A DNA stretch of 64,000 nucleotides, taken from IMG/VR virus record IMGVR_UViG_3300042363_000940. One strand, given 5' to 3'. Shown in pieces: positions 1-64,000 of this stretch. A model generated the notes under the pieces. That model searched no databases and had not been told where the DNA came from. It saw nothing but the letters and a program-made list of their open reading frames with translations. This stretch comes from a virus (lineage: Duplodnaviria > Heunggongvirae > Uroviricota > Caudoviricetes). The translations under genes were made by a program, and so were the position numbers. Positions within the stretch are counted from its first letter, which is position 1. Each line of letters begins with the position of its first letter.

Positions 1-61
1 CATCAAATCCTAATTCTTTTAAAGCTAATGCTTCTTGGTATGGCATAAATTCTTTTTCCAT
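1..61 (-). CDS. N-terminal fragment of a gene running off the window start (MEKEFMPYQEALALKELGFD...)
   Basis: ATG at 59-61 on the minus strand with an open frame to position 1; partial, no recognisable motif. Confidence 0.3.
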   Translation of the reverse strand, partial: MEKEFMPYQEALALKELGFD

Positions 62-250
62 TTTGTTTGTTGTTTAAGTTATATAATTTGTTAAATGTTT
101 TTTTGGTGCTTGTTAAATGTTTGTATAAATTTTTAGTAACGTTTCATGCACTTTGTCCAGTTAATTCATTAAAAGACTGGACATTACACGCCTTTAAATG
201 CTTAAGCCTATTGGCTTTTGTTAATTGTACCTATGGTACTTTGTTAATTG

Positions 251-329
251 TAGTCAGGGCCGGACTCGAACCGGATAAACAACCATTTTATTGGACTTGG
301 GCACCATCCCGCATTACGCCCACCTGACT
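251..329 (-). tRNA. tRNA gene, isotype undetermined, no encoded CCA
   Basis: Reverse complement has a 7-bp acceptor stem AGTCAGG/CCTGACT, U8, and a T-arm CCGG-TTCGAGT-CCGG (GGTTCGAGTCC box). Length is about 78 nt. No ORF in this interval. D and anticodon arms could not be folded cleanly by eye. Confidence 0.5.
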
Positions 330-513
330 ATATAACACCCTATTTTATCCAACTACAGGTGTTAAGGCTGTCCCTATTGCTAGGTTAGGAATAAACTTAT
401 TTAAATTAGATAGTCAATCTAAATAGAACCTTGTCCTATTAGCAGTTCCATATGAGGAATCACCTCACTTCTCATCGTATTGGACATACTATCCGGTGAT
501 TAACCGAATCGCG

Positions 514-634
514 TAGTCAGGACAGGAATCGAACCTATAACCAGTTTTCTAAGCCCTACGTGCAGGATTTTCACTGCCTCGTACTGGTGTCTAATCGAGC
601 ATACACAGCGTTTAACCAATTCCGCCACCTGACT
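514..634 (-). tRNA. tRNA-like gene, atypically long (about 120 nt), possibly carrying an insertion or intron
   Basis: Same acceptor stem AGTCAGG/CCTGACT as the neighbouring tRNA, and a T-arm ATAGG-TTCGATT-CCTGT. About 45 extra nt between the D region and T-arm contain internal hairpins. No ORF in this interval. Confidence 0.35.
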
Positions 635-1055
635 ATTTTTTCTTATTCTTCTTTAATTCTACCACCTTCTCATACTCCTCAGATTCAATTAAATTATCAA
701 TAACCATCTTTTCAAATATGTTTTTGTCACTTTCATTATCCGATAATTCGTGATGTGCACCACTTTTGAAAAGTTGGTACATACTTTCAAGTGACTTAGA
801 ATCGTTCTTCATTTGATAATTTAATGAATAGAGCATTAAAGAGTTTAATAAACCAAACCAAGTATGTTCAGATTCGGTAAATTCGGATTCGTCTTTACCT
901 TTGGATAATATTTTATTCCCAACTTCAAAGATATCATCAATATCAATTGGAGATTTTAATCTGACATCACTGTTTTCAATCAAATCAATCATAATCTGAG
1001 GTATGTGTGTATATTTTTTCATGGCACAAAGATAATCAATATATTCTAAAAACAA
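633..1055 (-). CDS. hypothetical protein (140 aa, acidic)
   Basis: ORF in the minus-strand gene array; no recognisable motif. Confidence 0.55.
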   Translation of the reverse strand: MFLEYIDYLCAMKKYTHIPQIMIDLIENSDVRLKSPIDIDDIFEVGNKILSKGKDESEFTESEHTWFGLLNSLMLYSLNYQMKNDSKSLESMYQLFKSGAHHELSDNESDKNIFEKMVIDNLIESEEYEKVVELKKNKKK

Positions 1056-1082
1056 AAAAATATTTTTTTGTTCATCAAAATG

Positions 1083-1712
1083 TTACTCGTCGTTTATTTT
1101 TAATTCAAATTTTTTAATTTTAAAAAATTTTTCAAAATATTCCCGTTTAAAGAGCCATCCACGAGTTTTTTTAAGGTTACCACCGGAAACGACGGACCAA
1201 ATATGTTCTTTGGCAAGGTTTATTATCCTTATTGGAGTATTAATCCAAATTTCACCAATAAAAACGTATATAGTGATAAAATAATCTGAGGTCGTAGCAA
1301 TAACTCCAGAATCTTGTTGTATACCATTTTCATCTTCGCATGAAATTTCTATAAACCCATTACCTGTATCTTTATCGGCAGATAATTGCCTCTCAAAATG
1401 TTGCATTTTTAATACCCTTTCATATTTACCGGGGTATGCCTTCAAGTCTAATTTTACTTCAAATTTTCTTATTTTCCCATACTTACTGGCAACAATGTCA
1501 AATTTCTTTAATTCACCAGTCGGTAAGTTAGTTCTAAAACATGATATAATAGTCCAACCATAATCAATTAATAGTTGAATAATAATTTTTTCACCAATAT
1601 CACCAACTCTACTATCTTTACTAAAAGAATAATCATTGGGGTATTGTTGCCTTAACCTACCCATTTTATGGATAAAATTATAATCATCTTCGGTTAAGTA
1701 AACTTTTTTCAT
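1083..1712 (-). CDS. hypothetical protein (209 aa); weak PD-(D/E)XK-like D...EVK pattern
   Basis: ORF preceded by the promoter-like motif at 1737-1749; motif FDIV...FEVKLD is only suggestive. Confidence 0.55.
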   Translation of the reverse strand: MKKVYLTEDDYNFIHKMGRLRQQYPNDYSFSKDSRVGDIGEKIIIQLLIDYGWTIISCFRTNLPTGELKKFDIVASKYGKIRKFEVKLDLKAYPGKYERVLKMQHFERQLSADKDTGNGFIEISCEDENGIQQDSGVIATTSDYFITIYVFIGEIWINTPIRIINLAKEHIWSVVSGGNLKKTRGWLFKREYFEKFFKIKKFELKINDE

Positions 1713-1736
1713 GGCACAAATATAATAGGTTATTTA

Positions 1737-1749
1737 GAATATTCCAAAT
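1737..1749 (-). promoter_or_regulatory. conserved promoter-like element (plus-strand GAATATTCCAAAT; minus-strand ATTTGGAATATTC)
   Basis: About 25-40 nt upstream of the minus-strand start at 1712; same motif at five further sites. Confidence 0.45.
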
Positions 1750-1845
1750 TATTCTTCAATGTTTTTTGATTTGAACCATAGGAGTATAACCCCCACGATT
1801 CCGTAGACAATTAAAAATGTCAATATGTGTTCAACGATTATCATA

Positions 1846-2115
1846 TTATTTTCCATCAAGATGAATGTCGGTTGCGTAATTCTTTTCCTTATTGAATAAA
1901 GGTTCTTGGTCTACCAACTCGTCATGTAGTGTCCAGTCATCATATGTTTTTTCACCATCGTTGAAACTCATATTATCTGAATTCTCTTTTAGGTATTCCA
2001 GCACCTGTTCTTCTTCCATACCCTGAAGTTCAGGATAGTTATCCGTGTCAATCTCAATTGATTTCTTTAGAATCCATGTGTGAAACCCTTCGCTTAATTG
2101 AATTTTTAGTTTCAT
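1846..2115 (-). CDS. hypothetical protein (89 aa)
   Basis: ORF abutting downstream gene. Confidence 0.45.
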   Translation of the reverse strand: MKLKIQLSEGFHTWILKKSIEIDTDNYPELQGMEEEQVLEYLKENSDNMSFNDGEKTYDDWTLHDELVDQEPLFNKEKNYATDIHLDGK

Positions 2116-2118
2116 AGT

Positions 2119-2382
2119 TTAAAAATTGTCCGTTGAATTCATTTTAATGTTCTCATCATATTTGGTTTTACCATAATGTTGAGCGTTAATTGTTTCACCG
2201 GTTGTTGTGAAGTAATGATGTTTACCCCCATCAAAGAATCGGTACATCTTTATACCATCCTTCTCGAATAGAAACTCAACTTGGAATCCATTACCCTCTG
2301 TTGTTGATGATTGTGGGTCCTTGTAACATCCTGTTAATAGAACACCCGCCAATAATAATCCTAATATTTTTTTCATTACCAA
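2119..2382 (-). CDS. putative lipoprotein (87 aa)
   Basis: N-terminus MVMKKILGLLLAGVLLTGC has a signal peptide plus lipobox LTGC. Confidence 0.55.
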   Translation of the reverse strand: MVMKKILGLLLAGVLLTGCYKDPQSSTTEGNGFQVEFLFEKDGIKMYRFFDGGKHHYFTTTGETINAQHYGKTKYDENIKMNSTDNF

Positions 2383-2609
2383 TTATCTAAGTCTGTTAAA
2401 TCTAATTCTGTTTTTGTGTTATGACTGTACACAACAATTTCACTACCAATACCCGTAGGGGTTACTTTCCATGTGAGTAGTCCGCACTCACCATAGATTG
2501 CCTTGATATGTGATTTCCACTCATTAAATTTATTTTGTTGCTCGTCGCTTAACTCAACAGTTATAGTGTTGTTTTTATTTTTCATAATACTTCGGTTAAT
2601 ACTCTCCAC
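2376..2609 (-). CDS. hypothetical protein (77 aa)
   Basis: ORF, 4-codon overlap with downstream gene. Confidence 0.45.
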   Translation of the reverse strand: MESINRSIMKNKNNTITVELSDEQQNKFNEWKSHIKAIYGECGLLTWKVTPTGIGSEIVVYSHNTKTELDLTDLDNW

Positions 2610-2965
2610 TCTTTTAATACGTTACCATCAAATATTACTTCAACGGGAATACCTTTTAGTTTATCAACACTACGTACCTTCGCGTCTTTAAGAAGTTTAG
2701 AAAGGAACCTCATAGTTTCTGAGTATCCTTTATCCCTATCTTCTTCTGTCCACTTACAGTGTTCACTCCACTTAATTGATTCAGCGTCCCAATTACCCTT
2801 GAAGTCTCCAACTGCCCAACCACCATCACCAAGAGTGATAGATAATCCAAGTTGAGAATCTTGATAACCACCAAGACCAAATTGTACCAATTCGATTTTA
2901 CCTAATTTCTTTTCCATATTTTTTTTATTTTTAGATTCCACGGAATAACCATGAAACAAATTCAA
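2582..2965 (-). CDS. hypothetical protein (127 aa)
   Basis: ORF in array. Confidence 0.5.
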   Translation of the reverse strand: MNLFHGYSVESKNKKNMEKKLGKIELVQFGLGGYQDSQLGLSITLGDGGWAVGDFKGNWDAESIKWSEHCKWTEEDRDKGYSETMRFLSKLLKDAKVRSVDKLKGIPVEVIFDGNVLKEWRVLTEVL

Positions 2966-3028
2966 TCATTAAGTAACACATCAAAGATATACTACCCAAC
3001 ACTAATAGTGTTGCTAAAATTTTATCTT

Positions 3029-3301
3029 TCATTTTACTTTAGGCATTAATTCACAATCAAATTTATAAAGTTCATTCACCACCGGAGTGTAACCCTTTAT
3101 TTTTGTTTTAATTACAATTTCTTTCCTATCCTCCAACATCAATCCAACAACCACACTATCATTCCATTGAAATGTCATAACATATGTAATCAGACCAGTG
3201 CACGATTTTGGTTTAACCTTTGTTTTTTCTTTTGGAACATCCTTAAAACTTGATAGTGTTACTATAACAACCATCAATAATAATGTGTGTTTTATTCTCA
3301 T
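3029..3301 (-). CDS. hypothetical secreted protein (90 aa)
   Basis: N-terminal hydrophobic signal-like segment MRIKHTLLLMVVIVTLSS. Confidence 0.5.
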   Translation of the reverse strand: MRIKHTLLLMVVIVTLSSFKDVPKEKTKVKPKSCTGLITYVMTFQWNDSVVVGLMLEDRKEIVIKTKIKGYTPVVNELYKFDCELMPKVK

Positions 3302-3307
3302 GTTGTT

Positions 3308-3490
3308 TTATTGACCAATCTGTTCACCAATCTGTATTGATAACGCCGCAATGAATGAAACTAACGCGATTCCACCAAATACCATTCTAACAATAAATCG
3401 AACCTTGCGGTTTTTAATGTTATCAACCAACACCCACATCGATAATAAAAATACCCAACCAATAATGTTTAAAAATGTTACTGTTAACAT
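3308..3490 (-). CDS. small membrane protein (60 aa)
   Basis: two hydrophobic helices. Confidence 0.4.
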   Translation of the reverse strand: MLTVTFLNIIGWVFLLSMWVLVDNIKNRKVRFIVRMVFGGIALVSFIAALSIQIGEQIGQ

Positions 3491-3491
3491 A

Positions 3492-3674
3492 TTATTTTCT
3501 TAGTTCGTTTAGTTTATCTGAAAGTAAGTCAACCTCAGTTTTTGTTTCGAGTTCTCCTTCTTCATTTATTTTACCCCACGTTTTTATTAAATTACCCGAT
3601 ATGATTTCATCAAACGTTAATCCACTGTAACTACTGTACTGTGAAATTGTGCCCAATATAGATTCTGTTTCCAT
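3492..3674 (-). CDS. hypothetical protein (60 aa)
   Basis: ORF abutting neighbours. Confidence 0.4.
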   Translation of the reverse strand: METESILGTISQYSSYSGLTFDEIISGNLIKTWGKINEEGELETKTEVDLLSDKLNELRK

Positions 3675-3797
3675 AATATTTTATTCTTTTAATTTGTTAG
3701 CAACCCATTCAGGGTCATTTTTAAATTCTTTCCATGTGTCGAAGTCCTTCAACGACTCAATGATTTCTAATAATCTATCTATTGTATCCATAATATT

Positions 3798-4730
3798 TTA
3801 AAAAGGTAACGAGTCATTATCATAAATTTCCGATGCTCGGTTTGTTTCATCATCTAATCTTCTCATTATTTCCTCAACCCTAATTCTTTCCTGCCATTGA
3901 AGTCCTTCATTTCGTTCTTGATATTGTTGTTCTTGATTTAATTCATTGGCAATTCTTCTAACATCATCAATATCAATATCATCACGAAAATGTGGAGGTA
4001 ATGGTGCATTTTGTTTTTTACTTTGTTGTATGGTTACCGCGATTCCATGGTTTTTTGCCAATTCAATAACTGACTCTCTTTTTTTAACCTCCTCAATCAA
4101 CACACCCATAACTTCATTTGGTATTGACCATAACATTGGATTACTTTCCTTGTCGTTGGCCAACCATCCCTGTACTTTATCTTCGGTTGTTGAAGATGAT
4201 ACCGCATATTTTACATTACTCTTCTTATTGATGATGTAAATCAATTTGTATTTTGATTTGTAATCGTCCCAATGTCTCTCCTGGGTTGTACACCACTTCG
4301 TATTTGCACCATACATCTTTGATGCCTCAAATGATAATGGAATTATAACCAACCAAAAATCGGTTTCATATAATTTCTTAACCTGTTTCTCAAGTTCCTT
4401 TAGTTTAACAACATCATCCGCTCGGTTTACTTCCTTCTTGATGTCATTAAAATTTTTATAATGACTAATGTCGGGATTACTCAAACGGTTTGCTCGAGAA
4501 TGTTTTTCAAAATCAATAAGTAATGCCAAATTTTCATATTCGAATAGTTTAATTACTATACTCCTATGTAACGCCTGAACATCTCCCTTCTTATAGTACT
4601 CGTTTTTGAGTATCTTGATAAGAAACCCCATATACTTGTAGGTCTCTGATGGTTCAACTGATGCAATAATGTCAATCAGTGAAACATTTAATTCCGGATG
4701 TTGTTCTTTTAACTTATCTAATCTTGACAT
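3798..4730 (-). CDS. large hypothetical protein, paralog A of the TKWCTTQE family (310 aa)
   Basis: Shares the block FWLVIIPLSFEASKMYGANTKWCTTQE...LIYIINK with the ORF at 19064-20083 (DDEWIVLRPLTYHSSRKYGSSTKWCTTQE...LLYMINK). Confidence 0.7.
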   Translation of the reverse strand: MSRLDKLKEQHPELNVSLIDIIASVEPSETYKYMGFLIKILKNEYYKKGDVQALHRSIVIKLFEYENLALLIDFEKHSRANRLSNPDISHYKNFNDIKKEVNRADDVVKLKELEKQVKKLYETDFWLVIIPLSFEASKMYGANTKWCTTQERHWDDYKSKYKLIYIINKKSNVKYAVSSSTTEDKVQGWLANDKESNPMLWSIPNEVMGVLIEEVKKRESVIELAKNHGIAVTIQQSKKQNAPLPPHFRDDIDIDDVRRIANELNQEQQYQERNEGLQWQERIRVEEIMRRLDDETNRASEIYDNDSLPF

Positions 4731-4732
4731 AT

Positions 4733-5032
4733 CTACTTAGGTATTCTATCCAACACTCTTTCCACCATATCTTCTCTTATCCGATAGTTGTTTTCATTGT
4801 CGAATGACTGTTGCGATATGTACTCACCGGCACGATTCTTAAACCTCGCGTAGATACCATTACTTTGGTGGGTAAAACCATTCGTCTCCAAATAATCTTT
4901 AACATAATCCTTACCACTAAATCCTTGTTGTTTAACGGTTACGAAAAAAAGTCTATCCGCAAAACTAATCGATACATCCGAAAACTTTATGTATGAATGT
5001 AGGTGTTCGTGTACTTGAATGTTACTATCCAT
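4733..5032 (-). CDS. hypothetical protein (99 aa)
   Basis: ORF with the promoter-like motif 37 nt upstream (5069-5081). Confidence 0.5.
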   Translation of the reverse strand: MDSNIQVHEHLHSYIKFSDVSISFADRLFFVTVKQQGFSGKDYVKDYLETNGFTHQSNGIYARFKNRAGEYISQQSFDNENNYRIREDMVERVLDRIPK

Positions 5033-5068
5033 GATGGTTTATTTTTATAAAGGATAAGAAATTTTTCC

Positions 5069-5081
5069 GAATATTCCAAAT
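5069..5081 (-). promoter_or_regulatory. conserved promoter-like element
   Basis: TCCGAATATTCCAAATT, 37 nt upstream of the start at 5032. Confidence 0.45.
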
Positions 5082-5084
5082 TGT

Positions 5085-5822
5085 TTACCAATAACCCACA
5101 TCTTTTTTAAAGAAATCGTTATTGCCCCTGTTTCTGTAACTCTTAATGAGTAACTTAATCATACCAAAATACCCCATCTTTTTAAACCTCCTATCATCTT
5201 GACCAATATAGTGATTTGAAATTTTAAAGTTTTCGGGGTAAAACTTCTTACTCAATACATAATCCTCAGAGTGATTTAATGTTTCATCAAACCCACCGAA
5301 AAGATTAAACATCTTTCTATCAACCATGAAATAGGTTCCAACTGCAAAGGGGGTGACCTTACTAACAAAGTAATTCACGATATTAAACATTTTAAACATA
5401 AGTGAAGTTCTAAAATCATTACCATATGATTCTAATTTACAGGTTAATAGTTGTAATTCCCTCTCTTCCATTTCATTTAATGTATTTTTAATGGTATGGG
5501 AGTCATCTAAAATTACATCACCGTCAATGAATAAGATATATTTGGTATCAACCAATTTTGCCCCATTGTTTCGACCAACTGATACGGTACCCCCATCAAT
5601 CAATTCTATCTTTAGTTTCTTCTGATAAAAGAATGATTGTTTTTTAATTACCTTTCGAGTTCCATCATTACTATGATTGTCCGCAATTATCACTCTTGTT
5701 CCCCGTATACCGGTTTGGTTATGTATTGAATGTAATGTACGCTCAATGTAATTTGCTTCGTTATATGTTGGGATAACGATTGTAAGGTTATTTTTTATTG
5801 AAGTGTTTTGTGAATTTGCCAT
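5085..5822 (-). CDS. family-2 glycosyltransferase (GT-A fold)
   Basis: N-terminal TIVIPTYNEANYIERTL...IIADNHSNDGT and a DXD motif FIDGDVILDD. Confidence 0.8.
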   Translation of the reverse strand: MANSQNTSIKNNLTIVIPTYNEANYIERTLHSIHNQTGIRGTRVIIADNHSNDGTRKVIKKQSFFYQKKLKIELIDGGTVSVGRNNGAKLVDTKYILFIDGDVILDDSHTIKNTLNEMEERELQLLTCKLESYGNDFRTSLMFKMFNIVNYFVSKVTPFAVGTYFMVDRKMFNLFGGFDETLNHSEDYVLSKKFYPENFKISNHYIGQDDRRFKKMGYFGMIKLLIKSYRNRGNNDFFKKDVGYW

Positions 5823-6480
5823 TGTTATAAATTATATATGAATTATTTTCTATCCAGTCACCGCAATTGACGTATTCAATATCGTCGATGACTTTTATTA
5901 TGGGATGATGAATATGCCCACAGACAACTTTGGTACAGTTTCTTTTTTTCGCTTGGTAAACTATTTGGTCCTCAAAGGATGTGATGAATTTAACCGCCTC
6001 CTTTACTTTATCCTTTAAGAACTTAGATAAAGAACGTTTAAACCCCAATCTTTTAAGGTATCTATCAACTACAATTGCCAAATCGTAACCGACGGAACCA
6101 AGAACACCCAACCATTTTAATTTTACAACACCATCATATAGGTCTCCATGTGTGATGAAAATATCTTTGTAAATGTATTCATTGTGAAATTCGATATTCC
6201 CAAATGATAAGTCATCATAATCCCTCAAGAACTCATCATGATTACCAGTGATGTAAATTACTTTCGTACCATTTTTTGAATAGGATAGAATTTTTCTTAT
6301 TAAGTTGGTGTAAGATTGTTTCCAGTAAAATCTCTTTTTTAATAACCAACCATCAATTATGTCACCAACCAAGAAAAGGTATTCCGGTTGATATTTTTTT
6401 AAGGTCTCAAGGACCTCTTCAGCATTACATCCCTTTGAACCGAGGTGAACATCTGAAATTAATAACGCTTCAATTTTTTT
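5788..6480 (-). CDS. LpxH-like calcineurin-type metallophosphoesterase (UDP-2,3-diacylglucosamine pyrophosphatase-like)
   Basis: Motifs LISDVHLG, LFLVGDIIDGWL, ITGNHDE. Start trimmed to MKKIEALL (ATG at 6480), which abuts the upstream gene. Confidence 0.6.
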   Translation of the reverse strand, partial: KKIEALLISDVHLGSKGCNAEEVLETLKKYQPEYLFLVGDIIDGWLLKKRFYWKQSYTNLIRKILSYSKNGTKVIYITGNHDEFLRDYDDLSFGNIEFHNEYIYKDIFITHGDLYDGVVKLKWLGVLGSVGYDLAIVVDRYLKRLGFKRSLSKFLKDKVKEAVKFITSFEDQIVYQAKKRNCTKVVCGHIHHPIIKVIDDIEYVNCGDWIENNSYIIYNNGKFTKHFNKK

Positions 6481-6484
6481 CATT

Positions 6485-7210
6485 TTAAAATAGTTTTCCT
6501 TGTATGTATTCCATTGCTCTTCTATACCTACTGATTGGTTTGTGTTCCTCACCATCTAAGAACTTCTCCAATACTCTCTTTACATTAATCTCTTCGGGGT
6601 CATAGATGTCTCTAACAATATTATTCCCGTCAATTATGTGTGGTCGGGCGTAGTATGTTAACTTCTTAAATGAATCACCGTACTTGTGAAACTGTTCTTT
6701 GAATAACTCGGACGCCATCTCTTTAATTTTGATTTTAAATTGATAGTACTCGTCACCAATCTCTTTAGTCCACCCGTATTCCCAACTGGTAAACAAATAA
6801 ACTTTCTTTTCTGATTTGTGGAAGAACGTAATGATTTTATCTTCTCCCGGTGAACCGGTGTTCCACTCTATCTTTTCTTCGTTGTTAGATTTATCTTCAA
6901 TACCAAAGATTCCATTTGGTGTTACGAACAAATAATCAGGAGATGACTTACTTCCGAATGGTTCGTGAATAACAAAGTATCCACCGCCCAATTTATCGGA
7001 GGTGAATACACTGTGGTCGTATTTGAAATAGAAGTTTTTTAATTCGTCTTTATTCTTCTTATCTTCAATGTAGAATTGACCGTCTTTCAACCATGGTAAT
7101 TCTAAGAACTTGGTCATCGTAAATGATTCTCTCTCTTTACTGTTCCAATCGTTCTCAATCTCGTTAACTATACCTGATAGTATACCTTTCAATTCTTCAC
7201 TTTTTTTCAT
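6485..7210 (-). CDS. hypothetical protein (241 aa)
   Basis: ORF in array. Confidence 0.55.
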   Translation of the reverse strand: MKKSEELKGILSGIVNEIENDWNSKERESFTMTKFLELPWLKDGQFYIEDKKNKDELKNFYFKYDHSVFTSDKLGGGYFVIHEPFGSKSSPDYLFVTPNGIFGIEDKSNNEEKIEWNTGSPGEDKIITFFHKSEKKVYLFTSWEYGWTKEIGDEYYQFKIKIKEMASELFKEQFHKYGDSFKKLTYYARPHIIDGNNIVRDIYDPEEINVKRVLEKFLDGEEHKPISRYRRAMEYIQGKLF

Positions 7211-7419
7211 TAAGATTCTCTTTCTTTTCTATCTATGTATCTATGTACAATAATTAACAATATCATTACGATTATACTTTGCTGTGCTGGTATTGGTAAA
7301 AACATCACTAACGCCATGCAGATACCATAAAGAAAATCGTTCCAATCCTTCTTGATGAGTGACCCTAAAATATAGAGACCCCATATAATTCCAATCACTA
7401 TGTTGAAGACTACTAACAT
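7210..7419 (-). CDS. small membrane protein (69 aa)
   Basis: Two transmembrane segments. The promoter-like motif at 7445-7457 sits upstream, which favours this frame over the overlapping 7241-7477 ORF. Confidence 0.4.
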   Translation of the reverse strand: MLVVFNIVIGIIWGLYILGSLIKKDWNDFLYGICMALVMFLPIPAQQSIIVMILLIIVHRYIDRKERES

Positions 7420-7444
7420 TGTTCCAAATATAAAAGATTATTTT

Positions 7445-7457
7445 GAATATTCCAAAT
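7445..7457 (-). promoter_or_regulatory. conserved promoter-like element
   Basis: TTTGAATATTCCAAAT upstream of the start at 7419. Confidence 0.45.
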
Positions 7458-7513
7458 AATACCCTGATTTTTTTCAAAATCGGTATATATATGGATTATA
7501 AAAACTTATAACA

Positions 7514-7918
7514 TTGGACAAAATAGAAGTATTTGAACCCTATCATCAACACCTATTATTAAAGTGTTGGATGACTAATCCTCCTAAGAAGGAAGAACAA
7601 CTAAATAAATGGTTTATACACCTCGTAGATTCGGTTGGAATGAGGGTAGTTGCTGGGCCAACCAGTGTCTATGTATCCGACCCAGGTAATGAGGGGTTAA
7701 CGGGAACCGTAACATTAGCCACATCACACGGGTCAATACACATTTGGGACCATTATGAGTTACCAATGGCACAGTTTGACATCTACAGTTGTAAATGTTT
7801 TAACTTGGGTACCGTATTAAAGTGTTTTGAACCTTTCGGTATGGTAAAGGCAGAATGGGTTATGATTGACAGGAATGGTAGTCCTGTAATCACCGAATCG
7901 GGAGTGTGGGAAGGTTAA
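7514..7918 (+). CDS. S-adenosylmethionine decarboxylase (SpeD/class 1b)-like pyruvoyl-dependent decarboxylase
   Basis: Motif TVTLATSHGSIHIWDHYEL aligns with the SpeD self-cleavage region VxxxESHxxIHTWPE; the size (134 aa) fits the small bacterial/archaeal form; Glu is replaced by Thr before the Ser. Confidence 0.7.
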   Translation: MDKIEVFEPYHQHLLLKCWMTNPPKKEEQLNKWFIHLVDSVGMRVVAGPTSVYVSDPGNEGLTGTVTLATSHGSIHIWDHYELPMAQFDIYSCKCFNLGTVLKCFEPFGMVKAEWVMIDRNGSPVITESGVWEG

Positions 7919-8005
7919 TTTATTTATATTTTCCGAATAAATCTATGTAATATTGGTGGTGTTCTCAATATAGGGGCGGTGATATTTATATATAAATAAA
8001 AAATT

Positions 8006-8566
8006 ATGGGTGGAGATATACGTAAAATGATTGATAAAGTAAAAAACTTTAAACATTTTGTGAATGAAAGATTGGAATTAGGTAGTCAAGAAAGAATTCA
8101 TCTAAGTAAAACACCAATTGATAAAATTGAAAACGGAGTTAAAAATCAAGATGTTCACGGAAAACCGGGAGGTTTATGGTATGGATTCGGTGATAATTGG
8201 ATTAATTTTAAAAAATATGGTGTTACTTGGGATACCAAGGAAAACGTACCATTAAAGGGTGTGATGAATAGTGAGGTTTATATTTATAAATTATATTTAG
8301 ATATGAGTGAAATTATGATTCTGAATACAGAAGATTTATTTAAAGAGTTTACAGAAAAATATAGTACACACCAAAATTATCCACACAATATTAATTGGGA
8401 TTTAGTTTCAAAAAAATATAAAGGTATCGAGTTTCCAAATTATGAAGAGATTGGTGTTAGAAATTTACATCAAGAATCAAAAGAATATTATTGGGCATAT
8501 ACCATTGATGCAAATTCTGGTTGCATTTGGGATGTATCAGCAATAAAAAAATTTAGATTATTATAA
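8006..8566 (+). CDS. hypothetical protein (186 aa)
   Basis: ORF preceded by the AT-rich TTTATATATAAATAAAAAATT element. Confidence 0.55.
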   Translation: MGGDIRKMIDKVKNFKHFVNERLELGSQERIHLSKTPIDKIENGVKNQDVHGKPGGLWYGFGDNWINFKKYGVTWDTKENVPLKGVMNSEVYIYKLYLDMSEIMILNTEDLFKEFTEKYSTHQNYPHNINWDLVSKKYKGIEFPNYEEIGVRNLHQESKEYYWAYTIDANSGCIWDVSAIKKFRLL

Positions 8567-8585
8567 AAAATTGTGGATGAAGATA

Positions 8586-9305
8586 TTAATGAGAAATAAC
8601 TAACTCATCTCTAAGTTTCGCGGCCATTTCATAGTTCTCATCTGCAACCGCAATGAGTAATCTCTCTTGGAGTTCCTGTTTTGATTCTCCAGATAAATCT
8701 TCTTGAATTGGTTCTCTTTCTTCTTGTAGAATGGAAACCCACGCCTTCAAATAAAGAATAACATTCCCCTTTTTAGAATAGTAGTTGTGGTCTTGAGTGG
8801 TTGTGGTAACCATTTTCTTCACTTCAACCATTTTGGTTCTTCCAAACAATCTACCGAAGAAAGTATTAACTGGGATATAATCGTAATGGTCAAATACTTC
8901 AGTTGTTACTTTATGATGGGTAGATATCCCTGAACGTTTTAATATTGCGGAATTTTCCAAATACTCTAAGTGTGCGATGTCATCAGTAGTTAATCCAGCA
9001 TCGTTTAAATCGTCGAAAATCTGTTTCATTGGTACTCCCGTTATTGGGCACCATGCACTTATAAGGCTCTTCCAAGTTTTTGCCACCTCAGGTTTATCTT
9101 TAACCTTCTCAAAGATTGAGTGTGTAAAGATATCCTCATCTTTAAGTCGTTGTTTCAACTCGGTACCTGTTATCCCTAACATTGCTTGAGATACAACACC
9201 ACAGTTACAACTTTCTTGTTCCTGCCAATTGTAAATTACTGTTCCATTTTCAAGTGCTCTGATTGCACCCATTAAAGATTTGGTTAATTTTTCTTTACGG
9301 TTCAT
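8586..9305 (-). CDS. hypothetical protein with C-terminal UVR (UvrB/C-like) motif
   Basis: C-terminal ENYEMAAKLRDEL resembles the UvrB C-terminal EEAARLRDEI helix. Confidence 0.5.
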   Translation of the reverse strand: MNRKEKLTKSLMGAIRALENGTVIYNWQEQESCNCGVVSQAMLGITGTELKQRLKDEDIFTHSIFEKVKDKPEVAKTWKSLISAWCPITGVPMKQIFDDLNDAGLTTDDIAHLEYLENSAILKRSGISTHHKVTTEVFDHYDYIPVNTFFGRLFGRTKMVEVKKMVTTTTQDHNYYSKKGNVILYLKAWVSILQEEREPIQEDLSGESKQELQERLLIAVADENYEMAAKLRDELVISH

Positions 9306-9316
9306 AGTATGTAGAT

Positions 9317-10189
9317 TTATAATATTTCTTTTAAAGTTATTTCTTGTGGTGAATTTATAATTTTAGGACCTTCTCTAAACCATTTAGTGATGATGTTTTT
9401 TTCACCCGAGATAACCGGTAGTCCGCAATGTTTTGCGTATTCATTTGGTTTTCCATTTCTTAAAATATTAGACCAAACAACGGCAGTTCCGGTATTCGGA
9501 ATTAATGTTTTATCGATTTTTGTGAAGTGTGTTTCACCACCCTCTTCCACATCATTAAGATAAACCATGAATGTCCACGTTCTTTGACCAAGATTAACTA
9601 ACCCCACTTTATTGGGTTCGTAATTCTCATCAAAATAATCACCGTGTTCTTTAAATTGTTGACCAACTAGATACTTCTGACCTTGTGGTATTTCACCCAA
9701 CTCGTGGGGTAATTTCATAAACGAATGTATCTTATCATTTACGGATTTATAGATTGGATTATCTAAAAACATATCACAGGTTGAACTGGTTCTAACGTCT
9801 TCAACATTAGTATTTGTAACCACTGTTGATTGTCTCAACTTACCAACCATCTGTTCTATTAACTCCCCACATTCTTCACCCGATAAGAAGTTTGGTATTG
9901 TATAAATTTCCAAAAACTCAGTCTCGATTCTATAAACACCTGAGTTATCACACAACGGTTTATAGAGAGGTTGAATGGTAAATGGTGGTGTTTCATTAAG
10001 GGCTACTTGGGTATCCTTTCTTTTTTGTATCAAAGGATTTGAAGGTGTCATATCTAATTCTTTAGAAATTAAATCATATTCAAATCCATGATTTAATAAT
10101 ACGTTAAAGATATTTTCTTTACCTAAACCATTTACTACGTTTGTCCAAATCCAAACTTTCCATTCCGGTGATAAACTTTTGATAATCAT
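9317..10189 (-). CDS. prolyl 4-hydroxylase-like 2OG-Fe(II) oxygenase
   Basis: FMVYLNDVEEGGETHF...GTAVVWSN matches the P4Hc core (MxYLNxVEEGGETxF). Confidence 0.75.
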   Translation of the reverse strand: MIIKSLSPEWKVWIWTNVVNGLGKENIFNVLLNHGFEYDLISKELDMTPSNPLIQKRKDTQVALNETPPFTIQPLYKPLCDNSGVYRIETEFLEIYTIPNFLSGEECGELIEQMVGKLRQSTVVTNTNVEDVRTSSTCDMFLDNPIYKSVNDKIHSFMKLPHELGEIPQGQKYLVGQQFKEHGDYFDENYEPNKVGLVNLGQRTWTFMVYLNDVEEGGETHFTKIDKTLIPNTGTAVVWSNILRNGKPNEYAKHCGLPVISGEKNIITKWFREGPKIINSPQEITLKEIL

Positions 10190-10459
10190 TTTTATTTATA
10201 TTGATTGAATAAATCTATGTAATAATCCACCTTTTCGGGACGGACTGTCATTGAGAAATAAAATTGTTTTTCTTTAATTCCTTTTGGGAATTTTGTGCGC
10301 ATTAGATTAAATAACTCTCTTCTTTCGACAGTAGGGTTATGATATTCGTGTTTCATTTTTTTGTTTATAAACTACAATATACAATAACAGAAACAAGTAC
10401 CATCCACAGTACGAGTACTCCGGCAATTGCCCAATCCGTAGATTTCCAATTCTTCATTT

Positions 10460-10747
10460 TTATAAACTTTTTAAATGGCAGTATCGATTCGCCGCCACGA
10501 TTATCTTGAGGTTTTTCAGACAGTCTTGGTCTGCACGGTTGACTGCCTCGAATAAATTGTTATCAACGATTGACTGAACAAAACTCCCACCCATCGGACC
10601 AACACCATCTCGAGTTACCATCACTGATACAATGATATCAATAATGTGTTCACTTACATTTACTTCGTACTTTTTTACAAACTCTCTTGCGGTTTCGTAA
10701 AATTTGTTTCCTCTATCTATCATAACTATTTTGTTTTTAATTATCAA
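10460..10747 (-). CDS. hypothetical protein (95 aa)
   Basis: ORF. Confidence 0.45.
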   Translation of the reverse strand: MIIKNKIVMIDRGNKFYETAREFVKKYEVNVSEHIIDIIVSVMVTRDGVGPMGGSFVQSIVDNNLFEAVNRADQDCLKNLKIIVAANRYCHLKSL

Positions 10748-11216
10748 ACCAAAAAACTACTCTAAATCCATTTTCTTTAATCGTATGTCGATTGTCATCA
10801 TCAATCCAAAACTCATTTTTAAATCTTTCATTCATTGGGTTAACAAAAAAAGATAATGTTTCAATAAGTTCTTTATTATCTGAATTATTGTAAATGTAAT
10901 CTTTGAGTTCTTTCATTGTATAGTAAGAAGGTGTATGTACCTCATCCCATTTTTCATACTCTCTTTTGGTAACGTCACTCACATCTTCAGGTAAACCTCT
11001 CGGCTCCTTAATTGGGTCTTCAGAACTTCTCACACCAGCAAGTATTCCGAACAACTCATAATTTCTTCCAATGTAAAATGAAACTTGGTCGTATTCATTT
11101 TTAGAGTCGTCCAACCCAAAGTGTGGATTTATTTGCCAGTAGTCAACGTTGACCCATTTATTTTCACCGTTAATCGATGTGTATTTTTCTAAGTAACTAT
11201 GTATATCGCATCCCAT
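10737..11216 (-). CDS. hypothetical protein (159 aa)
   Basis: ORF. Confidence 0.5.
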   Translation of the reverse strand: MGCDIHSYLEKYTSINGENKWVNVDYWQINPHFGLDDSKNEYDQVSFYIGRNYELFGILAGVRSSEDPIKEPRGLPEDVSDVTKREYEKWDEVHTPSYYTMKELKDYIYNNSDNKELIETLSFFVNPMNERFKNEFWIDDDNRHTIKENGFRVVFWFDN

Positions 11217-11261
11217 ATTTCAAATATAATTAATTTTTTCCAATTATTCGGTTTTACCAAA

Positions 11262-12143
11262 TTAAACTTTTAATTTTTTTATTATTATTTCCGCAGTTGC
11301 TCTCGGACTCAAAAATTCTTCGTAAAATTTTTTATTATTTAATCCCATTTGTTCCAATTTTTTAGGATTTTTGAGTAAGTTTCGTGCGATTTTAATTCCA
11401 TCACTCCAATTTTCTACTTTTATAACTGGAATATTTTTATAGTATTCCCTATCGGGTAATTCTTCTGTTATAACTACACAACCATACTTCATGGCCTCAT
11501 ACAATCTAAATGTTTCTGAATTTGTCCAACCTCTTGGACAAAGTGCTATTTTACTATGTTGTAAAAAGTATTGGTATAATTCCGAGTCCATTCCTTTGTT
11601 AAAATCTTCGTTGAATTGAAACAAATCTCTATTCCATTTCCATTGAAGGATTTTATTCAAAATTTTCAAAGTTTTATTTTTGTAGAATGATAATCCCATG
11701 GATAACCAAAACTTACGAATACCACTCAACTCACTTGCCAATACCAATCGGTTTCTATTTAAACAACCAATAAAAGATATGTTGTATAGTCTTTCACCCA
11801 TTGGTATTATTTCGGAATTTATACTTTCAGTAAAATAACCCAAAGGTATTGATGTTGTATTTTTGGTATTCCAATAGTAATTTGAAAAAATATGAGTGTA
11901 ATCGTTTTTTATCTCATTTATATTATTTCTTTTGTTTTCACTACTATGCCAAATTAAAACTTTTTTGGAATGATTGATTCGTTTGGGTAGTGGAGTAGGA
12001 GTTTTACTTCCATTAGTAGAATACATCACAAACAAAAATTCATCAAAATTTTTAAGTTTCTTTTTTAGATACTTAAACATTTCTCCCGTGTACCCTCCTT
12101 TGTATTTTTGCTCATTACCCAACTCATCAATAACATTTTTCAT
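11262..12143 (-). CDS. hypothetical protein, possible GT-B glycosyltransferase
   Basis: C-terminal FRLYEAMKYGCVVITE resembles the GT1 C-terminal E...EAmA.G.PVI motif; weak. Confidence 0.45.
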   Translation of the reverse strand: MKNVIDELGNEQKYKGGYTGEMFKYLKKKLKNFDEFLFVMYSTNGSKTPTPLPKRINHSKKVLIWHSSENKRNNINEIKNDYTHIFSNYYWNTKNTTSIPLGYFTESINSEIIPMGERLYNISFIGCLNRNRLVLASELSGIRKFWLSMGLSFYKNKTLKILNKILQWKWNRDLFQFNEDFNKGMDSELYQYFLQHSKIALCPRGWTNSETFRLYEAMKYGCVVITEELPDREYYKNIPVIKVENWSDGIKIARNLLKNPKKLEQMGLNNKKFYEEFLSPRATAEIIIKKLKV

Positions 12144-12182
12144 ATTTTTAATATAATTAAAGTTTTTTAAAAAACAAAATGA

Positions 12183-13448
12183 TTACACCATTGAGTTGTA
12201 ATATGTGTGTGATTTTATGATTGCGTTTTCAATAACACCAATGATACTGGTAAGGTTAAATTCATCAATATTACCAATTGAAATTCTAAACCAACCCTTG
12301 TTTTCTTTTGAACCAAAGTATTCAAATGGTACAATACCCAAACCACACGTATTGATTAAGTAGGATATGTAATCCTCAGTATTGGCAAATGAGTGAGTGT
12401 ATTCTATATAAACTGAAATGTATATTCCACCTTCAGGTCTTTGACAGTCAACTCTGAATCCTTTACCTTTCATCTTATCAAACATATCACAAATAGAATG
12501 TGTAATGTGTTTGTATTTGGTGGTAACATTTTGAGTGTGGTGGGTGAACTCAGGTAAAGTATCTGACATAAATTTACCAACCGCATTTTGTTCCGCCTTT
12601 GGTGCCCACGCTCCGATGTGTGAAAATATCTCGGTTAGTTTTCCAATAATATCTTTAGGTCCAAACGCCCAACCAACACGAACACCGGTTGCATTAAGTG
12701 ACTTGGAGATACCATCAACACAAATCAAATAATCTTTAATCTCAGGACATAGTGTTAATGGATGAACAAACAAATCATCTTGAGTTAAATCAGAATAGAT
12801 TTGGTCAAAGAAAAGGTACAGAGGTCTCGAATTTATGTGGTCTTTCCTAACGTTATTTTCATTTACAATTAAATCACAAATATCTTTTAAAACTTCAGGG
12901 TCTATAACACGACCTGTTGGGTTCTGTGGTGAACAAATACAAACCAATGATGTGGTCCTTTTAATTTTAACGTCAATATCCATTACACTCGGGAAGAATG
13001 AGTTCTCAGGTTTACATTCGATAACATCTTTAACCGCATTATGTAAGAATGAGTAGTGATTGTTATTCCACGATGGAACCGGATAAATAACAGAGTCACC
13101 ATCATTTACGGTACCTTTGAATATGGTATAGATTAATGGTCGAACACCTCCACCAATTAATATCTCTTCGGGTGAATAGTCAATGTCGTGTTTTGTTTTC
13201 ATGTAATCACTAACCGACTTTCTCAAATCTAGTTCTCCCTGTGATGCCGGATAGTTGGTTAGGTCTTCGTTGTACGCATCTTGAATGAAAAACTTTAACC
13301 TCTCAGGTATTGGCCATTTCTTCGAATCAAAATCACCTATTGTTAAATTGGCAACGGGTTTAGTTTTTGATATTTCTTTAATTTGTTGTGAGATTTTAAT
13401 AATCTCTGAGCCGATGATTCCGTTTCCAATTTTCGATAATCTTTTCAT
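12183..13448 (-). CDS. class I/II PLP-dependent aminotransferase
   Basis: SPQNPTGRV motif and a PLP-lysine context GISKSLNATGVRVGWAFGP. Confidence 0.8.
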   Translation of the reverse strand: MKRLSKIGNGIIGSEIIKISQQIKEISKTKPVANLTIGDFDSKKWPIPERLKFFIQDAYNEDLTNYPASQGELDLRKSVSDYMKTKHDIDYSPEEILIGGGVRPLIYTIFKGTVNDGDSVIYPVPSWNNNHYSFLHNAVKDVIECKPENSFFPSVMDIDVKIKRTTSLVCICSPQNPTGRVIDPEVLKDICDLIVNENNVRKDHINSRPLYLFFDQIYSDLTQDDLFVHPLTLCPEIKDYLICVDGISKSLNATGVRVGWAFGPKDIIGKLTEIFSHIGAWAPKAEQNAVGKFMSDTLPEFTHHTQNVTTKYKHITHSICDMFDKMKGKGFRVDCQRPEGGIYISVYIEYTHSFANTEDYISYLINTCGLGIVPFEYFGSKENKGWFRISIGNIDEFNLTSIIGVIENAIIKSHTYYNSMV

Positions 13449-13477
13449 TGTTTTTTATGGGTCTTTATGTTTTAAGT

Positions 13478-13981
13478 TTATTCGTAATTTTCACTGAAAG
13501 TCTTATTCAACCCATTAATAACATTTTGTTGTTTATCTTTCAATGCATTATCGATTAAATACTTTTCATTTTCTATTGCCCACAATCTTTCGTAATTTTC
13601 ATCCAAAGTACCTTCTATTGTTTCAATATCCTTTTTCTTACACAAGTAAATAGTGTCATCATTTTGATAACCGTAAGTTAAAAATTCAACGGGATAAATC
13701 AAGAAAAGGGATAAAATTTGATGACCTTCTCTTTGATAATACTTTAAAGACCATTTTTTTATGTAAAATACGGAACCATCCCAATTATTCTCAGTTAACT
13801 CATAAATTGGGTTGACTTTGGTTCGGTATTTCTCAGATATTTTAAACTTGTGTACATATTTTATCTTATCGTATAATGATAATTTGTTTAATAACGCGTA
13901 CACAAGTATTCCGAATACTAACAATATCGATAATAACAGGAAACCTCCAAGTATTAATGTAGCAAAATCTGATAGTGTCAT
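13478..13981 (-). CDS. membrane-anchored hypothetical protein (167 aa)
   Basis: N-terminal transmembrane helix LILGGFLLLSILLVFGILVYALL. Confidence 0.5.
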   Translation of the reverse strand: MTLSDFATLILGGFLLLSILLVFGILVYALLNKLSLYDKIKYVHKFKISEKYRTKVNPIYELTENNWDGSVFYIKKWSLKYYQREGHQILSLFLIYPVEFLTYGYQNDDTIYLCKKKDIETIEGTLDENYERLWAIENEKYLIDNALKDKQQNVINGLNKTFSENYE

Positions 13982-14002
13982 AATAGTTTTATTTTAAATT
14001 GT

Positions 14003-14797
14003 TTAACTTAAAGAGTTAGGTAAGTATAGTAATGTTGGATTCTTTTTTTGTATATCTAATTCGGGATAGTTCTCTTTGAATTTCATAACATCAAACTTTT
14101 TAGTAATTAAGTGATGACCATTCTTAGTTGGAATAACCGCCTCGAGTTTCGGTCCCACTTTATAACCTATTGGCATACCCGCACTGTCGAACTCAACTTC
14201 AGTAATTGGTTTACATTCGTATTCAATAAATGCAACCATAAGAGGACTCATTTCTTTTATGTCATCAACATCAATAATCCATCTCTTCTCCTGTGTTTTA
14301 ATTTGACCAACAACTGAATCAAATAACCCCTTTTGGTTGTGTTGACCATTCTGAATACGTTGTGCCAAATCAACCATCATGTTTAATGACACATCAAAAT
14401 GGTTTTGTTTCTGAACGTGGATGTACGCTCTCGCCTTAAACATCTCACAGAGTTGTTTAATCTCTTCATACCTACGTTCAAGATGTTCGATACTTTCAAT
14501 ACAGTAAGTCTTAATTGTCCTTACCGATTGGTGATTATCTCTTTCACCTTCGGGTTGGTCTTTCTTACGTTTAAAAACATATAACATGTAGAAGTCCCCA
14601 CTTTTTTCAAAGTTCAAGAGAGGTCTAATTAAATCTATATTGTCCATACTACTTTGTTTATTGTTTGTCATTCTTTTTTCTTTTAACCATTCGTTTAATG
14701 ATTCACTTGTTTCGTTACTTAACGCATTGTCAAGTTTTTCTTCGAGTTTGTTTAAGTCTAAGTTGCTCACTATTGTTCCATTGTTGGTTTTAACCAA
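14003..14797 (-). CDS. hypothetical protein (264 aa)
   Basis: ORF. Confidence 0.55.
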   Translation of the reverse strand: MVKTNNGTIVSNLDLNKLEEKLDNALSNETSESLNEWLKEKRMTNNKQSSMDNIDLIRPLLNFEKSGDFYMLYVFKRKKDQPEGERDNHQSVRTIKTYCIESIEHLERRYEEIKQLCEMFKARAYIHVQKQNHFDVSLNMMVDLAQRIQNGQHNQKGLFDSVVGQIKTQEKRWIIDVDDIKEMSPLMVAFIEYECKPITEVEFDSAGMPIGYKVGPKLEAVIPTKNGHHLITKKFDVMKFKENYPELDIQKKNPTLLYLPNSLS

Positions 14798-15504
14798 AGA
14801 GTATTATCTTTGAAGATGTAGTTCCTTAATGCTGGGTATTCATGTAATGTCTTCAATGTTTTAACGGTATCGTGTTTAAAACATTTGAATAATTCCTCTC
14901 TAATTCTTTCAGTTGATACAACACCCATCTTACCAACATAATCATAATCTTGCATAATACTATCCATCGCCGGTCCTATCCAAAATCCTTTGGTTATACA
15001 GAACCTGATTGCTCTCAGAATACGAAGTGGGTCGTCATCAAATGTATCGGTACATGGTAATGGTGTACGAAGATACCCTCTCTTTAAATCCTCAATCCCA
15101 TTAAAGTAATCTATGATATTCCCATCACCGTCTTTTGCCAACGCGTTCAATGTAAAATCCCTACGTTCTAAATCGTCATATAAGGTCCCTGGTTTAACGA
15201 TAGGTATTCGGGTACCACTTATGTATCCAACTTCCTTTCGAGCCATTACGAAGTCTGCAACACCTTGGTAACGGTGTCCCTCAGGGAACCGTGCTCTAAT
15301 GGTGAAACATGATGGTGTTTCCAAGAATATTTCAAACTTTTCAGAGACAAGATAATAGTGTAAAACCGTGAACATATCCTCCGCCTCAGTGTATAAATCC
15401 AATAAAGATTGGGTGGGTACTGCAACATAATCCACATCTTTAGATGTTAACCCCAAGATTTCGTCCCTTACTTTTCCCCCAACTTCGTAAAATGTAAAAC
15501 TCAT
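14770..15504 (-). CDS. cca: tRNA nucleotidyltransferase (CCA-adding enzyme)-like, minimal head domain
   Basis: YEVGGKVRDEILGLTSKDVDYVAV (GGxVRD, DxD) and the RRDFTLNALA motif typical of class II CCA-adding enzymes / poly(A) polymerases. Confidence 0.8.
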   Translation of the reverse strand: MSFTFYEVGGKVRDEILGLTSKDVDYVAVPTQSLLDLYTEAEDMFTVLHYYLVSEKFEIFLETPSCFTIRARFPEGHRYQGVADFVMARKEVGYISGTRIPIVKPGTLYDDLERRDFTLNALAKDGDGNIIDYFNGIEDLKRGYLRTPLPCTDTFDDDPLRILRAIRFCITKGFWIGPAMDSIMQDYDYVGKMGVVSTERIREELFKCFKHDTVKTLKTLHEYPALRNYIFKDNTLWLKPTMEQ

Positions 15505-15540
15505 AATATTTTTTATGGTACAAATATAAGAGATTACTTC

Positions 15541-15553
15541 GAATATTCCAAAT
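15541..15553 (-). promoter_or_regulatory. conserved promoter-like element
   Basis: TTCGAATATTCCAAATT, 37 nt upstream of the cca start at 15504. Confidence 0.45.
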
Positions 15554-15569
15554 TATTTGTAAATAAAAA

Positions 15570-15602
15570 ACCCCCATAAACTATGAGGGTTTTAATTCTA
15601 AA
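15570..15602 (-). terminator. rho-independent terminator downstream of the glucosaminidase gene
   Basis: AAAACCC...GGGTTTT hairpin followed by a T-run on the minus strand. Confidence 0.45.
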
Positions 15603-15709
15603 AAACAAATTTAACCAATATGACAGAAAGTGCGGTAGTCACCGATACACATACTCAGGGTAGTGTTATGATAATGATAACAAATTCTATTTGGTTTTTA
15701 AAGTCATTT

Positions 15710-16276
15710 TTAAAATAATTCTTTTAGTTTGTGTTTTTCTATCACATCTTTCAATGAGGTAACATATTTGTCCCCCGACTCGGCGTAACTACCACTGAGG
15801 TAAGTGAAATATTCCTGTTCGTTACGAATAGATGAAAGGTATCGACATTGATAGAATGCGTAATCGTAAACAGATTCATACCAGTTCTCATAGTATGCAT
15901 GACCATTCTGTGTACCCTTAGCGGTGTTGATTCGAATAGTTGCCTGTTTCATTCCAAATAAGTTGTGGTTCTCTTTGAATATGTTACTTTTAAATGCACC
16001 TGTCTCAAGAATAGATTGTGCCATTACTATATGAGGAAAACGAACATTCAATCGTTTAAGTTCATCGGCAAATTTATCTTCAGTGAATTCATTTTTTTGT
16101 TGGTCGAGACTAACAACCAATAGTTCCATTTCATGTTCATCTAATGTTGTGAACCTATAGAATCTACCAAGTAGGAACGTTGCGAACATTAAGACCACAA
16201 CGACTGATAATGCAATCTTTGTTTTCTTTAAATCTTTCCTCCACACTAATGTATTTGTATCAAATTTATAAAACAT
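15710..16276 (-). CDS. membrane-anchored peptidoglycan hydrolase, FlgJ-type glucosaminidase domain
   Basis: N-terminal transmembrane helix, then SILETGAFKSNIFKENHNLFGMK, which matches the Glucosaminidase (PF01832) signature. Confidence 0.75.
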   Translation of the reverse strand: MFYKFDTNTLVWRKDLKKTKIALSVVVVLMFATFLLGRFYRFTTLDEHEMELLVVSLDQQKNEFTEDKFADELKRLNVRFPHIVMAQSILETGAFKSNIFKENHNLFGMKQATIRINTAKGTQNGHAYYENWYESVYDYAFYQCRYLSSIRNEQEYFTYLSGSYAESGDKYVTSLKDVIEKHKLKELF

Positions 16277-16318
16277 AATTTTAGGTTTTTAGGGTTAAAC
16301 AAACATCGGACCAAACTC

Positions 16319-16481
16319 AATTGTTCAATTTACTGTAATGAAATTCATAATATTCCTTACTCATTAAATGACCAACGATAATCTTGGTCATCCTTAACGC
16401 CTCGTCAAACGTTTCGTAGTAAAACGTTTTACCATTGTCGGTGACAATTACCCAATTCTTTATATTTTTTAGGTCATTCAT
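16319..16481 (-). CDS. small hypothetical protein (54 aa), not in the ORF track
   Basis: ATG at 16479-16481, translation MNDLKNIKNWVIVTDNGKTFYYETFDEALRMTKIIVGHLMSKEYYEFHYSKLNN; variant promoter-like motif upstream. Confidence 0.3.
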
Positions 16482-16553
16482 TGTGAATAGTTTTAAACTT
16501 CACTACAAATATAGTAAGGTTTTTGGAATATCCAAAAAAAATTAAAAATATTT

Positions 16554-16967
16554 TTAAATTCTAGAATTTAGTTCCCGAGTAAGTCTCTCACGAACTTTAT
16601 CACTAATTGGTATTGCGTTACCATCCTCGTCAACACGAACAAAGGTGATGTTGGTGGATAGTATAACATCTTCTTCGTGTGTGTACACGTTGAACGACCT
16701 TGCCTCCAAGTAAAGTGTTATAGATGTGTTACCAATTTTAACAACATCACCATATATTTTAAGTAACGAACCTTCTCTTGCTGGTTTTTTAAAAATACAT
16801 TTATCGATACAGATGGTTACCATTCGTCTATTGTGACAAATCTCCATCGCATACGATGCAGCTGATGAGTCTATCCAACTAGTAAGTTTGCCCCCGAAGA
16901 GGTTCCCATGAAATCCTAAATCCGATTTCTTAATTGGGTGTGTGTTGATTAAGTTCAATTTGTTCAA
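16554..16967 (-). CDS. hotdog-fold acyl-CoA thioesterase (YciA-like)
   Basis: HGNLFGGKLTSWIDSSAASYAME resembles the YciA/4HBT motif. Confidence 0.7.
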   Translation of the reverse strand: MNKLNLINTHPIKKSDLGFHGNLFGGKLTSWIDSSAASYAMEICHNRRMVTICIDKCIFKKPAREGSLLKIYGDVVKIGNTSITLYLEARSFNVYTHEEDVILSTNITFVRVDEDGNAIPISDKVRERLTRELNSRI

Positions 16968-16978
16968 GATTATTTTAT

Positions 16979-17356
16979 TTAATTGGAAACGATTAACTGG
17001 TCCACTATCATCTTGGCAGTGGCGTAGTTTGTTGCTAATGGTACTTCGTGAACATCACAAACTCTCATTAACATTTGTACATCGGGTTCATGGGGATGTC
17101 TATCCAACGGGTCTCTAAAGAATATAACCGCAGTCATTTCTTTTCTTGCGACCATTGCTGCGATTTCAGCATCACCACCCATAGGACCTGAGTTGACTGT
17201 GTCCACTTTAGTTATGCCAGCAAACATAATTCGTTTACCTGTTGTACCTGTGGCAACAATATCAACATCTTCTCGGTTGAAGAAATATAATCTCTTCATC
17301 ACAAAGGCAACCATGTCCGCCTTCTTCCCATCATGGGCAATCAATGCAATCTTCAT
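16979..17356 (-). CDS. mgsA: methylglyoxal synthase
   Basis: IALIAHDGKK...ATGTTG...GPMGGDAEIAAM...IFFRDPLDRHPHEPDVQMLMRVCDVHEVPLATNYATA aligns end to end with MgsA. Confidence 0.9.
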   Translation of the reverse strand: MKIALIAHDGKKADMVAFVMKRLYFFNREDVDIVATGTTGKRIMFAGITKVDTVNSGPMGGDAEIAAMVARKEMTAVIFFRDPLDRHPHEPDVQMLMRVCDVHEVPLATNYATAKMIVDQLIVSN

Positions 17357-17357
17357 A

Positions 17358-17837
17358 TTAATATAAGTAAAGTTTTATACCACAGAATAAGTTATGTTCG
17401 TTTTTCATATTCACATAACTTACTGAAGCATAAAATGGGTATGTTAGTTTATAGTCCGCACTTACTCTAAACATTGTTTTAGTATAGTCCCTAACATCAA
17501 CACCCAACCCAATTGTTGGTACAAGTCTCTTAATGTCTTTATGTCTAAAAACATAGTTACCACCAACGTAAACATCATCACTGTATGCGTTAAAAACAAA
17601 TGGTTCGTTGTTTACCATATACAAACCGGCGGACATTCTCCTGTGTCCAATTTCAATATTAGACATTCCGTACCTATTGGATAATGAATACCCAACTGAA
17701 TAGAACGAACCACCACCTCTATTCCCGTAGGATAATGAGTAGTTGAACGCCTTTTGAAACGGTCTACTCAATAAAGATGATGGTTGCCCAAACAACTGTA
17801 GAGGTAAGATGAACAGTAATGTTATTAATAATTTCAT
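17358..17837 (-). CDS. secreted protein, possible small outer-membrane beta-barrel
   Basis: Signal peptide MKLLITLLFILPLQLFGQ, alternating hydrophobic pattern, C-terminal aromatic ...LYLY. Confidence 0.45.
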   Translation of the reverse strand: MKLLITLLFILPLQLFGQPSSLLSRPFQKAFNYSLSYGNRGGGSFYSVGYSLSNRYGMSNIEIGHRRMSAGLYMVNNEPFVFNAYSDDVYVGGNYVFRHKDIKRLVPTIGLGVDVRDYTKTMFRVSADYKLTYPFYASVSYVNMKNEHNLFCGIKLYLY

Positions 17838-18232
17838 ACACTTTTGGGGTCGATTCCCACTTTAGCAAAAACATTTTCACATCTTTCTCTGAATACCGAA
17901 TCAGTACCAAATAAATCTTCAAACGTTCTAATGGAATGAATGATTGTTGTGTGGTCTTTACCGCCCACCATCTCACCAATCTTCGCTAAAGAAAATCTCG
18001 TCTTTCTTTTAATAATGTACGCAATTAAATGTCTTGATTCGACACACTCTCTCTTTCTTGAACGAGAGATAATTTGTTCTTTTGTTAATCCATAATCCCG
18101 ACCAACAATTTCAAAAATTTGTTCTTCTGTAATAACCATTTTGGATTTCTTCAAATACGGATGTTTTCTTGAATCTAAAAATTCAATCTTCAAACCCGGA
18201 TATATGTAAGGACTTATTTTTTTGTTAGGCAT
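17834..18232 (-). CDS. DnaA domain IV-like DNA-binding protein
   Basis: SRSRKRECVESRHLIAYIIKRKTRFSLAKIGEMVGGKDHTTIIHSIR matches the DnaA C-terminal helix-turn-helix (RxxxxARxxAMYLxxxxTxxSLxxIGxxFGGRDHTTVxHA). Confidence 0.7.
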   Translation of the reverse strand: MPNKKISPYIYPGLKIEFLDSRKHPYLKKSKMVITEEQIFEIVGRDYGLTKEQIISRSRKRECVESRHLIAYIIKRKTRFSLAKIGEMVGGKDHTTIIHSIRTFEDLFGTDSVFRERCENVFAKVGIDPKSV

Positions 18233-18438
18233 TAATCAACAATTTTTCTGACGAAATAAGTGTGACCTGAGTCGGTATTGGCATTCAATAACTCGACCAT
18301 TTTGTTTACCTCTTCTTCTGACTCAAACTCTTCAACTTCACCTAGTGAATCATTCATAATGATGTTGATGTAGTGAGGTTCCCCGTCTCCGTGGAACTTG
18401 TTAGAAACCATTTTTTTTACGATGATGTATTTTCCCAT
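18232..18438 (-). CDS. hypothetical protein (68 aa)
   Basis: ORF. Confidence 0.4.
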   Translation of the reverse strand: MGKYIIVKKMVSNKFHGDGEPHYINIIMNDSLGEVEEFESEEEVNKMVELLNANTDSGHTYFVRKIVD

Positions 18439-18439
18439 G

Positions 18440-18988
18440 TTATTTTGTTAAATAAAGTCTGTTGTGATTGTAAAGTGCAACGGGATTGTTGTCTGCAATT
18501 TCACCATACTTACTCATTACGTGTTCGTATGCCAAATCCTGCGGTTCATTAATAACTTCCGATAAGATATTACAGAAACCAAAGTTAGATTCATCAACGG
18601 AATCTTGTTTTGTACCGGGTAAACCACAGTAGTATGCCTCCCCAACTTCGCTGATGAACATTCCACTATAGAAACCTTTCAATCCAAATGGTTGAACGAA
18701 TCTATCGGCGTTACACCAAATGAATACTGAGTTGTCTTTCTCACTTAATACGGGTACAACGTTTTTATCAATAATGTATGGACCATACCCTTTGAATGTA
18801 CCAACCGAGAACAAACCACCGGGTGAACCGTGACCCATCATCATAACTCTATCGTGTTCTCTGATTAGTTCAATCAGTTCTTGTTGACTTACACCACCAG
18901 TTATTACTGTTTTGTTTGGTATAGGATTATAGACAATATCCAAGAATGATGTTGAACTGTCTTTCGGATGTACTATTAATGTTTTCAT
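18440..18988 (-). CDS. hypothetical protein (182 aa)
   Basis: ORF with the promoter-like motif at 19012-19024 upstream. Confidence 0.55.
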   Translation of the reverse strand: MKTLIVHPKDSSTSFLDIVYNPIPNKTVITGGVSQQELIELIREHDRVMMMGHGSPGGLFSVGTFKGYGPYIIDKNVVPVLSEKDNSVFIWCNADRFVQPFGLKGFYSGMFISEVGEAYYCGLPGTKQDSVDESNFGFCNILSEVINEPQDLAYEHVMSKYGEIADNNPVALYNHNRLYLTK

Positions 18989-19011
18989 TGTACAAAGGTA
19001 TGTTTATTTTC

Positions 19012-19024
19012 GAATATTCCAAAA
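19012..19024 (-). promoter_or_regulatory. conserved promoter-like element
   Basis: TTCGAATATTCCAAAAAT upstream of the start at 18988. Confidence 0.45.
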
Positions 19025-19063
19025 ATATTCTAATATTTTTATTATAAAACTATTTTGGTTATA

Positions 19064-20083
19064 TTAACCTCGAGCCATACCAATATCAAATCCTGTGTTA
19101 TACGCTGCGGTGCCCCCTCTCATATCTCCAACAGTTAGTTCACCGTGATAACGATTTTCTACGCGCATATCAAGGGCAGACTCTTCAGTAACTTCCATAT
19201 CAGTCGGACCTTCGTCAACCATAGGTGATTCCATTGCCACTTCCATTGGTTCTTCACGAGATATGAGATATTTTTCTCGTCGATTCATAAGTTCCTCTTG
19301 TTTTTTCAAGTCTTCCTCACTTAATAATAATAAGTTCGATACTGGATTCTTAAAAACTTCTTCTTTGATACATTCCATTATGAATAATGGTAATTCACTT
19401 TCAATTGAATCGATTCTTGTATCCGCTTGATTCCAAAATGAGAACTCAGGTTCAAGGTCTAACGATTTAAAACATGCAACTTTTAGACCTGTTACTTTGT
19501 TAATCATGTAAAGAAGGATTCCTCTCTTTGCATAACGAATAAAGTACTCAGGGTTATTCTCTTGAGTTGTACACCATTTAGTAGATGAACCATACTTACG
19601 AGACGAATGATAAGTTAAAGGTCTAAGAACAATCCACTCATCATCTGAGTATATTACTTTGATTTGTTTTTCCAAATCTTTCTCAAGTGTCTTTACCTCA
19701 GCAATACCAGTTGCCACCATAATCTCATCAAACGTACTGTAACGAGACAAATCACTTTGTTCAATCAAACCTCTTTCATTGTACTCACAAAACTTCATGA
19801 ATGACTTCAAATCATTATGGTTAAACATAATGTCAATGAAACGGTACATAAACATTAGTTGTAGTGGTGTGAAGTCACTAAGGTCCTCCTCACTAATTCC
19901 GTAGTCCTTTTTGTACGATGCGATAACTTCTTTTTGGTATTCATCAAGATTTTTAGTTTTCTTCATAACACGCATCAATGTCTCAACGTATTTTGTTTTT
20001 TTCTCAGGCACAAACAATTCAACAATGTCAATCATGTTGATGATGTGTTCAGGATTTGTTTTTAAGTTTCTAATTCGTGACAT
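19064..20083 (-). CDS. large hypothetical protein, paralog B of the TKWCTTQE family (339 aa)
   Basis: See 3798-4730; shared block around SRKYGSSTKWCTTQE. Confidence 0.7.
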   Translation of the reverse strand: MSRIRNLKTNPEHIINMIDIVELFVPEKKTKYVETLMRVMKKTKNLDEYQKEVIASYKKDYGISEEDLSDFTPLQLMFMYRFIDIMFNHNDLKSFMKFCEYNERGLIEQSDLSRYSTFDEIMVATGIAEVKTLEKDLEKQIKVIYSDDEWIVLRPLTYHSSRKYGSSTKWCTTQENNPEYFIRYAKRGILLYMINKVTGLKVACFKSLDLEPEFSFWNQADTRIDSIESELPLFIMECIKEEVFKNPVSNLLLLSEEDLKKQEELMNRREKYLISREEPMEVAMESPMVDEGPTDMEVTEESALDMRVENRYHGELTVGDMRGGTAAYNTGFDIGMARG

Positions 20084-20093
20084 AGTATATTTT

Positions 20094-20720
20094 TTAATAG
20101 TTCTTTCTTAATAATTCAATTACGTCCCACGCATCCTCAAGTGCATTGTGCGTAACAATACCTTCAATGTTGGCTCGTTCTTTACATTTAGTTAGTGAGG
20201 GAATTGCCTCATCATTTGACCAATCAACAAATAAAATTGATGGGTCGATTATTCTCGAACGAGTTCTTATTAATTTCTTCCACCACGGCAACTCTTCTAA
20301 GAATAACTTGTCAAAGGTACCAAAGTTCTTTCCGGCAACATTGATTGTAATTGGTTTAGTTTGTCCATTAATTACCAGTATAAAACCATCCCCATACCCA
20401 TTATTGATTAAGAAATAATAGAATTCTTTTACAACTTCATCTTCAGTATAAAATTTATATCCACTATTATTATTTAATAGTTCTCTAACTTCATCTTTAC
20501 CCTCAAGATATTCACCCATCATAGAGATAATGTTACTATTCATAGTGATTGCTCTTGGTGAACCTTGAATATTGTTTTGAATTACTATTGCGTTGAACTT
20601 GGGTAGTTCCTCGTAAGGTAATTTCTTAGTGGTGTCTTCGATGATTGCACCGATAGATAGGACATTGTTCATATCAGGATTTAAACCTGATGTTTCGATA
20701 TCAATTGATACATATAACAT
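20094..20720 (-). CDS. DEDDh 3'-5' exonuclease (DnaQ/RNase T-like)
   Basis: Exo I motif YVSIDIETSGL and Exo III motif HNALEDAWD. Confidence 0.75.
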   Translation of the reverse strand: MLYVSIDIETSGLNPDMNNVLSIGAIIEDTTKKLPYEELPKFNAIVIQNNIQGSPRAITMNSNIISMMGEYLEGKDEVRELLNNNSGYKFYTEDEVVKEFYYFLINNGYGDGFILVINGQTKPITINVAGKNFGTFDKLFLEELPWWKKLIRTRSRIIDPSILFVDWSNDEAIPSLTKCKERANIEGIVTHNALEDAWDVIELLRKNY

Positions 20721-20911
20721 TAGTCTAAGGATTTAATTATCATTACGAATATGATGAATAGAATAATGAGCGCAAAACCACCCCACAAAGGTGCGGTTAC
20801 CCACCACCAAGACCAATCAATAAAACCCGTAAGTTTAAGGGTCATGAAAATTAAAAACATCAGTCCGAAGAAACCTATCCCCCCTGATGAACTTGAATTA
20901 CTGTTCGACAT
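20720..20911 (-). CDS. small membrane protein (63 aa)
   Basis: Two hydrophobic helices, Trp-rich. Confidence 0.4.
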   Translation of the reverse strand: MSNSNSSSSGGIGFFGLMFLIFMTLKLTGFIDWSWWWVTAPLWGGFALIILFIIFVMIIKSLD

Positions 20912-21386
20912 TTTTTTTAAAATTATATTTGGTTGTTAATATTTCAATTGTTTTCTCTGCGGATGTGTGTTGTATACCAATACCACCGGCACCAATCCAA
21001 CCATCGATATTATCTTTTCTATCGTCAATTAGAATTGAATTTGGTTCCGCGAAATCTTTCTTGTGTTTAGCACTTCTAAGAATAAGTTGTGTGCCAGGTA
21101 ATTCTCTTTCAACCCAATCATGTTTGGCAACACGAGAATCATTCTGCCTTGATGGGGCAGATAAAATAAAGGGGTTATGTGGTTTAATAAAATCCCACAA
21201 GATGTGACCATCGTTCATCCATTTTAAGTTAATCCAAAAGTCATAACCGGCAGAATTAATCGGGTCCCAAAAATTAGTATCGTTTCGATGTTCACCATCC
21301 AAATCGTGACCGGTTAAATTCTTATATCCTTTATTGAAATCAATAAGGACACCATCAAGGTCACAGTATATTTTATAATCACCCAT
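20898..21386 (-). CDS. HAD-family 5'(3')-deoxyribonucleotidase-like
   Basis: N-terminal YCDLDGVLIDF motif typical of NT5C-type nucleotidases. Confidence 0.65.
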   Translation of the reverse strand: MGDYKIYCDLDGVLIDFNKGYKNLTGHDLDGEHRNDTNFWDPINSAGYDFWINLKWMNDGHILWDFIKPHNPFILSAPSRQNDSRVAKHDWVERELPGTQLILRSAKHKKDFAEPNSILIDDRKDNIDGWIGAGGIGIQHTSAEKTIEILTTKYNFKKNVEQ

Positions 21387-21450
21387 ATTTTAGAGATGTT
21401 TTTACAAATATACAAAAATGTTTTTAAATAAAAAAACTGGTAAGTATTAT

Positions 21451-21789
21451 TTACCAGTTTTCGTCATCGTCATCACCAAAGTCGTCTTTAAAATCGTCAT
21501 CTTCATAATCATCCTCCTCATCAACATGTTCGTCCTCCAATTCTTCAATTAGTGATTCATATACTAAATCCTCACTTACCCAATCAGGTAGGTCTTCATC
21601 TGTGTTTGATTCATAATTTTTAATGTCGATATCCTCACGATTAATATAGTTTGAGTCTCCGTAAGAATCTTCAATTATTTCGGGTTCATTGTACCACGAG
21701 TAACTTACATATACCTCGGCTTCGTCAGAACTATTAGGGTCGTATATTGTGACAACTTTAGTATTCAGTCCTTTTTTTGATTTTCCCAT
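21451..21789 (-). CDS. acidic hypothetical protein (112 aa)
   Basis: D/E-rich C-terminus. Confidence 0.45.
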   Translation of the reverse strand: MGKSKKGLNTKVVTIYDPNSSDEAEVYVSYSWYNEPEIIEDSYGDSNYINREDIDIKNYESNTDEDLPDWVSEDLVYESLIEELEDEHVDEEDDYEDDDFKDDFGDDDDENW

Positions 21790-21817
21790 AGTTTAAATTA
21801 AGATATTTATTAATAGA

Positions 21818-22366
21818 ATGTTCAAATATATATCTGTAATATTATCAAAATTCACTCAAGGTCAAAGAATTATTGCCCTGTTGTTATTATTATTGTCTAT
21901 AACATTCATTTCTATTGGTCCAAAAATAGTGGAATCGTTAACTTACAGTGATGTGGAATTGAAATCAAAAGTAGAGTCTCAAACCACACAAATACTTGAA
22001 TTGAACGACAGAGTAACTGAATTAAATACTCAAATTATATCCAACCAAAGACAATGTACAGATGCAATTGTTGAAAGAGAAAAAGAAATCATGGGTGAGA
22101 TTATTGCACTTGAGGGTAGGGTTAAACAACAAACCAATCCACTTGGTGGGTCCGATAATGGTCGTGAGAATGGTTCGGGTACACCACATCAAAGAATGTC
22201 GATGAAAACGATAGATACGGTAAACATGGAAATGATTGTTCTCGAGTCTACACCTCCACCACCCATACAGAAAGAAAAGACCCAACCAACATCATTGATG
22301 TTAGATGGGCTAAGTAAAATTAAAAAGAATCTAAATAATAGTATTAATTCAAAGAAAAAGAATTAA
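21818..22366 (+). CDS. membrane protein with coiled-coil (182 aa)
   Basis: N-terminal transmembrane helix and heptad-like region; the only long ORF filling a gap between minus-strand genes. Confidence 0.45.
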   Translation: MFKYISVILSKFTQGQRIIALLLLLLSITFISIGPKIVESLTYSDVELKSKVESQTTQILELNDRVTELNTQIISNQRQCTDAIVEREKEIMGEIIALEGRVKQQTNPLGGSDNGRENGSGTPHQRMSMKTIDTVNMEMIVLESTPPPPIQKEKTQPTSLMLDGLSKIKKNLNNSINSKKKN

Positions 22367-22602
22367 TTTCCTTTAGCAACAACTTCGGGGTTATCGGTAT
22401 GTGCGTCTTTCACAACATAAAAATTACCTTCTTCGTCTTGCGCCAAACTTAATAGAACCGCTTGTTCTTCTTCATAACTATCAGCACCCGGTAACTCCTC
22501 AGGTTGAACCTTAGTATCGAAATCATCGAATTCAGCCTCTTTTATTGTCTTTTTTACGATGTTCTCGATATCTGAAATACTCAATTTAACTATTTTAGCC
22601 AT
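22363..22602 (-). CDS. acidic hypothetical protein (79 aa)
   Basis: ORF. Confidence 0.45.
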   Translation of the reverse strand: MAKIVKLSISDIENIVKKTIKEAEFDDFDTKVQPEELPGADSYEEEQAVLLSLAQDEEGNFYVVKDAHTDNPEVVAKGN

Positions 22603-22639
22603 GATGTGTTGTTTTATATATAAATATCATTTAAAATGA

Positions 22640-22665
22640 AAAACCCCTCCGAAGAGGGGTTGTTA
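22640..22665 (-). terminator. rho-independent terminator after the SPFH gene
   Basis: On the minus strand AACCCCTC-TTCG-GAGGGGTT followed by a T-run. Confidence 0.5.
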
Positions 22666-23589
22666 TTATTTAATACCTATCATTGAACTAGTTTTGTCCC
22701 CTAACATCGTTTCGGGTAACTTACCATTCCATTTGTTAATCCACTCAAGTTGTAACAACATAGGGGTAATTGTCTTTTGTTTTAGACTGTTTGCCTCTGC
22801 CTCAGCCTTCGCTGCGGTTAACATTGCCTGAGCGTTACCGTTGGCGGTTGCGATTTTAATCTTAGCCTGAGCCTCAGCAGTTTTAACTTGATTTTCAGCC
22901 ATCAAAGAACTTTGTACGGCATTATTCTTAGCCTCGATTGACTTTTTAAATGTCTCAGGATAAATCAAATTAGAAGTGAATTGATTAATAACAAATCCTT
23001 CTTTTTGTAATTGACTCTCCAACAATCTACGAACCTCGACTTCAAACACCGCTCTATTTGATATGAGTTCATCTGCGGTATACTTATTGGTTGCCAAACG
23101 GAACGCATCGTACACTGCGGTCTTTAAAAATCCCTCCTCAATCTCGGGTAATGACCTACGATATTTCGCGAAGATGAATGGGACTCTTTCTCGTTGAACC
23201 GAATAGTTCACAATTGGGGATACATGGAATTCACTACCGTCTTTTGAGTTAACGATAAATGAGTTATCCGCATCTTCTGTCTTGGTGTATTCTTTGTGTT
23301 GGATGTAAATCGGGAACTCATAAATTTTTGTAGTTAATGGATTGTAAAACACCATACCGGTACATTCCGTAACATCATCCACTCCTTTACCTGTTCCATA
23401 AAGATTAACTTTAACACCTACGTGTCCTGCATCGATTCTCTCACATGAGAAGAATAACGTGATAAGTAGAATAAATCCTACGACTCCTAAAATAATTGAT
23501 TTCATTGTTTTTTTTCTTTTTATTTGTTCTTGTAATTTACGTTCTTGACGTTCCTTTTCTTGTTGTAAATAATAATTCTGGTAATCCAT
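22666..23589 (-). CDS. SPFH/band-7 (stomatin/prohibitin-like) membrane protein
   Basis: N-terminal transmembrane helix and the Ala/Gln/Glu-rich block KTAEAQAKIKIATANGNAQAMLTAAKAEAEA typical of SPFH proteins. Confidence 0.75.
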   Translation of the reverse strand: MDYQNYYLQQEKERQERKLQEQIKRKKTMKSIILGVVGFILLITLFFSCERIDAGHVGVKVNLYGTGKGVDDVTECTGMVFYNPLTTKIYEFPIYIQHKEYTKTEDADNSFIVNSKDGSEFHVSPIVNYSVQRERVPFIFAKYRRSLPEIEEGFLKTAVYDAFRLATNKYTADELISNRAVFEVEVRRLLESQLQKEGFVINQFTSNLIYPETFKKSIEAKNNAVQSSLMAENQVKTAEAQAKIKIATANGNAQAMLTAAKAEAEANSLKQKTITPMLLQLEWINKWNGKLPETMLGDKTSSMIGIK

Positions 23590-23595
23590 TTATGT

Positions 23596-23970
23596 TTATT
23601 TTTTTGGTTTATTTATTACCTCCGTTTTTGGTTTTCTTTTTTTCTTTGGTTTGACAAAAACAATTTCGGGATAATAATCCAACTCCGTTTCAGGTTCTTT
23701 ATCGGGTTCAGGTTCGAACAATGGATGTACCTTTGGTGTGGTATCCAAAAACGTTACCTTAACATAATATATTACAAATAATAGTACGAACACCGCACCG
23801 ATACCCGAAAGAATATTATACAATGTGTTTGCCACGGTTAAACCGGGGAAGATAATAAATTGGAAAAATCCAATTACCCCAGTCATTACAAAGAACGATT
23901 GTAAAATTGGGGATTTGATTAGTTCAGAGAAAACTTTTTTCATGATTGTTTGGTTTTTTAAAATATACAA
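23596..23970 (-). CDS. two-pass membrane protein with charged tail, possible SPFH partner (NfeD-like role)
   Basis: Immediately upstream of the SPFH gene; two transmembrane helices then a Lys/Glu/Pro-rich tail. Confidence 0.5.
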   Translation of the reverse strand: MYILKNQTIMKKVFSELIKSPILQSFFVMTGVIGFFQFIIFPGLTVANTLYNILSGIGAVFVLLFVIYYVKVTFLDTTPKVHPLFEPEPDKEPETELDYYPEIVFVKPKKKRKPKTEVINKPKK

Positions 23971-23991
23971 ATTAATTTTTAATTTTCCAAA

Positions 23992-24648
23992 TTACCCAAC
24001 AACATTTTTCATGTCATCATTGTGATGGTCAAGAGGTCCCATCTCAGAACCAATTGGTACTTTTAACATTGGGTTCATTACCTCATGAACAAAGTCATAT
24101 GGTCTAAACTCGGGATGTCCGTCCATACCAACATCCATTCTTCTTCCACCACTAACCTTAGCGTGATGAGGTAGGTGACAATGACCATGTAAATGGATAC
24201 GACCTTTTCTTAGATTGTTCCAAGATGTGATTGGGTAATGTAACATCTCAAATGAATGACCTTGGTATTCAAGTCTATTGTAGTGACTAACACTGGCAAA
24301 TAAACTCTTACAGTTTTCACGATTTCTTTCAATGTGATGGTCATGATTACCTAACAAGATATGAATCTCTTGACAGATGATTCTATTTCTGAATTCCGCA
24401 ATGTTCTCGAACCCACCGAATGACCAATCACCCAAGTGAATCAACACATCATCTTGACCAACAACTTCATTGATGTTGTTTACAATCGCAGCGTTCATCT
24501 TATCAAGAGTTGCGAAATCTCTTGTTTGACTAACGGGAATACTACCGTCGGGCATTCTCCAATTAGTAATTCCTCTACATATATTAGTATGTGAGTAATG
24601 TGTGTCAGATGTTATCCAAACCTTTCTACTATTATCTATCCTTAACAT
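23992..24648 (-). CDS. calcineurin-like metallophosphatase
   Basis: Motifs ITSDTHYSH, HLGDWSFG, LGNHDHH, HLHGHCH. Confidence 0.75.
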   Translation of the reverse strand: MLRIDNSRKVWITSDTHYSHTNICRGITNWRMPDGSIPVSQTRDFATLDKMNAAIVNNINEVVGQDDVLIHLGDWSFGGFENIAEFRNRIICQEIHILLGNHDHHIERNRENCKSLFASVSHYNRLEYQGHSFEMLHYPITSWNNLRKGRIHLHGHCHLPHHAKVSGGRRMDVGMDGHPEFRPYDFVHEVMNPMLKVPIGSEMGPLDHHNDDMKNVVG

Positions 24649-24649
24649 A

Positions 24650-25150
24650 TCAACTAAATTCTGTTGATGTACTTACACGAAGTCCATCGATTATTAAATC
24701 ATCATATTTTTCATTATCCATCCAAAAGGCACCATGACCTTTTGCTCTTTGTTCTTTACGATATTCTTCGTTGACAACCCAACCATCGGGTTCACCCCAT
24801 TCGAGTGCCATGGTAATAAACTCTTCAACATTTTCTTCTTCACCATATTCATCTACAACCCTACCTGAACGAATGAACGATAAAAGTTCTTCCTTATTGG
24901 AATAATATTTGTCCTTGTGAAAATTCCAACAGAACTTCCATCCACCACTTCGTTTACCTAAATGAATATTGGTACCATCGAGAAAATCATCCCAAACAGA
25001 AATAGAGTCCCAAGAATCTTCTTTAGTTACGCGGAATCCCCTTTCAATATTACTCGGAGTTAAATCTAAATCCATAACTCGTTGGATAAGAACCTTTTTT
25101 CTTTCGTCCATCTCACTCTCAAGTGGTATATGGTAATAGTTTGTGCCCAT
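24650..25150 (-). CDS. hypothetical protein
   Basis: Start moved to MGTNYYHIP (ATG at 25150) because the promoter-like motif at 25189-25201 lies inside the longer ORF. Confidence 0.5.
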   Translation of the reverse strand: MGTNYYHIPLESEMDERKKVLIQRVMDLDLTPSNIERGFRVTKEDSWDSISVWDDFLDGTNIHLGKRSGGWKFCWNFHKDKYYSNKEELLSFIRSGRVVDEYGEEENVEEFITMALEWGEPDGWVVNEEYRKEQRAKGHGAFWMDNEKYDDLIIDGLRVSTSTEFS

Positions 25151-25188
25151 AATAATTATATTATGATACAAAGATAAAAAATAATTTC

Positions 25189-25201
25189 GAATATTCCAAA
25201 T
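25189..25201 (-). promoter_or_regulatory. conserved promoter-like element
   Basis: TTCGAATATTCCAAAT, 39 nt upstream of the trimmed start at 25150. Confidence 0.45.
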
Positions 25202-25258
25202 AATAGCAAAAAAAATCCCCAATTTCTTGAGGATTCTTATTTTATGGGGGAATTGTAA

Positions 25259-25603
25259 TTATTCTTGTACGTAATTTTCGAAAGTTAAATCAGGATTTTC
25301 AGTTGAGAATTTACTAATTAAGTAGTCTTGAACCGATGACAATAACATTTCATATGGGTCAGTTAATGACACATCAAAACTTAATTCCGCTCTGTCAATG
25401 TTATTAATGGTAAATTGTGAAACCGTCACCAATTGTAGTGAGGTTACATCGGCCGGATTAGTAACTTCTTTTTCAACACATAGTTGACACTGAATATCTA
25501 ATCTACCCATAGGTATTTGTTGAACGTTTAATGCGATAACTGCATCTTTAATATAACTGTCGTTGTTTGGGTTTGGAAAGAATCCGTTTACTTGTATTGC
25601 CAT
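25259..25603 (-). CDS. hypothetical protein (114 aa)
   Basis: ORF. Confidence 0.5.
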   Translation of the reverse strand: MAIQVNGFFPNPNNDSYIKDAVIALNVQQIPMGRLDIQCQLCVEKEVTNPADVTSLQLVTVSQFTINNIDRAELSFDVSLTDPYEMLLSSVQDYLISKFSTENPDLTFENYVQE

Positions 25604-25609
25604 AATATT

Positions 25610-26788
25610 TTATTTCTTTAATTTAGTTATCACTCGTTGAACTAATCTGTTTTTAATACTTTCATTAACATCTCTCTTAATTTGGTATTGTTTAACGTTA
25701 GCGACTTTTAATGTTTCTTTAGGGTCGATTGCCTCGATTTGTGATTTTAATTCCTCAATGGCTTCCATCAATGCGTTAATCACATTGATATCATCCATTA
25801 CAGTATATGAATTACCATATTCTTTTCTTGGGTCAAGTTGTGCAGTTTTAGATACTTGGAAGATTTTGTCATCAAGGAAACCACCTCTTAAACCACTCTC
25901 TTCTTTCATCTTTTTACCAATCTTGTTTGTCATTTTAACATTCCACGCAAAACTCTCACCCATTCTTTCACCACTGATTTGAAAATCCATACGAATAGAA
26001 ACGTCAATGTTCTTTTCTTCAAGACCAAACGCATCTAATTTATAGACATCTGTTTTACCAGCGTATTGTTTTTGGTTCTTCTTGTCTGCTGCCCAATTTC
26101 TATAGTTTTGGTTAAATTGTCTAGCCAAGTAATAAGTTTTCATTTCAGGAGTATCTCCACCTTTAACACGTGCAATTGCCGCCTTTAAGAAATCTTGTAA
26201 CGATTCATAACCGTTGTAGTTATGTGTTTCGTAATTGATTTTATTGTTATCGTATCGACCGTACATACTAATATGTCTCCTGTCTCTAGCAACGATTGTT
26301 GGGATACTTCTTTTGTTAAGAATTTCACTGAACTCTTGGTCCCCGAATTCTGTATCAACGATAGAAAATAGTTTTCTTTTGATTTTTTCTCCTTCTGACA
26401 TATTTTCACCTGAGTGAATATATGATGTATCGATAGAACCTTCTTCATCACCTTCTCCACCCGGTAAAGGTTTTACATCCAACTTTCTTCTTGGTTGACA
26501 TGCCGGTAAATTACCTTGTTCCCATTTAAGATTTACTCCGAACTTTTCTTTTAGTTCGTCCATCAACTCAGAATTTTCTTCAATGAATTGATTAATATCA
26601 CTACCACAAGTGAATAAAATTGGGGTTCCTTGTACATTCCATCCTACAAGATTGTTGGTCTTATCCATTATCTTTTCGAATTTTTTGGTTATCCCGCTCA
26701 TTTTTTTCCAATCGGCCATCTCACCCATATCTGTAGTGATAGATTCAAAAATGAGATTTTTTAAATATTTTTTGGTTTTATTGTCCAT
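25610..26788 (-). CDS. hypothetical protein (392 aa)
   Basis: ORF; no motif recognised. Confidence 0.6.
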   Translation of the reverse strand: MDNKTKKYLKNLIFESITTDMGEMADWKKMSGITKKFEKIMDKTNNLVGWNVQGTPILFTCGSDINQFIEENSELMDELKEKFGVNLKWEQGNLPACQPRRKLDVKPLPGGEGDEEGSIDTSYIHSGENMSEGEKIKRKLFSIVDTEFGDQEFSEILNKRSIPTIVARDRRHISMYGRYDNNKINYETHNYNGYESLQDFLKAAIARVKGGDTPEMKTYYLARQFNQNYRNWAADKKNQKQYAGKTDVYKLDAFGLEEKNIDVSIRMDFQISGERMGESFAWNVKMTNKIGKKMKEESGLRGGFLDDKIFQVSKTAQLDPRKEYGNSYTVMDDINVINALMEAIEELKSQIEAIDPKETLKVANVKQYQIKRDVNESIKNRLVQRVITKLKK

Positions 26789-26836
26789 TTAACGATACTT
26801 TTTTCTTATATATAAATACAACCGAAATGGTTATTG

Positions 26837-27064
26837 TTATCTTTTATTGATGATGTCTCGTACTTTTTTACCGAGTTCCATATCATTTGGAGTATCATTG
26901 ATTACACTTTTTGGGACACATATAACATCCTCATCGATTTGACGTTCAAAACAAGTGAGACATAATTGTCCCATTCCTTCCAAATAACCCATTCTGTGGT
27001 CGATGTGTGTTTCGAACTCATATAGGGTTTCTTTCCCACATGTAACGCATAATTCTTTTGCCAT
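26837..27064 (-). CDS. small zinc-ribbon protein
   Basis: CVTCGKE...CLTCF; start trimmed to MAKELCV to remove overlap with the upstream lysin gene. Confidence 0.45.
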   Translation of the reverse strand: MAKELCVTCGKETLYEFETHIDHRMGYLEGMGQLCLTCFERQIDEDVICVPKSVINDTPNDMELGKKVRDIINKR

Positions 27065-27110
27065 AGTTATTTTTTTAATAAGATATACTTTTTTTTGTAA
27101 AAAAAAAATA

Positions 27111-28424
27111 TTATGATAAAGGTTTAATTTTAGGACTTGACCCACTATTGTATCCACTAACAACCTGTGCAACCAAATCACCTGTACCCCAAGTCTTTAA
27201 AGATTCACATTTGGCGATTTTATCCGCACCGATATCATTCTTTAAACCGTTAACAATACAACTGTATGTTGTTTTTCTAAGTGTTTTAAGGGTGGCAATC
27301 ATACCATCCTCAATCGTTTCATAACTTTTAACACCATGACTATTAACTGAGACAGAACCCGGTAAATCCCAAGTAGTGTTAAATGGATTAAACGTACCAC
27401 CACTTCCCTCCGCCTGTCTCCAAGCATAAAGGAATTTAAGGTTCTCTTCACTTACAGGTGCGCCAAGATTTTCAAGTAGTTTTGCGTAGAATGAACTATC
27501 GGTAACACCACCTGCCAATACTGTTGGGTCAAGATATTGTTTAATATCATTGTCCTCAATGTTCTTTGCTTTAAGTAATTCAATTAGTTTGGTTAACATT
27601 TCAGGGGTTGCCTTTGTCATCGATGCACTTGGTGAACCACCTGATGGTCCTCCAACCGCCTTACCCGCACCATATTGTAAGTGAAAGTGTGGTCCTGTTG
27701 CGTTTTTCGATGGGTTAGTGTACTCATCAATATATGAGAACTTACCGTCTTTAGATTTGTATTTGTTTAATACATTCATGAACGCCTTCGCGTTTTCTGA
27801 ATTATATGGTTTCAATACAAGGTCAACCGCTTGACCCATTGTATGTCTACTTTTAGTACCTTTATGGAAATTATCATTACCCGCGGTAACAACAACCTTT
27901 ACCTTAGGTTTAACCTCGGCATAATCTTTTAATACGTCACTTACAATACCACTAATTTCATCTGTAATCTGTCCACCACTGGTAAGTTCATTACCTTTCT
28001 CATCGTGACCCAAGTCATCCAATGTACTTCTTAGTTCGGACGCACTTTCATTAAGTTTCTCGACATTCTCAGATGTGAATTTACTAACGGCAGATGCGGT
28101 CTCGGGACCAAACAAACCGTCGACACCATATTTTGGTAAAGTGTAACCGAGTAATGTTAAACCGATTTGCATAGATTCAACTTCCTTTTGAAATCCCATT
28201 GAACCTTTTTGTTGTTGACTTAATCCACCCTTACCAACAGCATCCTCTAATGTAATGTATAGTTGTTCAACGTCTTTAGAAACTAAATCCGCTTTCTTTG
28301 GGTCGTCTTTCTTCTTTAAACCTACTTTTGACAAAATATTATCCAAGAAACCTTCGGTCATAACCTCCTTACCGTAAGTTATTTCGTGGATTCTTTCTAA
28401 TTCTTCTTGGAGTGTCTTCTTCAT
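27111..28424 (-). CDS. peptidoglycan-binding (PG_binding_1) plus peptidase M15-like cell-wall hydrolase
   Basis: LQIGLTLLGYTLPKYGVDGLFGPETASAVSKF is a PG-binding repeat; VVVTAGNDNFHKGTKSRHTMGQAVDL matches the M15 zinc-peptidase SxHxxGxAxD motif. Confidence 0.7.
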   Translation of the reverse strand: MKKTLQEELERIHEITYGKEVMTEGFLDNILSKVGLKKKDDPKKADLVSKDVEQLYITLEDAVGKGGLSQQQKGSMGFQKEVESMQIGLTLLGYTLPKYGVDGLFGPETASAVSKFTSENVEKLNESASELRSTLDDLGHDEKGNELTSGGQITDEISGIVSDVLKDYAEVKPKVKVVVTAGNDNFHKGTKSRHTMGQAVDLVLKPYNSENAKAFMNVLNKYKSKDGKFSYIDEYTNPSKNATGPHFHLQYGAGKAVGGPSGGSPSASMTKATPEMLTKLIELLKAKNIEDNDIKQYLDPTVLAGGVTDSSFYAKLLENLGAPVSEENLKFLYAWRQAEGSGGTFNPFNTTWDLPGSVSVNSHGVKSYETIEDGMIATLKTLRKTTYSCIVNGLKNDIGADKIAKCESLKTWGTGDLVAQVVSGYNSGSSPKIKPLS

Positions 28425-28465
28425 GTCTTAATAAATATATCTAATAAATAGTATAAAACTCCCTT

Positions 28466-29035
28466 TTAGAGTGTCAAAAACTTAATAACCTTCTCCTTTA
28501 CTCCCGATTGTTTGATGCCTTCATTTCCTTTTGGTGTTAAAACAAAATTATCTAACCCCCAAGTTTTCCATTCTTCATCATTACCCATGTTTAAATCGTC
28601 AATAGAAACCCAATGGGTTATCTCAGGATGGTCATGTAGGTATTGTTTAATTTCGATAACCCTACACATCTCCGAGTCCCATTGAGTTGACCATACCCAT
28701 GTCTTATCATTATACCAAGTACACTCAGATAAATCAGGAGTAAACGCAATTGGTTTCTTAATGATTCCTTTGGATTCATAATACTCTCCCATCTCTTCAA
28801 CATTCGCCCATCGTTTCCAATCTGATGAGACAACAATCTCAGCGCCTGTTTCTTCTAAGATTTCGTTAAGGATGGTAATCGCCTTTTTGTTAAAGTTGTC
28901 GAATCGAGCATCGACCGGTAAAGACAGAACGGATTGTGACAGTTTACGTCCAACCTTGGTTTGTTTTTTGAAACGACCGCCCCACTCTGTGGATAAACAG
29001 ATTACTCCGTCATGGTCTAAAAATATTACTTTCAT
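28466..29035 (-). CDS. HAD-like hydrolase (putative)
   Basis: N-terminal VIFLDHDGVI (DxDGV); weak. Confidence 0.4.
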   Translation of the reverse strand: MKVIFLDHDGVICLSTEWGGRFKKQTKVGRKLSQSVLSLPVDARFDNFNKKAITILNEILEETGAEIVVSSDWKRWANVEEMGEYYESKGIIKKPIAFTPDLSECTWYNDKTWVWSTQWDSEMCRVIEIKQYLHDHPEITHWVSIDDLNMGNDEEWKTWGLDNFVLTPKGNEGIKQSGVKEKVIKFLTL

Positions 29036-29116
29036 TCTTTTGGTTTAGTGAGACACTCCAAACATATACTTTGCGCAGGTAATAGAATTGGTATTGGGTT
29101 ACCACATACCTTACAG

Positions 29117-29809
29117 TTATTTATTGATTCCATTGTATTTCTTAAATACTTTTACGAACTCAGGTGAATACTTTTTATAAACTATTTCACTCCATTTGGC
29201 GTACTTACCAGTTGACATGAATGCCTGAATCTCATCATCTATTATTTTCTTATCGTTAACGTAACCCGCCTTGATTAGGTGTTTACCCAAACTGATATAT
29301 TCGGTCTTCCTGATTTGACTTATCAAATAATCCATCTCAACCTTATACTTCAAATCGGTGTAATATAACCCATGGGCCATCTCGTGGTTCATGGTACCTG
29401 ATTTGATTTTATCTGCACCAATTATGTACCACGGTTGGTGCTCTTCACCCTTTCCTTTGGTGTCGTTTTCACAGAAAGAAATAATCTTACCCATGATATT
29501 GTCATATTCATTTGGGTAATGTGATTTAAATTTTTTGTGAGACTCCAAAAGAATGTTTGATGGAATGTTATATCCAACCCAATCGTGTGGGTAACTAAAG
29601 TAAGTTGATTTATTACCCTTAGTGTATGTTCTCATGTAAGATTCAAGACTGAACACATTACCCCTCACTTCAGGGTATGGTGACTCATAATACTCTTGGT
29701 ATCTACAGAATAACATTGCACGGTCGTAGTCATCCTTTATTATGACGGCATAGATGTGCGGTTTAATTTCATTTACTTCACCAACCACTAGTGGATGTAC
29801 TATTTCCAT
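29117..29809 (-). CDS. putative zinc metallopeptidase (HExxH)
   Basis: HEMAHGLYY motif. Confidence 0.5.
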   Translation of the reverse strand: MEIVHPLVVGEVNEIKPHIYAVIIKDDYDRAMLFCRYQEYYESPYPEVRGNVFSLESYMRTYTKGNKSTYFSYPHDWVGYNIPSNILLESHKKFKSHYPNEYDNIMGKIISFCENDTKGKGEEHQPWYIIGADKIKSGTMNHEMAHGLYYTDLKYKVEMDYLISQIRKTEYISLGKHLIKAGYVNDKKIIDDEIQAFMSTGKYAKWSEIVYKKYSPEFVKVFKKYNGINK

Positions 29810-29811
29810 AA

Positions 29812-30006
29812 TTAAAATTTTCCTTCAGTGTGTGAATTGTTATCCCATTCGTCCTCATCTTCACCAAAAAGGTCCATCCCTTTATAATTGGGGTGGTTTG
29901 TTTTCATATAATCAATACCTTCAACCCATCTCCACGCAACAATCGTTATTGTTATAACAATTAACACAACATATCCTATAAATCCCATATCCTTAATTAT
30001 TGTCAA
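29812..30006 (-). CDS. small membrane protein (64 aa)
   Basis: Transmembrane helix. Confidence 0.4.
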   Translation of the reverse strand: MTIIKDMGFIGYVVLIVITITIVAWRWVEGIDYMKTNHPNYKGMDLFGEDEDEWDNNSHTEGKF

Positions 30007-30175
30007 TTCTCATTTTGGTCCTCTTTTTTTACAATGACTTTACCCTTTTTGTTTATAATATTACCATCTTTATCTAAAATGTTTCCGTTATCATCCATTA
30101 TGGGTGCCGTTACCATTTGGTAACACATAAACACCATTGATAGAAACATTAGTGATAGGATAGTGTATATTATTG

Positions 30176-30568
30176 TCATTGGTTAAAATATTTTGATTTC
30201 CAAAATTGGTACCATTTACGTTTTTGAATTGGTCGGCACTCTGAGAATGGATTATCACCAAAATTAACCCTACCCAAATACTTTGACGATAATACATTTA
30301 AAAATATCTCATGATATCTCTTAGGGATTTCATCAAAGTCTGCCGTGATTTCCACTATAAGTTCGATTGGTCCATTATCATATTGCACAACTATTCGTTC
30401 ATGAAGTTTCACAATGGTGGATGTTTTAATATGAATGGTATCTCCACCCAAAATAAAATCTTGTTGATTTGGGTTATCTGGGTCAATGTTTAACATGTCT
30501 TCTTTTACTTTTTTAGGGGTTCTCTTTCTACTCGGTTTCGTGCTCGAGGTATCGTTCGCATTTGTCAT
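30176..30568 (-). CDS. hypothetical protein (130 aa)
   Basis: ORF. Confidence 0.45.
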   Translation of the reverse strand: MTNANDTSSTKPSRKRTPKKVKEDMLNIDPDNPNQQDFILGGDTIHIKTSTIVKLHERIVVQYDNGPIELIVEITADFDEIPKRYHEIFLNVLSSKYLGRVNFGDNPFSECRPIQKRKWYQFWKSKYFNQ

Positions 30569-30800
30569 AGGATTCTTTATCTATTTCTTTTAGGTAGTCA
30601 AAAGTCAATTCATATCTACCACTTATTGTTGACTCATTAAACCATTCAGAATAGATACTATCCTTTTCATTGGTAACCTTCTCCAAATCCATTTTAAGGA
30701 TTTTATTTTCATTATCTACTTTGGTGTACTGTAGTGTCAACCAAATAACAAATAACATCAACAACATCAAATATGTCATTGGTTTTTTTAGGTATTTCAT
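30528..30800 (-). CDS. membrane protein (90 aa)
   Basis: Transmembrane helix. Confidence 0.4.
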   Translation of the reverse strand: MKYLKKPMTYLMLLMLFVIWLTLQYTKVDNENKILKMDLEKVTNEKDSIYSEWFNESTISGRYELTFDYLKEIDKESYDKCERYLEHETE

Positions 30801-31073
30801 AGTTAAAATTTAAAAAATTTCTTCGGCGATACCCAGTATCTCCGCTAAACACAACATGATAGCCGCACCGGTAAAATTCAAGGTAAAAAGACAATAACAT
30901 GCCCCGATTCTGATACCTGACTTTACAATACTAATCCTGAAATGGACATTTGTTTTTGATTCTTTTTCTTGCATAATAAAATGTACTTAATTTTTTTGAC
31001 ATTACAAAATTAGAAGACAAAAATAGTTAGAATATCCACATATCCAAAATATTTTTAAAGATATTTTGAAAAA

Positions 31074-32483
31074 TTACGAAATAAAGTCAAACTTTTCCTT
31101 CCTTAATTGAAGACCCGAATATTCCGACATCTTTTTGTTTAATATTTGTATTGATTTGTTAAACAAAACATCCACTGAGGTATTTGCCTTACCGTATTGT
31201 TGACTTAAACACCCCTTCCTGTATTGTAAATTAATTCTTTTTCTTTTGTGGGTCATGGCAATATAAACATAGAGTAGTCCGTTGGTAAATTGTTTACCCA
31301 TACAGTTTTTCATTTTATACCCCTCCAATGAAAATTCGTCTTCAGTTTTCAATATTGTGACGTTAAATGTTTCCCCGTCAACTACGATATCTTCTTCTAT
31401 ATGTGAAATAAAATCATCAGGTAACGCATACCTAATACGATAACCTTTTTTAAAATGGTTCTTATATCCTTCCCACTGTTTCAATAATATTTCAAAACTA
31501 TTATCATCATTTGCTTTAAACTTTAAATCTAAATTATTATTTAATAATGATTCACGAATAGATAGTAATTCGTTTAATGAAAATACTAACGAATCGTTTT
31601 GTAATCCATCTTTTTCCCAATTGTTAAACAACTTAACCATGAATCGTTTTTCAGATTCATTCTTTAATGTGTGGTACCTTTTGTTTGGAACTGTCACTGT
31701 GCAGTAATCAATCCATTTAATTTGTTTGAGGTAATCAATATAATTCTCACCAAATAAACCACACACATAACTTATCGTTCTGATATTAATGTAATCTTCC
31801 GATTTGTTGATTTCACCAATTAAGTATTTTGATTTGATACCGTATGAATCCAATATTGCTGGCAGATATTTGTAATCGTTTAACTTCAACCATTTTGGTT
31901 TTGGATAATCATATTGTATTGAATGGTACACATCATCGTGTGCTCTGATTTTTTTTCTATCTAAATGAAAGTCAACAAGTAAATCGAACAGAGGATTGAT
32001 GTGTGGTTTATGTTCATATAGTTTTGTTTTATAGTATTCGGATTGAAGTATTGGGACAATCTTACTCAACAATATTTTCATAATTGAGTCGCACGCTCTT
32101 GTGTATTTTACACCCCAGTAGTTTTGTCTTTTTTCACCTTTAAAAAACCCTGATTCGGTAAAATCAAAAAGTGTACTAAAGTTATTTGTTTGTCTTTTGA
32201 TTCTACCTTTGGTTGTACGATTATCATCGATACCGTCGTTTGATAATTGGTAATTTGTTGTAACATTACCATTCTTTAGATTAATAGTTAAACCGTGGCT
32301 AACAACCATCTTTCTACGGGTACCGTACCTATTATAATCAAATGAAAATTCGGCAATGTATTGAATTAAGTTATCGTATTGATATAACATTAATTGACAG
32401 TTAGAGGTTAAACCTCCTTGTTTGTCGATTACTCCCCTTTCTTTTTTATTTTGACTATGATTAAACAATAAGTCCATATACAA
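31074..32483 (-). CDS. large hypothetical protein, PcfJ-like paralog (469 aa)
   Basis: C-terminal FSLEGYKMKNCMGKQF parallels EEGSFMHHCVASY of the adjacent 623-aa protein; both share a DDF..HIE...block. Confidence 0.6.
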   Translation of the reverse strand: MYMDLLFNHSQNKKERGVIDKQGGLTSNCQLMLYQYDNLIQYIAEFSFDYNRYGTRRKMVVSHGLTINLKNGNVTTNYQLSNDGIDDNRTTKGRIKRQTNNFSTLFDFTESGFFKGEKRQNYWGVKYTRACDSIMKILLSKIVPILQSEYYKTKLYEHKPHINPLFDLLVDFHLDRKKIRAHDDVYHSIQYDYPKPKWLKLNDYKYLPAILDSYGIKSKYLIGEINKSEDYINIRTISYVCGLFGENYIDYLKQIKWIDYCTVTVPNKRYHTLKNESEKRFMVKLFNNWEKDGLQNDSLVFSLNELLSIRESLLNNNLDLKFKANDDNSFEILLKQWEGYKNHFKKGYRIRYALPDDFISHIEEDIVVDGETFNVTILKTEDEFSLEGYKMKNCMGKQFTNGLLYVYIAMTHKRKRINLQYRKGCLSQQYGKANTSVDVLFNKSIQILNKKMSEYSGLQLRKEKFDFIS

Positions 32484-32515
32484 AATATATACGGACTTTT
32501 TGGAATTATGTAGTC

Positions 32516-34387
32516 TTAAAATCCAAACAAATGATGGTTGGGTAAGTTTAAACCATTTCCTCCCTGTAATTGGGCTATTGGGACTTCTTTACCATTAATC
32601 TTTACCCTAACTTTTTTTGTTTCTAAATGGGTTAGGAGTCTTTGGTGTGAGAATCGTTTAACTTTCCCTCTCAATAACCTTAATGGTTCTGTAAAGTGTT
32701 CAGGTGGTATACGGTTACAGAAATGTCTTTCTTGAATACATTCACCGGTTTTCTTATCGAACTCACATGTCACCCTATCTTTTTCGTCGTCGGTCCTTAA
32801 TGAGATAACTATTGATGATTCCTTATTCGCGTAACTAGCAACGCAGTGATGCATGAATGAACCTTCTTCGGAATACTCCTCATCTCTTTTTAAGATGTGG
32901 GGTGTGAATTTTCTTTCAACCAAATCCGCACCTAACAAATTAAAAGGTTCCTCAACCTTTCTAACCATTCTGTTATCAAAAACATATTCGGTTGACCAAC
33001 CTTTTCTAATCGTGGCAATCATCTTTGATAACTCAATATGTTCAGTATGGAAGTCATCATAGTTTGTTGCCCTCATTCTAAAGTTTGGGTCAAACTCTCT
33101 AATCTGAGTTATCATATCCAAGTGGTCAACAAATAAACTATAGATACCACTCACTGAACGTAATGGGTCACTAACTGATTTGGTATCAACCAGTGAATTG
33201 GTGATTTTAATTATATTCTCCTTCTCACTATCTTCAAGGTTAAATCTTCGATAGTTCTTTCTTTCTTTGATTGGTTCGGCACTGTATGGTTGTGAGGTTA
33301 TTGACTTGAAGTAATCGTACGCTCGGGGTTTTAAATTACCGATGTGTTTTGTATATTCATTACCAAAAAATCCACAGAACAATGCCAAATGTTTAATGTC
33401 AATATCCACATGGGTATGTAACATTTTGTTTGTTAGTTTAGATAATATTCCGTAACTATCTAACGACGATTGTATTAATTTCCTACCATTCTTCTTGAGG
33501 TATACTTCGCCCGGATAGTACATGGTTATCAATTTATGGTAATCATTGGGCGTTTTAATTTTCTTATGTTTAACAAGAAAGTCTATAAATCTAAGACGTA
33601 ATTTTAATTTATCCTCATTATCAATCAACGTAATTGGGGTGTCGTTGTGTTGACCAATCTCAATTAATAATCTATCCAAAAAGACATCATCATCCATTTC
33701 TTTTTTAAACTCATTAAAAACGGGAGAATTTTTACTTACATTGTTAGTTATTTTAAAAAAACCATTTGAACCAATTAGGTTTTCAATTACACCAAAAGAA
33801 TTTCTTCTAAACCTATTTGTTTTAACACCTTTATTTCTTCTATTAGATTCCCCAACATTTATATCCCCATTATTTAAATTAAAGGATATGACTTCACTAT
33901 TCGTTCTAATCTTAAAATATTTAGAGTTAAGGTCCCTTGACCTTGTTCTTTTGTATGTGCGAGCAATGACTTTACCATCAACCAATTTAATGGTCCTTTC
34001 TGTTGTGACAATTAAAATACGAGCAAAAGGATTTACATAATGTTTTTTTATGTGTCTATCTTTAGTGGTGAAAAACTCCCCATCTATTCCACCTGAAAAT
34101 GTGTTTTTAAATGCCAATTCAAATGGTATCTTCAATGACTTTTCATCACCCAAATCCTCGTTAGTATAATAATATTTGGTTTTGGCCCCTTTTTCGTGTT
34201 TAAATAATGGGATGGTAAGATATTTTGGGGATAATGACATTGGGAGTTTAAAAACATCAAAAAAAACATTATCAAGTTCAGTGGGGATTACGAGTTTTTT
34301 AATTGGGTCACCTTGATGTGGGAACTTACAATAGTTCTTAACCACAGTTATAATAGCATAAGTTATCGATTGTCTTAAAATTTCCAT
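32516..34387 (-). CDS. large hypothetical protein, PcfJ-like paralog (623 aa)
   Basis: Motif ...EEGSFMHHCVASYAN resembles the conserved Met/His-Cys block of PcfJ-like phage proteins; family name recalled from memory. Confidence 0.6.
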   Translation of the reverse strand: MEILRQSITYAIITVVKNYCKFPHQGDPIKKLVIPTELDNVFFDVFKLPMSLSPKYLTIPLFKHEKGAKTKYYYTNEDLGDEKSLKIPFELAFKNTFSGGIDGEFFTTKDRHIKKHYVNPFARILIVTTERTIKLVDGKVIARTYKRTRSRDLNSKYFKIRTNSEVISFNLNNGDINVGESNRRNKGVKTNRFRRNSFGVIENLIGSNGFFKITNNVSKNSPVFNEFKKEMDDDVFLDRLLIEIGQHNDTPITLIDNEDKLKLRLRFIDFLVKHKKIKTPNDYHKLITMYYPGEVYLKKNGRKLIQSSLDSYGILSKLTNKMLHTHVDIDIKHLALFCGFFGNEYTKHIGNLKPRAYDYFKSITSQPYSAEPIKERKNYRRFNLEDSEKENIIKITNSLVDTKSVSDPLRSVSGIYSLFVDHLDMITQIREFDPNFRMRATNYDDFHTEHIELSKMIATIRKGWSTEYVFDNRMVRKVEEPFNLLGADLVERKFTPHILKRDEEYSEEGSFMHHCVASYANKESSIVISLRTDDEKDRVTCEFDKKTGECIQERHFCNRIPPEHFTEPLRLLRGKVKRFSHQRLLTHLETKKVRVKINGKEVPIAQLQGGNGLNLPNHHLFGF

Positions 34388-34586
34388 ATCATCACAATTT
34401 CTACAAAGATAGTATTTTTTTGGATATACAATATTTATTTGAAAAATATTAACATGGCAAAATCATCAAAAAGTAGTTCAAACTCTGTAAAGGTTAATTT
34501 TGGTAAAAAAACTTCGGGTAAATCGAAAAAAAATATCAACAAACATACCAGTAAAGTGAAGAAATACAGAGGTCAGGGTCGCTGAA

Positions 34587-34886
34587 TTACTCTCTTTTTG
34601 GAACATAAAGCGTGTAAAACGCAGTAATCTCCTCATTGGGGACTATGTCTTTAATTGCCCTAATCATTATAAATCTACCTTCTTCATACACCTCACAATT
34701 GGGTGTTTCCGAATGATTAAAGAACCCACCAAGTGGTGTTCTACTATACCCATTTTCAAACTCATCATCTCTAATGTGGGTGATTCCAAACACATGATGT
34801 TTGAGAATGTTTTCTGTTGCGAATAGACCTAATCCGTCTATATCACTGTTTCTAATTGTTACGTTTTTTGGTAATGGTCTGTACAT
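34587..34886 (-). CDS. SET-domain protein (putative lysine methyltransferase), minimal 99 aa
   Basis: GLGLFA...FFNHSETPNCE...ITAFY corresponds to the SET GxG, NHSC-PNC and post-SET tyrosine signatures. Confidence 0.7.
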   Translation of the reverse strand: MYRPLPKNVTIRNSDIDGLGLFATENILKHHVFGITHIRDDEFENGYSRTPLGGFFNHSETPNCEVYEEGRFIMIRAIKDIVPNEEITAFYTLYVPKRE

Positions 34887-35215
34887 TAACTTATCATCTG
34901 TAGTAGGATATAAGATAGTTTATAACCGGCAAATGCACCGAGAGCGGATGGTATTGGAAATACAATCATTTTACCCAAATCGGTCACATACTTTGGTCTG
35001 TTAACAATTGTACCCATAAAGTAATAGTATATGATATAACCAAACAAAACCGCAATGTCGGTTCGTGTTGAAATGAATACTACTAAAGTTGCCCCAATGA
35101 ATCCAAAGGTGAAGTTATCACGGATACCTTCCCAAATTTCATGTGTGGTTGCGCTCTTATATTCCTTTATTATTTTATTTAATTTAATTCCACCCTTCTT
35201 AATGCTACTCTCCAT
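34886..35215 (-). CDS. membrane protein (109 aa)
   Basis: Three hydrophobic helices. Confidence 0.45.
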   Translation of the reverse strand: MESSIKKGGIKLNKIIKEYKSATTHEIWEGIRDNFTFGFIGATLVVFISTRTDIAVLFGYIIYYYFMGTIVNRPKYVTDLGKMIVFPIPSALGAFAGYKLSYILLQMIS

Positions 35216-35220
35216 TTAAT

Positions 35221-35760
35221 TTAGTCTACGTTTATCTTTATCTTTGTTTTTTCTCCGTTTGGTTGTGAATACACCGCATGTTGTGGTGTTAGTTCGTAAT
35301 TTAAACCTATCATCTTCCTAATGTACTTATTACCCGTTCCCGGTTTAAGATATGCCACGGTTAAATGTGGGTGGTAATCAGGATAATCGTTTGTGTGTGG
35401 ATACCCTCTCAATTCACCATTTGCATCATGAAGACTGTCACCCTCAACATCGAACTTTAATACATCATATTGTTTGTTCTTAAACAATGACGGGTTATGT
35501 ACTTTACATGATGGGTATGTGTGTTTATTCAATACATTTTTTACATCATCAATGGATACACCATCGTGTAAACCATATAGTAATGTGGTATGTGGTTCTG
35601 TCTCCAATCCGAATGAACCATCTTCTTCTTCGGTGTAAACATCGTTAGGGTCAATCATACCGTGGATGTACTTCATTTCAGGAAATGCGAAGTACAACAT
35701 TGCACAACCAAATTCGTACTTTGGTTTGTTTTCTTCATTAATAATATCCATTAGTTTCAT
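35221..35760 (-). CDS. 2H phosphoesterase (LigT / Acb1-like) family protein
   Basis: Two H-x-T/S-x motifs: PHTTLLYG and HPHLTVAY. Confidence 0.7.
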   Translation of the reverse strand: MKLMDIINEENKPKYEFGCAMLYFAFPEMKYIHGMIDPNDVYTEEEDGSFGLETEPHTTLLYGLHDGVSIDDVKNVLNKHTYPSCKVHNPSLFKNKQYDVLKFDVEGDSLHDANGELRGYPHTNDYPDYHPHLTVAYLKPGTGNKYIRKMIGLNYELTPQHAVYSQPNGEKTKIKINVD

Positions 35761-36002
35761 TATCTAGTTTTTGTTATTTGTATCGTTATCCCTGCGGGTC
35801 CCGATGACATACTATATGTATTGAATCGGTTATCATTAAACCAACCATAATCCTTAAAATTAAATAAAATACAATCTCTACCCTCAAACCAAACATGGAT
35901 TGCGTTTGTTGCATAATCTATTGAAGGTTGGGATATGTACCCCAATTTCCAAGATTCTCTAAACTCTTCTACAAATTCGTCAGGTGTGATGTGGATAAAC
36001 AT
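35760..36002 (-). CDS. hypothetical protein (80 aa)
   Basis: ORF. Confidence 0.4.
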   Translation of the reverse strand: MFIHITPDEFVEEFRESWKLGYISQPSIDYATNAIHVWFEGRDCILFNFKDYGWFNDNRFNTYSMSSGPAGITIQITKTR

Positions 36003-36250
36003 TAATCCAAATTAAATAATCCTTTCAGGTAATCATCATAAGACATTTTCATTACGTGTTCGTATTGGTCTTCGTAACTTACTCTCTGCATGGTTTCCCA
36101 AATGTCTTCTGCCGGTTGTTCACCTATTTTATCTTTAAGGTCTTGGAACTCGGTTGTATTTCCAAAATTCTTATATCCTTGTACAATTGCGTCCACTTTA
36201 TCGTGTGCTGCAACTTTGAAATCTTCAAATGTTAATTGATTGTTTTCCAT
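36002..36250 (-). CDS. acidic hypothetical protein (82 aa)
   Basis: ORF. Confidence 0.4.
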   Translation of the reverse strand: MENNQLTFEDFKVAAHDKVDAIVQGYKNFGNTTEFQDLKDKIGEQPAEDIWETMQRVSYEDQYEHVMKMSYDDYLKGLFNLD

Positions 36251-36258
36251 ATAGATAA

Positions 36259-36546
36259 TTACTCAACTTCGGGCGTTTCTTCCGTACTATTTAATATAAT
36301 AATTTCCTTATGTTCCTTATCAACTAACAACGCAGTTACTGGTTTATCGACCCTATAGAAATGTTCTCCATCGAGTATTCCTTCTTCTCCATTAACCATT
36401 GAGTATTCCATAAACTCCTCAGGGAGTTTGTTAATCCATTCTTTTAATTCTTGTAGTATCATAATTCTAATTTGATAAATGTTTCTTTTTGTGTTGTAAT
36501 AGATTACCATACCCACCAATTTGTTTGCTACAAATATCACAAACAA
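36259..36546 (-). CDS. hypothetical protein (95 aa)
   Basis: ORF; overlaps the 3' end of the homing endonuclease ORF, so one of the two may be shorter. Confidence 0.35.
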   Translation of the reverse strand: MFVIFVANKLVGMVIYYNTKRNIYQIRIMILQELKEWINKLPEEFMEYSMVNGEEGILDGEHFYRVDKPVTALLVDKEHKEIIILNSTEETPEVE

Positions 36547-37129
36547 ATTTTTCTAAAGTTTTACCTTTGTTCCATGTAGGTTTTCCCTTTTTGGTTTCAC
36601 TTATTTTTTTACTATGTTCTTTTGTTCTTGGTGGTTTTGGTTTCCTTAATTTTTCTCTATTCTCTTCTTTTTTCATTGGATTATTATCACCTGATAATGC
36701 AATACTCATTTTATATCTATACTCATCAGATTTATGAAATCCATGTGATATTCTTTTTTGTATTGTTTCTTCAGATTGCGTTACCCCAATTTGATACTCT
36801 CTTAATTTTTGTTTATGCTCTTCTGTTTTTGGGTATCTTAACTTTTCTCTAACTTCATCTGATGGATTGAATAACCCCTCACCGCCATCTGTCATATTTG
36901 TCAATGTATCTCTACCATATTTTTGAATTAAATATTTTTCAGTATCACATGCACCTTCCCATTCAATATCCGATTCAATAATTTCAACATCATATCCATA
37001 TTTAGCAACAACGTTTTTCCAATGTATGTTTCTATTTCTATAAGAATAAGCTCTTTCTTCATAAAGGCCAATCCCAACATAAAAAACTTCATTAGTATTT
37101 TTCTTTTTGTGTAAATAAACAACTGCCAT
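36467..37129 (-). CDS. GIY-YIG homing endonuclease (free-standing, Seg/I-TevI-like)
   Basis: VVYLHKKKNTNEVFYVGIG (GIY-YIG), NUMOD-like K/R-rich repeats, C-terminal CDICSKQIGGYGNLLQHKKKH zinc finger. Confidence 0.8.
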   Translation of the reverse strand: MAVVYLHKKKNTNEVFYVGIGLYEERAYSYRNRNIHWKNVVAKYGYDVEIIESDIEWEGACDTEKYLIQKYGRDTLTNMTDGGEGLFNPSDEVREKLRYPKTEEHKQKLREYQIGVTQSEETIQKRISHGFHKSDEYRYKMSIALSGDNNPMKKEENREKLRKPKPPRTKEHSKKISETKKGKPTWNKGKTLEKFVCDICSKQIGGYGNLLQHKKKHLSN

Positions 37130-37200
37130 ATATTATTTCTTTTAGTATAAATATATAAAAGTTGTGAAAAAGGTGCTTTAATTGTTGGTTATTTTTCATA

Positions 37201-38493
37201 TCAATTGGACAAGGGCGCCTTAATTGTTGAATGCGATTGGTAATTATCCGTTTTAAAAGTGATATCCACATCTAAAGTATTAATAACCTCATCTACGGTT
37301 AATAAATGCCAATTTTCATTACCTGAATTGATTTTTAATGTGGGTAATTTAAATGGTTCTCTTGTGTGATTTGGTATTTTGTAAGAATTATAATACTCAC
37401 TTAAACCACCACCGAATGGTACTTGTTCATCAACCGCTGTTTTATAAAAATCACCCATTGCGGTCTTTAACAATTCTGTTCTCTCTTCGTGAGTGTATTT
37501 TCTTCCAATCTGTTCTTTAGCCTGTTCAATATGATTTGAATACAAATGTACATCACCTAAATTACCAATCAACTCATCAGGTACCATATTAACAGTTTTA
37601 GCAATTATTTCCAATAACAATCCATAAGATGCAATGTTGAATGGTAAACCTAAGAATGTATCTACTGAACGTTGATTCCACATTAATGAGATTGCTCTTG
37701 TTGGGATATTATGATTGTTTAGAACTTCTAATGTCCTTTCTTCAGGAATTACTGTCCCATAATTACCACCTCTTCTAAACTCAGAAGGGTCTAAATCTCT
37801 TTTTGTAAATTCTAATACTCTATCATTCAAACTCAACTCTCTTGTATAAACTTGAAATCCATAATGACAAGGAGGTAAAGTCATTTTATCCAACTCCCCC
37901 ACATTCCAAGCACTAACCATTAATCGTCTTGAGTCTGGATTTGTTTTAAGGTCGTTGATTAGATTTTGGATTTGGTCTATTGGTGGGTATTTGAAATATG
38001 ATACCCCATCGAGATATTCATCCTCGGTTTCCCAACTTCTCCATTGTTTACCATATATTGGACCTAACTCACCCCATTTCTTAGCAAACTCATCATCGGT
38101 TTTGATTTTGTCAATAAATTCTTCTATTGTAAATGGTTCAGTTAATGTTCTATTTTTCTTAGAATTCTCTAATAATTTGGTTTTACCAACATATTCACCT
38201 TTATTATATCTTTTAATATAGGCTTGGTAAGCATCACCATTCCAAATGTGACAATTGTTATCAACTAAATATTTAATGTTTGTATCACCACGTAAGAACC
38301 ATAATAATTCAGTTACAATAGTTTTCCAAGCCATCTTCTTGGTTGTAAGTAAAGGAAACCCTTCACTCATTTTATGACGTATTTGTCTACCAAATACTGA
38401 AATGGTACCACCATTTCTTGTTTCTTTCTTAACTCCATTATCAAGAATGTCTTGTAGGAGTAATTGATATTGTTTATCTATGTTATTCATCAT
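37201..38493 (-). CDS. thyA: thymidylate synthase ThyA with three large insertions (430 aa)
   Basis: FPLLTTKKMAWKTIVTELLWFLRGDTN, LPPCHYGFQVY (catalytic Cys), QRSVDTFLGLPFNIASYGLL, DVHLYSNH; extra segments of about 50, 45 and 50 aa relative to E. coli ThyA. Confidence 0.9.
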   Translation of the reverse strand: MMNNIDKQYQLLLQDILDNGVKKETRNGGTISVFGRQIRHKMSEGFPLLTTKKMAWKTIVTELLWFLRGDTNIKYLVDNNCHIWNGDAYQAYIKRYNKGEYVGKTKLLENSKKNRTLTEPFTIEEFIDKIKTDDEFAKKWGELGPIYGKQWRSWETEDEYLDGVSYFKYPPIDQIQNLINDLKTNPDSRRLMVSAWNVGELDKMTLPPCHYGFQVYTRELSLNDRVLEFTKRDLDPSEFRRGGNYGTVIPEERTLEVLNNHNIPTRAISLMWNQRSVDTFLGLPFNIASYGLLLEIIAKTVNMVPDELIGNLGDVHLYSNHIEQAKEQIGRKYTHEERTELLKTAMGDFYKTAVDEQVPFGGGLSEYYNSYKIPNHTREPFKLPTLKINSGNENWHLLTVDEVINTLDVDITFKTDNYQSHSTIKAPLSN

Positions 38494-38852
38494 TCAAATG
38501 TTTGTATTTTGGCATCTACTTCTTTTAATTCTGACCATGTTCCAAGATATGTGATTGCCCTAACTTTCCTGTTATCAATCCACACATACTCTTGTCCGTC
38601 TTTGATTCTTGGTTTGTCCATAACCAATCCATGGTATTTAAAACCTTTTTCTTTTAACCACGTTTCGGTAACTTCTCTGTCTTTACTTTCTCTTGCAGTA
38701 AAGAAGGTAATGATATGACCTTCATCATACCATTTATTGATTATATCCAATGCGTTTGGGAAATGATTTGCGGTTACATATAAATGACTGTCTTCGTTTT
38801 TGATGTCATCACAGATTGTTCCGTCGATATCGATTAAAAATACCTTACCCAT
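38490..38852 (-). CDS. small HAD-family phosphatase
   Basis: MGKVFLIDIDGTICDD (DxDGT); start trimmed to the ATG at 38850-38852, 4 nt downstream of the GS stop. Confidence 0.6.
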   Translation of the reverse strand: MGKVFLIDIDGTICDDIKNEDSHLYVTANHFPNALDIINKWYDEGHIITFFTARESKDREVTETWLKEKGFKYHGLVMDKPRIKDGQEYVWIDNRKVRAITYLGTWSELKEVDAKIQTFE

Positions 38853-38856
38853 TTTA

Positions 38857-39987
38857 TTATTCTTCGTCTTTTTTATACTCTTCAAATAATTCATCGTTTG
38901 AAAGTGTTCCGTATTTTGTTGACAAGTCATCGGTTTTAATTTCAGCGTACATTACATGTAATGTATTTTTTAACTCATCTGCTAATGATAGTGATTTACA
39001 AATAACAGTTAAGATTCTGTAAGGGTCAGCGTTTGAACCGGGTCGTCTATCTTCAAGATAACCCCTCCACGTTTCTCCGACGGTTTTTGGAACCCTAATT
39101 GATGCACCTCTATCAGATACACCCCAACTGAATTTATCAATTGATTGTGTTTCAAATTTACCCGTTAATCTTAAATGATTATCGGAACCATAATTTTCAA
39201 TATGAATTTTTGTCCTACTTTCAAATGTTTTAAAGATTGCGTTGAAGTATTCTTCCCCACCTGTCTCTCTCATTTTTTGGTTTGAGAAATTGGCATGTAA
39301 ACCTGAACCATTCCATTCACCTGTCGTAATTGGTTTAGGGTGTAACTCAATTGCCACCGAATATCTTTCAGAAATTTTATTTAAGAAGTAACGAGACATC
39401 CATAAGTCATCAGCACCTTTAAGTTTACCTTTAGCAAAGATTTGATATTCCCATTGACCCAATGCAACTTCTGCGTTTGTTCCTTCAAGATTGATACCAT
39501 AGTTTAAACACATATCTAAATGTTCATCACTAATAAGTCTACCAACAACATGACCACCAACACCGCAATAGTATTTTCCTTGTGGGTCAATCATCCCACC
39601 ATTTTCAAAACCCAATACAGGTTGGTTATGTCCTGAACGAATAAAATATTCTTGTTCAAATCCAACCCAAAAATCGGTATCTTCTTCCCCAACTTTTGCT
39701 CGGTAATTTGATGGGTGAATCTCATTGTTTCCGTCAAGTACTTCACACAACACATAAACTGTTGGGTAATCATCTTTACTGTTATTGTTTTTATAAAACC
39801 TAACAGGTTTTAAGTAACAATCGGAGAAGTTACCCTCCGCCTGCATTGTTGAACTTCCATCGAATCCCCAGTTAGAGATGTCATCAATGGTTAACTCGCC
39901 GTTATAGTCAACGACTTTAATTTTACTTCTAAGATTTGGTTCGGGTGAATATCCATCCAACCAAACGTACTCAAATTTAATTTTCAT
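38857..39987 (-). CDS. glnII: glutamine synthetase, type II (eukaryote-like)
   Basis: EYVWLDGYSPEPNLRSKIKVV, NWGFDGSSTMQAEG, GKYYCGVGGHVVGR, GTNAEVALGQWEYQI, NFSNQKMRE, ASIRVPKTVGE, YLEDRRPGSNADPY all match GSII blocks. Confidence 0.85.
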   Translation of the reverse strand: MKIKFEYVWLDGYSPEPNLRSKIKVVDYNGELTIDDISNWGFDGSSTMQAEGNFSDCYLKPVRFYKNNNSKDDYPTVYVLCEVLDGNNEIHPSNYRAKVGEEDTDFWVGFEQEYFIRSGHNQPVLGFENGGMIDPQGKYYCGVGGHVVGRLISDEHLDMCLNYGINLEGTNAEVALGQWEYQIFAKGKLKGADDLWMSRYFLNKISERYSVAIELHPKPITTGEWNGSGLHANFSNQKMRETGGEEYFNAIFKTFESRTKIHIENYGSDNHLRLTGKFETQSIDKFSWGVSDRGASIRVPKTVGETWRGYLEDRRPGSNADPYRILTVICKSLSLADELKNTLHVMYAEIKTDDLSTKYGTLSNDELFEEYKKDEE

Positions 39988-40210
39988 TCTGTTGTTTTTT
40001 TAATTTATCTATGCATTTGTAAATGCAATATGATTCTTCGATTGTGAACGCACCTTCTTTGTTCGCATGGGTAAGTGCGATATCGATAAGTTTTAATGCG
40101 TTTTCAGGTTCAATAGTTTCAAGGAATTCTTTAAAGTCCGATTCCTCTTCATATTCAAAGTCCCCGTTAAAAAGTGTACTCATATCAAAAATATAAGAAA
40201 TTATTTTCAA
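39977..40210 (-). CDS. acidic hypothetical protein (77 aa)
   Basis: ORF. Confidence 0.4.
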   Translation of the reverse strand: MKIISYIFDMSTLFNGDFEYEEESDFKEFLETIEPENALKLIDIALTHANKEGAFTIEESYCIYKCIDKLKKQQNEN

Positions 40211-40232
40211 ATTTCCAAGTAATTATTGTAAT

Positions 40233-40595
40233 ATGTCAGTAATAATTAACGATAAACAGTACGTGGCGGAATATCTGTCGACTCCCGAGGAAATAATGAA
40301 GGGAATGATGGGTAGAGACACCCTTGAGGGTTGTATAGTCTTCAAGATGGGAATGGGTCACCATTCGTTTTGGATGAAGAACTGTTACATACCATTGGAC
40401 ATTGTATTCGTGAATAAGAATAGAATTTCACATATCCATAAAAACTGCGAACCCGCCGGAAATAAACTTAATCCACCGAGATACACCGGTATCGGGGACC
40501 ATGTCATTGAATTTCCAACGGGAACCGCTAATAACTTTAAAGTGGGTGATAGGGTTGCCATGTACTTAGGTGCACCTGTGAACCCCGTTCGTTAA
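40233..40595 (+). CDS. DUF192 (COG1430)-like protein
   Basis: GMMGRDTLEGCIVFKMGMGHHSFWMKNCYIPLDIVFVNKNRI resembles the DUF192 consensus (GLMxR...FWMKNTxIPLDIxF). Confidence 0.5.
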   Translation: MSVIINDKQYVAEYLSTPEEIMKGMMGRDTLEGCIVFKMGMGHHSFWMKNCYIPLDIVFVNKNRISHIHKNCEPAGNKLNPPRYTGIGDHVIEFPTGTANNFKVGDRVAMYLGAPVNPVR

Positions 40596-41449
40596 CCTTC
40601 GTATTCGGGGAACAAATTATAATCAAACTGATTGATTCTCTGACGAGAAATCTCGGTGTACTTTTCAGATAGTTCAAATCCGATATAGTTTCTACCCAAT
40701 TTCTTTGCCGCAAGTGCCGTGGTTCCCGAACCTGAGAAACAATCCAATACCAAATCATTTTTAAATGAAAGGATTTTAATTGCCTTAACCGGAATATCCA
40801 TTGAGAAGGTTGCCTTAGTTAATGACTTCGTATCGTTGAAGTATTTCCACTGACCGAACACCAACTCCATAAACTCATTCTTATCTTTATCAGAATAGAT
40901 TCGTTTAGTTCTTGTTTTGGGGTCTTCACCTTCTTCCACCTCAACGTCAACTTGTGCTTCAGTATATGACCACGTTGAGATACCTTTATCTTTCTTCTTG
41001 TAGTCTTTCTTATATGCAAGAATAACACATTCTTTTGGATTATATATGTACGGTGCTGACGGTGACATCCACGAACCCCACGCAGTTGTTTTAGAACGGT
41101 GTGGAGAATCTTCCTCTAAATCGACAACACCAAAGAAACCGAATCCAATCTCTTTCATTATCTGCCAGTATTCAGATACGATGAATACACGACCGCCACG
41201 TTCCCTTACGTTTACTTCATAAGGTATGTTAATCGCAACACGACCATCGTCCTTTAATGTTCTGTAAACTTCAGATAACCAAGTTCTACACCACTCAAAG
41301 TAATCACCCATAGGTACATCGTCTATATGTGTATCATATGCGATACCAACATTATATGGTGGTGATGTGACCACTAAATCTATTGTGTTATCACCCAATT
41401 CTTTGAATAGTTCAACACAATCTCCGTTATAAATTTTATTCGATTCCAT
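40592..41449 (-). CDS. beta-class DNA methyltransferase (N6-adenine or N4-cytosine)
   Basis: Motif IV DLVVTSPPYNVG near the N-terminus and motif I LDCFSGSGTTALAAKKLGRNYIGFE near the C-terminus. Confidence 0.8.
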   Translation of the reverse strand: MESNKIYNGDCVELFKELGDNTIDLVVTSPPYNVGIAYDTHIDDVPMGDYFEWCRTWLSEVYRTLKDDGRVAINIPYEVNVRERGGRVFIVSEYWQIMKEIGFGFFGVVDLEEDSPHRSKTTAWGSWMSPSAPYIYNPKECVILAYKKDYKKKDKGISTWSYTEAQVDVEVEEGEDPKTRTKRIYSDKDKNEFMELVFGQWKYFNDTKSLTKATFSMDIPVKAIKILSFKNDLVLDCFSGSGTTALAAKKLGRNYIGFELSEKYTEISRQRINQFDYNLFPEYEG

Positions 41450-41538
41450 TTACAATTACGTTTTTATCGGTTATCTTCTGATAAAGTATAAGGAATTAAA
41501 ACCAATAAACCAAATATTTAATAAAAAAGAAAAACATT

Positions 41539-41715
41539 ATGGGATGCGGATGTAAAAAGAAGAACGTTCAAACAACAGTGAACCCTTCACCAGCGACAAT
41601 AACATTAAACGAAACATTTCAACCAACAACTACTATGGACCAACAGGTTCAACAGTTGGTACAGAAGATTGAGGAGATTAACGAAACTCTTGATTCTCAG
41701 GGGGAACAATAATAT
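41539..41715 (+). CDS. small hypothetical protein (58 aa), below the ORF-track cutoff
   Basis: MGCGCKKKNVQTTVNPSPATITLNETFQPTTTMDQQVQQLVQKIEEINETLDSQGEQ; followed by a hairpin plus T-run. Confidence 0.35.
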
Positions 41716-41730
41716 ATTATCGGTTTTAAG

Positions 41731-41768
41731 ATAACGGATAGAGTAAAAACTGTCCGTTATTTTTTGAC
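41731..41768 (+). terminator. rho-independent terminator
   Basis: AACGGATAG...CTGTCCGTT hairpin followed by ATTTTTT. Confidence 0.45.
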
Positions 41769-41798
41769 CATATAATATATATAAATTTATATACTTAT

Positions 41799-41996
41799 AT
41801 GAAAGCACAGACAAAACTTACGAGTGTTCACATTTTAGATGATGTGTACAAAAAATTCAAAATCAACACGATAGATGGTTCAATTAACCTACAGAAGTTA
41901 GTTAATAGGGCTCTTGATTTATACAATACAAGAGAGGATTTTAGAGACCAGATAAACAACCATAACGGTTTGGCAACAACGGGGTCTAAATTCTAA
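41799..41996 (+). CDS. hypothetical protein (65 aa)
   Basis: First ORF of the plus-strand operon; preceded by an AT-rich ATATATATAAATTTATATAC element. Confidence 0.45.
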   Translation: MKAQTKLTSVHILDDVYKKFKINTIDGSINLQKLVNRALDLYNTREDFRDQINNHNGLATTGSKF

Positions 41997-41998
41997 CT

Positions 41999-43357
41999 AT
42001 GAAGAAAAAGATTCTATTATTATCTGATGATTTAAGAATGACATCGGGTGTTGCTACTATGTCAAAAGAATTGGTAATGGGTACTATTCACAAGTACGAT
42101 TGGGTACAGTTGGGTAGTGCAATCAACCATCCTGAGGCAGGTAAAATTGTAGATATAAATGCGGACATTAGGGAGAAGACAAGAGTACTTGATGCAAACC
42201 TTAAAATCATTCCAAGTAATGGATATGGTAATATTTTTACATTGAGGTCTCTTATTGAGTCTGAGAAACCTGACGCAATATTACACTTCACCGACCCACA
42301 TTACTGGCAATGGTTGTACGAGGCGGAACATGAGATTAGACAACAAATTCCAATTCTATATTACCACGTGTGGGATAACCTACCTGACCCAACCTATAAT
42401 AGAAACAATTATGAAAGTTGTGATTGGATTGGTTGTATCTCCAAACAAACATATGGTTTAGTCCATAGAGTGGGTAAAATGGATAACGAACCAACCTTCA
42501 AACCTTTGGAGGATTGGCAAATCAGTTATGTTCCTCACGGTATTAATTCAGATGTGTTCAAACCAACAGATAGTGTTGCTGATGATTTAAAGAAATACAT
42601 TTACGAAGATAAAGAATATGATTTTATTCTATTCTATAACAATCGTAACATCAAAAGAAAACAACCGGGTGATGTGATATTATCATATAAATTATTCTGT
42701 GATTCTTTACCTAAAGAACAATCCGATAAATGTTTATTGTTAATGCACACCACACCAATCGATGAGAATGGTACCGACCTACCGGCGGTGGCTAAAAGTG
42801 TTTGTCCCGACTATAATATTAAGTTTGTTAACTTAAAATTGGAACAGAATAAATTGAATGAGTTGTATAATATTGTTGACTGTACAATTAACATTGCGAA
42901 CAACGAAGGTTTTGGTTTGGGTACCGCCGAAAGTATAATGGCTGGCACACCAATCATTGTTAATGTCACAGGTGGATTACAAGACCAATGTGGTTTTGAT
43001 TACACCGCAGACAATTACATAACATTCGGTTCACTCCACAATAGAAAGAAACACGGTTCAACTTTACATGGTGAATGGGTTGTACCCGTTTGGCCATCCG
43101 TTAACAATCTAAATGGTTCGGTCCCAACTCCTTTCATTTATGAAGACAGAGTAAACAATAATGATGTTGCCGGTGCAATTTCTGAAGTTTATGGTTGGGG
43201 TAAAGAAGGAAGAAAAGAACGAGGATTAAAAGGTAGAGAATGGGCAATCGAAAACCTATCAAGTAAAGTGATGTGTGATTCATTAATTGATGGAATTGAA
43301 ACAACTTTCAAAAACTATAAACCTAAAAAGAAATTTGAATTATATCGTATAGTATGA
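41999..43357 (+). CDS. GT-B glycosyltransferase (GT1/GT4-like)
   Basis: NNEGFGLGTAESIMAGTPIIV matches the E(x7)E sugar-donor binding motif. Confidence 0.75.
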   Translation: MKKKILLLSDDLRMTSGVATMSKELVMGTIHKYDWVQLGSAINHPEAGKIVDINADIREKTRVLDANLKIIPSNGYGNIFTLRSLIESEKPDAILHFTDPHYWQWLYEAEHEIRQQIPILYYHVWDNLPDPTYNRNNYESCDWIGCISKQTYGLVHRVGKMDNEPTFKPLEDWQISYVPHGINSDVFKPTDSVADDLKKYIYEDKEYDFILFYNNRNIKRKQPGDVILSYKLFCDSLPKEQSDKCLLLMHTTPIDENGTDLPAVAKSVCPDYNIKFVNLKLEQNKLNELYNIVDCTINIANNEGFGLGTAESIMAGTPIIVNVTGGLQDQCGFDYTADNYITFGSLHNRKKHGSTLHGEWVVPVWPSVNNLNGSVPTPFIYEDRVNNNDVAGAISEVYGWGKEGRKERGLKGREWAIENLSSKVMCDSLIDGIETTFKNYKPKKKFELYRIV

Positions 43358-44601
43358 GTAAACCTTTTTTATTATTTAGAGGACCCGTTGAAACATTAAG
43401 TGGGTATGGAGCACACTCGAGAGATTTATTGAGGTCTCTTCGTGACATGGACTTATTTGAAATAAGGGTGGATTCGTGTCATTGGGGTTCAACACCAAAA
43501 ACGGCATTACAAGAGGATACCGAATATAATAAGTGGATACTTGCGCATATCGTTAAAGTGATACCCGCAACTCCCGATGTTTATGTTCAGGTTACAGTAC
43601 CAAATGAATTCCAAAAGATTGGTAGGTTCAGTATCGGTATAACTGCCGGTATTGAAACAACAATGGCATCAAAGGAATGGATTGATGGTTGTAACAGAAT
43701 GGATTTAATCATCACAACTTCAACCTTCTCCAAGGAAGTACTACTTCAAACCGTTTACAATGAAACTGATAACCTAACCGGTAAACTAATTAAACAACAT
43801 AAAATTGAGAAACCTGTTGAGGTTCTTTTTGAGGGTGTTGACACTGAAATTTATAATGATAAATTTTCAGGGTTAGATGTTGGAATTAACGAAGATTTTT
43901 CTTATCTTTTTGTTGGTCACTGGTTAAAAGGTAATTTAGGTCAGGATAGAAAAGATGTTGGTATGTTAATTAAGTGTTTCTCTGAGGCATTTAAGGATTC
44001 GGAAGAACAACCCGCATTAATTCTTAAAACATCTTCAGCATCTTTTTCGATAAAAGAAAGAGAAAACTTTAAGAAGAAAATTTCTGATTTGGTTAAGGGA
44101 ATTGAAAACCCACCGCCAATCTATCTTTTATTCGGTGAGTTAACAGACAAGGAAATGAATGAGTTATACAATCACCCAAAAGTGAAGGCAATGGTAACCT
44201 TAACAAAAGGCGAAGGATTCGGTAGACCTCTACTTGAGTTCTCAATGACAGGTAAACCTATTCTTGCATCTAATTGGTCGGGACATAAAGACTTCTTACC
44301 AATGGATAAGGCAGTAATGTTAGGTGGTTCATTGACTGATGTTCATGAGAGTGTTGTTGATTCATTTATCATCAAGGGGTCAAAATGGTTTACACCAAAC
44401 TATGGTGAAGTTGTTGAGATTATGAGAATGGTTAAAAATGAATATGACACGTTCTACGGTAACTCTCAAGTTTTGATGGAAGAGAATAGAGAAAAATATT
44501 CGATGTCAAAAATGACCGAGAAGTTTGAATCAATCATAACACCATATGTGGTTAAACCTAAAGAAGTTAAATTAAAAATACCTCAGTTAACAAAACTATA
44601 A
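43354..44601 (+). CDS. GT-B glycosyltransferase (GT1/GT4-like)
   Basis: TKGEGFGRPLLEFSMTGKPILAS motif; start overlaps the previous gene (ATGA). Confidence 0.7.
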   Translation: MSKPFLLFRGPVETLSGYGAHSRDLLRSLRDMDLFEIRVDSCHWGSTPKTALQEDTEYNKWILAHIVKVIPATPDVYVQVTVPNEFQKIGRFSIGITAGIETTMASKEWIDGCNRMDLIITTSTFSKEVLLQTVYNETDNLTGKLIKQHKIEKPVEVLFEGVDTEIYNDKFSGLDVGINEDFSYLFVGHWLKGNLGQDRKDVGMLIKCFSEAFKDSEEQPALILKTSSASFSIKERENFKKKISDLVKGIENPPPIYLLFGELTDKEMNELYNHPKVKAMVTLTKGEGFGRPLLEFSMTGKPILASNWSGHKDFLPMDKAVMLGGSLTDVHESVVDSFIIKGSKWFTPNYGEVVEIMRMVKNEYDTFYGNSQVLMEENREKYSMSKMTEKFESIITPYVVKPKEVKLKIPQLTKL

Positions 44602-44882
44602 TGGGATTACTTGACAATTTTAAATTAGGTAGAGAAAATGAAGACAATTCATTTTTATTTACGAACCATAACCTTCAATTATTTACATTACAACCGACAG
44701 TTACATTTAATCAAACCGAATGGATGTTTCAATTTGATGAAGGTGAACCGACGGTTTTCGCAACACAACAAGAAGAATCCAATTTAACGATAACACTCAA
44801 CAACACCAATCACGCATCGATAGAATTTACGGGACCCAATAATCAAAAATTTAAAATATTCGCAAGAGAAAGACAACAATGA
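44601..44882 (+). CDS. hypothetical protein (93 aa)
   Basis: Translationally coupled ORF. Confidence 0.4.
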   Translation: MGLLDNFKLGRENEDNSFLFTNHNLQLFTLQPTVTFNQTEWMFQFDEGEPTVFATQQEESNLTITLNNTNHASIEFTGPNNQKFKIFARERQQ

Positions 44883-45505
44883 AAATAAGTTATGCAATTA
44901 CCGTTTGTGATGAGTTACAAGAAATCAAAAGACTTGTACCGTTTCTTTTAGAACATAAAAGACCTGAAGATGAAATCATAGTTTTATATGACCAAAAAAA
45001 TGGGTCGGATGAGGTAATTGATTTCTTATTACCATTTAATAGATTCCCACATGTTCAAACATGGAGAGGTATGGTTTTCGTAAATGATTTTTCTATTTGG
45101 AAAAACAAATTAAACGATTACTGTGGTGGTGATTACATTTTACAATTGGATGCGGATGAAATGATTACCGAGGAACTAATTAAAATGTTACCGGCAATAC
45201 TTGAATCAAATCCTGAAGTTGATTTGTTTGTACTTCCTCGAATAAACACGGTGGATGGTATAACCGAAGAACACATTAACAAGTGGGGATGGAAACAAGA
45301 TGAACAGGGTAGAATTAACTTCCCTGATTGGCAGGGTAGATTATACCGTAAAGGTTTAAACTGGTATGGTAAAGTTCATGAAAAAATTATAGGGGCAAAG
45401 AAATATTCGATTATGCCTGAAGATGAGGGATTTTGTATCCTTCATCCTAAAACAATCGAGAGACAGGAAAGACAAAATAATTTTTACAGTAAAATTCAAA
45501 AGTAA
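44879..45505 (+). CDS. putative GT-A glycosyltransferase (GT2-like)
   Basis: ISYAITVCDE N-terminal pattern and DXD motif QLDADEMI. Confidence 0.5.
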   Translation: MKISYAITVCDELQEIKRLVPFLLEHKRPEDEIIVLYDQKNGSDEVIDFLLPFNRFPHVQTWRGMVFVNDFSIWKNKLNDYCGGDYILQLDADEMITEELIKMLPAILESNPEVDLFVLPRINTVDGITEEHINKWGWKQDEQGRINFPDWQGRLYRKGLNWYGKVHEKIIGAKKYSIMPEDEGFCILHPKTIERQERQNNFYSKIQK

Positions 45506-46263
45506 TGAAGTTAATTTTAGCAACTGGGTCCGATATAAATTATATGACCAAGATGAGACCATACTTTAAATCAATTGAGAAAAACTCAAACTTCGATAAG
45601 AATGTTTTGGTTTTTGTTGGTGATGGGGAAGGTTTATCATTACCATTTAAAACTATCGATATCGCAACATTATCGATTTCAGACGTACAGGCATTGAATA
45701 ATAATAAGTGTGTTCAACACGGGGATTTCTTAAACTCCAATCACTTCAATTCAATAACCCAAGATGATGACGTTATCTTCTATACTGACGGTGACATCAT
45801 CCTTCAACGTAACATGACTGACGAAGAGTTAGAACAATTCAGAAACTTCAAAGATGGTGACGTTTATGTTGGTTATAATGCATCACCAACTGACACATTA
45901 ATGATTGAATCGGGTAGATTAGGTCAAACGGGTGTTAAGGTTGACGGTGTGAGTGACAAACCGTGGGATAAGATTAAAGTCTATAACACCGGTGTTCTCG
46001 CAATGAATAAAAGAACTTGGGCTAAACTACTAAGTGACTATGTTGAATTGTATCCGTCAGTTGAACCAATGTTTGCGCATTACGCAAAACAACAATGGTT
46101 GATTTCATTTTTGATTGGCACAAGAGAAGATTACAATATAATCGAAATGCCGTACCATATCCATAATCATTTACATTTCCCAAGTCCTGAGGGTACAATC
46201 CAAGATAAAAACGGTGATGTATTTTTTAACAATAAAAAAGTATTATTCAAACACAAATGGTAG
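45505..46263 (+). CDS. putative nucleotide-diphospho-sugar transferase
   Basis: DXD-like FYTDGDIILQ; weak. Confidence 0.4.
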   Translation: MKLILATGSDINYMTKMRPYFKSIEKNSNFDKNVLVFVGDGEGLSLPFKTIDIATLSISDVQALNNNKCVQHGDFLNSNHFNSITQDDDVIFYTDGDIILQRNMTDEELEQFRNFKDGDVYVGYNASPTDTLMIESGRLGQTGVKVDGVSDKPWDKIKVYNTGVLAMNKRTWAKLLSDYVELYPSVEPMFAHYAKQQWLISFLIGTREDYNIIEMPYHIHNHLHFPSPEGTIQDKNGDVFFNNKKVLFKHKW

Positions 46264-46913
46264 AAATTTTTAAAAGGATATCTGAAATTGATATCAAAGA
46301 AATCGATTTAAATGTTTTAGAAACAATTCTCCCCACATTTGGTATGAATGGTGAGAATTCGAGAGAGTTACCTTCAGAATTGTCTGAACACTTTAATGAA
46401 GGTATTCGTTTTTGGCAGTACCCAAATCAATTTGCTCCGTATCTTAAACAAATATCAAAATATAGAATTAAATCGTATCTTGAAATTGGTTGTAGGTGGG
46501 GTGGTACGTTTATTATAACAAAGGAAATATTAACCAAAATAAATGGTGAAGTTAATGGATTCGCGTGTGACTTTATGCCACAATCAAGGATGCTTGACGA
46601 ATACCAAAAATATGGTAATTTTAACTACTTACAAACTCATAGTCAAAAATTAAAAAGAGAATCAATAAATCAAGATATTGATTTAATTTTAATTGATGGT
46701 GACCACAGTTATGAAGGGTTAAAAAGAGATTTTGAAATCTGTAAACAATATAACCCCAAATACGTATCTTTTCATGATATATGTAGTGACGCATGTCCTG
46801 GCGTTGTTAAGTTTTGGAATGAAATTAAGGAACAATATAAACACTATGAATTTATGAGTCAATATGATAGTGTTGACGGTAATTTTTTAGGTATTGGTTT
46901 AATAGAGATTTAA
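46257..46913 (+). CDS. class I SAM-dependent methyltransferase (Methyltransf_24 / CmcI-like)
   Basis: LEIGCRWGGTFII and LILIDGDHSYEGLKRDFEI motifs. Confidence 0.6.
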   Translation: MVEIFKRISEIDIKEIDLNVLETILPTFGMNGENSRELPSELSEHFNEGIRFWQYPNQFAPYLKQISKYRIKSYLEIGCRWGGTFIITKEILTKINGEVNGFACDFMPQSRMLDEYQKYGNFNYLQTHSQKLKRESINQDIDLILIDGDHSYEGLKRDFEICKQYNPKYVSFHDICSDACPGVVKFWNEIKEQYKHYEFMSQYDSVDGNFLGIGLIEI

Positions 46914-46914
46914 T

Positions 46915-48012
46915 ATGGAGTACGATTATCTAATAGTTGGTGCCGGTTTCTTCGGTTCCATATGTGCCCACGAATTAACTAAGTCAGGTAAAAAAGTTTT
47001 AGTTATTGATTCAAGAGAACACATCGGTGGCAATTGTTACACCGAGAATAAAGATGGTATCAATGTTCAAGTATACGGTGCACACATCTTCCACACATCA
47101 AACAAAGAAGTGTGGGATTGGATTAACCAATTCGCTGAGTTTAACAACTATAGACACCATGTGATTGCCAACTACAAAGAAGAATTATATTCACTTCCTT
47201 TTAGTATGTGGACATTCAATAAACTGTGGGGAGTTAAGACACCTCAACAGGCGAAAGATATGATTGCAGAACAATCAAATGATATTGAAGAACCGAGCAA
47301 CTTAGAAGAACAGGCAATCAAACTTGTAGGTAAGGATGTTTATGAAAAACTCATTAAGGGTTATACTCATAAACAATGGATGAAAGACCCCAAGGAATTA
47401 CCAAAGGAAATCATTAAGAGGTTACCAGTTCGTTTTACCTATGACAACAATTATTTCTTTGACAAATATCAAGGTATCCCAATTGGTGGTTACACTCAGA
47501 TTTTTGAAAAGTTATTAGAGGGAGTTGAGGTTAGATTGGGTGTGGATTATTTTAAAGGTAGTTTACCTAAACATAACAAAGTAATATTCACAGGACCAAT
47601 CGATAAGTTCTTCGGTTACAAGTACGGTAAGTTAGAATACAAAACAGTTAGTTTCGAACACCAGTATTATAGTTCACCAAACCTTCAGGGTGTCCCTGTA
47701 ATGAACTATACTGATGTGGATGTACCATTCACTCGTATCATTGAACATAAACACTTTGAGGGTTTAGAAACGAATGGCTCGTGGATTACATATGAATACC
47801 CACAAGAGTATGTGGCAGATAAAACTGACCCATATTATCCTGTGAACGATAAAGAGAACAATGAAATGTTTTCAAAATATAAAGAAGAGGCGGAGAAAGT
47901 TAAGGATTGTGTATTGTTTGGTGGAAGACTTGGTGAATACAAATACTATGACATGCATCAGGTTGTCGAATCAGCACTAAACTTTATTAAAAAGGAAATC
48001 GATGGAAATTAG
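46915..48012 (+). CDS. glf: UDP-galactopyranose mutase
   Basis: YDYLIVGAGFFGSICAHEL...KKVLVIDSREHIGGNCYTE...VYGAHIFHTSNKEVWDWINQF aligns with Glf along its length. Confidence 0.9.
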   Translation: MEYDYLIVGAGFFGSICAHELTKSGKKVLVIDSREHIGGNCYTENKDGINVQVYGAHIFHTSNKEVWDWINQFAEFNNYRHHVIANYKEELYSLPFSMWTFNKLWGVKTPQQAKDMIAEQSNDIEEPSNLEEQAIKLVGKDVYEKLIKGYTHKQWMKDPKELPKEIIKRLPVRFTYDNNYFFDKYQGIPIGGYTQIFEKLLEGVEVRLGVDYFKGSLPKHNKVIFTGPIDKFFGYKYGKLEYKTVSFEHQYYSSPNLQGVPVMNYTDVDVPFTRIIEHKHFEGLETNGSWITYEYPQEYVADKTDPYYPVNDKENNEMFSKYKEEAEKVKDCVLFGGRLGEYKYYDMHQVVESALNFIKKEIDGN

Positions 48013-49105
48013 TTTTGTACTTGCGGTATTCAATAAATTAGACCTCACCAAGGATTGTTATAAAAGACTTCGTGAAATCTATCCCGATGCACCATTAGTA
48101 ATCAGTAGTGGGGGTTCAACAGATGGTACCAAAGAATGGTTAGAGTCTTTAGATGACGATAATCTTTCATTTGTTCACGATGATGATAGGTTAACCTTCT
48201 CAGAAACGTATAATGCTGCAATTAAGATTGTAGATACGGAGAAACTTGTCCTTATTCACAACGATATGGTCATTGGGAGACACTTTCTCGAGAATTTGAA
48301 TAGATTACTCACACCAGACACTTTGATGTGTTATACGACCTTAGAACCACCCATTTTTGCTGGTCACCAAAGACCCGGTAAAGTGATAATGGACTTAGGT
48401 AGTTCGTTCCACGATTTTAAATGGGAAGAATTTGATTCATATGTTGAAGAGAATAAGAACAACTGTCAGATATATGATGGTGGTGTGTTCTTTATGAGTG
48501 GTTATAAGAAACTATTCGAGGATGTGGGTTACTTTGATGGATTTAGTTTTGTACCAGCGTTTGCTGAGGATGATGACTTCTTAATCAGAACCAAACTGAA
48601 GGGATATAAATTAAAAACCACATCATGCGCAATCACATATCACTTTGTTTCACAGACTTCTCGTTTCAGTGATGATTACAAGAAAGATAGATTTAAGTAT
48701 GAGGTTAACTCAAATAGAAACTTTGTTCGTAAATGGGGCATATCAATTCCATCATTCAATGAATTAAGATATTGGGAGGATAATCTATTTGTTTATAAGA
48801 CTTTCACCATGGGTTTAACCACTCGCAGTCGAGCAAGGTTATTTGAGATAGAACCGTTCTTCGATAAAATCGATTTAGGGACAATTCCCGAGGATTACAT
48901 CGAGAATGAACAGAAGAATACTCGTTATGATTTAAGGTCGAAATTTGTCCTTACAGATATCGTAGATGTGATGGTTTATGAAGTTCAACCAATGACTGAT
49001 GATGACATCTACACGTTACAGAAATTGAGGTTATCAATTCCATATTATGAACCGGGTGAATACCAAGTAGGTTCATTAAAGATAGAAATAAGAAAGGGGG
49101 TATAA
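48002..49105 (+). CDS. GT2-like glycosyltransferase (candidate galactofuranosyltransferase)
   Basis: ISFVLAVFNKLDLTKDCY N-terminal GT2 pattern; directly coupled to glf. Confidence 0.55.
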   Translation: MEISFVLAVFNKLDLTKDCYKRLREIYPDAPLVISSGGSTDGTKEWLESLDDDNLSFVHDDDRLTFSETYNAAIKIVDTEKLVLIHNDMVIGRHFLENLNRLLTPDTLMCYTTLEPPIFAGHQRPGKVIMDLGSSFHDFKWEEFDSYVEENKNNCQIYDGGVFFMSGYKKLFEDVGYFDGFSFVPAFAEDDDFLIRTKLKGYKLKTTSCAITYHFVSQTSRFSDDYKKDRFKYEVNSNRNFVRKWGISIPSFNELRYWEDNLFVYKTFTMGLTTRSRARLFEIEPFFDKIDLGTIPEDYIENEQKNTRYDLRSKFVLTDIVDVMVYEVQPMTDDDIYTLQKLRLSIPYYEPGEYQVGSLKIEIRKGV

Positions 49106-49124
49106 ACCCCCTTTTTTTATTCGT
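49096..49124. terminator. bidirectional rho-independent terminator between convergent genes
   Basis: AAGGGGG-TATAAA-CCCCCTT with a T-run on the plus side and an A-run on the minus side. Confidence 0.55.
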
Positions 49125-49590
49125 TTGTTTCAGTTGGTTTTGATACCAATTGGAATAAGATTGAATAGTTGTCGGTAGTATCACCGGCGTTCTCCAAATC
49201 CTCTACTGTCAACGGAGTGTACTCAACTTCTTTCTCCTCGTTTAACAACTCACCGTATTCTTTTTGGAAATCGATGTATTTTGGATTTAACTCACGAGAA
49301 ATAACTGCATCGTTCTCATCTTTCTGTTCAATGAACATACCGATTTGAATTCCACCTTTACCATCGTCTTCACCATGTTTTTGGATGATATCATCACGAA
49401 GTGTTTCAACTGACTTGCGTTCTGCAGACAATCTCTCACCAAGTTCTGTCAACCAATATTTGGTTTTAAGTGCTAATTTATGTTTTCTAAAACCGATGAA
49501 AATTTCTTTTCCTGTTTGTGGATTAACCAAACCGTTAATCTCACTCTCCAATTGTAGGATTTCTCCAAGTTTAAGCGTTCTTTTTGCCAT
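49117..49590 (-). CDS. hypothetical protein (157 aa)
   Basis: ORF. Confidence 0.5.
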   Translation of the reverse strand: MAKRTLKLGEILQLESEINGLVNPQTGKEIFIGFRKHKLALKTKYWLTELGERLSAERKSVETLRDDIIQKHGEDDGKGGIQIGMFIEQKDENDAVISRELNPKYIDFQKEYGELLNEEKEVEYTPLTVEDLENAGDTTDNYSILFQLVSKPTETNE

Positions 49591-49645
49591 AATTGTTTAA
49601 TTTGATTTTTATTAATTATACATTTAATTTTTTAAATTGTCAAGT

Positions 49646-50365
49646 CTATTTCCCCAATAATTGAACTTTTGTTACCCCCGTCATCTTATCTTTTAATAAG
49701 GTTGTTAGATTCTTATCCTTTTCAATATTGATTGACGATAATTTTGAGGCAATGGTAATTGAGATACCTTCACCAGATGCAATAATCTTACCTCCATTGA
49801 TTAGACCACAATATTCTTTTGCGACTTGTAATTTTTCATAGATGTTATAAAAATGTTCTTGATTGAAACCATTTTTATTAATGGCAATAAAGTATTCCCA
49901 CAACATCTCAAGTTCATTATAACTCGGATACAATACATCTATATAATTTTTATAGTGAATCCACTCGTGTTGAGTCAAATCCATTTCATCCACATATTCT
50001 TTTTTGATTGGGTGATTAACCAAGGTATCAATATATGATATACCCTCTTTAAATGAATATGATTTTAAATCATCTAAGAATGTGTAATCGGAAATCTCGG
50101 TATCGGCATCAATCAGTATTGAGATGTCGTGATTTTTAAGAATGTATTTTGGAAGTATCATTTTATCATGATACGATTTTTGGGACCTTTCATATGGAAT
50201 TACATGAAGGTATAAAGAAGTTAAAAAGTCTTTAAAGTATTCGGGGTTATCAGTTAGAACGTAACAATGATAACCCCCATTAAGAATTTGTTTTACCTTA
50301 TCGGATGTGATTTTATAATAATAATCTTCACCGAAACAAAAAATTCCAAATCCTATATTGTTCAT
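49646..50365 (-). CDS. hypothetical protein, possible DXD glycosyltransferase
   Basis: ILIDADTE motif; weak. Confidence 0.45.
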   Translation of the reverse strand: MNNIGFGIFCFGEDYYYKITSDKVKQILNGGYHCYVLTDNPEYFKDFLTSLYLHVIPYERSQKSYHDKMILPKYILKNHDISILIDADTEISDYTFLDDLKSYSFKEGISYIDTLVNHPIKKEYVDEMDLTQHEWIHYKNYIDVLYPSYNELEMLWEYFIAINKNGFNQEHFYNIYEKLQVAKEYCGLINGGKIIASGEGISITIASKLSSINIEKDKNLTTLLKDKMTGVTKVQLLGK

Positions 50366-50394
50366 AGGATATAATTTAAGGAAAAAATTTTAAA

Positions 50395-50547
50395 TTACAA
50401 AGTGTTAGATAAGAAATTTGCGTAGTTTGTTGCGGTCTCTTCCTCACCAAATGGTTCGGTTGTCTCCAACACACCATTACGTTTAAATTCAACATACCAT
50501 ACGTTACCATTTTGGTAAACTCTTACATCAGTTATAGTGTTCATATT
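50395..50547 (-). CDS. small hypothetical protein (49 aa), paralog of the next small ORF
   Basis: MNTITDVRVYQNGNVWYVEFKRNGVLETTEPFGEEETATNYANFLSNTL; shares the pattern IY..N..WYV....G....P..E..A.N(F/Y) with 50578-50691. Confidence 0.35.
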   Translation of the reverse strand, partial: NMNTITDVRVYQNGNVWYVEFKRNGVLETTEPFGEEETATNYANFLSNTL

Positions 50548-50577
50548 ATGAATTTAATTTTAAACTAAAATTAATTG

Positions 50578-50691
50578 CATGTTGTTCTTCCATATATGGA
50601 TTACTTATGATAGTTTCACCGTCCTGTATGTATTTTACGTACCAACAGGTGTTTTCTAAATAAATTTCTATGTTATCGATTTCTGGCATAA
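50578..50691 (-). CDS. small hypothetical protein (about 47 aa)
   Basis: MPEIDNIEIYLENTCWYVKYIQDGETIISNPYMEEQHAINFSLKLNS. Confidence 0.35.
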
Positions 50692-50693
50692 TA

Positions 50694-51068
50694 TTATGAA
50701 TTTATATCAAATACAGTTAATGGTCTTTGAACCACAATCCATTGTTGATTAGTTTCATCCCAAATTGCGGCCTGAGTGTTTGTAATCGATGGTCTCTCAA
50801 TTGGTGAATCCCAACATTTTAATTCAGTATTAATAACCCAAGAATTGTAAGGTTTTGGAGGTAAGAATACATCTAAAACCTCATTGTATGTGAAACCAAC
50901 ACCAGCGAACATTCCTCTAATGGTTCCATTATAAGATGTTTGAATCCATCTTCCACCTAAACCTAAGTCAATCGATAGGTATTCCTCACCTCTGTGTTCT
51001 TCCTCATTAGGAACAACTAAAACTTTGGTTACAACGTTATTTAAATCTATTTCTGCAAAATGTGCCAT
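50694..51068 (-). CDS. hypothetical protein (124 aa), structural-block neighbour
   Basis: ORF. Confidence 0.5.
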   Translation of the reverse strand: MAHFAEIDLNNVVTKVLVVPNEEEHRGEEYLSIDLGLGGRWIQTSYNGTIRGMFAGVGFTYNEVLDVFLPPKPYNSWVINTELKCWDSPIERPSITNTQAAIWDETNQQWIVVQRPLTVFDINS

Positions 51069-51072
51069 ATTT

Positions 51073-52740
51073 TTATTTGTATTTATATCTAATTATTACG
51101 ATACCACTTCCACCATTTCCTCCTTGGTTATTTCCATTGTAATGAGAACCCCCGCCACCGCCACCACCGGTGTTGGTACCTCCATTTCCTCCCGGAACGT
51201 TTGCCCATGAACAACACGCACCGTATGCTCCGGGTACTCCCCACATGATTGAATCTTTTCCCCCTTCACCTTGTCCAAGAGCACCTCCACCCCCGCCACC
51301 ACGACCTCCATATCCACCCGCATCATTTGAGTAAGCGGAACCTCCTCCGCCACCGCCCCAATAATATGGTCGGCCTAATATACCTGAAAATTTACCTGAA
51401 CCACCGTTTGGTCTTGAAGGTGAGTTGGTACCAACTGCACCAGCACCTCCACCTCCACCTGAATAGTATTGTCCACCACCTTGACCACCATTAAATCCTT
51501 GACCCGATATTCCTGTACCTCCACTTCTTATATTTCCATCACTATATCCACTTGGTGCCCCTCCCGAACCACCATTACCTGGTGTACCGTAGTTAGGGGT
51601 ATAACCATAATATGAACTTGCTCCAAATCCACCACCTGTGGATGTTAACCCTAATGCAGATGAACTATCACCTTGGGATGCACCTATTTGAAATTGATGA
51701 AATTGTGGTTGTCCCGGTGTATTTGCTGCAGGTGCTCCCGCACCACCAGCCCCAACTGTTATGGTATAAGTGGTTTGATTTAAAACGGTTCGTCCCGATA
51801 AGACACCTCCGCCACCTCCTCCGCCGCCCATGTCCATACCTCCACCGCCACCACCGGCAACGATAAGATATTCCACTTCCAATAATGAAGCGTCGGCAGT
51901 TGATGTGATTGCGAATGTACCACTACTATTAAATCTGTGAACTCTCCATTCACCCACTTCGGTGATAACACCACCAGTGGCAATTACTCTATGATGTTTA
52001 AATGAAGAACCTGAAGTGTTTATTGTTAAGGATTCTAATTTGTTTTGTCTGTTATTATCTAATAAGTTTTGTATTGTTGGTTCTGAACCATCACATAAAT
52101 CAACTCGTGGGTCAAAAAATTGTAATCGTGTTGTATTGTCACCGCAATAGTAAAGATAAGTTCTATGATTTAATCCATATGTACTTGGTCCTGATTTACA
52201 ATCACTACCAATATTACAACCATTAATACTTCCAACTTTTCCTCCTGTTGTTGTCCAAAATCCAGTATCGGGGTGTCCACCCAATCCTTGTGGATAGTCA
52301 AATGGAAAACAATGACCAACAACTAAGTACCATTGGTCTTGTGTTAAACCTCCCGAACCACCACAATGCCAATATGGGTTACACTCCTCGTTTCCGTCGG
52401 ATAGTCTTATAACACATTGACCAATACCATTTGTACCTAAATAAAATGTTCCACCAGCACTAACGGATGTTCTTTTAACCCAAACAGAATGTCTATATAA
52501 TTTTGTGTTGTCGATATAAAACCAATCGGTGTTCCATCCACCGTCGGGGTTTCCATTACCTGATGGTCTTGTTTCCCAAACAACGGCGGAATTACCCCAC
52601 GGGTCGGTACCAACTACTCTTGCATTCTCATCGCCATTTTCATTGGCAGAAAAATTACCAAGGGGTGTGGCAAAACTACTTGAACCCGTTGTCCAATCGT
52701 TTCCCGTTATTTTACTCGATGTTTTATAATATACTGGCAT
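51073..52740 (-). CDS. glycine-rich structural protein (555 aa)
   Basis: Globular N-terminal about 250 aa followed by about 300 aa of poly-Gly low complexity (GGGGGGMDMGGGGGGGG..., GGSGG repeats). Confidence 0.7.
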   Translation of the reverse strand: MPVYYKTSSKITGNDWTTGSSSFATPLGNFSANENGDENARVVGTDPWGNSAVVWETRPSGNGNPDGGWNTDWFYIDNTKLYRHSVWVKRTSVSAGGTFYLGTNGIGQCVIRLSDGNEECNPYWHCGGSGGLTQDQWYLVVGHCFPFDYPQGLGGHPDTGFWTTTGGKVGSINGCNIGSDCKSGPSTYGLNHRTYLYYCGDNTTRLQFFDPRVDLCDGSEPTIQNLLDNNRQNKLESLTINTSGSSFKHHRVIATGGVITEVGEWRVHRFNSSGTFAITSTADASLLEVEYLIVAGGGGGGMDMGGGGGGGGVLSGRTVLNQTTYTITVGAGGAGAPAANTPGQPQFHQFQIGASQGDSSSALGLTSTGGGFGASSYYGYTPNYGTPGNGGSGGAPSGYSDGNIRSGGTGISGQGFNGGQGGGQYYSGGGGGAGAVGTNSPSRPNGGSGKFSGILGRPYYWGGGGGGSAYSNDAGGYGGRGGGGGGALGQGEGGKDSIMWGVPGAYGACCSWANVPGGNGGTNTGGGGGGGSHYNGNNQGGNGGSGIVIIRYKYK

Positions 52741-52747
52741 GTCTTAT

Positions 52748-53536
52748 TTATATTTTAAAACGAACTCTTCCGTTATTAAAGTTTTGTGTTATTTCAGATT
52801 CTGTTAGTGCTCGATTATATATATGAACCATTGGAATATATGCATCCATAAAGTGATTACTATTTACACAACCAACAAAAAATTCATTGGTTGGGGTTCC
52901 CCCAACTCCAACTGCAGCTTTAGAGTCAACTAAAACACCATTTACATATAATCTAACATCACCACCTGAGTCAAGTACAAATCCGTTATAATACCAAATT
53001 CCAGTTTCAAAAGTATAATTATATAAACCACTGTTATTACCCGCACCAGCATAAAAATATCCCTGACCTCCATTTTGAATACCAAGATACGTGTAACCTG
53101 CAGCGTCTTGTGTTCCGGTAAGTGAATAACCACCCGTACCGTCTAAATTTTTATATTTAATCCAAATAAAATAACTTCGAGCACCAGATGGTCTAATTTG
53201 ACTTCGACATTTAGAACTCAATGCCGATTGAAAGTTAGCACTACCATTACCTTGGTCATATATGATTTGTGCTCCCGATTCAATAGTTGCATCGTAACCG
53301 TAACCACTCATATCTCTCCATATTGTGTTACAATTGACACATCCGGGATTTGATGAATAATATTGACACCCATAACCACAATCATAATAATTGGACGTAT
53401 TTTTAAAAGAATAATCATTGGCCGCGTCTAACCATAAGGTAATTCCTCTAGTTACTAATTCGGGTGGATGTATCGTTGTACCCGTTGGGCTAAAATCATC
53501 CGCACCTAATACGTTACCTCCAATTGCTATTGACAT
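52748..53536 (-). CDS. LamG/concanavalin-A-like domain protein (putative distal fibre or receptor-binding protein)
   Basis: RGITLWLDAANDYSFKNTS resembles the LamG_3 (GLVLHLDA...) pattern. Confidence 0.6.
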   Translation of the reverse strand: MSIAIGGNVLGADDFSPTGTTIHPPELVTRGITLWLDAANDYSFKNTSNYYDCGYGCQYYSSNPGCVNCNTIWRDMSGYGYDATIESGAQIIYDQGNGSANFQSALSSKCRSQIRPSGARSYFIWIKYKNLDGTGGYSLTGTQDAAGYTYLGIQNGGQGYFYAGAGNNSGLYNYTFETGIWYYNGFVLDSGGDVRLYVNGVLVDSKAAVGVGGTPTNEFFVGCVNSNHFMDAYIPMVHIYNRALTESEITQNFNNGRVRFKI

Positions 53537-53552
53537 ATTATATTAATTATAG

Positions 53553-54323
53553 TTAAAAATAGTTATTAACTGTAGCGTTATAGTTCTCTAAAATTTCATA
53601 TGGATTTAAAATTCTATTGTAGAGACTAATCATTGAAATGTCGCCCCAATATTGACTTGCATTGTTAACATCATTTTGTGAACCATTGTTGTATGCACCT
53701 ATGGAACAAAATCCGTGTTTAAATCTTGAATTTATACTACTAATACTACCACGTTTAAAACTCGCACTATCGTTATATCCAAATTCATAATAAGGTGCCT
53801 CCGTATCAAAAAATCTCCAAACCATGAAAACCCACGATGATGGGTAACCCGGTAAACTCTGTTGACTAAATCCTGAATTGTTAAAACCTGTTCCATTTGT
53901 GTTATCGTACATTCCAATGTCCCATGCACCCGATTGTATAATGACATGGTGGTCTTGTCCTGAACTTAAACCCCTAAGTAATGTTCTCCATTCCGCAGTA
54001 CTGTTTTTAACTCTAGTCCAAAGACAGATTGTCACATTACCTGACACAATTAAATCCGAACTCTGTTTTTTTGCACAACCATATGAACCATTAAAGTCCA
54101 TATATTTAATTGCGGTTGCTGAATTAAACGCCGATGCATTTATTTCAAAATTATTTCCGAGAGGACTTAAATCAAACCACGTTGTTCCACTACCAGGATA
54201 TGAATCTTTATCGGTTGCATCCAAATGTAGTATCAATCCATCTCTATTATATTTTTGTTTAAAAACTCCTGTTGATGTAATATCGGTACTAGTGATTTCA
54301 TTATTTTTTAGATATAACGCCAT
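53553..54323 (-). CDS. LamG/concanavalin-A-like domain protein
   Basis: DGLILHLDATDKDSYPGSGTTWFDLSPLGNNFEI is the signature of phage LamG-like jellyroll domains. Confidence 0.7.
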   Translation of the reverse strand: MALYLKNNEITSTDITSTGVFKQKYNRDGLILHLDATDKDSYPGSGTTWFDLSPLGNNFEINASAFNSATAIKYMDFNGSYGCAKKQSSDLIVSGNVTICLWTRVKNSTAEWRTLLRGLSSGQDHHVIIQSGAWDIGMYDNTNGTGFNNSGFSQQSLPGYPSSWVFMVWRFFDTEAPYYEFGYNDSASFKRGSISSINSRFKHGFCSIGAYNNGSQNDVNNASQYWGDISMISLYNRILNPYEILENYNATVNNYF

Positions 54324-54324
54324 A

Positions 54325-57300
54325 TTAAATTTCTTCCAAAGTTATGCGGTATTTCTTACCATTTAAGTTATTGATTATGTATAGGTTTTCATCACCCTCT
54401 TGGATTGTCCACGTACCACTTGTTCCGTCAATATCGTTACCTTCGGGTTTATTCATGTTACTTAGGTGTAAGTCATTCGTGTAAATGTTTCTCCAACCTA
54501 ATGATGCTGAACCCAAATCGTATGCGTTATTTGTGGTTGGTAAGAAGTGTCCTGTTGTATTCCAAGAACCATATATTGTACCACCATATGAACCACCATA
54601 GTTCACTCTAACACCCCATCCACCGATTTCATTTAATATTCCAATACCCGCAGCGTCCCAATAGAAACTACCTTTGTAGGTTCCTTGGTGACCCAATCTC
54701 ATTCTTATTTCACCGTAAGATGCGTTTGTAGAACCAACTGTCCAACTTGCGTTGTTTTCTGAATACCAATGGTTATTCGTAGCCTCATTATAAAGACCTT
54801 CATTTACCTGATTATTTCTAAACCAATTGTTGGCATAAATGTCAACAAATGTTGGTGAGTTACTAGTTGATACTCTTTGATTCTCTAATGGTTGGAAACG
54901 AGCATCTGACTCTGTTTCTGTAAAGTATCTGTCGTCATGAGTGTGTGATGACTCAGCGTATTTTCCATCGATATCAACTGTTACAGTTCCACCGTCATTT
55001 CTTGTCATGGTGATAACACCGGTTGACGTATTGAATGTTGCTCCGGTCACATAATAGTTTGTATCGACATATGATGTGATGTATCCACTGTTGTTTGTGA
55101 ACTGAGAAATGTTCATTGAGGTTAGTGCACCTGCGGTGGTTGCATATGTTGCGGTTGCCGCATTTCCTGATGTGTTTTGGTTCCACGTCGGAACTGTTCC
55201 AGTTAATCCACCATAATCAACATTGGTTGCGGTGGACGCGTTACCTATAAAATTACCACTATTATCAATGTAAGATACATCGGTTCCGTTTCTTCTAAAC
55301 TGAACAATTCTATCCGAAGCACTGTCAGATACTATATACCATCTTGCTGAGTGATATTGTATTTTTCCTTGTGTACCTGGGTCACCCGTCCAGTTAGAAG
55401 TAGAATTACTTCTTATATCGGTATTTGTTATTGTTATAGTACCGGTCATTGTACCTCCACCTAAAGGTAGATAAGAACTTAACGAAGATGCCGCCGCGTA
55501 GTATGAACCATGTTGACCATCTAATAAGTCGGCATCAAGTCCCGAACTCGCTCCGTCATTTCCTGCGTGCCATACTGTGTTACCTCTAATAGTTACGGCA
55601 CCTGCATTATCTATCTTGAAATCATTTAGACCATATCTACCCATTACAACTGTGTAATCGGCAAATGCCTCAATCACAGGTAAACCTGAAATTGTGTTAA
55701 CCGAGAAGATTGAATCGGTCATGTCATCGGTGATTGTAAACAATCTACCATTAACACCATCAACGGTCAATGCCTCAGTTCCGGCAACCGTACTATTAAC
55801 CTTAACAGTTTTTAAGTTTGAGGTACTTGCTGGATTTAAGTAATAATTTGTGTCGTTACTATCGTAGTAAATTGGTGCATATACTGCAGTTGTAACGTGA
55901 ACGTTTTGTGAGTTATCACAACGTAACGACCAGTTTCCACCTGTGTTTAAGAAACCAATTTCATTTGAGGTGTTTGCGTATATATAACCTCTTAATGCAC
56001 TTACGTGACCACCCGTGTAGAACCTAATACCAGAATAAGTTGTGGTACTTGACATATCCCAATATCCATTTGAATTTGAGGACAAGTGCTGTGTTGTTAC
56101 CTCATTATAAAAACCGTCGTTTGATTGGGTATTTCTAAACCAATTACTCGCATAAATATCGGTACCGGTTATTGTTCCAGTCACACCTAAATTACCTGAT
56201 GCATCTAAAGTTGTTCTAACATTACCATTTACAATTAAGTTTAATGGATGGTTTGACATTGTACCCATTTTACCCGCTCCGTTTCCGGTGTGGGAATACA
56301 TGGATGTTATGATTCCGTCACTTACTGAAACAACATCAAGTCTTGCATGTGCCGTACCTGCAATGTTTACTCTTGCATTCCAACCACCATCATTTGAGAC
56401 GCTACCATGTCCATCACCAAATTCATTATATGAGTTTGAGAATGTGTTTATTCCCGAGAAACCATTATCTCCCGAAAATGTGAGGTTGGTTGAAGTACTT
56501 GCACCTCTTGCAGTTACAGACGCTAACGTATCTGTTTCAGAATACGATTCCAAATATCTACCATCAATATCAACAGTTACAGTACCACCGTCATTTCTTG
56601 TCATGGTGATAACACCAGTTGATGTATTGAATGTGGCTCCCGTTATATAATTGTCAGTTACTGTTTCAGTTGCTGTCGATAAACCTATAACGTGTCCAAA
56701 ACTATCTAATAATATATCTTGAATGTAAGTTCTTCCTGAGTTGTCGGATGAAGATGCCGCAGCCACCGATGGGTGAGCAGTTAAATAAGTACCAAGTAGT
56801 TGGTATCTTCCATCCAAATTAGGAACAGTCACCGTACCACCGTCATTTCTTGTTAATGTGATAACACCAGTTGATGTATTGAAGGTTGCACCTGTTACAT
56901 AATAGTTTGTATCGACATATGATGTAATATAACCACTGTTGTTTGTGAACTGAGAAATGTTCATTGAGGTTAGTGCACCTGCGGTGGTTGCATATGTTGC
57001 AGTTGCCGCATTTCCACTAATATTAGTTTGGTCTCCAGTGTTTGTTCCTGAAGAAGAACCACTAAAGTTTGACGCTGTAAATGTTCCGGCAATTTGCATA
57101 TTACCATTACCCACATTTAATGCAGCAATTGGTGTACCACCATCAGTTCCCCAAGTAAATCCTCTAGTTGCCCCATTACTATCAATGTTGGTCTTTATAG
57201 AATAATCGGTAACCGGACCATAATGATATTCGGCACTGTTACCCATGTGGATTTTATATAAATCAGAACCTCCCCAGAATTTTAATCCATTACCAGCACC

Positions 57301-60300
57301 CGCTGTTACACCATAAGATGCGTTTAGATTACTCGCGTTTGGTGCGGAACCTGCTGTGGTTGCATATGTTGCGGTTGCCGCATTTCCTGATGTGTTTTGG
57401 TTCCACGTTGGGATGTTTCCTGAGTGATATACTGTGTACTCTGTCAGACCTGCACCAATCCTAACAACCAATCCGTTTGTGTTAACAGGATTCAATACGA
57501 TTATATCATCCGCATCATTTGATACACCGATAACCAATCTATTCGATTCACCTGACGAACCTCCAATACCAAATGCATGATATTGAATGAAACCAAAATC
57601 AGATGGGTGATTAATATTTGAGCCATCTCTTTCAGATTCGAAGAAGATACCACTAACACCAGTACTGTTACCTTTTAATACGATGTTATCCGCACCCGTT
57701 ACATAATTTGATTCCGTTGTATATGTACCTCTTGATAATGAACCACCAACGGTTAAACCACCAATGGTTATGTCATTTGTTGTTGATGCTCCTCTTGTTG
57801 TTACAGACGCTAATGTATCGGTTTCAGAATATGATTCCAAATATCTACCATCGATATCAACTGTCACAGTTCCACCGTCGGTTCTTGTCATGGTGATAAC
57901 ACCATTACCAGTGTTGAATGTTGCACCTGTTACATAGGTGTTGGTGTCAGTAACAACCGAGAAACCAGTAACTGTTACAGTTCCTCCGTTTGATTTGGTA
58001 AGTGTTAATGTACCTGCACTGTACGTACCACCCGTAACTGTAACGTCCGAAATGGACTCCAACATGGTGACGTTATATGTGTCACCATTATTTCTGGTGA
58101 ATGTTAGAACCGCAGTTGACCCATTCCACGTTACTCCCGTGGTGTAGTTATTGGTATCAACATACGATGTAATCCATCCAGGATTTGTGGATACACTACC
58201 GTCGGCCATTAAGAACTGAGAAGAACTTCCTCCACTCTTAACAAGTGAAGTTGCCGTTAATGCCCCCGCATTGGTTATTGTTACTATATTGGTCGCACCA
58301 CCGTTTCTAAATACAAAATCACCTCCACCTGTGTTTTGGAAATATAAATTGTTTGAGTGCCATTGAATTTTGTTTTCTTCTCCTGTCCAACTACCGTAGT
58401 TACCTTTTAATGCATAACCACCGGCAATTGTTAAGTTGTCATCAACATAAACAGAACCATTGAAGTATGATGTTCCGTTGTTATAAAAAGTATATCCGGA
58501 GTTGGCTCCACCTATTGAGACATTTCCGTTAACAAAGAGTTTAACTCCTGAAACGGGTGATGCACCCATCGCAATGTTTCCACTAGTATTAAGATGGAAA
58601 TCGTTTTGATTATAACGACCCATTATAACTTTATTATCAGCGAACGCCTCAATTACGGGAACACCCGCAATTGTATTAACTGAGAATAATGAGTTACTTA
58701 AATCATCTGTGATTGTAAACAATCTACCATTAACACCATCAACCGTGAATACTTCTGTTCCACTTGCTGTACTGTTTAATTTAACAGTTGATAAGTTTGA
58801 AGTACTTGCCGGATTTAAATAATATGCGGTGTCATTAATATCGTAGTAAATTGGTGCGTAAACTCTACCTGAACCATCTACTCTATATGTGAATGATGAA
58901 CTGTCCGTTCTTAATGCGTAACCATAAGTGGCCCCTGCGGCAATGTTTACATAAATACCATATTCTGATTTAGAACTGTTATATGCGTTGAACTGTGCCA
59001 ACCAGTCATTGTTGTTTGTTGCGGTTACATATAAAGTGGCATCTTGAACTGTGTTACTATTTCCACCATCAATCCAAAGACCTCTATTATCATAAGTTCG
59101 AACCATTGTTGATTCGGTTTGGTAGATACCACCACCATGTGTTGAGTTGTACCAACCAGTATTTCCACTACTTCTAAACCAATCACTTGCGTTAAATGAA
59201 GCGGCATAAACGTAATCAGTTGATGGATTTACATAAACTTCAGCGGTTCCATAAACCGCATTTCCTGAACCCCATAATAATTGATAGTTACTGTTACTAT
59301 TATTGTTGTAACTAATTGCCCCAAGATACGTTCCCGCCTCTTGGTACTTACCATCGATATCAACTGTTACAGTACCGCCATCATTTCTTGTCATGGTGAT
59401 AACACCAGTTGATGTATTAAATGTTGCTCCGGTTACATAATAATTTGTGTCGGTATCAACAACTGTTTCACTTGCGGTGGTGATTCCGGTGATGTGACCA
59501 AAACTATCTAATAAAATGTCTTGTATGTAAGTTCTACCTGAGTTGTCTGAAGAACCAGCAGCACTTACTGAAGGGTGACCTGTTAAGAACGCAGATGCGT
59601 GTTGACCATCAAGAGTATCCGCATCCAACCCACTTCCACTTCCATCATTACCAGAATGCCAAATTCTATATCTAACGTTACCTACTGACCATCCACCCCA
59701 TACTAAGTCATTTTCTGCACCACCTAATCCGAAGTAACCCGCATAATCTCCACCAATGTGGAATGTCATATATGCATCAGCACCTGCGGTATCTTGGTAG
59801 ACAGTTAATCCCCTATTAGCGGCGGCAACTGTATTAATAAATGTATTTGATGTTTGATAAAACTCGGCAGTTCTTGTTGTTGATGCCCCACGAGAAAGTA
59901 CACTATCTAATGTATCGGTTTCAGAATAACCAGTTATGTATCCACTATTATTTGTAAACTGAGAAATATTCATACTACTCAACGCACCAGCAGTATCGGC
60001 ATAACCCGCATAAATCTTATACCAAGAACCCCACGTAGTTGCTTCTCTTGTTCTAAATGTTACATACCTATCAGAAGTATTATATCTTGGGATTGCCAAC
60101 TGCATTGCGTAGTTAGCAAATGAATAATCATTACCAAGTCCCAAAGTAAATCCGTAGAATTGTGATGAACCCGTACCCGGACCGTTTGTTGACCCATTCA
60201 CATATCTCGCTCCAAAGTCTCCAACACTATTAAAATCGGTGTAGGTACTATGATTCTGACCCATGTTATTGAACAAACGATGTTCGTCTGTCATATCATC

Positions 60301-63300
60301 TATTACCGAATGGGTGTGTGATGATTCCGCATATTTTCCATCAATATCAACCGTGACTGTACCACCATCATTTCTTGTCATGGTGATAACACCAGTTGAA
60401 GTATTAAATGTTGCTCCCGTTACGTAATAGTTCGTATCGGTGTTAACTGATGATATATCAACCGGACTACTAAACGCCCCTCCTGAACCGGTAAATGTTA
60501 AATTAGTGCCGTCAAAAGTAACATCACTAATAAAATCATTCGTATCGGTTACAGTCTCACTCGCGGTAGTGATACCGGTTATATGACCAAAACCATCCAA
60601 TAAAATATCTTGTATGTATGTGCGTCCACTGTTGTTCGATGAACCTGCAGCACTTACTGAAGGGTGAGCAGTTAAGAATGAAGATGCGTGAAGACCATCT
60701 AAGGTATCGGCATCTAATCCTGAAGATGCCCCATCAGTACCCGCAGTCCACACTTTTGAATTATCCCAATATAAAACACCATCAGTTCTCATTTCTAAGA
60801 ACTTACCAACATTACCACTTATATGAAACGCAACACCAGTGGTGGTGTTACCATATGATTCAGTTGTAAGTGCTGCGGTCGAGTAGTTATTATCGGTTTG
60901 ATTCTTTCTGGCATTTAAACCTCCGGTGAACACCGATTGTGTTGAGGTTGACGCTCCCCTTGCTGTTACAGATGCCAATGTATCCGTTTCAGAATATGAA
61001 GTTAAGAATGAAGATGCGTGAAGACCATCTAAGGTATCAGCATCTAATCCTGAAGATGCCCCATCGTTTCCTGAGTGCCATACCGTTCCACCATTTACTG
61101 TTGCGGAACCACTAACCGCAAATGAACCACTTACTGTTGTTGTTGTTCCACTAACAACAAATGCGTTTGTTCCGAATGAACCCGCAACTAATTTGTCATC
61201 AGAGAATACCTCTAATATTGGTAAACCTGAAATATCGTTAACTGAGAATAATGAACCCGATAAACTATCGGTTATTGAGAACAATTGTCCTTGTGAACCT
61301 TGAACATCAAATACTAAACTACCTGAACCATAAACTTGTAATGGAACGTTTGGTGTTGCTGTATCTGATTCACCATAACCAACTCTAACACCTCTAGCAA
61401 CTGTTAAGTAACCATTGGTTGTAAGTGCCATTGCACCTTGTGCATCACTATGAGCAGTATCACCCCACCAAAAACCTCTATCGTCTTCACTATTGAATTG
61501 GAAAGTCATTGCGTAGTCATTAAGACCACCATATGTCATTCCATTCATCATACCAATTGCATACTCACTAGATGTACCCCATAATCTAAACTTATCTCTT
61601 AATGGTGAATACGTTGTGTTATATGCCGTTGCGGTAACACTTGAGAATGTTGGACTATTACTTGTACCTAAATCTTGGTTGATTGTATATTGAGTAATAT
61701 TGTATGCGTTTCCGGTAATATTACCTGTGATTTTTGAACCGGCAAGTGCGGTAATCCATGAAGGGTTACTATATGTACCGTTATCGTAAACACCATTAGT
61801 TACCGTTGCGGCATTTCCTGATATATTGATACCCCAAGTACCATTTTCAAAAACATATTTGTAACCGGCACCATTTCTAAGGAAACCATCTGTCGCCAAA
61901 TAGAATCTAACATTACCTGATTGTGTGAATTTAATTTCTTCATCACTATCATCCTGTGTACCGATTTCTAAGTATGAACCACCAGCGGCGTTACTTGTTG
62001 AAATAAACTTGATGAATGCAGCATCGGTATTCACTCCCCATGTTAAACCTAAGTTTGATGTTGCACCGAATGCAATGTTACCGGTCATTGTACCTCCCGA
62101 TAATGGAAGTTTTGCTCCGATTGAACTCGCAATCGTTGTTGCGAAGTTCGCATCGTCACCTAACGCCGCCGCCAATTCATTTAAAGTATCAAGTGCTGAA
62201 GGTGCCCCATCAATCAGGTTCGTAATTTGTGTTTGTACATAACCTGTGGTTGCATAACCCTGACTTGCGTGGTTACCCCATCCATATGCGGTATCCCAAT
62301 TTGATTTGTTATATCCTGTTATCGCAACCGAACCTCCAAAGAAGTTGGCGATTTCAGTTTCTGTATAATATCTTGTATCTGTTGTAGTTGAATAGTTGTT
62401 TGTATTCAAATACTCATATTGTGTTATGTCTCCACCACCGTAGATTGGTCCCGTCACAATCATACCACCTTGTGGTGTTTGGTCAAGGTCAACTTGTGCT
62501 GGAGTTTCGGTCAATGCGGGGAAATTACTTACATCTCCAGGGTCAACAGCCTCATCAACCCAATCTTTAATAACCCAACCGCTTGATTGGATATTTTCCA
62601 ACATCCATGCTTGTACCGTAGAACTACTTTGGTCTATATAAACTTGAAGTAATGCACCATCGTATGTTGAACCATCTTGAATACGAATGTATCTAAATGG
62701 ATTACCTGAATATCTTGAGTTAATTAAAACTGTAATATCTGAGTAATTTCCATAATGGTGTGTTGCATAGAACACAACTGATTGGTGATTACCACTTGAG
62801 GTGTCTCTTAAAATAAATTTACCAACCGCTCTGCTCCCCGTGTTTACCGCAATGGTATACCATCGACCATCGGGTAATCCCAAAGTTTCTACATTTTTAA
62901 CATACGGAAGATATCTATCATCATGAGTGTGACCCAATTCTGAATACTTTCCATCGATATCAACTGTTACAGTATTACCGTCATTACGTGTAAGTGTAAT
63001 AATACCATTACCTGTATTGAAAGTTGCTCCTGTTACATAGTAATTTGTATTTGTATCAACAACCGTTTCAGTACCTGTTGTAATTCCTGTAATATGTCCA
63101 AATGAATCTAATAAGATGTCTTGGATATATGTTCTTCCTGAGTTATCAGATGAACTCGCCGCACTCACCGAAGGGTGAGCGGTTAAGAATCTACCATCGA
63201 TATCAACGGTGATTGTGTTTCCGTCATTTCTTGTTAAAGTGATAACCCCATCACCTGTGTTGAACGTTGCCCCCGTTACATAATAGTTCGTATCGGTTAC

Positions 63301-64000
63301 TGTTTCACTTGCGGTTGTTATACCTGTTATATGTCCAAATGAATCTAAAAGTATGTCTTGGATGTATGTTCTTCCACTATTGTTCGAAGAACTTGCCGCA
63401 GATACAGAAGGGTGTGCGGTTAAATATGTGTTAGTGTCTAACGAACCATCACCCTTAACGAACTCACCACTATTACCTCCTTGGGTAATGAATGATGCCG
63501 CAGTTATTGATATTGTTGAGGTGTTACCTCTTTGAACAACATCCTCTAATGTTGATATTTCACTGTACGATGTTAAGAACCTACCATCGATATCAACAGT
63601 ATATGTTCCACCGTCGTTACGAGTGTATGTAATTACACCGTTACTGGTATTGAAGGTTGCACCTGTTGTGTAGTAATCAGTACTTGATACACCATATCTT
63701 CCATCTAAATCAACAGTATAAGTTCCACCATCTGTTCTTGTGAAAGTTAAAACACCGTCGCCCGTGTTAAATGTTACACCAGTTGTGTAATAGTTTAAGT
63801 ATGAAGTTAAATATGTATTTGTATCAACACTACCATCTGCCTTTAAGAACTGAGATGATGTTCCACCACTCTTAACAAATGATGTTGCTCTTACATTTCC
63901 ACTCACCGCCAATTTATATCCCGATACAGGTAGTAATCCCATACCAATCTCACCTGTTGTTCCTAAGTAGAAATCATTTTGATTAAATCTACCCATTACA
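54325..64000 (-). CDS. giant repetitive fibre protein, C-terminal 3223 aa at least (N-terminus beyond the window end)
   Basis: Single uninterrupted minus-strand frame to the window edge. About 14 copies of a roughly 33-aa unit YYVTGATFNT(S/G)xGVIT(M/L)TRNDGGTVTVDIDG(R/K)(Y/F), at least 5 copies of LTAHPSVSAAxSSxNSGRTYIQDILLDSFGHITGITT, at least 4 copies of WHSGNDGASSGLDADTLDGLHASSFL, and 3 copies of SGNAATATYATTAGALTSMNISQFTNNSGYI. Confidence 0.85.
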   Translation of the reverse strand, partial: VMGRFNQNDFYLGTTGEIGMGLLPVSGYKLAVSGNVRATSFVKSGGTSSQFLKADGSVDTNTYLTSYLNYYTTGVTFNTGDGVLTFTRTDGGTYTVDLDGRYGVSSTDYYTTGATFNTSNGVITYTRNDGGTYTVDIDGRFLTSYSEISTLEDVVQRGNTSTISITAASFITQGGNSGEFVKGDGSLDTNTYLTAHPSVSAASSSNNSGRTYIQDILLDSFGHITGITTASETVTDTNYYVTGATFNTGDGVITLTRNDGNTITVDIDGRFLTAHPSVSAASSSDNSGRTYIQDILLDSFGHITGITTGTETVVDTNTNYYVTGATFNTGNGIITLTRNDGNTVTVDIDGKYSELGHTHDDRYLPYVKNVETLGLPDGRWYTIAVNTGSRAVGKFILRDTSSGNHQSVVFYATHHYGNYSDITVLINSRYSGNPFRYIRIQDGSTYDGALLQVYIDQSSSTVQAWMLENIQSSGWVIKDWVDEAVDPGDVSNFPALTETPAQVDLDQTPQGGMIVTGPIYGGGDITQYEYLNTNNYSTTTDTRYYTETEIANFFGGSVAITGYNKSNWDTAYGWGNHASQGYATTGYVQTQITNLIDGAPSALDTLNELAAALGDDANFATTIASSIGAKLPLSGGTMTGNIAFGATSNLGLTWGVNTDAAFIKFISTSNAAGGSYLEIGTQDDSDEEIKFTQSGNVRFYLATDGFLRNGAGYKYVFENGTWGINISGNAATVTNGVYDNGTYSNPSWITALAGSKITGNITGNAYNITQYTINQDLGTSNSPTFSSVTATAYNTTYSPLRDKFRLWGTSSEYAIGMMNGMTYGGLNDYAMTFQFNSEDDRGFWWGDTAHSDAQGAMALTTNGYLTVARGVRVGYGESDTATPNVPLQVYGSGSLVFDVQGSQGQLFSITDSLSGSLFSVNDISGLPILEVFSDDKLVAGSFGTNAFVVSGTTTTVSGSFAVSGSATVNGGTVWHSGNDGASSGLDADTLDGLHASSFLTSYSETDTLASVTARGASTSTQSVFTGGLNARKNQTDNNYSTAALTTESYGNTTTGVAFHISGNVGKFLEMRTDGVLYWDNSKVWTAGTDGASSGLDADTLDGLHASSFLTAHPSVSAAGSSNNSGRTYIQDILLDGFGHITGITTASETVTDTNDFISDVTFDGTNLTFTGSGGAFSSPVDISSVNTDTNYYVTGATFNTSTGVITMTRNDGGTVTVDIDGKYAESSHTHSVIDDMTDEHRLFNNMGQNHSTYTDFNSVGDFGARYVNGSTNGPGTGSSQFYGFTLGLGNDYSFANYAMQLAIPRYNTSDRYVTFRTREATTWGSWYKIYAGYADTAGALSSMNISQFTNNSGYITGYSETDTLDSVLSRGASTTRTAEFYQTSNTFINTVAAANRGLTVYQDTAGADAYMTFHIGGDYAGYFGLGGAENDLVWGGWSVGNVRYRIWHSGNDGSGSGLDADTLDGQHASAFLTGHPSVSAAGSSDNSGRTYIQDILLDSFGHITGITTASETVVDTDTNYYVTGATFNTSTGVITMTRNDGGTVTVDIDGKYQEAGTYLGAISYNNNSNSNYQLLWGSGNAVYGTAEVYVNPSTDYVYAASFNASDWFRSSGNTGWYNSTHGGGIYQTESTMVRTYDNRGLWIDGGNSNTVQDATLYVTATNNNDWLAQFNAYNSSKSEYGIYVNIAAGATYGYALRTDSSSFTYRVDGSGRVYAPIYYDINDTAYYLNPASTSNLSTVKLNSTASGTEVFTVDGVNGRLFTITDDLSNSLFSVNTIAGVPVIEAFADNKVIMGRYNQNDFHLNTSGNIAMGASPVSGVKLFVNGNVSIGGANSGYTFYNNGTSYFNGSVYVDDNLTIAGGYALKGNYGSWTGEENKIQWHSNNLYFQNTGGGDFVFRNGGATNIVTITNAGALTATSLVKSGGSSSQFLMADGSVSTNPGWITSYVDTNNYTTGVTWNGSTAVLTFTRNNGDTYNVTMLESISDVTVTGGTYSAGTLTLTKSNGGTVTVTGFSVVTDTNTYVTGATFNTGNGVITMTRTDGGTVTVDIDGRYLESYSETDTLASVTTRGASTTNDITIGGLTVGGSLSRGTYTTESNYVTGADNIVLKGNSTGVSGIFFESERDGSNINHPSDFGFIQYHAFGIGGSSGESNRLVIGVSNDADDIIVLNPVNTNGLVVRIGAGLTEYTVYHSGNIPTWNQNTSGNAATATYATTAGSAPNASNLNASYGVTAGAGNGLKFWGGSDLYKIHMGNSAEYHYGPVTDYSIKTNIDSNGATRGFTWGTDGGTPIAALNVGNGNMQIAGTFTASNFSGSSSGTNTGDQTNISGNAATATYATTAGALTSMNISQFTNNSGYITSYVDTNYYVTGATFNTSTGVITLTRNDGGTVTVPNLDGRYQLLGTYLTAHPSVAAASSSDNSGRTYIQDILLDSFGHVIGLSTATETVTDNYITGATFNTSTGVITMTRNDGGTVTVDIDGRYLESYSETDTLASVTARGASTSTNLTFSGDNGFSGINTFSNSYNEFGDGHGSVSNDGGWNARVNIAGTAHARLDVVSVSDGIITSMYSHTGNGAGKMGTMSNHPLNLIVNGNVRTTLDASGNLGVTGTITGTDIYASNWFRNTQSNDGFYNEVTTQHLSSNSNGYWDMSSTTTYSGIRFYTGGHVSALRGYIYANTSNEIGFLNTGGNWSLRCDNSQNVHVTTAVYAPIYYDSNDTNYYLNPASTSNLKTVKVNSTVAGTEALTVDGVNGRLFTITDDMTDSIFSVNTISGLPVIEAFADYTVVMGRYGLNDFKIDNAGAVTIRGNTVWHAGNDGASSGLDADLLDGQHGSYYAAASSLSSYLPLGGGTMTGTITITNTDIRSNSTSNWTGDPGTQGKIQYHSARWYIVSDSASDRIVQFRRNGTDVSYIDNSGNFIGNASTATNVDYGGLTGTVPTWNQNTSGNAATATYATTAGALTSMNISQFTNNSGYITSYVDTNYYVTGATFNTSTGVITMTRNDGGTVTVDIDGKYAESSHTHDDRYFTETESDARFQPLENQRVSTSNSPTFVDIYANNWFRNNQVNEGLYNEATNNHWYSENNASWTVGSTNASYGEIRMRLGHQGTYKGSFYWDAAGIGILNEIGGWGVRVNYGGSYGGTIYGSWNTTGHFLPTTNNAYDLGSASLGWRNIYTNDLHLSNMNKPEGNDIDGTSGTWTIQEGDENLYIINNLNGKKYRITLEEI

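Follow-up and report, generated by a model that had tools for sequence, protein, structure and literature searches.

An ATAT-centred box as the upstream half of predicted host-type promoters in an uncultured large phage

Middle promoters of bacteriophage T4 combine a MotA box at -30 with a host-type downstream element. This layout is supported by PMC2988021. The promoter-early stem-loops (PeSLs) of T4-type phages (Arbiol et al., 2010; Comeau et al., 2014) have been described as recombination points (PMC2839356; PMC4122927). For Bacteroidota the promoter consensus is a -33 TTTG with a -7 TAnnTTTG (PMC7366714), and in Flavobacterium psychrophilum the sigma-A -7 box lies at -12 to -5 (PMC9723704). 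The two elements of a Bacteroidota sigma-A promoter stand 19-21 bp apart. The -33 element is weak in Bacteroidota hosts, and a study in F. johnsoniae found none. The Bacteroides phage promoter P_BfP1E6 performed several-fold above rRNA and rpoD promoters in uninfected B. thetaiotaomicron (bioRxiv 10.1101/2025.03.18.644028), and RNA polymerase genes are missing from one lineage of large Bacteroidota phages described from aquatic habitats (PMC12619734). A literature search with the string of the motif analyzed here, and for Bacteroidota phage promoters, found no earlier description.

We analyzed a 64,000-nt stretch of phage DNA (the window), for which an earlier note had listed six sites of a conserved 16-nt element. 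A sequence search found all six, the 13-nt coordinates given for them corresponding to the shared core. All six have the 12-mer GAATATTCCAAA (TTTGGAATATTC on the minus strand) without a mismatch, and it is always intergenic and, as had been claimed, always in the same orientation upstream of minus-strand genes. The exact 16-mer TTCGAATATTCCAAAT occurs only at 15538-15553 and 25186-25201, while the copies at 1734, 5066, 7442 and 19009 carry one mismatch apiece. Matches with up to three mismatches numbered 14 versus 2.8 +/- 1.6 in shuffles, none of 100 shuffles reaching 14, and an independent repeat finder returned the motif family as the largest direct repeats (D1, five copies of 56 nt; D4, six copies of 19 nt). 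The palindrome noted earlier is correct: the box GAATATTC is a perfect 8-bp palindrome whose symmetry reaches 16 of 18 positions (ATTTsGAATATTCsAAAT). It occurs seven times in the window, and six copies, all oriented alike to the downstream gene, lie in intergenic DNA although this makes up 7.7% of the window, a distribution that speaks against the equal frequency in coding regions which the earlier note had proposed to look for. Both degenerate copies suspected near 16525-16537 and 31027-31052 are real, the one at 16521-16536 (TTTGGATATTCCAAAA) having a 1-nt deletion and the one at 31030-31048 (TTTGGATATGTGGATATTC) a duplicated GGATAT. The end of the 16-mer lies 20-35 nt from the ATG, not 25-45 nt.

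As read from the sequence, at least eight complete Bacteroidota-type promoters, heading successive operons in an uncultured large phage, have the motif as their upstream half. The -33 TTTG is present in all eight box promoters, with a spacer of 19 or 20 bp to the -7 box, and TAnnTTTG is perfect in seven of them, both indel variants (16536 and 31048) included. Within the window the box is conserved more strictly than the -7 box, the promoter P2 combining a perfect box with the poor -7 box TATCCTTT. Since the TTTG is the -33 element and the true -7 box lies 19-20 nt downstream, the motif would span about -36 to -21 instead of the transcription start, where it had been placed; the earlier note was right to see a promoter element but took its TTTG for the 3' end of a -7 box and missed the TAnnTTTG further down. 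The label 'phage-specific' likewise has to be dropped, because both core elements and their spacing match those of the host primary sigma factor, so that the promoter implies no new polymerase or sigma specificity. On the minus strand, the window has ten matches to the strict pattern TTTG-N17-23-TAnnTTTG; the motif or a variant is present in six of them (five exact 12-mers and 16536), and those at 31048 and 1056 are weaker relatives. The genes said to follow the motif, cca (14770-15504) and that of the TKWCTTQE protein (3798-4730, the second gene behind the 5080 copy), do lie downstream of copies. The promoters and associated features, with the coordinates of promoter parts checked base by base, are:

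1022..1056, minus strand: P9, weak relative; TTTG 1053-1056, 18-nt spacer with AGAATATATTG, -7 box TATCTTTG 1027-1034; ATG 1022 at the predicted start, predicted leaderless
1712..1748, minus strand: P1; box TTTGGAATATTCTAAA 1733-1748, -7 box TATATTTG 1717-1724; predicted start 1712 falls on the A of the start codon of ORF 1083-1712, predicted leaderless
5044..5080, minus strand: P2; box TTTGGAATATTCGGAA 5065-5080, imperfect -7 box 5049-5056; ORF 4733-5032, ORF 3798-4730, then following genes
7420..7456, minus strand: P3; box TTTGGAATATTCAAAA 7441-7456, -7 box TATATTTG 7425-7432; ATG at 7419, 5 nt past the -7 box, predicted leader 0-1 nt
15516..15593, minus strand: P4 with terminator; box TTTGGAATATTCGAAG 15537-15552, -7 box TATATTTG 15521-15528; terminator hairpin 15567-15593, then T-run; gene cca, predicted leader about 12 nt
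16501..16536, minus strand: P5, 1-nt deletion variant; box 16521-16536, -7 box TATATTTG 16506-16513; ORFs 16317-16481 and 15710-16276
17834..18232, minus strand: stand-alone DnaA domain IV-like helix-turn-helix protein, 132 aa, candidate reader of the box
18988..19023, minus strand: P6; box TTTGGAATATTCGAAA 19008-19023, -7 box TACCTTTG 18993-19000; predicted start 18988 is the A of the ATG, predicted leaderless; operon 18440-18988, 18232-18438, 17834-18232, then following genes
23960..23991, minus strand: P10, degenerate copy; TTTGGAAAATTAAAAA 23976-23991, imperfect -7 box TATATTTT 23960-23967; ORF 23596-23943
25164..25238, minus strand: P7 with terminator; hairpin 25211-25238, box TTTGGAATATTCGAAA 25185-25200, -7 box TATCTTTG 25169-25176; ORFs 24650-25150, 23992-24648, then following genes
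31013..31048, minus strand: P8, GGATAT-duplication variant; box 31030-31048, -7 box TATTTTTG 31018-31025

Four promoters of this type, of which three have the box, show an ATG that begins 4-5 nt past the -7 box, and their mRNAs are probably leaderless, because the ATG falls at, or 1 nt beyond, the expected transcription start. A Shine-Dalgarno-like 4-mer was found for only 3 of the 88 window ORFs, and sigma-70-type promoters occur in the window at shuffle level, with no enrichment. Intrinsic terminator hairpins stand directly upstream of P4 and P7, that is, of two of the eight copies. The window contains no tRNA genes and no match to Rfam families.

We then compared the window with 231 related sequences (4.0 Mb), which were picked by protein similarity, blind to the motif, and hold 179 unique strict promoters; these sequences come from large uncultured phages whose hosts are probably Bacteroidota. 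When the first 25 kb of the window was searched for near-identity among GenBank phages, no close relative came up, and MT835470 was rejected as one, since it gives the best cca match yet has 4 proteins in common and is motif-free. In the relatives, 52% of gene-strand strict promoters have an ATAT-centred box behind the TTTG versus 12% of opposite-strand matches, the commonest form of the box again being GAATATTC. Across 1.3 Mb of relatives, box copies on the gene strand (up to one mismatch) had a -7 box downstream in 47 cases and lacked one in 3, and no opposite-strand copy had one. The distance from the G of the -7 box to the first open ATG shows a sharp spike at 4 nt (44 of 179 strict promoters; 31 of the 94 with an ATAT box), which makes the A of the start codon coincide with the expected +1, and a second mode at 14-21 nt among the same 179 promoters. 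Moreover, a terminator-like hairpin lies directly upstream of 45 of 89 box promoters in the relatives versus 19 of 400 random positions. P3 has a near-identical copy in one relative (L106), the layout of P4 is repeated upstream of the cca orthologue in another (L102), and promoters orthologous to P6 were found in four (L105, L047, L099 and L103).

Among cultured or named phages, homologues of ORF 14003-14671 occur only in Cellulophaga, Tenacibaculum and Prevotella phages, apart from unassigned metagenomic records. The Cellulophaga phage phi17:2 has 19 strict promoters, none with the box, and the box is therefore not general to Flavobacteriia phages. Of 120 exact-box promoters in bacterial genomes, 14 have a tRNA gene 12-61 nt downstream; the comparison figure, 3 of 48, was drawn from the same motif-chosen loci and hence is not a clean control. 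When host tRNA promoters were sampled blind to the box, TTTGG-N4-TTC was present in 10 of 121 versus 1 of 47 other promoter matches, the ATAT core was rare (8 of ~120) and GAATATTC was found in 0 of ~120. Host tRNA promoters share the box flanks, not the ATAT core, with the phage clade. A host regulon was considered and rejected: the exact box with a -7 box gives single matches per locus in the bacterial records matched, some of them outside Bacteroidota, and these are compatible with chance within a promoter context.

Taken together, we think it likely that the copies are upstream halves of host sigma-A promoters, read by the host polymerase, probably early, and bearing a clade-specific extended -33 box. 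Transcription would proceed from about 5 nt past the final G of a -7 TAnnTTTG, itself set 19-20 bp from the -33 TTTG, and the eight promoters would be strung along the minus strand between about 31 kb and about 1.7 kb, each at the head of an operon of small, mostly unknown genes along with auxiliary ones (cca and its neighbours). Most likely, host RNA polymerase would read them unaided by a phage factor; that this happens early in infection is probable, judging only by gene content and analogy. The extended -33 box would be TTTG-GAATATTC-nAAA, at about -32 to -21, in which the flanks (TTTGG...TTC, then an A-run) would add contacts or a favourable DNA geometry and make the promoter strong, a role that is probable because they recur in a subclass of host tRNA promoters, while the ATAT centre would be particular to the phage clade. 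In some copies, terminator and promoter may form an insulated cassette, gained or lost with the gene it drives.

Host preference, however, leaves the ATAT core unaccounted for, given its frequency in host tRNA promoters and its absence from all 19 phi17:2 promoters; a box kept more strictly than the -7 box is odd for a purely sigma-read promoter, and the dyad symmetry, with covariation of its outer pairs, would fit a dimeric DNA-binding protein. Such a protein is central to the reading in which the promoters are sigma-A promoters whose dyad box TTTnGAATATTCnAAA, over -36 to -21, is the operator of a phage-encoded protein that turns the whole set on or off at once, one candidate being the DnaA domain IV-like protein. 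We regard this as unlikely. The palindromic symmetry favours it, and alternative boxes in relatives are palindromic too (TGATATCA, GATATATC), but non-palindromic variants are frequent there (GAATATAC, ten times; GCATATTC; GTATATTC; TATATTCA); complementarity of the outer pairs in relatives (53/67 versus 36, and 33/67 versus 24, in shuffles) stems from few orthologous promoter classes and so reflects few independent events, and the outer arms overlap the -33 TTTG and the A-rich spacer, both also found in host promoters. The ATAT core itself is clade-specific, and phi17:2 lacks both box and DnaA-like gene. In a Pfam search of 87 ORFs (giant ORF excluded), the DnaA-like protein was the sole DNA-binding match, no other helix-turn-helix or sigma family appearing among the best 25 of 47 families, nor when 47 small ORFs were scanned again in full. 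Its alignment retains R399, D433, H434, T435 and H439 (E. coli DnaA numbering), its gene belongs to the P6 operon and comes first behind a box-type promoter, mostly with the exact box, in about a dozen distinct relatives, and in a separate lineage (L118) an exact box precedes a DnaA-like gene of the same strand. This position nevertheless says little, because most genes of the block sit behind a box promoter, and the box agrees with the DnaA box TTATCCACA in no more than 6 of 9 positions, the P8 variant alone reaching 8 of 9 (ATATCCACA, 31032-31040). DnaA-box clusters were also looked for, and the window showed no enrichment (33 versus 31.6 expected); a supposed second operator before the DnaA-like gene in relatives, TTTGGGAATTTCTAAA, proved to be coding sequence from the 3' end of the gene before it. 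Quite improbable, in our view, is the more specific proposal that the ATAT dyad box is the operator of a phage regulator, possibly the DnaA domain IV-like protein, whose own gene lies behind a box promoter; if it were true, a single small, autoregulated protein would control all early genes in a very large clade of uncultured large and jumbo Bacteroidota phages, the DNA-binding domain of a replication initiator having been turned into a global switch of transcription.

A conserved box near -28 with a host-type downstream element also resembles T4 middle promoters, and the window promoters could be of a middle type that requires a phage activator and a sigma-remodelling factor, like MotA and AsiA. 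This is highly improbable: the -33 TTTG is kept in all copies at canonical spacing, whereas MotA-dependent promoters have no -35 element, and the Pfam searches (best 25 of 47 families, and the 47 small ORFs in full) showed no MotA, AsiA or sigma domain among window ORFs. More of a case can be made for recombination between cassettes, a concerted evolution with mobility as proposed for T4-type PeSLs, as the main force keeping the copies near-identical, with no protein reading the extra bases, and still we find it doubtful. Similarity in family D1 does cover a stretch of about 56 nt, reaching from the ATG, past the -7 box, to a point about 10 nt upstream of the TTTG; the window and L102 both contain the cca gene with its terminator-promoter cassette, which the same slot in L105 lacks, and a box promoter of its own precedes one and the same orthologous gene in some relatives but not in others. 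Inside the cassette, however, the box is far better conserved than spacer or flanks, and the exact 12-mer is kept between phages whose proteins are only 30-70% identical, which argues for selection on the bases themselves.

On the reading as host sigma-A promoters with an extended -33 box, the feature is real but fairly ordinary, namely phage promoters for host RNA polymerase with a clade-specific extra box, and the motif demonstrates no new mechanism. It does offer a promoter model (-33 TTTG, ATAT-centred box, -7 box, frequent leaderless starts) for a large clade of uncultured freshwater phages with contigs up to 430 kb, which could better the annotation of operons and start codons in their genomes, and the promoter type backs a Bacteroidota host assignment from sequence alone. 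The box promoters are candidate very strong constitutive promoters for engineering in Flavobacteriia and Bacteroides. Possibly, there is also a subclass of host promoters, TTTGG-N4-TTC upstream of tRNA genes, outside the textbook -33/-7 consensus.

Compared with PeSLs, the window promoters are likewise repeated intergenic cassettes with a predicted strong promoter of host consensus, an AT-rich upstream region and, in some copies, a stem-loop terminator with G/C runs, set in stretches of small unknown genes that differ in make-up from one relative to another. The PeSL promoter, however, follows the sigma-70 consensus and not the Bacteroidota -33/-7 one, and its stem-loop lies inside the promoter, whereas here it stands upstream, in two of the eight window copies and about half of those in relatives. 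Mini-circles and recombination are associated with the PeSLs of T4-type phages, while here only the cca-cassette indel, known from sequence, is compatible with such events; the window contains no T4 core genes, PHROG matches in the structural part being uninformative. T4 middle promoters share the conserved box in the -30 region and the host-type downstream element, but in them an activator box replaces the -35 element, while the window promoters retain their -33. Relative to Bacteroidota sigma-A promoters, the -33 region is the best-conserved part, extended by GAATATTCnAAA, with an ATAT core rare in host promoters, and the share of predicted leaderless starts is about a quarter to a third among the clade promoters versus 3.7-5.5% in Bacteroidota hosts. 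Read as proposed, the window promoters would also resemble P_BfP1E6, a phage promoter that serves the host polymerase without phage factors.

The repeated motif is part of phage promoters that are most likely read by the host polymerase and are set out as terminator-promoter cassettes. All six copies that an earlier note had placed upstream of minus-strand genes are present in the window (1748, 5080, 7456, 15552, 19023 and 25200): two match the exact 16-mer, the remaining four carry one mismatch each, and all share a 12-mer that reads TTTGGAATATTC on the minus strand. Both degenerate copies proved real as well, the one at 16536 being a 1-nt deletion and the one at 31048 a duplication of GGATAT; further box variants are TGATATCA and GATATATC. 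At up to three mismatches the window holds 14 matches against 2.8 ± 1.6 in shuffles, none of 100 shuffles reaching 14, and an independent repeat finder returned the motif family as the largest direct-repeat families. Restriction to intergenic DNA is evident from the 8-mer GAATATTC, six of whose seven copies fall within the 7.7% of the window between called ORFs, a fraction defined from the ORF calls made in this analysis.

Viewed on the transcribed strand, a -7 box (TATATTTG, TATCTTTG, TACCTTTG or TATTTTTG) lies 19-20 nt after the TTTG, the promoter at 5080 (P2) being the only one with a poor version, TATCCTTT. The primary sigma factor of Bacteroides has the consensus -33 TTTG and -7 TAnnTTTG (PMC7366714), and in Flavobacterium psychrophilum the -7 box occupies -12 to -5 (PMC9723704). 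Given this consensus and the box positions, the TTTG, which the earlier note had likened to the 3' end of a -7 box, is the -33 element, and the motif covers about -36 to -21. The reading of the motif as a promoter holds, whereas the assignment of its elements does not, and the sites do not amount to a new polymerase specificity. A strict search of the window (TTTG-N17-23-TAnnTTTG) gave ten matches on the minus strand: five with the exact 12-mer, the deletion variant at 16536, two weaker relatives at 31048 and 1056, and two that lie within or antisense to coding sequence and are probably due to chance.

The same architecture and orientation are conserved across the clade. A scan of IMG/VR for the box together with a -7 box found at least 115 exact-box loci, and 48 of the matches listed have proteins in common with the window. 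Orthologous promoters that retain the box include those of cca (relative L102) and of a 182-aa gene (relatives L105, L047, L099 and L103), yet a given gene may stand behind a box promoter of its own in one relative and lack one in another. Circularity was avoided by picking 231 loci (4.0 Mb) by protein similarity alone. Within the first 1.3 Mb, gene-strand copies of the box (at most one mismatch) were followed by a -7 box in 47 cases and lacked it in 3, and no opposite-strand copy was followed by one. The full 4 Mb yielded 179 unique strict promoters in gene orientation, compared with 81 in the opposite one; ATAT occurred no more than 7 nt after the TTTG in 52% of the former but 12% of the latter. 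The commonest 8-mers past the TTTG were GAATATTC (n = 19), GAATATAC (n = 10) and TGATATCA (n = 9), followed by several GATATTCn forms.

With the G of the -7 box set at -5, the predicted start is the A of the ATG at 1712, 18988 and 1022 and lies one base ahead of the ATG at 7419; these four mRNAs would be leaderless. Predicted leaderless starts in the window are:
1712: ATG exactly 4 nt past the -7 box
7419: ATG 5 nt past the -7 box
11216: ATG exactly 4 nt past the -7 box
18988: ATG exactly 4 nt past the -7 box
1022: ATG exactly 4 nt past the -7 box

Because of this spacing, many mRNAs of the clade are predicted to be leaderless. In the relatives (L239-L469) the spacing between the -7 box and the first open ATG falls into two modes, a sharp one of exactly 4 nt (44 of 179 strict promoters, and 31 of the 94 with a box) and another spanning 14-21 nt. 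The 4-nt spike supports the predicted start-site geometry in silico, and thus far more leaderless mRNAs are predicted in the clade (25% of strict promoters) than in host bacteria, where they make up 3.7-5.5% (PMC9723704; PMC7366714).

Terminators accompany the promoters: those at 15552 and 25200 (P4 and P7) stand directly downstream of strong terminator-like hairpins, and in the relatives such a hairpin, often with G/C runs, precedes 45 of 89 box promoters as opposed to 19 of 400 random positions. Moreover, cca and its terminator-promoter cassette are found in the window and in L102 but are missing from the same slot of L105, whose interval 7735-8200 holds an unrelated small ORF in place of window positions 14671-15710 and is flanked by orthologues of 14003-14671 and 15710-16276. 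Gene and cassette thus seem to come and go together, so that cassettes may move with their gene. In the explanation that we favor, these would be complete host sigma-A promoters, each in front of one in a series of operons that hold accessory genes and genes of nucleotide or RNA metabolism, the extended -33 box flanks would mimic host stable-RNA promoters, and the promoters together with the upstream terminators would form insulated cassettes. We infer that the host polymerase would suffice to use the box promoters, most likely unmodified and early in infection, and that the box would contribute to promoter strength.

Three lines of evidence bear on what reads the bases beyond the -33 and -7 elements: host promoters, features at odds with a purely host explanation, and dyad symmetry. 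Exact-box promoters in bacterial genomes occur as one match per locus, and therefore give no sign of a host regulon; 14 of the 120, however, have a tRNA gene 12-61 nt downstream. In about 120 host tRNA promoters from metagenomes (L473-L592), chosen only by TTTG, -7 box and tRNA 5' sequence, TTTGG-N4-TTC at -33 was present in 10 of 121, compared with just 1 among the 47 other promoter matches from these loci, and was typically followed by an A-run; this combination, which goes beyond the published -33/-7 consensus, may define a subclass of Bacteroidota tRNA promoters. The phage box, TTTGG-AATA-TTC-nAAA, conforms to this pattern, and it may thus be the flanks that give a Bacteroidota promoter its strength. 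In uninfected cells, one Bacteroides phage promoter is known to drive more expression than the rRNA and rpoD promoters of the host (bioRxiv 10.1101/2025.03.18.644028). Counted against a purely host explanation were the rarity of the ATAT core (seen in just 8 of the roughly 120 host tRNA promoters, with GAATATTC absent from those sampled), the Cellulophaga phage phi17:2, which has 19 strict promoters, none with a box, and lacks TTTGGAATAT in its entire genome, and the conservation of the box, which in the window is stricter than that of the -7 box.

The box might alternatively be the operator of a phage regulator, although we consider this quite unlikely. Its central 8 bp make a perfect palindrome, the symmetry reaches 16 of 18 positions, and some alternative boxes of the relatives are palindromic too, but non-palindromic variants are common; outer-pair complementarity above shuffles (53 of 67 vs 36, and 33 of 67 vs 24) is accordingly treated as suggestive only, also because few orthologous promoter classes underlie it. 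A candidate regulator is encoded in the operon of the promoter at 19023 (P6):
17834-18232, minus strand: 132-aa stand-alone DnaA domain IV-like helix-turn-helix protein

It retains the base-contacting residues of DnaA (GGKDHTTIIH), is conserved across the clade, and gave the only DNA-binding Pfam match among those listed for the screened window ORFs. Its gene is the first behind a box-type promoter, mostly with the exact box, in about a dozen distinct relatives, and phi17:2 has neither the gene nor the box. Yet no more than 6 of 9 positions agree between the box and the DnaA box, the window shows no enrichment of DnaA boxes, and the link is weak because most genes of the block also follow box promoters. 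We retain the reading of the box as part of promoters for the host polymerase; noteworthy in it are the clade-specific ATAT core, the high leaderless share and the size of the uncultured clade.

Matches to sigma-70-type promoters at shuffle level and a Shine-Dalgarno-like 4-mer upstream of only 3 of 88 ORFs fit a Bacteroidota host. The first 25 kb had no near match among GenBank phages; the content of the window is phage-like (cca, thymidylate synthase, DNA methylase, glycosyltransferases and virion structural protein matches) and includes:
54325-63996, minus strand: ORF exceeding 3,223 codons and continuing beyond the window end
within 1-42000, small ORFs: Pfam matches to anti-CBASS Acb1, SET domain, S-adenosylmethionine decarboxylase, RNA-repair HAD domain, 2'-5' RNA ligase-like domain and NT5C
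within 1-42000, larger ORFs: Pfam match to the glutamine synthetase catalytic domain

The first 1,225 residues of the 54325-63996 ORF matched no PHROG family, and the Pfam set suggests anti-defence and host-takeover genes. Among named phages, homologues of ORF 14003-14671 occur only in Cellulophaga, Tenacibaculum and Prevotella phages (about 30-34% identity), and also in unassigned metagenomic records; IMG/VR relatives are numerous, with 305 matching stretches from one protein and contigs of up to 430 kb. Two diverged minus-strand paralogues, 3798-4730 (310 aa) and 19064-20083 (339 aa), share an SxTKWCTTQE motif, and this family recurs in relatives, with partial copies in some short loci. The plus-strand block 41999-49105 runs against most of the window, with reversed GC skew, and encodes glycosyltransferases and UDP-galactopyranose mutase with 55-58% identity to genes of Streptococcus phages and of gut phage contigs; its content suggests a module for surface-polysaccharide modification.

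Other promoter-like elements of the window are:
7991-7998 (plus strand), 10193-10200, 51080-51087 and 52745-52752 (minus strand): TATAAATA, ahead of four ORFs, with 3-11 nt between it and the ATG
7984-7997, 22613-22625, 26807-26817 and 41776-41786: intergenic box TATTTATATATAA, 10-17 nt upstream of four ORF starts
7919-7952 and 10191-10224: 34-nt direct repeat, 88% identical, minus-strand reading TTACATAGATTTATTC-N6-TATAAATA

TATAAATA is identical to the T4 late-promoter consensus, and its sites, two of the four within a structural-looking block, might represent a further class of promoters that acts late; the 8-mer as a whole is not enriched (10 copies), but 6 of its copies are intergenic. 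The TATTTATATATAA sites, one directly behind a bidirectional terminator at 22642-22661, look like a different class because they lack a TAnnTTTG box. One copy of the 34-nt repeat is directly upstream of ORF 9317-10189, and the other has no close downstream gene.

The clade resembles a recently described large aquatic Bacteroidota phage lineage with glutamine synthetases and its own sigma factor but no RNA polymerase genes (PMC12619734). The closest described objects to the cassettes are the promoter-early stem-loop (PeSL) cassettes of T4-type phages, repeated intergenic units that join a strong host-consensus promoter to an AT-rich upstream region and a G/C-run stem-loop and that cluster among unknown genes of variable content (PMC2839356; PMC4122927). 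The window's cassettes may work in a similar way, but, unlike PeSL units, they have promoters of the Bacteroidota -33/-7 type, have the stem-loop at another position and frequency, and add a dyad box and many leaderless starts. The middle (MotA) promoters of T4 fit less well, since the window's promoters retain their -33 element.

Follow-up and report, generated by a model that had tools for sequence, protein, structure and literature searches.

The SpeD-like gene and its surroundings

The locus carries a gene for a 134-amino acid homolog of the SpeD-fold pyruvoyl decarboxylases, preceded by an AT-rich divergent intergenic region (Table 1). With a downstream open reading frame (ORF) of 186 residues, the gene makes up a small plus-strand pair within a minus-strand block. 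No Shine-Dalgarno sequence and no convincing promoter were found in the intergenic region (7420-7513); in the promoter and terminator scan, promoter-like matches did not exceed those of the shuffled control and a terminator was absent. Residues 65 to 81 of the protein read TVTLATSHGSIHIWDHY, in which Thr70 is encoded by ACA (7721-7723) and Ser71 by TCA (7724-7726). A public gene call on identical DNA opens the reading frame at Met20, giving a product of 115 residues. The longer, 134-residue form is preferred here as the probable product because residues 7 to 19, including His11 and His13 (each kept in at least 90% of relatives), are conserved in distant relatives of the protein. Purifying selection on the gene is strong, the comparison with a 75%-identical homolog yielding a dN of 0.19 and a saturated dS.

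Table 1. Coordinates of the SpeD-like gene, its upstream region and the predicted parts of its product
Feature	Position	Strand	Remarks and basis
AT-rich divergent intergenic region upstream of the SpeD-like gene	7420..7513		Left neighbors on the minus strand
Proenzyme coding sequence, SpeD-fold pyruvoyl decarboxylase homolog	7514..7918	+	TTG start, TAA stop, 134 aa
Predicted beta-subunit, residues 1-70, about 8 kDa, C-terminal Thr70	7514..7723	+	T. maritima alignment
Predicted scissile bond Thr70-Ser71; Ser71 (TCA) to become pyruvoyl	7721..7726	+	Alignment; conservation of at least 90%
Predicted alpha-subunit, residues 71-134, N-terminal pyruvoyl	7724..7915	+	Homology
His76, equivalent of T. 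maritima His68, putative role in processing/catalysis	7739..7741	+	Alignment; role per PMC10407285
Residues 79-85 (D-H-Y-E-L-P-M), loop after Trp78 with a 2-residue insertion; Pro of HTWPE absent	7748..7768	+	Alignment
Cys93, equivalent of T. maritima Cys83, putative catalytic residue	7790..7792	+	Alignment; PMC10407285

The window, by which we mean the whole 64,000-nucleotide stretch of DNA analyzed, has a GC content of 30-40% and contains no tRNA genes. Its other genes encode PcfJ, thymidylate synthase, a DNA methylase, many glycosyltransferases, a 3223-residue ORF, a protein with a peptidoglycan-binding domain that gives weak matches to endolysin families, and a virion/tail protein with distant likeness to those of jumbo Vibrio phages. 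Identical genes occur on contigs of 166-201 kb, and the source of the DNA is an uncultured jumbo tailed phage of 201 kb or more. This phage is probably marine, since its nearest relatives are marine pelagiphages and Vibrio phages. At the nucleotide level the DNA matched nothing in the phage collection, and a search with one hypothetical protein likewise returned no match.

The neighborhood of the SpeD-like gene is not conserved, its neighbors being wholly different in related phages whose protein is 75% identical. Agmatinase (speB), AIH/NCPAH (aguA/B), speE and homospermidine synthase (hss) genes were found neither in the window nor within approximately 10 kb past its left end, nor around homologs of the gene. 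In a Rosetta-stone test, the fusion partner in longer relatives of the protein was a GIY-YIG SegE-like endonuclease or a domain of about 170 residues of unknown function, to which the downstream 186-residue ORF of the window bears no relation; fusions to polyamine enzymes were absent from these longer relatives. The original prediction had tied the gene to a GS-like gene on the minus strand (38857-39987) and seen in the two a sign that the phage manipulates polyamine or nitrogen metabolism. The tie is unsupported: the GS-like gene is of the GlnII type, matching the NCBIfam GlnII model over its full length (E = 2e-95) with a score of 320 bits, which falls short of the 500-bit equivalog cut-off but far exceeds the 28-42 bits obtained with the type I and type III GS models. 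It lies 31 kb from the SpeD-like gene, on the opposite strand, the latter having no polyamine genes nearby. To combine the two genes into one polyamine/nitrogen module would be speculative.

Family membership and distribution

The protein matches the Pfam family AdoMet_dc (PF02675) over residues 13-103 with 41.4 bits (cut-off 25) and PHROG 3125, "S-adenosylmethionine decarboxylase", with an E-value of 3e-12; a direct sequence search of the PDB returned S-adenosylmethionine decarboxylases (AdoMetDCs) at 13-19 bits only. Its homologs fall into 907 clusters at 90% identity, the best 120 of the 907 being 72-96% identical to the query, and are borne by contigs of up to 344 kb; at 50% identity, 585 clusters were recovered with E-values of 0.001 or lower. 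In the phage-isolate collection, significant relatives (31-35% identity) were confined to 11 Pelagibacter phages, including HTVC201P, and a single related, uncultured phage. A survey of 185,579 species genomes found relatives on the cellular side at just 8 loci, all of them on contigs from metagenome-assembled genomes with inconsistent taxonomy, so that the family is in essence viral. The gene is a divergent new member of the neofunctionalized SpeD branch already described by Li et al. (2023) and opens no new kind of biology; its grouping with phage homologs that have switched substrate, as originally proposed, is borne out by relatives that include the arginine decarboxylase (ADC) of HTVC201P.

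Fold, conserved triad and predicted processing

With 116 relatives as input, AlphaFold2 gave a very confident model (pLDDT 96.4, pTM 0.87), whose top Foldseek matches in the PDB are two structures of the class 1b AdoMetDC of Thermotoga maritima (1vr7 and 1tlu; TM 0.70/0.78, rmsd 2.1-2.6 Å), followed by Aquifex and eukaryotic AdoMetDCs. In a profile alignment with the T. maritima enzyme, Thr70 is paired with Glu62, Ser71 with Ser63, His76 with His68 and Cys93 with Cys83. Seventeen residues are kept in at least 90% of the 116 relatives: the Ser71/His76/Cys93 triad and 14 other positions (H11, H13, M43, P49, G58, N59, G61, T63, T70, H72, W78, D89, Y91 and R120), and this conservation extends to relatives of only about 30% identity. 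Pfam assignment, fold and alignment thus agree with the original prediction in presenting the protein as a homolog of the SpeD-fold pyruvoyl proenzymes with Thr before the processing serine, and the catalytic serine, whose loss in a structural alignment would have spoken against that prediction, is retained.

The gene product is very probably a pyruvoyl decarboxylase. That it might instead be an inactive or regulatory paralog, or a similarly folded enzyme like the phage SAM lyase, is suggested by the presence of the latter (6zm9/6znb) in the Foldseek list, where it ranks low with TM values of 0.45-0.47. This reading is highly improbable: AdoMetDC structures match far better, the sequence family is AdoMet_dc, and both the strong purifying selection on the gene and the retention of the triad and the 14 further positions down to about 30% identity argue for a working enzyme.

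The solved chains of the T. maritima AdoMetDC comprise residues 1-62 and 64-130, which places cleavage of that proenzyme exactly at the Glu-Ser bond. In the model of the phage protein, Ser71 sits in the turn joining strands 61-68 and 72-78. We infer that the proenzyme would cleave itself by serinolysis at the Thr70-Ser71 bond, giving two chains, beta (about 8 kDa) and alpha (about 7 kDa), and that Ser71, at the N-terminus of the latter, would be converted to the pyruvoyl cofactor. His76 and Cys93 would aid processing and decarboxylation, as in AdoMetDC, and in the predicted (alpha-beta)2 enzyme a basic amino acid would be bound through its alpha-amino group as a Schiff base and would lose CO2.

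The Thr-Ser site is a hallmark of the branch

The processing site had at first been singled out as altered, Thr taking the place of the usual Glu. Thr70 does stand for Glu62 of T. maritima, but the exchange is not peculiar to this gene. Apart from its conservation in at least 90% of the 116 relatives, the pattern Thr-Ser-His (T-S-H) was found in some 130 of 150 diverse representatives of the family (50% clusters) and Glu-Ser-His in only 2. Thr also precedes Ser in the HTVC201P protein AXH71538, which reads IETSHIAFHSWDE at this site, and the five pelagiphage sequences translated all conform to I-[ED]-T-S-H...H-x-W-D-E. The same holds for SpeDC, the SpeD-derived pyruvoyl ornithine decarboxylase (ODC) family of bacteria, archaea and phages: the 120 members retrieved with the SpeDC domain from Fig. 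S5 of PMC10407285 have the signature MTQLIETSLISGHFAN..N..YLDVFSC, with Thr before Ser in 120 of 120. Gln, Thr, Phe and Tyr are the SpeDC-diagnostic residues of Li et al. (2023 JBC, PMC10407285, Fig. 8), and from the 120 SpeDC relatives we infer that their diagnostic Thr is the residue preceding the processing Ser. Validated AdoMetDCs carry an acidic residue at this position in five cases out of five, namely Glu in those of T. maritima, S-PM2, phiYS40 and P2559S, and Asp in that of phiN3. Among the enzymes inspected, a simple rule emerges whereby an acidic residue before Ser goes with AdoMet (5/5) and Thr with an amino-acid substrate (3/3). Judged from these alignments, Thr-Ser is a normal hallmark of the neofunctionalized branch and not an anomaly of this gene.

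These observations bear on the possibility that the gene encodes a bona fide AdoMetDC with an unusual Thr-Ser site, which would provide dcAdoMet to the host spermidine synthase in the manner of cyanophage SpeD. The residue preceding Ser varies among pyruvoyl enzymes, the class 1a SpeD of E. coli having a Lys-Ser site. The phage protein passes the Pfam AdoMet_dc cut-off and has in common with class 1b AdoMetDCs (T. maritima TM0655, cyanophage S-PM2 SpeD) the fold, the Ser/His/Cys triad, the layout of the proenzyme and a cleavage site located in a turn between two strands; it differs from them in having Thr instead of Glu/Asp before Ser and HIWDH instead of HTWPE. According to PMC10407285, bona fide AdoMetDCs all retain the Pro after Trp in the latter motif, which is missing from the query; this feature is not absolute, however, as the validated enzymes of phiYS40 (HYWIDE) and phiN3 also do without it. 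Clade membership is fallible too, since the validated AdoMetDC of Sinorhizobium phage phiN3 groups with ODCs in the PNAS tree. Against this reading stand the acidic residue that precedes Ser in each of the five validated AdoMetDCs examined and a score of 29.4 bits with the NCBIfam model of the bona fide AdoMetDC equivalog, TIGR03330, far under its cut-off of 75.65. Moreover, canonical phage SpeDs (150 records, mostly from cyanophages) and relatives of the query (12 records) produced no cross-matches of significant E-value, speE was not found nearby, and the Thr-Ser-bearing HTVC201P protein fails to complement an E. coli delta-speD mutant (PMC9992855). We consider it very unlikely that the gene encodes an AdoMetDC and regard a substrate other than AdoMet as probable, so that "S-adenosylmethionine decarboxylase", the label routinely given to such genes, is probably wrong.

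Arginine as the leading candidate substrate

The best-scoring characterized relative of the query is the HTVC201P protein AXH71538, which decarboxylates L-arginine with a kcat/Km of 290 per M per s and does not use ornithine or lysine (PNAS 2023, PMC9992855); it has been designated SpeDA and described as a "potential fourth emergence" (Li et al. 2023). The two proteins align without gaps over 111 residues with 32% identity (E = 1e-25), are of the same size class (122 and 134 residues), and share a T-S-H...H-x-W-D...D-x-Y-[ST]-C core, the His following Ser and the 2-residue insertion after Trp. Ser and Cys are 22 residues apart in both, and 20 apart in the T. maritima enzyme and SpeDC. Both are encoded by stand-alone genes in marine phages. 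In local profile comparisons, the query scored 89 bits (E = 1e-29) with the pelagiphage ADC-type profile, 32 with that of validated AdoMetDCs and 10.1 with a SpeDC profile built from 83 sequences; BLASTP E-values against SpeDC were 0.003 or higher. A neighbor-joining tree, constructed without bootstrap and without the phage ODCs LBP and UCP01-04, placed the T-S-H proteins in one star-like clade with SpeDC as its sister, the query family (nearest members P0127, P0134 and P0205) and the pelagiphage group occupying separate sub-branches. The substrate, which the original prediction had left unspecified, is not wholly open, the ADC type being clearly the closest of the three.

The T-S-H branch is almost entirely phage-borne, and its characterized members are the pelagiphage HTVC201P-type enzymes only. 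Because these are L-arginine decarboxylases, a basic amino acid is the favored substrate, with arginine leading. The reading that we favor, somewhat ahead of all others combined, is that of a self-processing pyruvoyl enzyme that decarboxylates a basic amino acid and most likely converts arginine to agmatine; for arginine specifically, we put the chances at about even. Among candidate substrates, we rank arginine first, ornithine second and AdoMet third.

That ornithine ranks second reflects a SpeDC-like alternative, a pyruvoyl L-ornithine decarboxylase that would make putrescine directly and would have no need of host agmatine-processing enzymes. SpeDC resembles the query in its SpeD fold, its Thr-Ser, His and Cys residues and its lack of the canonical Glu-Ser; the Thr before Ser is invariant in SpeDC (120/120) and counts as ODC-diagnostic (PMC10407285). 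HTVC201P-like SpeD homologs of the phages LBP (ATV46410) and UCP02-04 are ODCs, that of UCP01 accepting both ornithine and arginine, and a stand-alone gene with no agmatine partner fits the argument of Li et al. that integration is easier for speDC than for speDA. Yet the query has only one of the four SpeDC-diagnostic residues, the Thr. Relative to the SpeDC signature MTQLIETSLISGHFAN...YLDVFSC, it lacks the Gln, Phe and Tyr, having Val for Gln at S-5, Ile for Phe at S+6 and Gln for Tyr at S+14 (aligned position), where the SpeDC family has Gln in 119, Phe in 118 and Tyr in 119 of 120 members (Thr at S-1 in 120). The profile scores quoted above (10 bits for SpeDC, 89 for the ADC type) also run against an ODC, as do the 2-residue insertion, the His after Ser and the Trp, all present in the query and absent from SpeDC. 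An ODC is thus an unlikely, albeit credible, reading.

Divergence from the pelagiphage enzymes

For all its likeness to the HTVC201P enzyme, the query is only about 32% identical to it, belongs to a separate sub-branch and lacks two acidic residues. All five pelagiphage proteins have Glu or Asp two positions before Ser (S-2) and Glu two positions after Trp (W+2); the query has Ala69 and His80 there, and its close family Ala or Ser at S-2 and His, Asn, Lys or Ala at W+2. We advance these two acidic residues as our own, previously unpublished, candidate specificity determinants; if they bind the guanidinium group, the specificity of the query may differ from that of the pelagiphage enzymes. Within the T-S-H clade, about half of the members vary at S-2/W+2. 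Covariation of the two positions across the clade was dropped as evidence, the association being weak (odds ratio 2.3, p = 0.018, phylogeny ignored).

The substrate might accordingly be one that is new to the SpeD fold, neither AdoMet nor arginine nor ornithine, which would constitute a fourth activity. The query's subfamily, an abundant one of jumbo phages with the motif [AS]-T-S-H...H-x-W-D-[HN], has lost both acidic residues of the pelagiphage proteins, the variability of about half of the clade at these positions leaves room for several specificities, and one sub-branch alone has been assayed. Should this reading be true, several such specificities may exist within the T-S-H clade, which is large and virus-borne. 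It is quite unlikely all the same, given the weakness of the S-2/W+2 association: no particular alternative substrate is positively supported, the acidic residues Asp79, Glu82 and Asp89 are still present, and the SpeD homologs assayed to date all act on AdoMet, arginine or ornithine, and never on lysine.

Phages need polyamines to replicate, and SpeD homologs have previously been recognized among phage auxiliary metabolic genes. Returning to the preferred reading of a decarboxylase for a basic amino acid, its product, agmatine from arginine or putrescine from ornithine, would raise the polyamine supply of the infected cell by way of host enzymes, and the gene would serve the jumbo tailed phage as an auxiliary metabolic gene that stands alone. 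With this gene, the T-S-H branch is no longer confined to small podoviruses among the pelagiphages but takes in abundant marine jumbo phages. The settings of the gene differ: in this jumbo phage of at least 201 kb, glycosyltransferase and oxygenase genes flank it, whereas the pelagiphage gene resides in podovirus genomes of 40-55 kb, where a ribonucleotide reductase gene adjoins it in four of the six loci read.

Domain fusions and genomic neighbors of the SpeD-like gene

Among the metagenomic relatives of the SpeD-like protein, ten (P0132, P0133, P0143, P0147, P0149, P0161, P0172, P0208, P0213 and P0249) carry the SpeD-like domain, with its Thr-Ser-His (T-S-H) predicted cleavage site, at their N-terminus, joined to a conserved domain of ~170 residues that has no Pfam match and is marked by the motifs ...FDLT.EW... 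and ...DRI...GY...NCR.IP..LN.AKWKW. Four other relatives (P0201, P0232, P0241 and P0269) are joined to GIY-YIG SegE-like endonucleases.

The 186-aa ORF that follows the SpeD-like gene [Table] accompanies it in near-identical contigs, is missing beside 75%-identical homologs, and returned no match in Pfam and PHROG searches. On a metagenome-assembled contig labelled Peribacteria, a SpeD-like gene (53% identical) adjoins a class II aminoacyl-tRNA synthetase in two ORFs, a split for which a frameshift or use of an alternative genetic code might account. Microcystis phage MaAM05 encodes two SpeH (AdoMetDC) paralogues, of which speH_2 is 59% identical to Thermotoga maritima SpeD; speH_1 has the sequence AESHITFHSFID, devoid of the canonical Pro, and this paralogue may be a substrate-shifted copy.

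Features of the window and of the loci read for comparison
Feature	Location	Strand	Remarks
186-aa ORF	window 8006-8566	+	directly downstream of SpeD-like gene, same orientation
Methylglyoxal synthase match, 125 aa	window 16979-17356	-	NF003559, TIGR00160
Gene next to thymidylate synthase	window 36467-37129	-	faint NUMOD3 match
Thymidylate synthase, 430 aa	window 37201-38493	-	Pfam
146-aa ORF	window 38490-38930		weak acid-phosphatase/LNS2-like matches; overlaps GlnII-type gene
Glutamine synthetase homolog, GlnII-type	window 38857-39987	-	full-length
Dense glycan gene set	window 41999-49105 (+), 5085-5822 (-), 11262-12143 (-)		joint coordinates
Acb1-like, PolyA_pol-head and SPFH/Band 7 matches	window 35221-35760 (-), 14770-15504 (-), 22666-23589 (-)		joint coordinates
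3223-aa ORF	window 54325-63996	-	start at very edge of window
Thg1-like tRNA-His guanylyltransferase and 496-aa NAMPT/NAPRTase-family enzyme	L032 (contig extending beyond the window) 13044-15532		~2-5 kb past left end of window
speH paralogues (two)	L016 (MaAM05), MW495066.1 ~247.2-249.1 kb		adjoining speE (spermidine synthase)
Class II aminoacyl-tRNA synthetase	L022 (Peribacteria-labelled contig) 953-2203		two adjacent ORFs

Other genes of the phage

One protein of the window matches methylglyoxal synthase, an enzyme whose gene is not known to be an established phage auxiliary gene; in profile searches the protein scored 154 bits against NF003559 (cut-off 84) and 146.9 against TIGR00160, exactly the cut-off. 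The GlnII-type homolog scored 320 bits, under the equivalog cut-off of 500 bits. The Pfam match of the thymidylate synthase falls in two stretches, residues 7-220 covering profile positions 1-161 only, which is suggestive of a large insertion; the faint match of the adjacent gene would fit a homing endonuclease. The same phage also carries the Thg1-like and NAMPT/NAPRTase-family enzymes located beyond the window.

Among the glycan genes are those for two GT4-like transferases, GT2 transferases, a methyltransferase, an RXYLT1/GT47-like transferase and a UDP-galactopyranose mutase, the last with a score of 247 bits. Nearby genes encode a 2OG-Fe(II) oxygenase and a class I/II aminotransferase. 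The 3223-aa ORF had no match in a Pfam search, and its exact protein is absent from the contig index. The Acb1-like (anti-CBASS) match is weak and lies close to a 99-aa SET-domain protein. The window further encodes a CCA-adding-like nucleotidyltransferase (PolyA_pol-head) and an SPFH/Band 7 protein.

Follow-up and report, generated by a model that had tools for sequence, protein, structure and literature searches.

A predicted type II glutamine synthetase with an intact active site and a clade-specific C-terminal extension in a probable freshwater jumbo phage

Type II glutamine synthetases (GSII or GlnII) have chains of about 330–380 residues, as against about 470 in GSI and about 730 in GSIII, and they form decamers of two pentameric rings with the active sites at the subunit interfaces. 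The closest cellular relatives of the glutamine synthetase (GS) analysed here are bacterial GlnII proteins, among them those of Stieleria marina, Zunongwangia, Pirellula and Opitutales, which share its two-domain architecture, core length and catalytic residues and are 50–56% identical to it over residues 1–333. These proteins end at about 331–343 residues and have no counterpart of its tail of about 43 residues, whereas the phage clade has the tail, a longer branch and four fixed core differences. The solved GSII enzymes of S. coelicolor (GlnII, 4BAX), yeast (Gln1, 3FKY), human (GLUL, 2OJW/2QC8/7EVT) and maize (GS1a, 2D3A) have the same fold (TM 0.75–0.85), 38–41% identity in structural alignments and identical metal, ATP, glutamate and ammonium residues; the phage protein differs from them in lacking a eukaryote-type N-terminal extension and in having an extra C-terminal helical tail. 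GSII is also borne by the huge phages LR756501/LR756503, LR745206 and LR756502 (630–735 kb), at 43–56% identity to the GS of our window (the whole 64,000-nucleotide stretch analysed, from IMG/VR record IMGVR_UViG_3300042363_000940). These huge-phage proteins are tail-less (331–365 residues) and fall outside the clade of the window protein, among or beyond bacterial GlnII, which suggests that phages acquired such genes independently.

The presence of GS in huge and jumbo freshwater phages is already known, and the novelty of the gene itself is low. In the Huge Phage Genome Collection 248 GS genes were counted in 247 huge phages (10.1101/2025.02.27.640493), GS was reported in 9 of 25 freshwater ‘moraphages’, the predicted host of the GS-bearing freshwater jumbo phages being Flavobacteriia (PMC12619734), and a jumbo-phage survey likewise catalogues GS AMGs (PMC13037316). 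Like the window phage, the catalogued carriers come from freshwater, with genomes of 200–320 kb and predicted Bacteroidota hosts, and the role proposed for the gene is manipulation of host nitrogen metabolism (10.1101/2025.02.27.640493; PMC12619734; PMC13037316). In the accessible text of these reports GS appears as an annotation only, and no GS class, active-site state, phylogeny or C-terminal extension was found there. The initial annotation of our locus had called GSII-like enzymes unusual in a bacteriophage; this holds only for deposited phage genomes, in which 5 of 50,697 records contained a match. Among jumbo phages of freshwater the gene is common, and its presence in huge or jumbo aquatic phages had been catalogued in 2025, so that rarity and novelty had been overstated. 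What is added here is the assignment to a class, the bacterial origin, the proof of an intact active site and the clade-specific tail, which appears to be the only feature of the phage GS not yet described.

The GS gene lies on the minus strand at 38857..39987. Its open reading frame starts with ATG, encodes 376 residues and ends in a double stop (TAA TAA), exactly as initially annotated, and the assignment to GSII was also borne out, as the GlnII profile and the GSII structures match the protein end to end. Gln-synt_N (residues 6–85) and Gln-synt_C were both found above the Pfam gathering cutoffs; the former marks an N-terminal beta-grasp domain (residues 1–90; 39718..39987, minus strand), and the catalytic domain spans residues 99–333 (38989..39693, minus strand). 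The NCBIfam GlnII model aligned over positions 1–327 of 333 with 320 bits (E 1.9e-95), compared with 42 bits for the GSI model and 28 for GSIII. Against sequences of solved structures, yeast Gln1 gave 283 bits, S. coelicolor GlnII 270 and the human, plant and insect enzymes about 245, all GSII falling within 236–283, whereas GSI structures reached only about 30. These matches identify the phage protein as a type II glutamine synthetase of full length. The 320 bits are below the equivalog cutoff of the GlnII model (NF041605, 500 bits), which defines a subgroup narrower than the GSII class; chromosomal GlnII of Stieleria, Zunongwangia, Pirellula, Opitutales and an alphaproteobacterium scored 378–423 bits, likewise under 500, and the low score was therefore dropped as an argument against GSII identity.

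The predicted fold agrees with this. An AlphaFold monomer model (pTM 0.77) matched S. coelicolor GlnII best (TM 0.85), followed by the yeast, human and plant enzymes, and all of the top 50 Foldseek matches were GSII. Two loops, 129–145 and 269–307, which include active-site loops, had low confidence, as is expected of loops ordered by a subunit interface or a ligand. By analogy with characterised GSII, the phage enzyme probably assembles as a decamer.

Residue mapping showed that the canonical metal, ATP, glutamate and ammonium residues are the same as in human GS at 25 of 25 positions, and all of them are invariant across 47 distinct sequences of the viral clade. The metal ligands E111, E113, E173, E180, H231 and E312 correspond to human E134, E136, E196, E203, H253 and E338, and W107, N226, G227, N233, S235, R240, R273, R293, R298, Y310, R314 and R315 make up the ATP, phosphate and glutamate sites. 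The ammonium pocket, formed by D43, S46, Y140 and the Glu-flap residue E279, equals human D63, S66, Y162 and E305. In GSII the ammonium-site residues of the N-terminal domain, here D43 and S46, extend into the active site of the adjacent subunit. The ammonium and glutamate sites, whose conservation the initial annotation had named as a point to check, are thus intact, and the degenerate site it had considered as the mark of a pseudo-enzyme was not found. Since the catalytic residues are fully conserved in a clade that is otherwise only 58–87% identical, and since the dN/dS of the core is about 0.1 (0.08–0.16 in the viral clade), we infer that the enzyme is apparently competent to convert L-glutamate, ATP and NH4+ into L-glutamine, ADP and Pi.

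With an intact and invariant active site, the reading of the protein as a pseudo-enzyme was rejected. GS serves as a partner of regulators in some bacteria, as Bacillus GS does with TnrA/GlnR and the cyanobacterial enzyme with IF7/IF17, and these moonlighting precedents, together with a clade-specific tail that could be an interaction module, would fit a regulatory decoy titrating host nitrogen regulators or GS-binding factors. Such a role is nevertheless highly improbable in view of the perfect conservation of the catalytic residues and the low dN/dS of the core, and to our knowledge the regulator–GS partnerships on record concern GSI, not GSII.

The same residues bear on the suggestion, also made initially, that the protein works as a gamma-glutamyl ligase on another amine, such as a polyamine or ethylamine. 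Ethanolamine was considered as well, and the product might serve in detoxification or be a modified metabolite or a precursor for DNA modification. Other amines have become substrates of GS-fold enzymes time and again, as in PuuA, GlnA3/GlnA4 and the theanine synthetase-like GSII of plants, the viral branch is long, and a DNA methylase and ThyA are encoded nearby. Moreover, the viral clade differs systematically from cellular GlnII at four core positions, Y78, K204, L230 and W288, and L230 adjoins the metal ligand H231. All four are, however, non-catalytic, the ammonium pocket and every other canonical residue agree with those of genuine GS and do not vary within the clade, and the score with the model for gamma-glutamylputrescine synthetase (GGputSyn) was 16.8 bits, where the cutoff is 650. 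There is also no sign of a hypermodification pathway, since the neighbouring ThyA has retained its dUMP-type motif and scores above the equivalog cutoff for thyA. We therefore regard a different amine substrate as quite unlikely and retain glutamine synthesis as the predicted activity, with the reservation that the long branch may reflect altered kinetics or regulation.

In a neighbour-joining tree with 200 bootstrap replicates, the viral proteins, with L085 (a tail-less member on a contig binned in a ‘Flavobacteriaceae’ MAG), formed one clade (200/200) among bacterial GlnII. The nearest cellular relatives were GlnII of Bacteroidota, Planctomycetota, Verrucomicrobiota and Gammaproteobacteria, at 50–56% identity. 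The branch is long, 0.70 to cellular GlnII as against 0.45 among the cellular proteins themselves, and eukaryotic GSII are still more distant, at about 1.05. By its position among bacterial GlnII at this identity, the phage GS is of bacterial and not eukaryotic origin, so that the label ‘eukaryote-type’ used initially is apt as the historical name of the class but misleading as to the nearest relatives.

The gene is phage-borne, as had been claimed. The window encodes virion-type and lysis-type proteins and homing endonucleases and yields PHROG matches. The identical GS protein was found on at least 20 contigs of up to 310,691 bp from many samples, in the same gene order; relatives at 58–87% identity occur on 120 IMG/VR contigs of up to 288 kb, and further relatives on contigs of 304–322 kb; apart from the IMG/VR contigs, the gene lies on contigs of 166–322 kb. 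A nucleotide search of GenBank phages gave no match. The reading of GS as a cellular gene, placed among viral sequences through faulty assembly or classification of a host contig, deserves next to no credence: one of the contigs that the window matches does belong to a metagenome assembly at NCBI, and L085 does come from a cellular bin, but the same gene order recurs independently in the contigs of many samples, no cellular genome among 185,579 species had a relative above 61% identity, and none of 80 cellular loci contained a neighbour gene of the window. The neighbours of L085 itself are phage-type (a phrog_249 ATPase, a spanin-like gene, ART-PolyVal and ORFans), and its contig, rejected as a donor or host chromosome, is probably a mis-binned phage contig.

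On the minus strand GS is packed tightly with its neighbours. The HAD-superfamily phosphatase downstream (38490..38852, 120 residues; Pfam LNS2/Acid_phosphat_B/HAD_PNKP, phrog_1238/415) starts at 38852, 4 nt past the GS stop, and is probably co-transcribed with GS; it is followed by ThyA (37201..38493, minus strand), so the reported adjacency of the three genes was correct. ThyA is a long form of 430 residues with insertions (Pfam 290 bits; TIGR03284 297, cutoff 108) and, aligned from end to end, shows 59.6% identity to the ThyA of Flavobacterium phages. Upstream, the stop of a small minus-strand open reading frame (39977..40183, 68 residues from ATG) overlaps the GS start. It had no Pfam or PHROG match, and it was rejected as a conserved partner of GS, since at least five unrelated families of open reading frames occupy this slot in relatives; the overlap is attributed to compact gene packing. 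A search at the Rfam gathering threshold or E<=1 revealed no glutamine riboswitch and no group I intron near thyA or the homing endonuclease, and a scan for promoters and terminators gave counts at background level, the sigma-70 consensus being unsuited to Bacteroidota.

What is conserved across the viral clade is the linkage of GS to an N6/N4 DNA methyltransferase (40592..41449, minus strand; Pfam, 131 bits) and a DUF192 protein (40233..40595, plus strand; Pfam), not the immediate GS–HAD–ThyA adjacency, which occurs in the window and in close relatives. A HAD/PNK-type phosphatase likewise adjoins GS in L085, and in two other relatives a guanylate kinase (L169) or a GuaC/IMPDH-like gene (L073) lies beside it. 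The initial idea of a nucleotide-metabolism neighbourhood in which GS supplies precursors thus gains weakly from the latter two genes and loses by the missing conservation of the adjacency; because the immediate neighbours vary between relatives, a functional coupling of GS to nucleotide metabolism is no more than suggestive.

The surroundings of the gene also allow another destination for the glutamine: by way of the host's GlmS it could go mainly into amino sugars and glycans for the extensive glycosylation machinery of the phage rather than into nucleotides. At a distance of 2 kb from GS there is a seven-gene glycan cluster, whose products include GT1-like and GT2 enzymes, a methyltransferase and UDP-galactopyranose mutase, further glycosyltransferases are encoded elsewhere in the window, and in relative L170 GS is flanked by a glycosyltransferase/epimerase cluster. 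On the other hand, neither GlmS nor any other glutamine-dependent amidotransferase was found among about 45 open reading frames of the window, amide nitrogen is not required for galactofuranose or for the remaining predicted sugars, and in L168 and L169 the 8 kb on either side of GS are free of glycan genes. Glycan synthesis as the main use of the glutamine is therefore unlikely.

The likely role of the enzyme would instead be a host-independent supply of glutamine for nucleotide and other amide-dependent synthesis. The nucleotide-metabolism genes beside GS and an AspAT-like aminotransferase encoded elsewhere in the window speak for this role, the lack of a glutamine-consuming amidotransferase gene in the window against it. 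According to the model we propose, the gene was taken up from bacteria of a GlnII lineage by a forerunner of these phages; purifying selection has kept it since. During infection GS would be expressed from the tightly packed minus-strand run of the small open reading frame, GS, HAD phosphatase and ThyA, and would form glutamine through a gamma-glutamyl phosphate intermediate, presumably independently of the GS genes of the host and of their control by nitrogen status. The amide-nitrogen pool on which the synthesis of purines, pyrimidines, amino sugars and NAD draws could thus be sustained as the phage copies its very large genome in water poor in nitrogen. Taken as a whole, this account of a competent GSII, captured from bacteria, kept by selection and supplying glutamine in a jumbo phage, seems to us probable. 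That an abundant lineage of freshwater jumbo phages keeps an intact GS under strong purifying selection is a stronger indication of rewired host nitrogen assimilation than annotation, and by infecting their hosts these viruses may change how ammonium is assimilated in lakes.

The clade-specific C-terminal extension comprises residues 334–376 (about 43 residues; 38860..38988, minus strand) and is present in all tail-bearing viral GS (370–437 residues). No homologous tail was found in cellular GlnII, and a Pfam search with the isolated tail gave no match. Its near-invariant residues are A336, L339, M346, Y347, L367, L368, E370, Y371 and D374, the window protein having F at position 368 where L is near-invariant elsewhere in the clade, and its end is acidic. 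In the monomer model helices were predicted at 322–347, 352–359 and 364–374 with pLDDT of 55–65. The dN/dS of the tail was below 1 and noisy. Longer variants of the tail carry a second acidic module with the terminal motif EEIKF(N/D)(I/L)N. The placement of the tail-less L085 outside the tail-bearing group received bootstrap support of only 11/200. Possibly the tail serves in stabilisation of the oligomer or docking of a partner. It is conceivable, albeit doubtful, that it is a phage innovation which alters GSII function in the infected cell and makes the protein a distinct, virus-adapted subtype and not merely a host enzyme taken over as it was. If so, it could lock the rings, much as the C-terminal ‘helical thong’ locks the rings of GSI together, confer insensitivity to host feedback or turnover, or dock GS onto another phage or host protein.

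The carrier is probably a jumbo phage from freshwater, with a genome of about 300 kb and a host among the Flavobacteriia (Bacteroidota). The GS-bearing IMG/VR contigs come from freshwater JGI samples, and the host is suggested indirectly by the scarcity of Shine–Dalgarno motifs (3 of 44 open reading frames in the window), the likeness of ThyA to that of Flavobacterium phages and the published host prediction. Within the window none of the hallmarks of moraphages (H1-like histone, DnaK/DnaJ, TerL/MCP/PolB clade) was found; a faint DnaJ-like match lies near GS in L168. The size, habitat and host prediction of the window phage are consistent with those of moraphages.

The open reading frame that the initial annotation had placed at 38857..39987 exists exactly so on the minus strand: it begins with ATG, encodes a protein of 376 aa and ends in a double stop (TAA TAA). 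The label 'glutamine synthetase' is already attached to this protein in source databases. Pfam searches placed both glutamine synthetase (GS) domains, beta-grasp (residues 6-85) and catalytic, above their gathering cutoffs, and the NCBIfam GlnII model matched the whole length of the protein (model positions 1-327 of 333, E 1.9e-95, 320 bits), whereas the other GS-family models of NCBIfam were far weaker (GSI, 42 bits; GSIII, 28; gamma-glutamylputrescine synthetase, 17). The top matches among PDB sequences were all GSII, with yeast Gln1 at 283 bits, Streptomyces coelicolor GlnII at 270 bits and human, plant and insect enzymes at ~245 bits, while GSI structures reached only ~30 bits. We also built an AlphaFold2 model on 46 family sequences (pTM 0.77, core confident); Foldseek returned S. 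coelicolor GlnII first (TM 0.85, target-normalised), then yeast, human and plant GSII. The conserved GSII blocks first noticed along the whole protein were thus borne out by the Pfam domains, the near-full GlnII profile match and the PDB matches. The score of 320 bits lies below the NCBIfam GlnII equivalog cutoff of 500 bits; however, chromosomal GlnII proteins of Stieleria marina (complete genome), Zunongwangia, Pirellula, Opitutales and an alphaproteobacterium also fell below it, at 378-423 bits, so the cutoff delimits a subgroup narrower than the class, and a score below it is a poor guide to class membership.

We then compared the active site with that of human GS, mapping residues through a HMMER alignment in native numbering; at each number the human residue printed by the script was of the expected type. 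All 25 residues examined were the same in the phage protein and in human GS. In human numbering, these are the metal ligands (E134, E136, E196, E203, H253 and E338), residues binding ATP, phosphate or glutamate (W130, G192, N194, Q205, N248, G249, N255, S257, R262, R299, R319, R324, Y336, R340 and R341) and those of the ammonium pocket and flap (D63, S66, Y162 and E305). The same 25 positions were invariant across 47 distinct sequences of the viral clade, which are otherwise 58-87% identical to the window protein, so the active site is not degenerate and the reading as a pseudo-enzyme, the refutation named in the initial annotation alongside a check of the ammonium- and glutamate-binding residues, is rejected. 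The suggestion that the enzyme might act on another amine is disfavoured, as the intact ammonium pocket argues against a different amine substrate. In the core, dN/dS was 0.08-0.16 (Nei-Gojobori, window protein against six relatives), and only four positions, Y78, K204, L230 and W288, were fixed differently from cellular GlnII (n=77), none of them catalytic. Catalytic competence of the window protein is strongly supported by sequence, and we predict with high confidence that the gene encodes a functional phage GSII.

The protein had also been described as 'eukaryote-type (type II)'. Type II stands, but an affinity to eukaryotes does not. A search of 185,579 prokaryotic species, one genome per species, gave best matches of 50-61% identity, among them GlnII from Saprospiraceae, Pirellula and other Planctomycetota, Opitutales and other Verrucomicrobiota, Granulosicoccaceae, Halieaceae, Flavobacteriales, Cytophagales and others. 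The sole match at 61%, contig SHWW01000027.1 (L085), is binned as 'Flavobacteriaceae'; the neighbours of its GS gene include a phrog_249 CobS/MoxR-type ATPase, a spanin-like gene, ART-PolyVal, ORFans and, adjoining GS, a HAD/PNK-type phosphatase. This context is phage-like, so L085 is probably a mis-binned phage contig. In a neighbour-joining tree (113 taxa, 329 columns, 200 bootstraps), the viral sequences and L085 formed one clade with a bootstrap of 200/200, which sat among bacterial GlnII with no resolution of its sister group. Cellular GlnII lay at a mean distance of 0.70 from the window protein, eukaryotic GSII at 1.05 and Streptomyces GlnII at 0.99. The term 'eukaryote-type' is therefore only a historical class label, and the sequence relationships mark the source of the gene as bacterial. 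The GSII homologs of huge phages of 630-735 kb (LR756501 and others) share 43-56% identity with the window protein, have no C-terminal extension and fall outside the viral clade, which suggests separate acquisitions.

Cellular GlnII proteins are 331-343 aa long, whereas those of the viral clade have 370-437 aa. The extra segment corresponds to residues 334-376 of the window protein and could be aligned over the whole clade, with near-invariant A336, L339, M346, Y347, L367, L368 (F in the window protein), E370, Y371 and D374. The tail is predicted to prolong the last core helix (322-347) and to add short helices at 352-359 and 364-374, with modest confidence (pLDDT 55-65). Its dN/dS was below 1 but noisy, at 0.08-0.7 over ~40 codons. 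It had no match in Pfam, and when the tail was compared by blastp with cellular C-termini, nothing was returned at E<=10. When 1.84 billion representatives (50% identity clusters) were searched exhaustively, about three of them stood for the tail-bearing clade; in all others the match to the window protein ended at about residue 333-343. Longer variants of 387-437 aa (relatives L033, L071, L075, L079, L083, P0016, P0053, P0108 and P0366) carry, in addition, an acidic linker and a second C-terminal module that ends with the motif (E/T)EEIKF(N/D)(I/L)N, which the window protein does not have. The placement of the tail-less L085 relative to tail-bearing members had a bootstrap of 11/200. The tail might stabilise contacts between rings, alter regulation or dock a partner; we offer these as hypotheses only.

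The gene spacing on the minus strand agreed with the reported position of GS beside thyA and a HAD phosphatase. A 68-aa ORF on this strand overlaps the GS start, the HAD phosphatase begins 4 nt past the GS stop and overlaps at its own end with the next gene, ThyA (37201..38493), so that the four genes look like a co-transcribed run. The small upstream ORF was rejected as a conserved partner of GS, since at least five unrelated ORF families occupy that slot among relatives. HAD and ThyA are found near GS, at variable spacing, only where the relative is at least 71% identical; steadier, and conserved throughout the clade, is the linkage to a DUF192 gene (40233..40595, plus strand) and an N6/N4 DNA methylase (40592..41449, minus strand). 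Nucleotide-metabolism genes nevertheless recur beside GS: in addition to ThyA and HAD in the window, a guanylate kinase (9190..9675) flanks GS in relative L169, which has thioredoxin and glutaredoxin upstream, and a GuaC/IMPDH-family gene (347 bits) lies immediately upstream of GS in relative L073. No riboswitch or intron was detected with Rfam. Just downstream of thyA lies a free-standing GIY-YIG/NUMOD3 homing endonuclease gene (36467..37129, minus strand), a pair that recalls phage T4, where thymidylate synthase is associated with a homing endonuclease.

The best-supported reading of the role, held with moderate confidence, is a host-independent supply of glutamine. Phage GS would provide glutamine to sustain biosynthesis dependent on amide nitrogen, above all that of nucleotides, while a ~300-kb genome is replicated in nitrogen-poor freshwater. 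No glutamine-dependent amidotransferase is encoded in the window. The initial interpretation is supported in part: the functional GSII holds, while the glutamine and nucleotide supply is what we infer. A class I/II aminotransferase (12183..13448, minus strand), closest to aspartate aminotransferases (PDB 6f77, 99 bits), is a second glutamate-linked enzyme of nitrogen metabolism in this phage.

At least 20 contigs in assemblies from NCBI, JGI and ENA carry the identical GS protein, and the gene order is the same in all of them; the longest has 310,691 bp. IMG/VR held 120 relatives of 58-87% identity on contigs of up to 288 kb, and more distant clade members sit on contigs of 304 kb and 322 kb. 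The 80 best cellular loci contained none of the window's neighbour genes, and the window had no nucleotide match among 50,697 GenBank phage records. A giant minus-strand ORF (54325..63996; 3223 aa, no Pfam match) is followed on that strand by three ORFs that match PHROG virion-protein families: a PHROG-only ORF (53553..54323), a Laminin_G_3 protein (52748..53536) and a Gly_rich_2 protein (51073..52740). One protein gave weak matches to both the peptidoglycan-binding domain PG_binding_1 (22.1 bits, Pfam cutoff 23) and an endolysin PHROG. Together with the Laminin_G_3 and Gly_rich_2 proteins, the homing endonuclease and the DNA methylase, this protein, a glucosaminidase and many ORFans make up the phage-type content of the window.

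Shine-Dalgarno-like motifs preceded only 3 of the 44 ORFs of the window, which is about background (4%), and A made up 48% of the leaders, a pattern shared with Bacteroidota and their phages. ThyA is an unusual long form: at 430 aa it has insertions that are absent from the Pfam model. Its identity to the ThyA of the cultured Flavobacterium phages vB_FspM_immuto is 59.6% across the full length. According to a 2025 study, moraphages are freshwater jumbo phages of 200-307 kb with Flavobacteriia as predicted hosts (PMC12619734). The clues point to Flavobacteriia as the host of the window phage.

Large phages with GS genes have been reported before: the same study reports GS in 9 of 25 moraphage genomes, and a 2026 survey lists glnA among jumbo-phage AMGs (PMC13037316). 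The consulted passages of these publications give no GS class, active-site state, bacterial GlnII origin or clade-specific tail. The window GS thus adds a well-verified further case, and the tail is one modestly new structural detail.

Several other genes were observed in the window. A candidate Acb1-like (anti-CBASS) 2H-phosphoesterase (35221..35760, minus strand) scored 25.7 bits, just below the Pfam cutoff of 27, and near it lies a 99-aa ORF (about 34587..34886, minus strand) labelled as a SET domain in the precomputed gene table. Two RNA-repair-like genes on the minus strand encode a PolyA_pol/CCA-adding head domain protein (14770..15504) and a HAD_SAK_2 ('Swiss Army Knife RNA repair') domain protein (28466..29035). 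A large plus-strand cluster (41999..49105) suggests synthesis of galactofuranose-containing glycans: it encodes a UDP-galactopyranose mutase (247 bits) and a methyltransferase along with four glycosyltransferases, two of them GT1-like and two GT2. Further GT2 and GT47/RXYLT1-like genes are found on the minus strand at 5085..5822 and 11262..12143.
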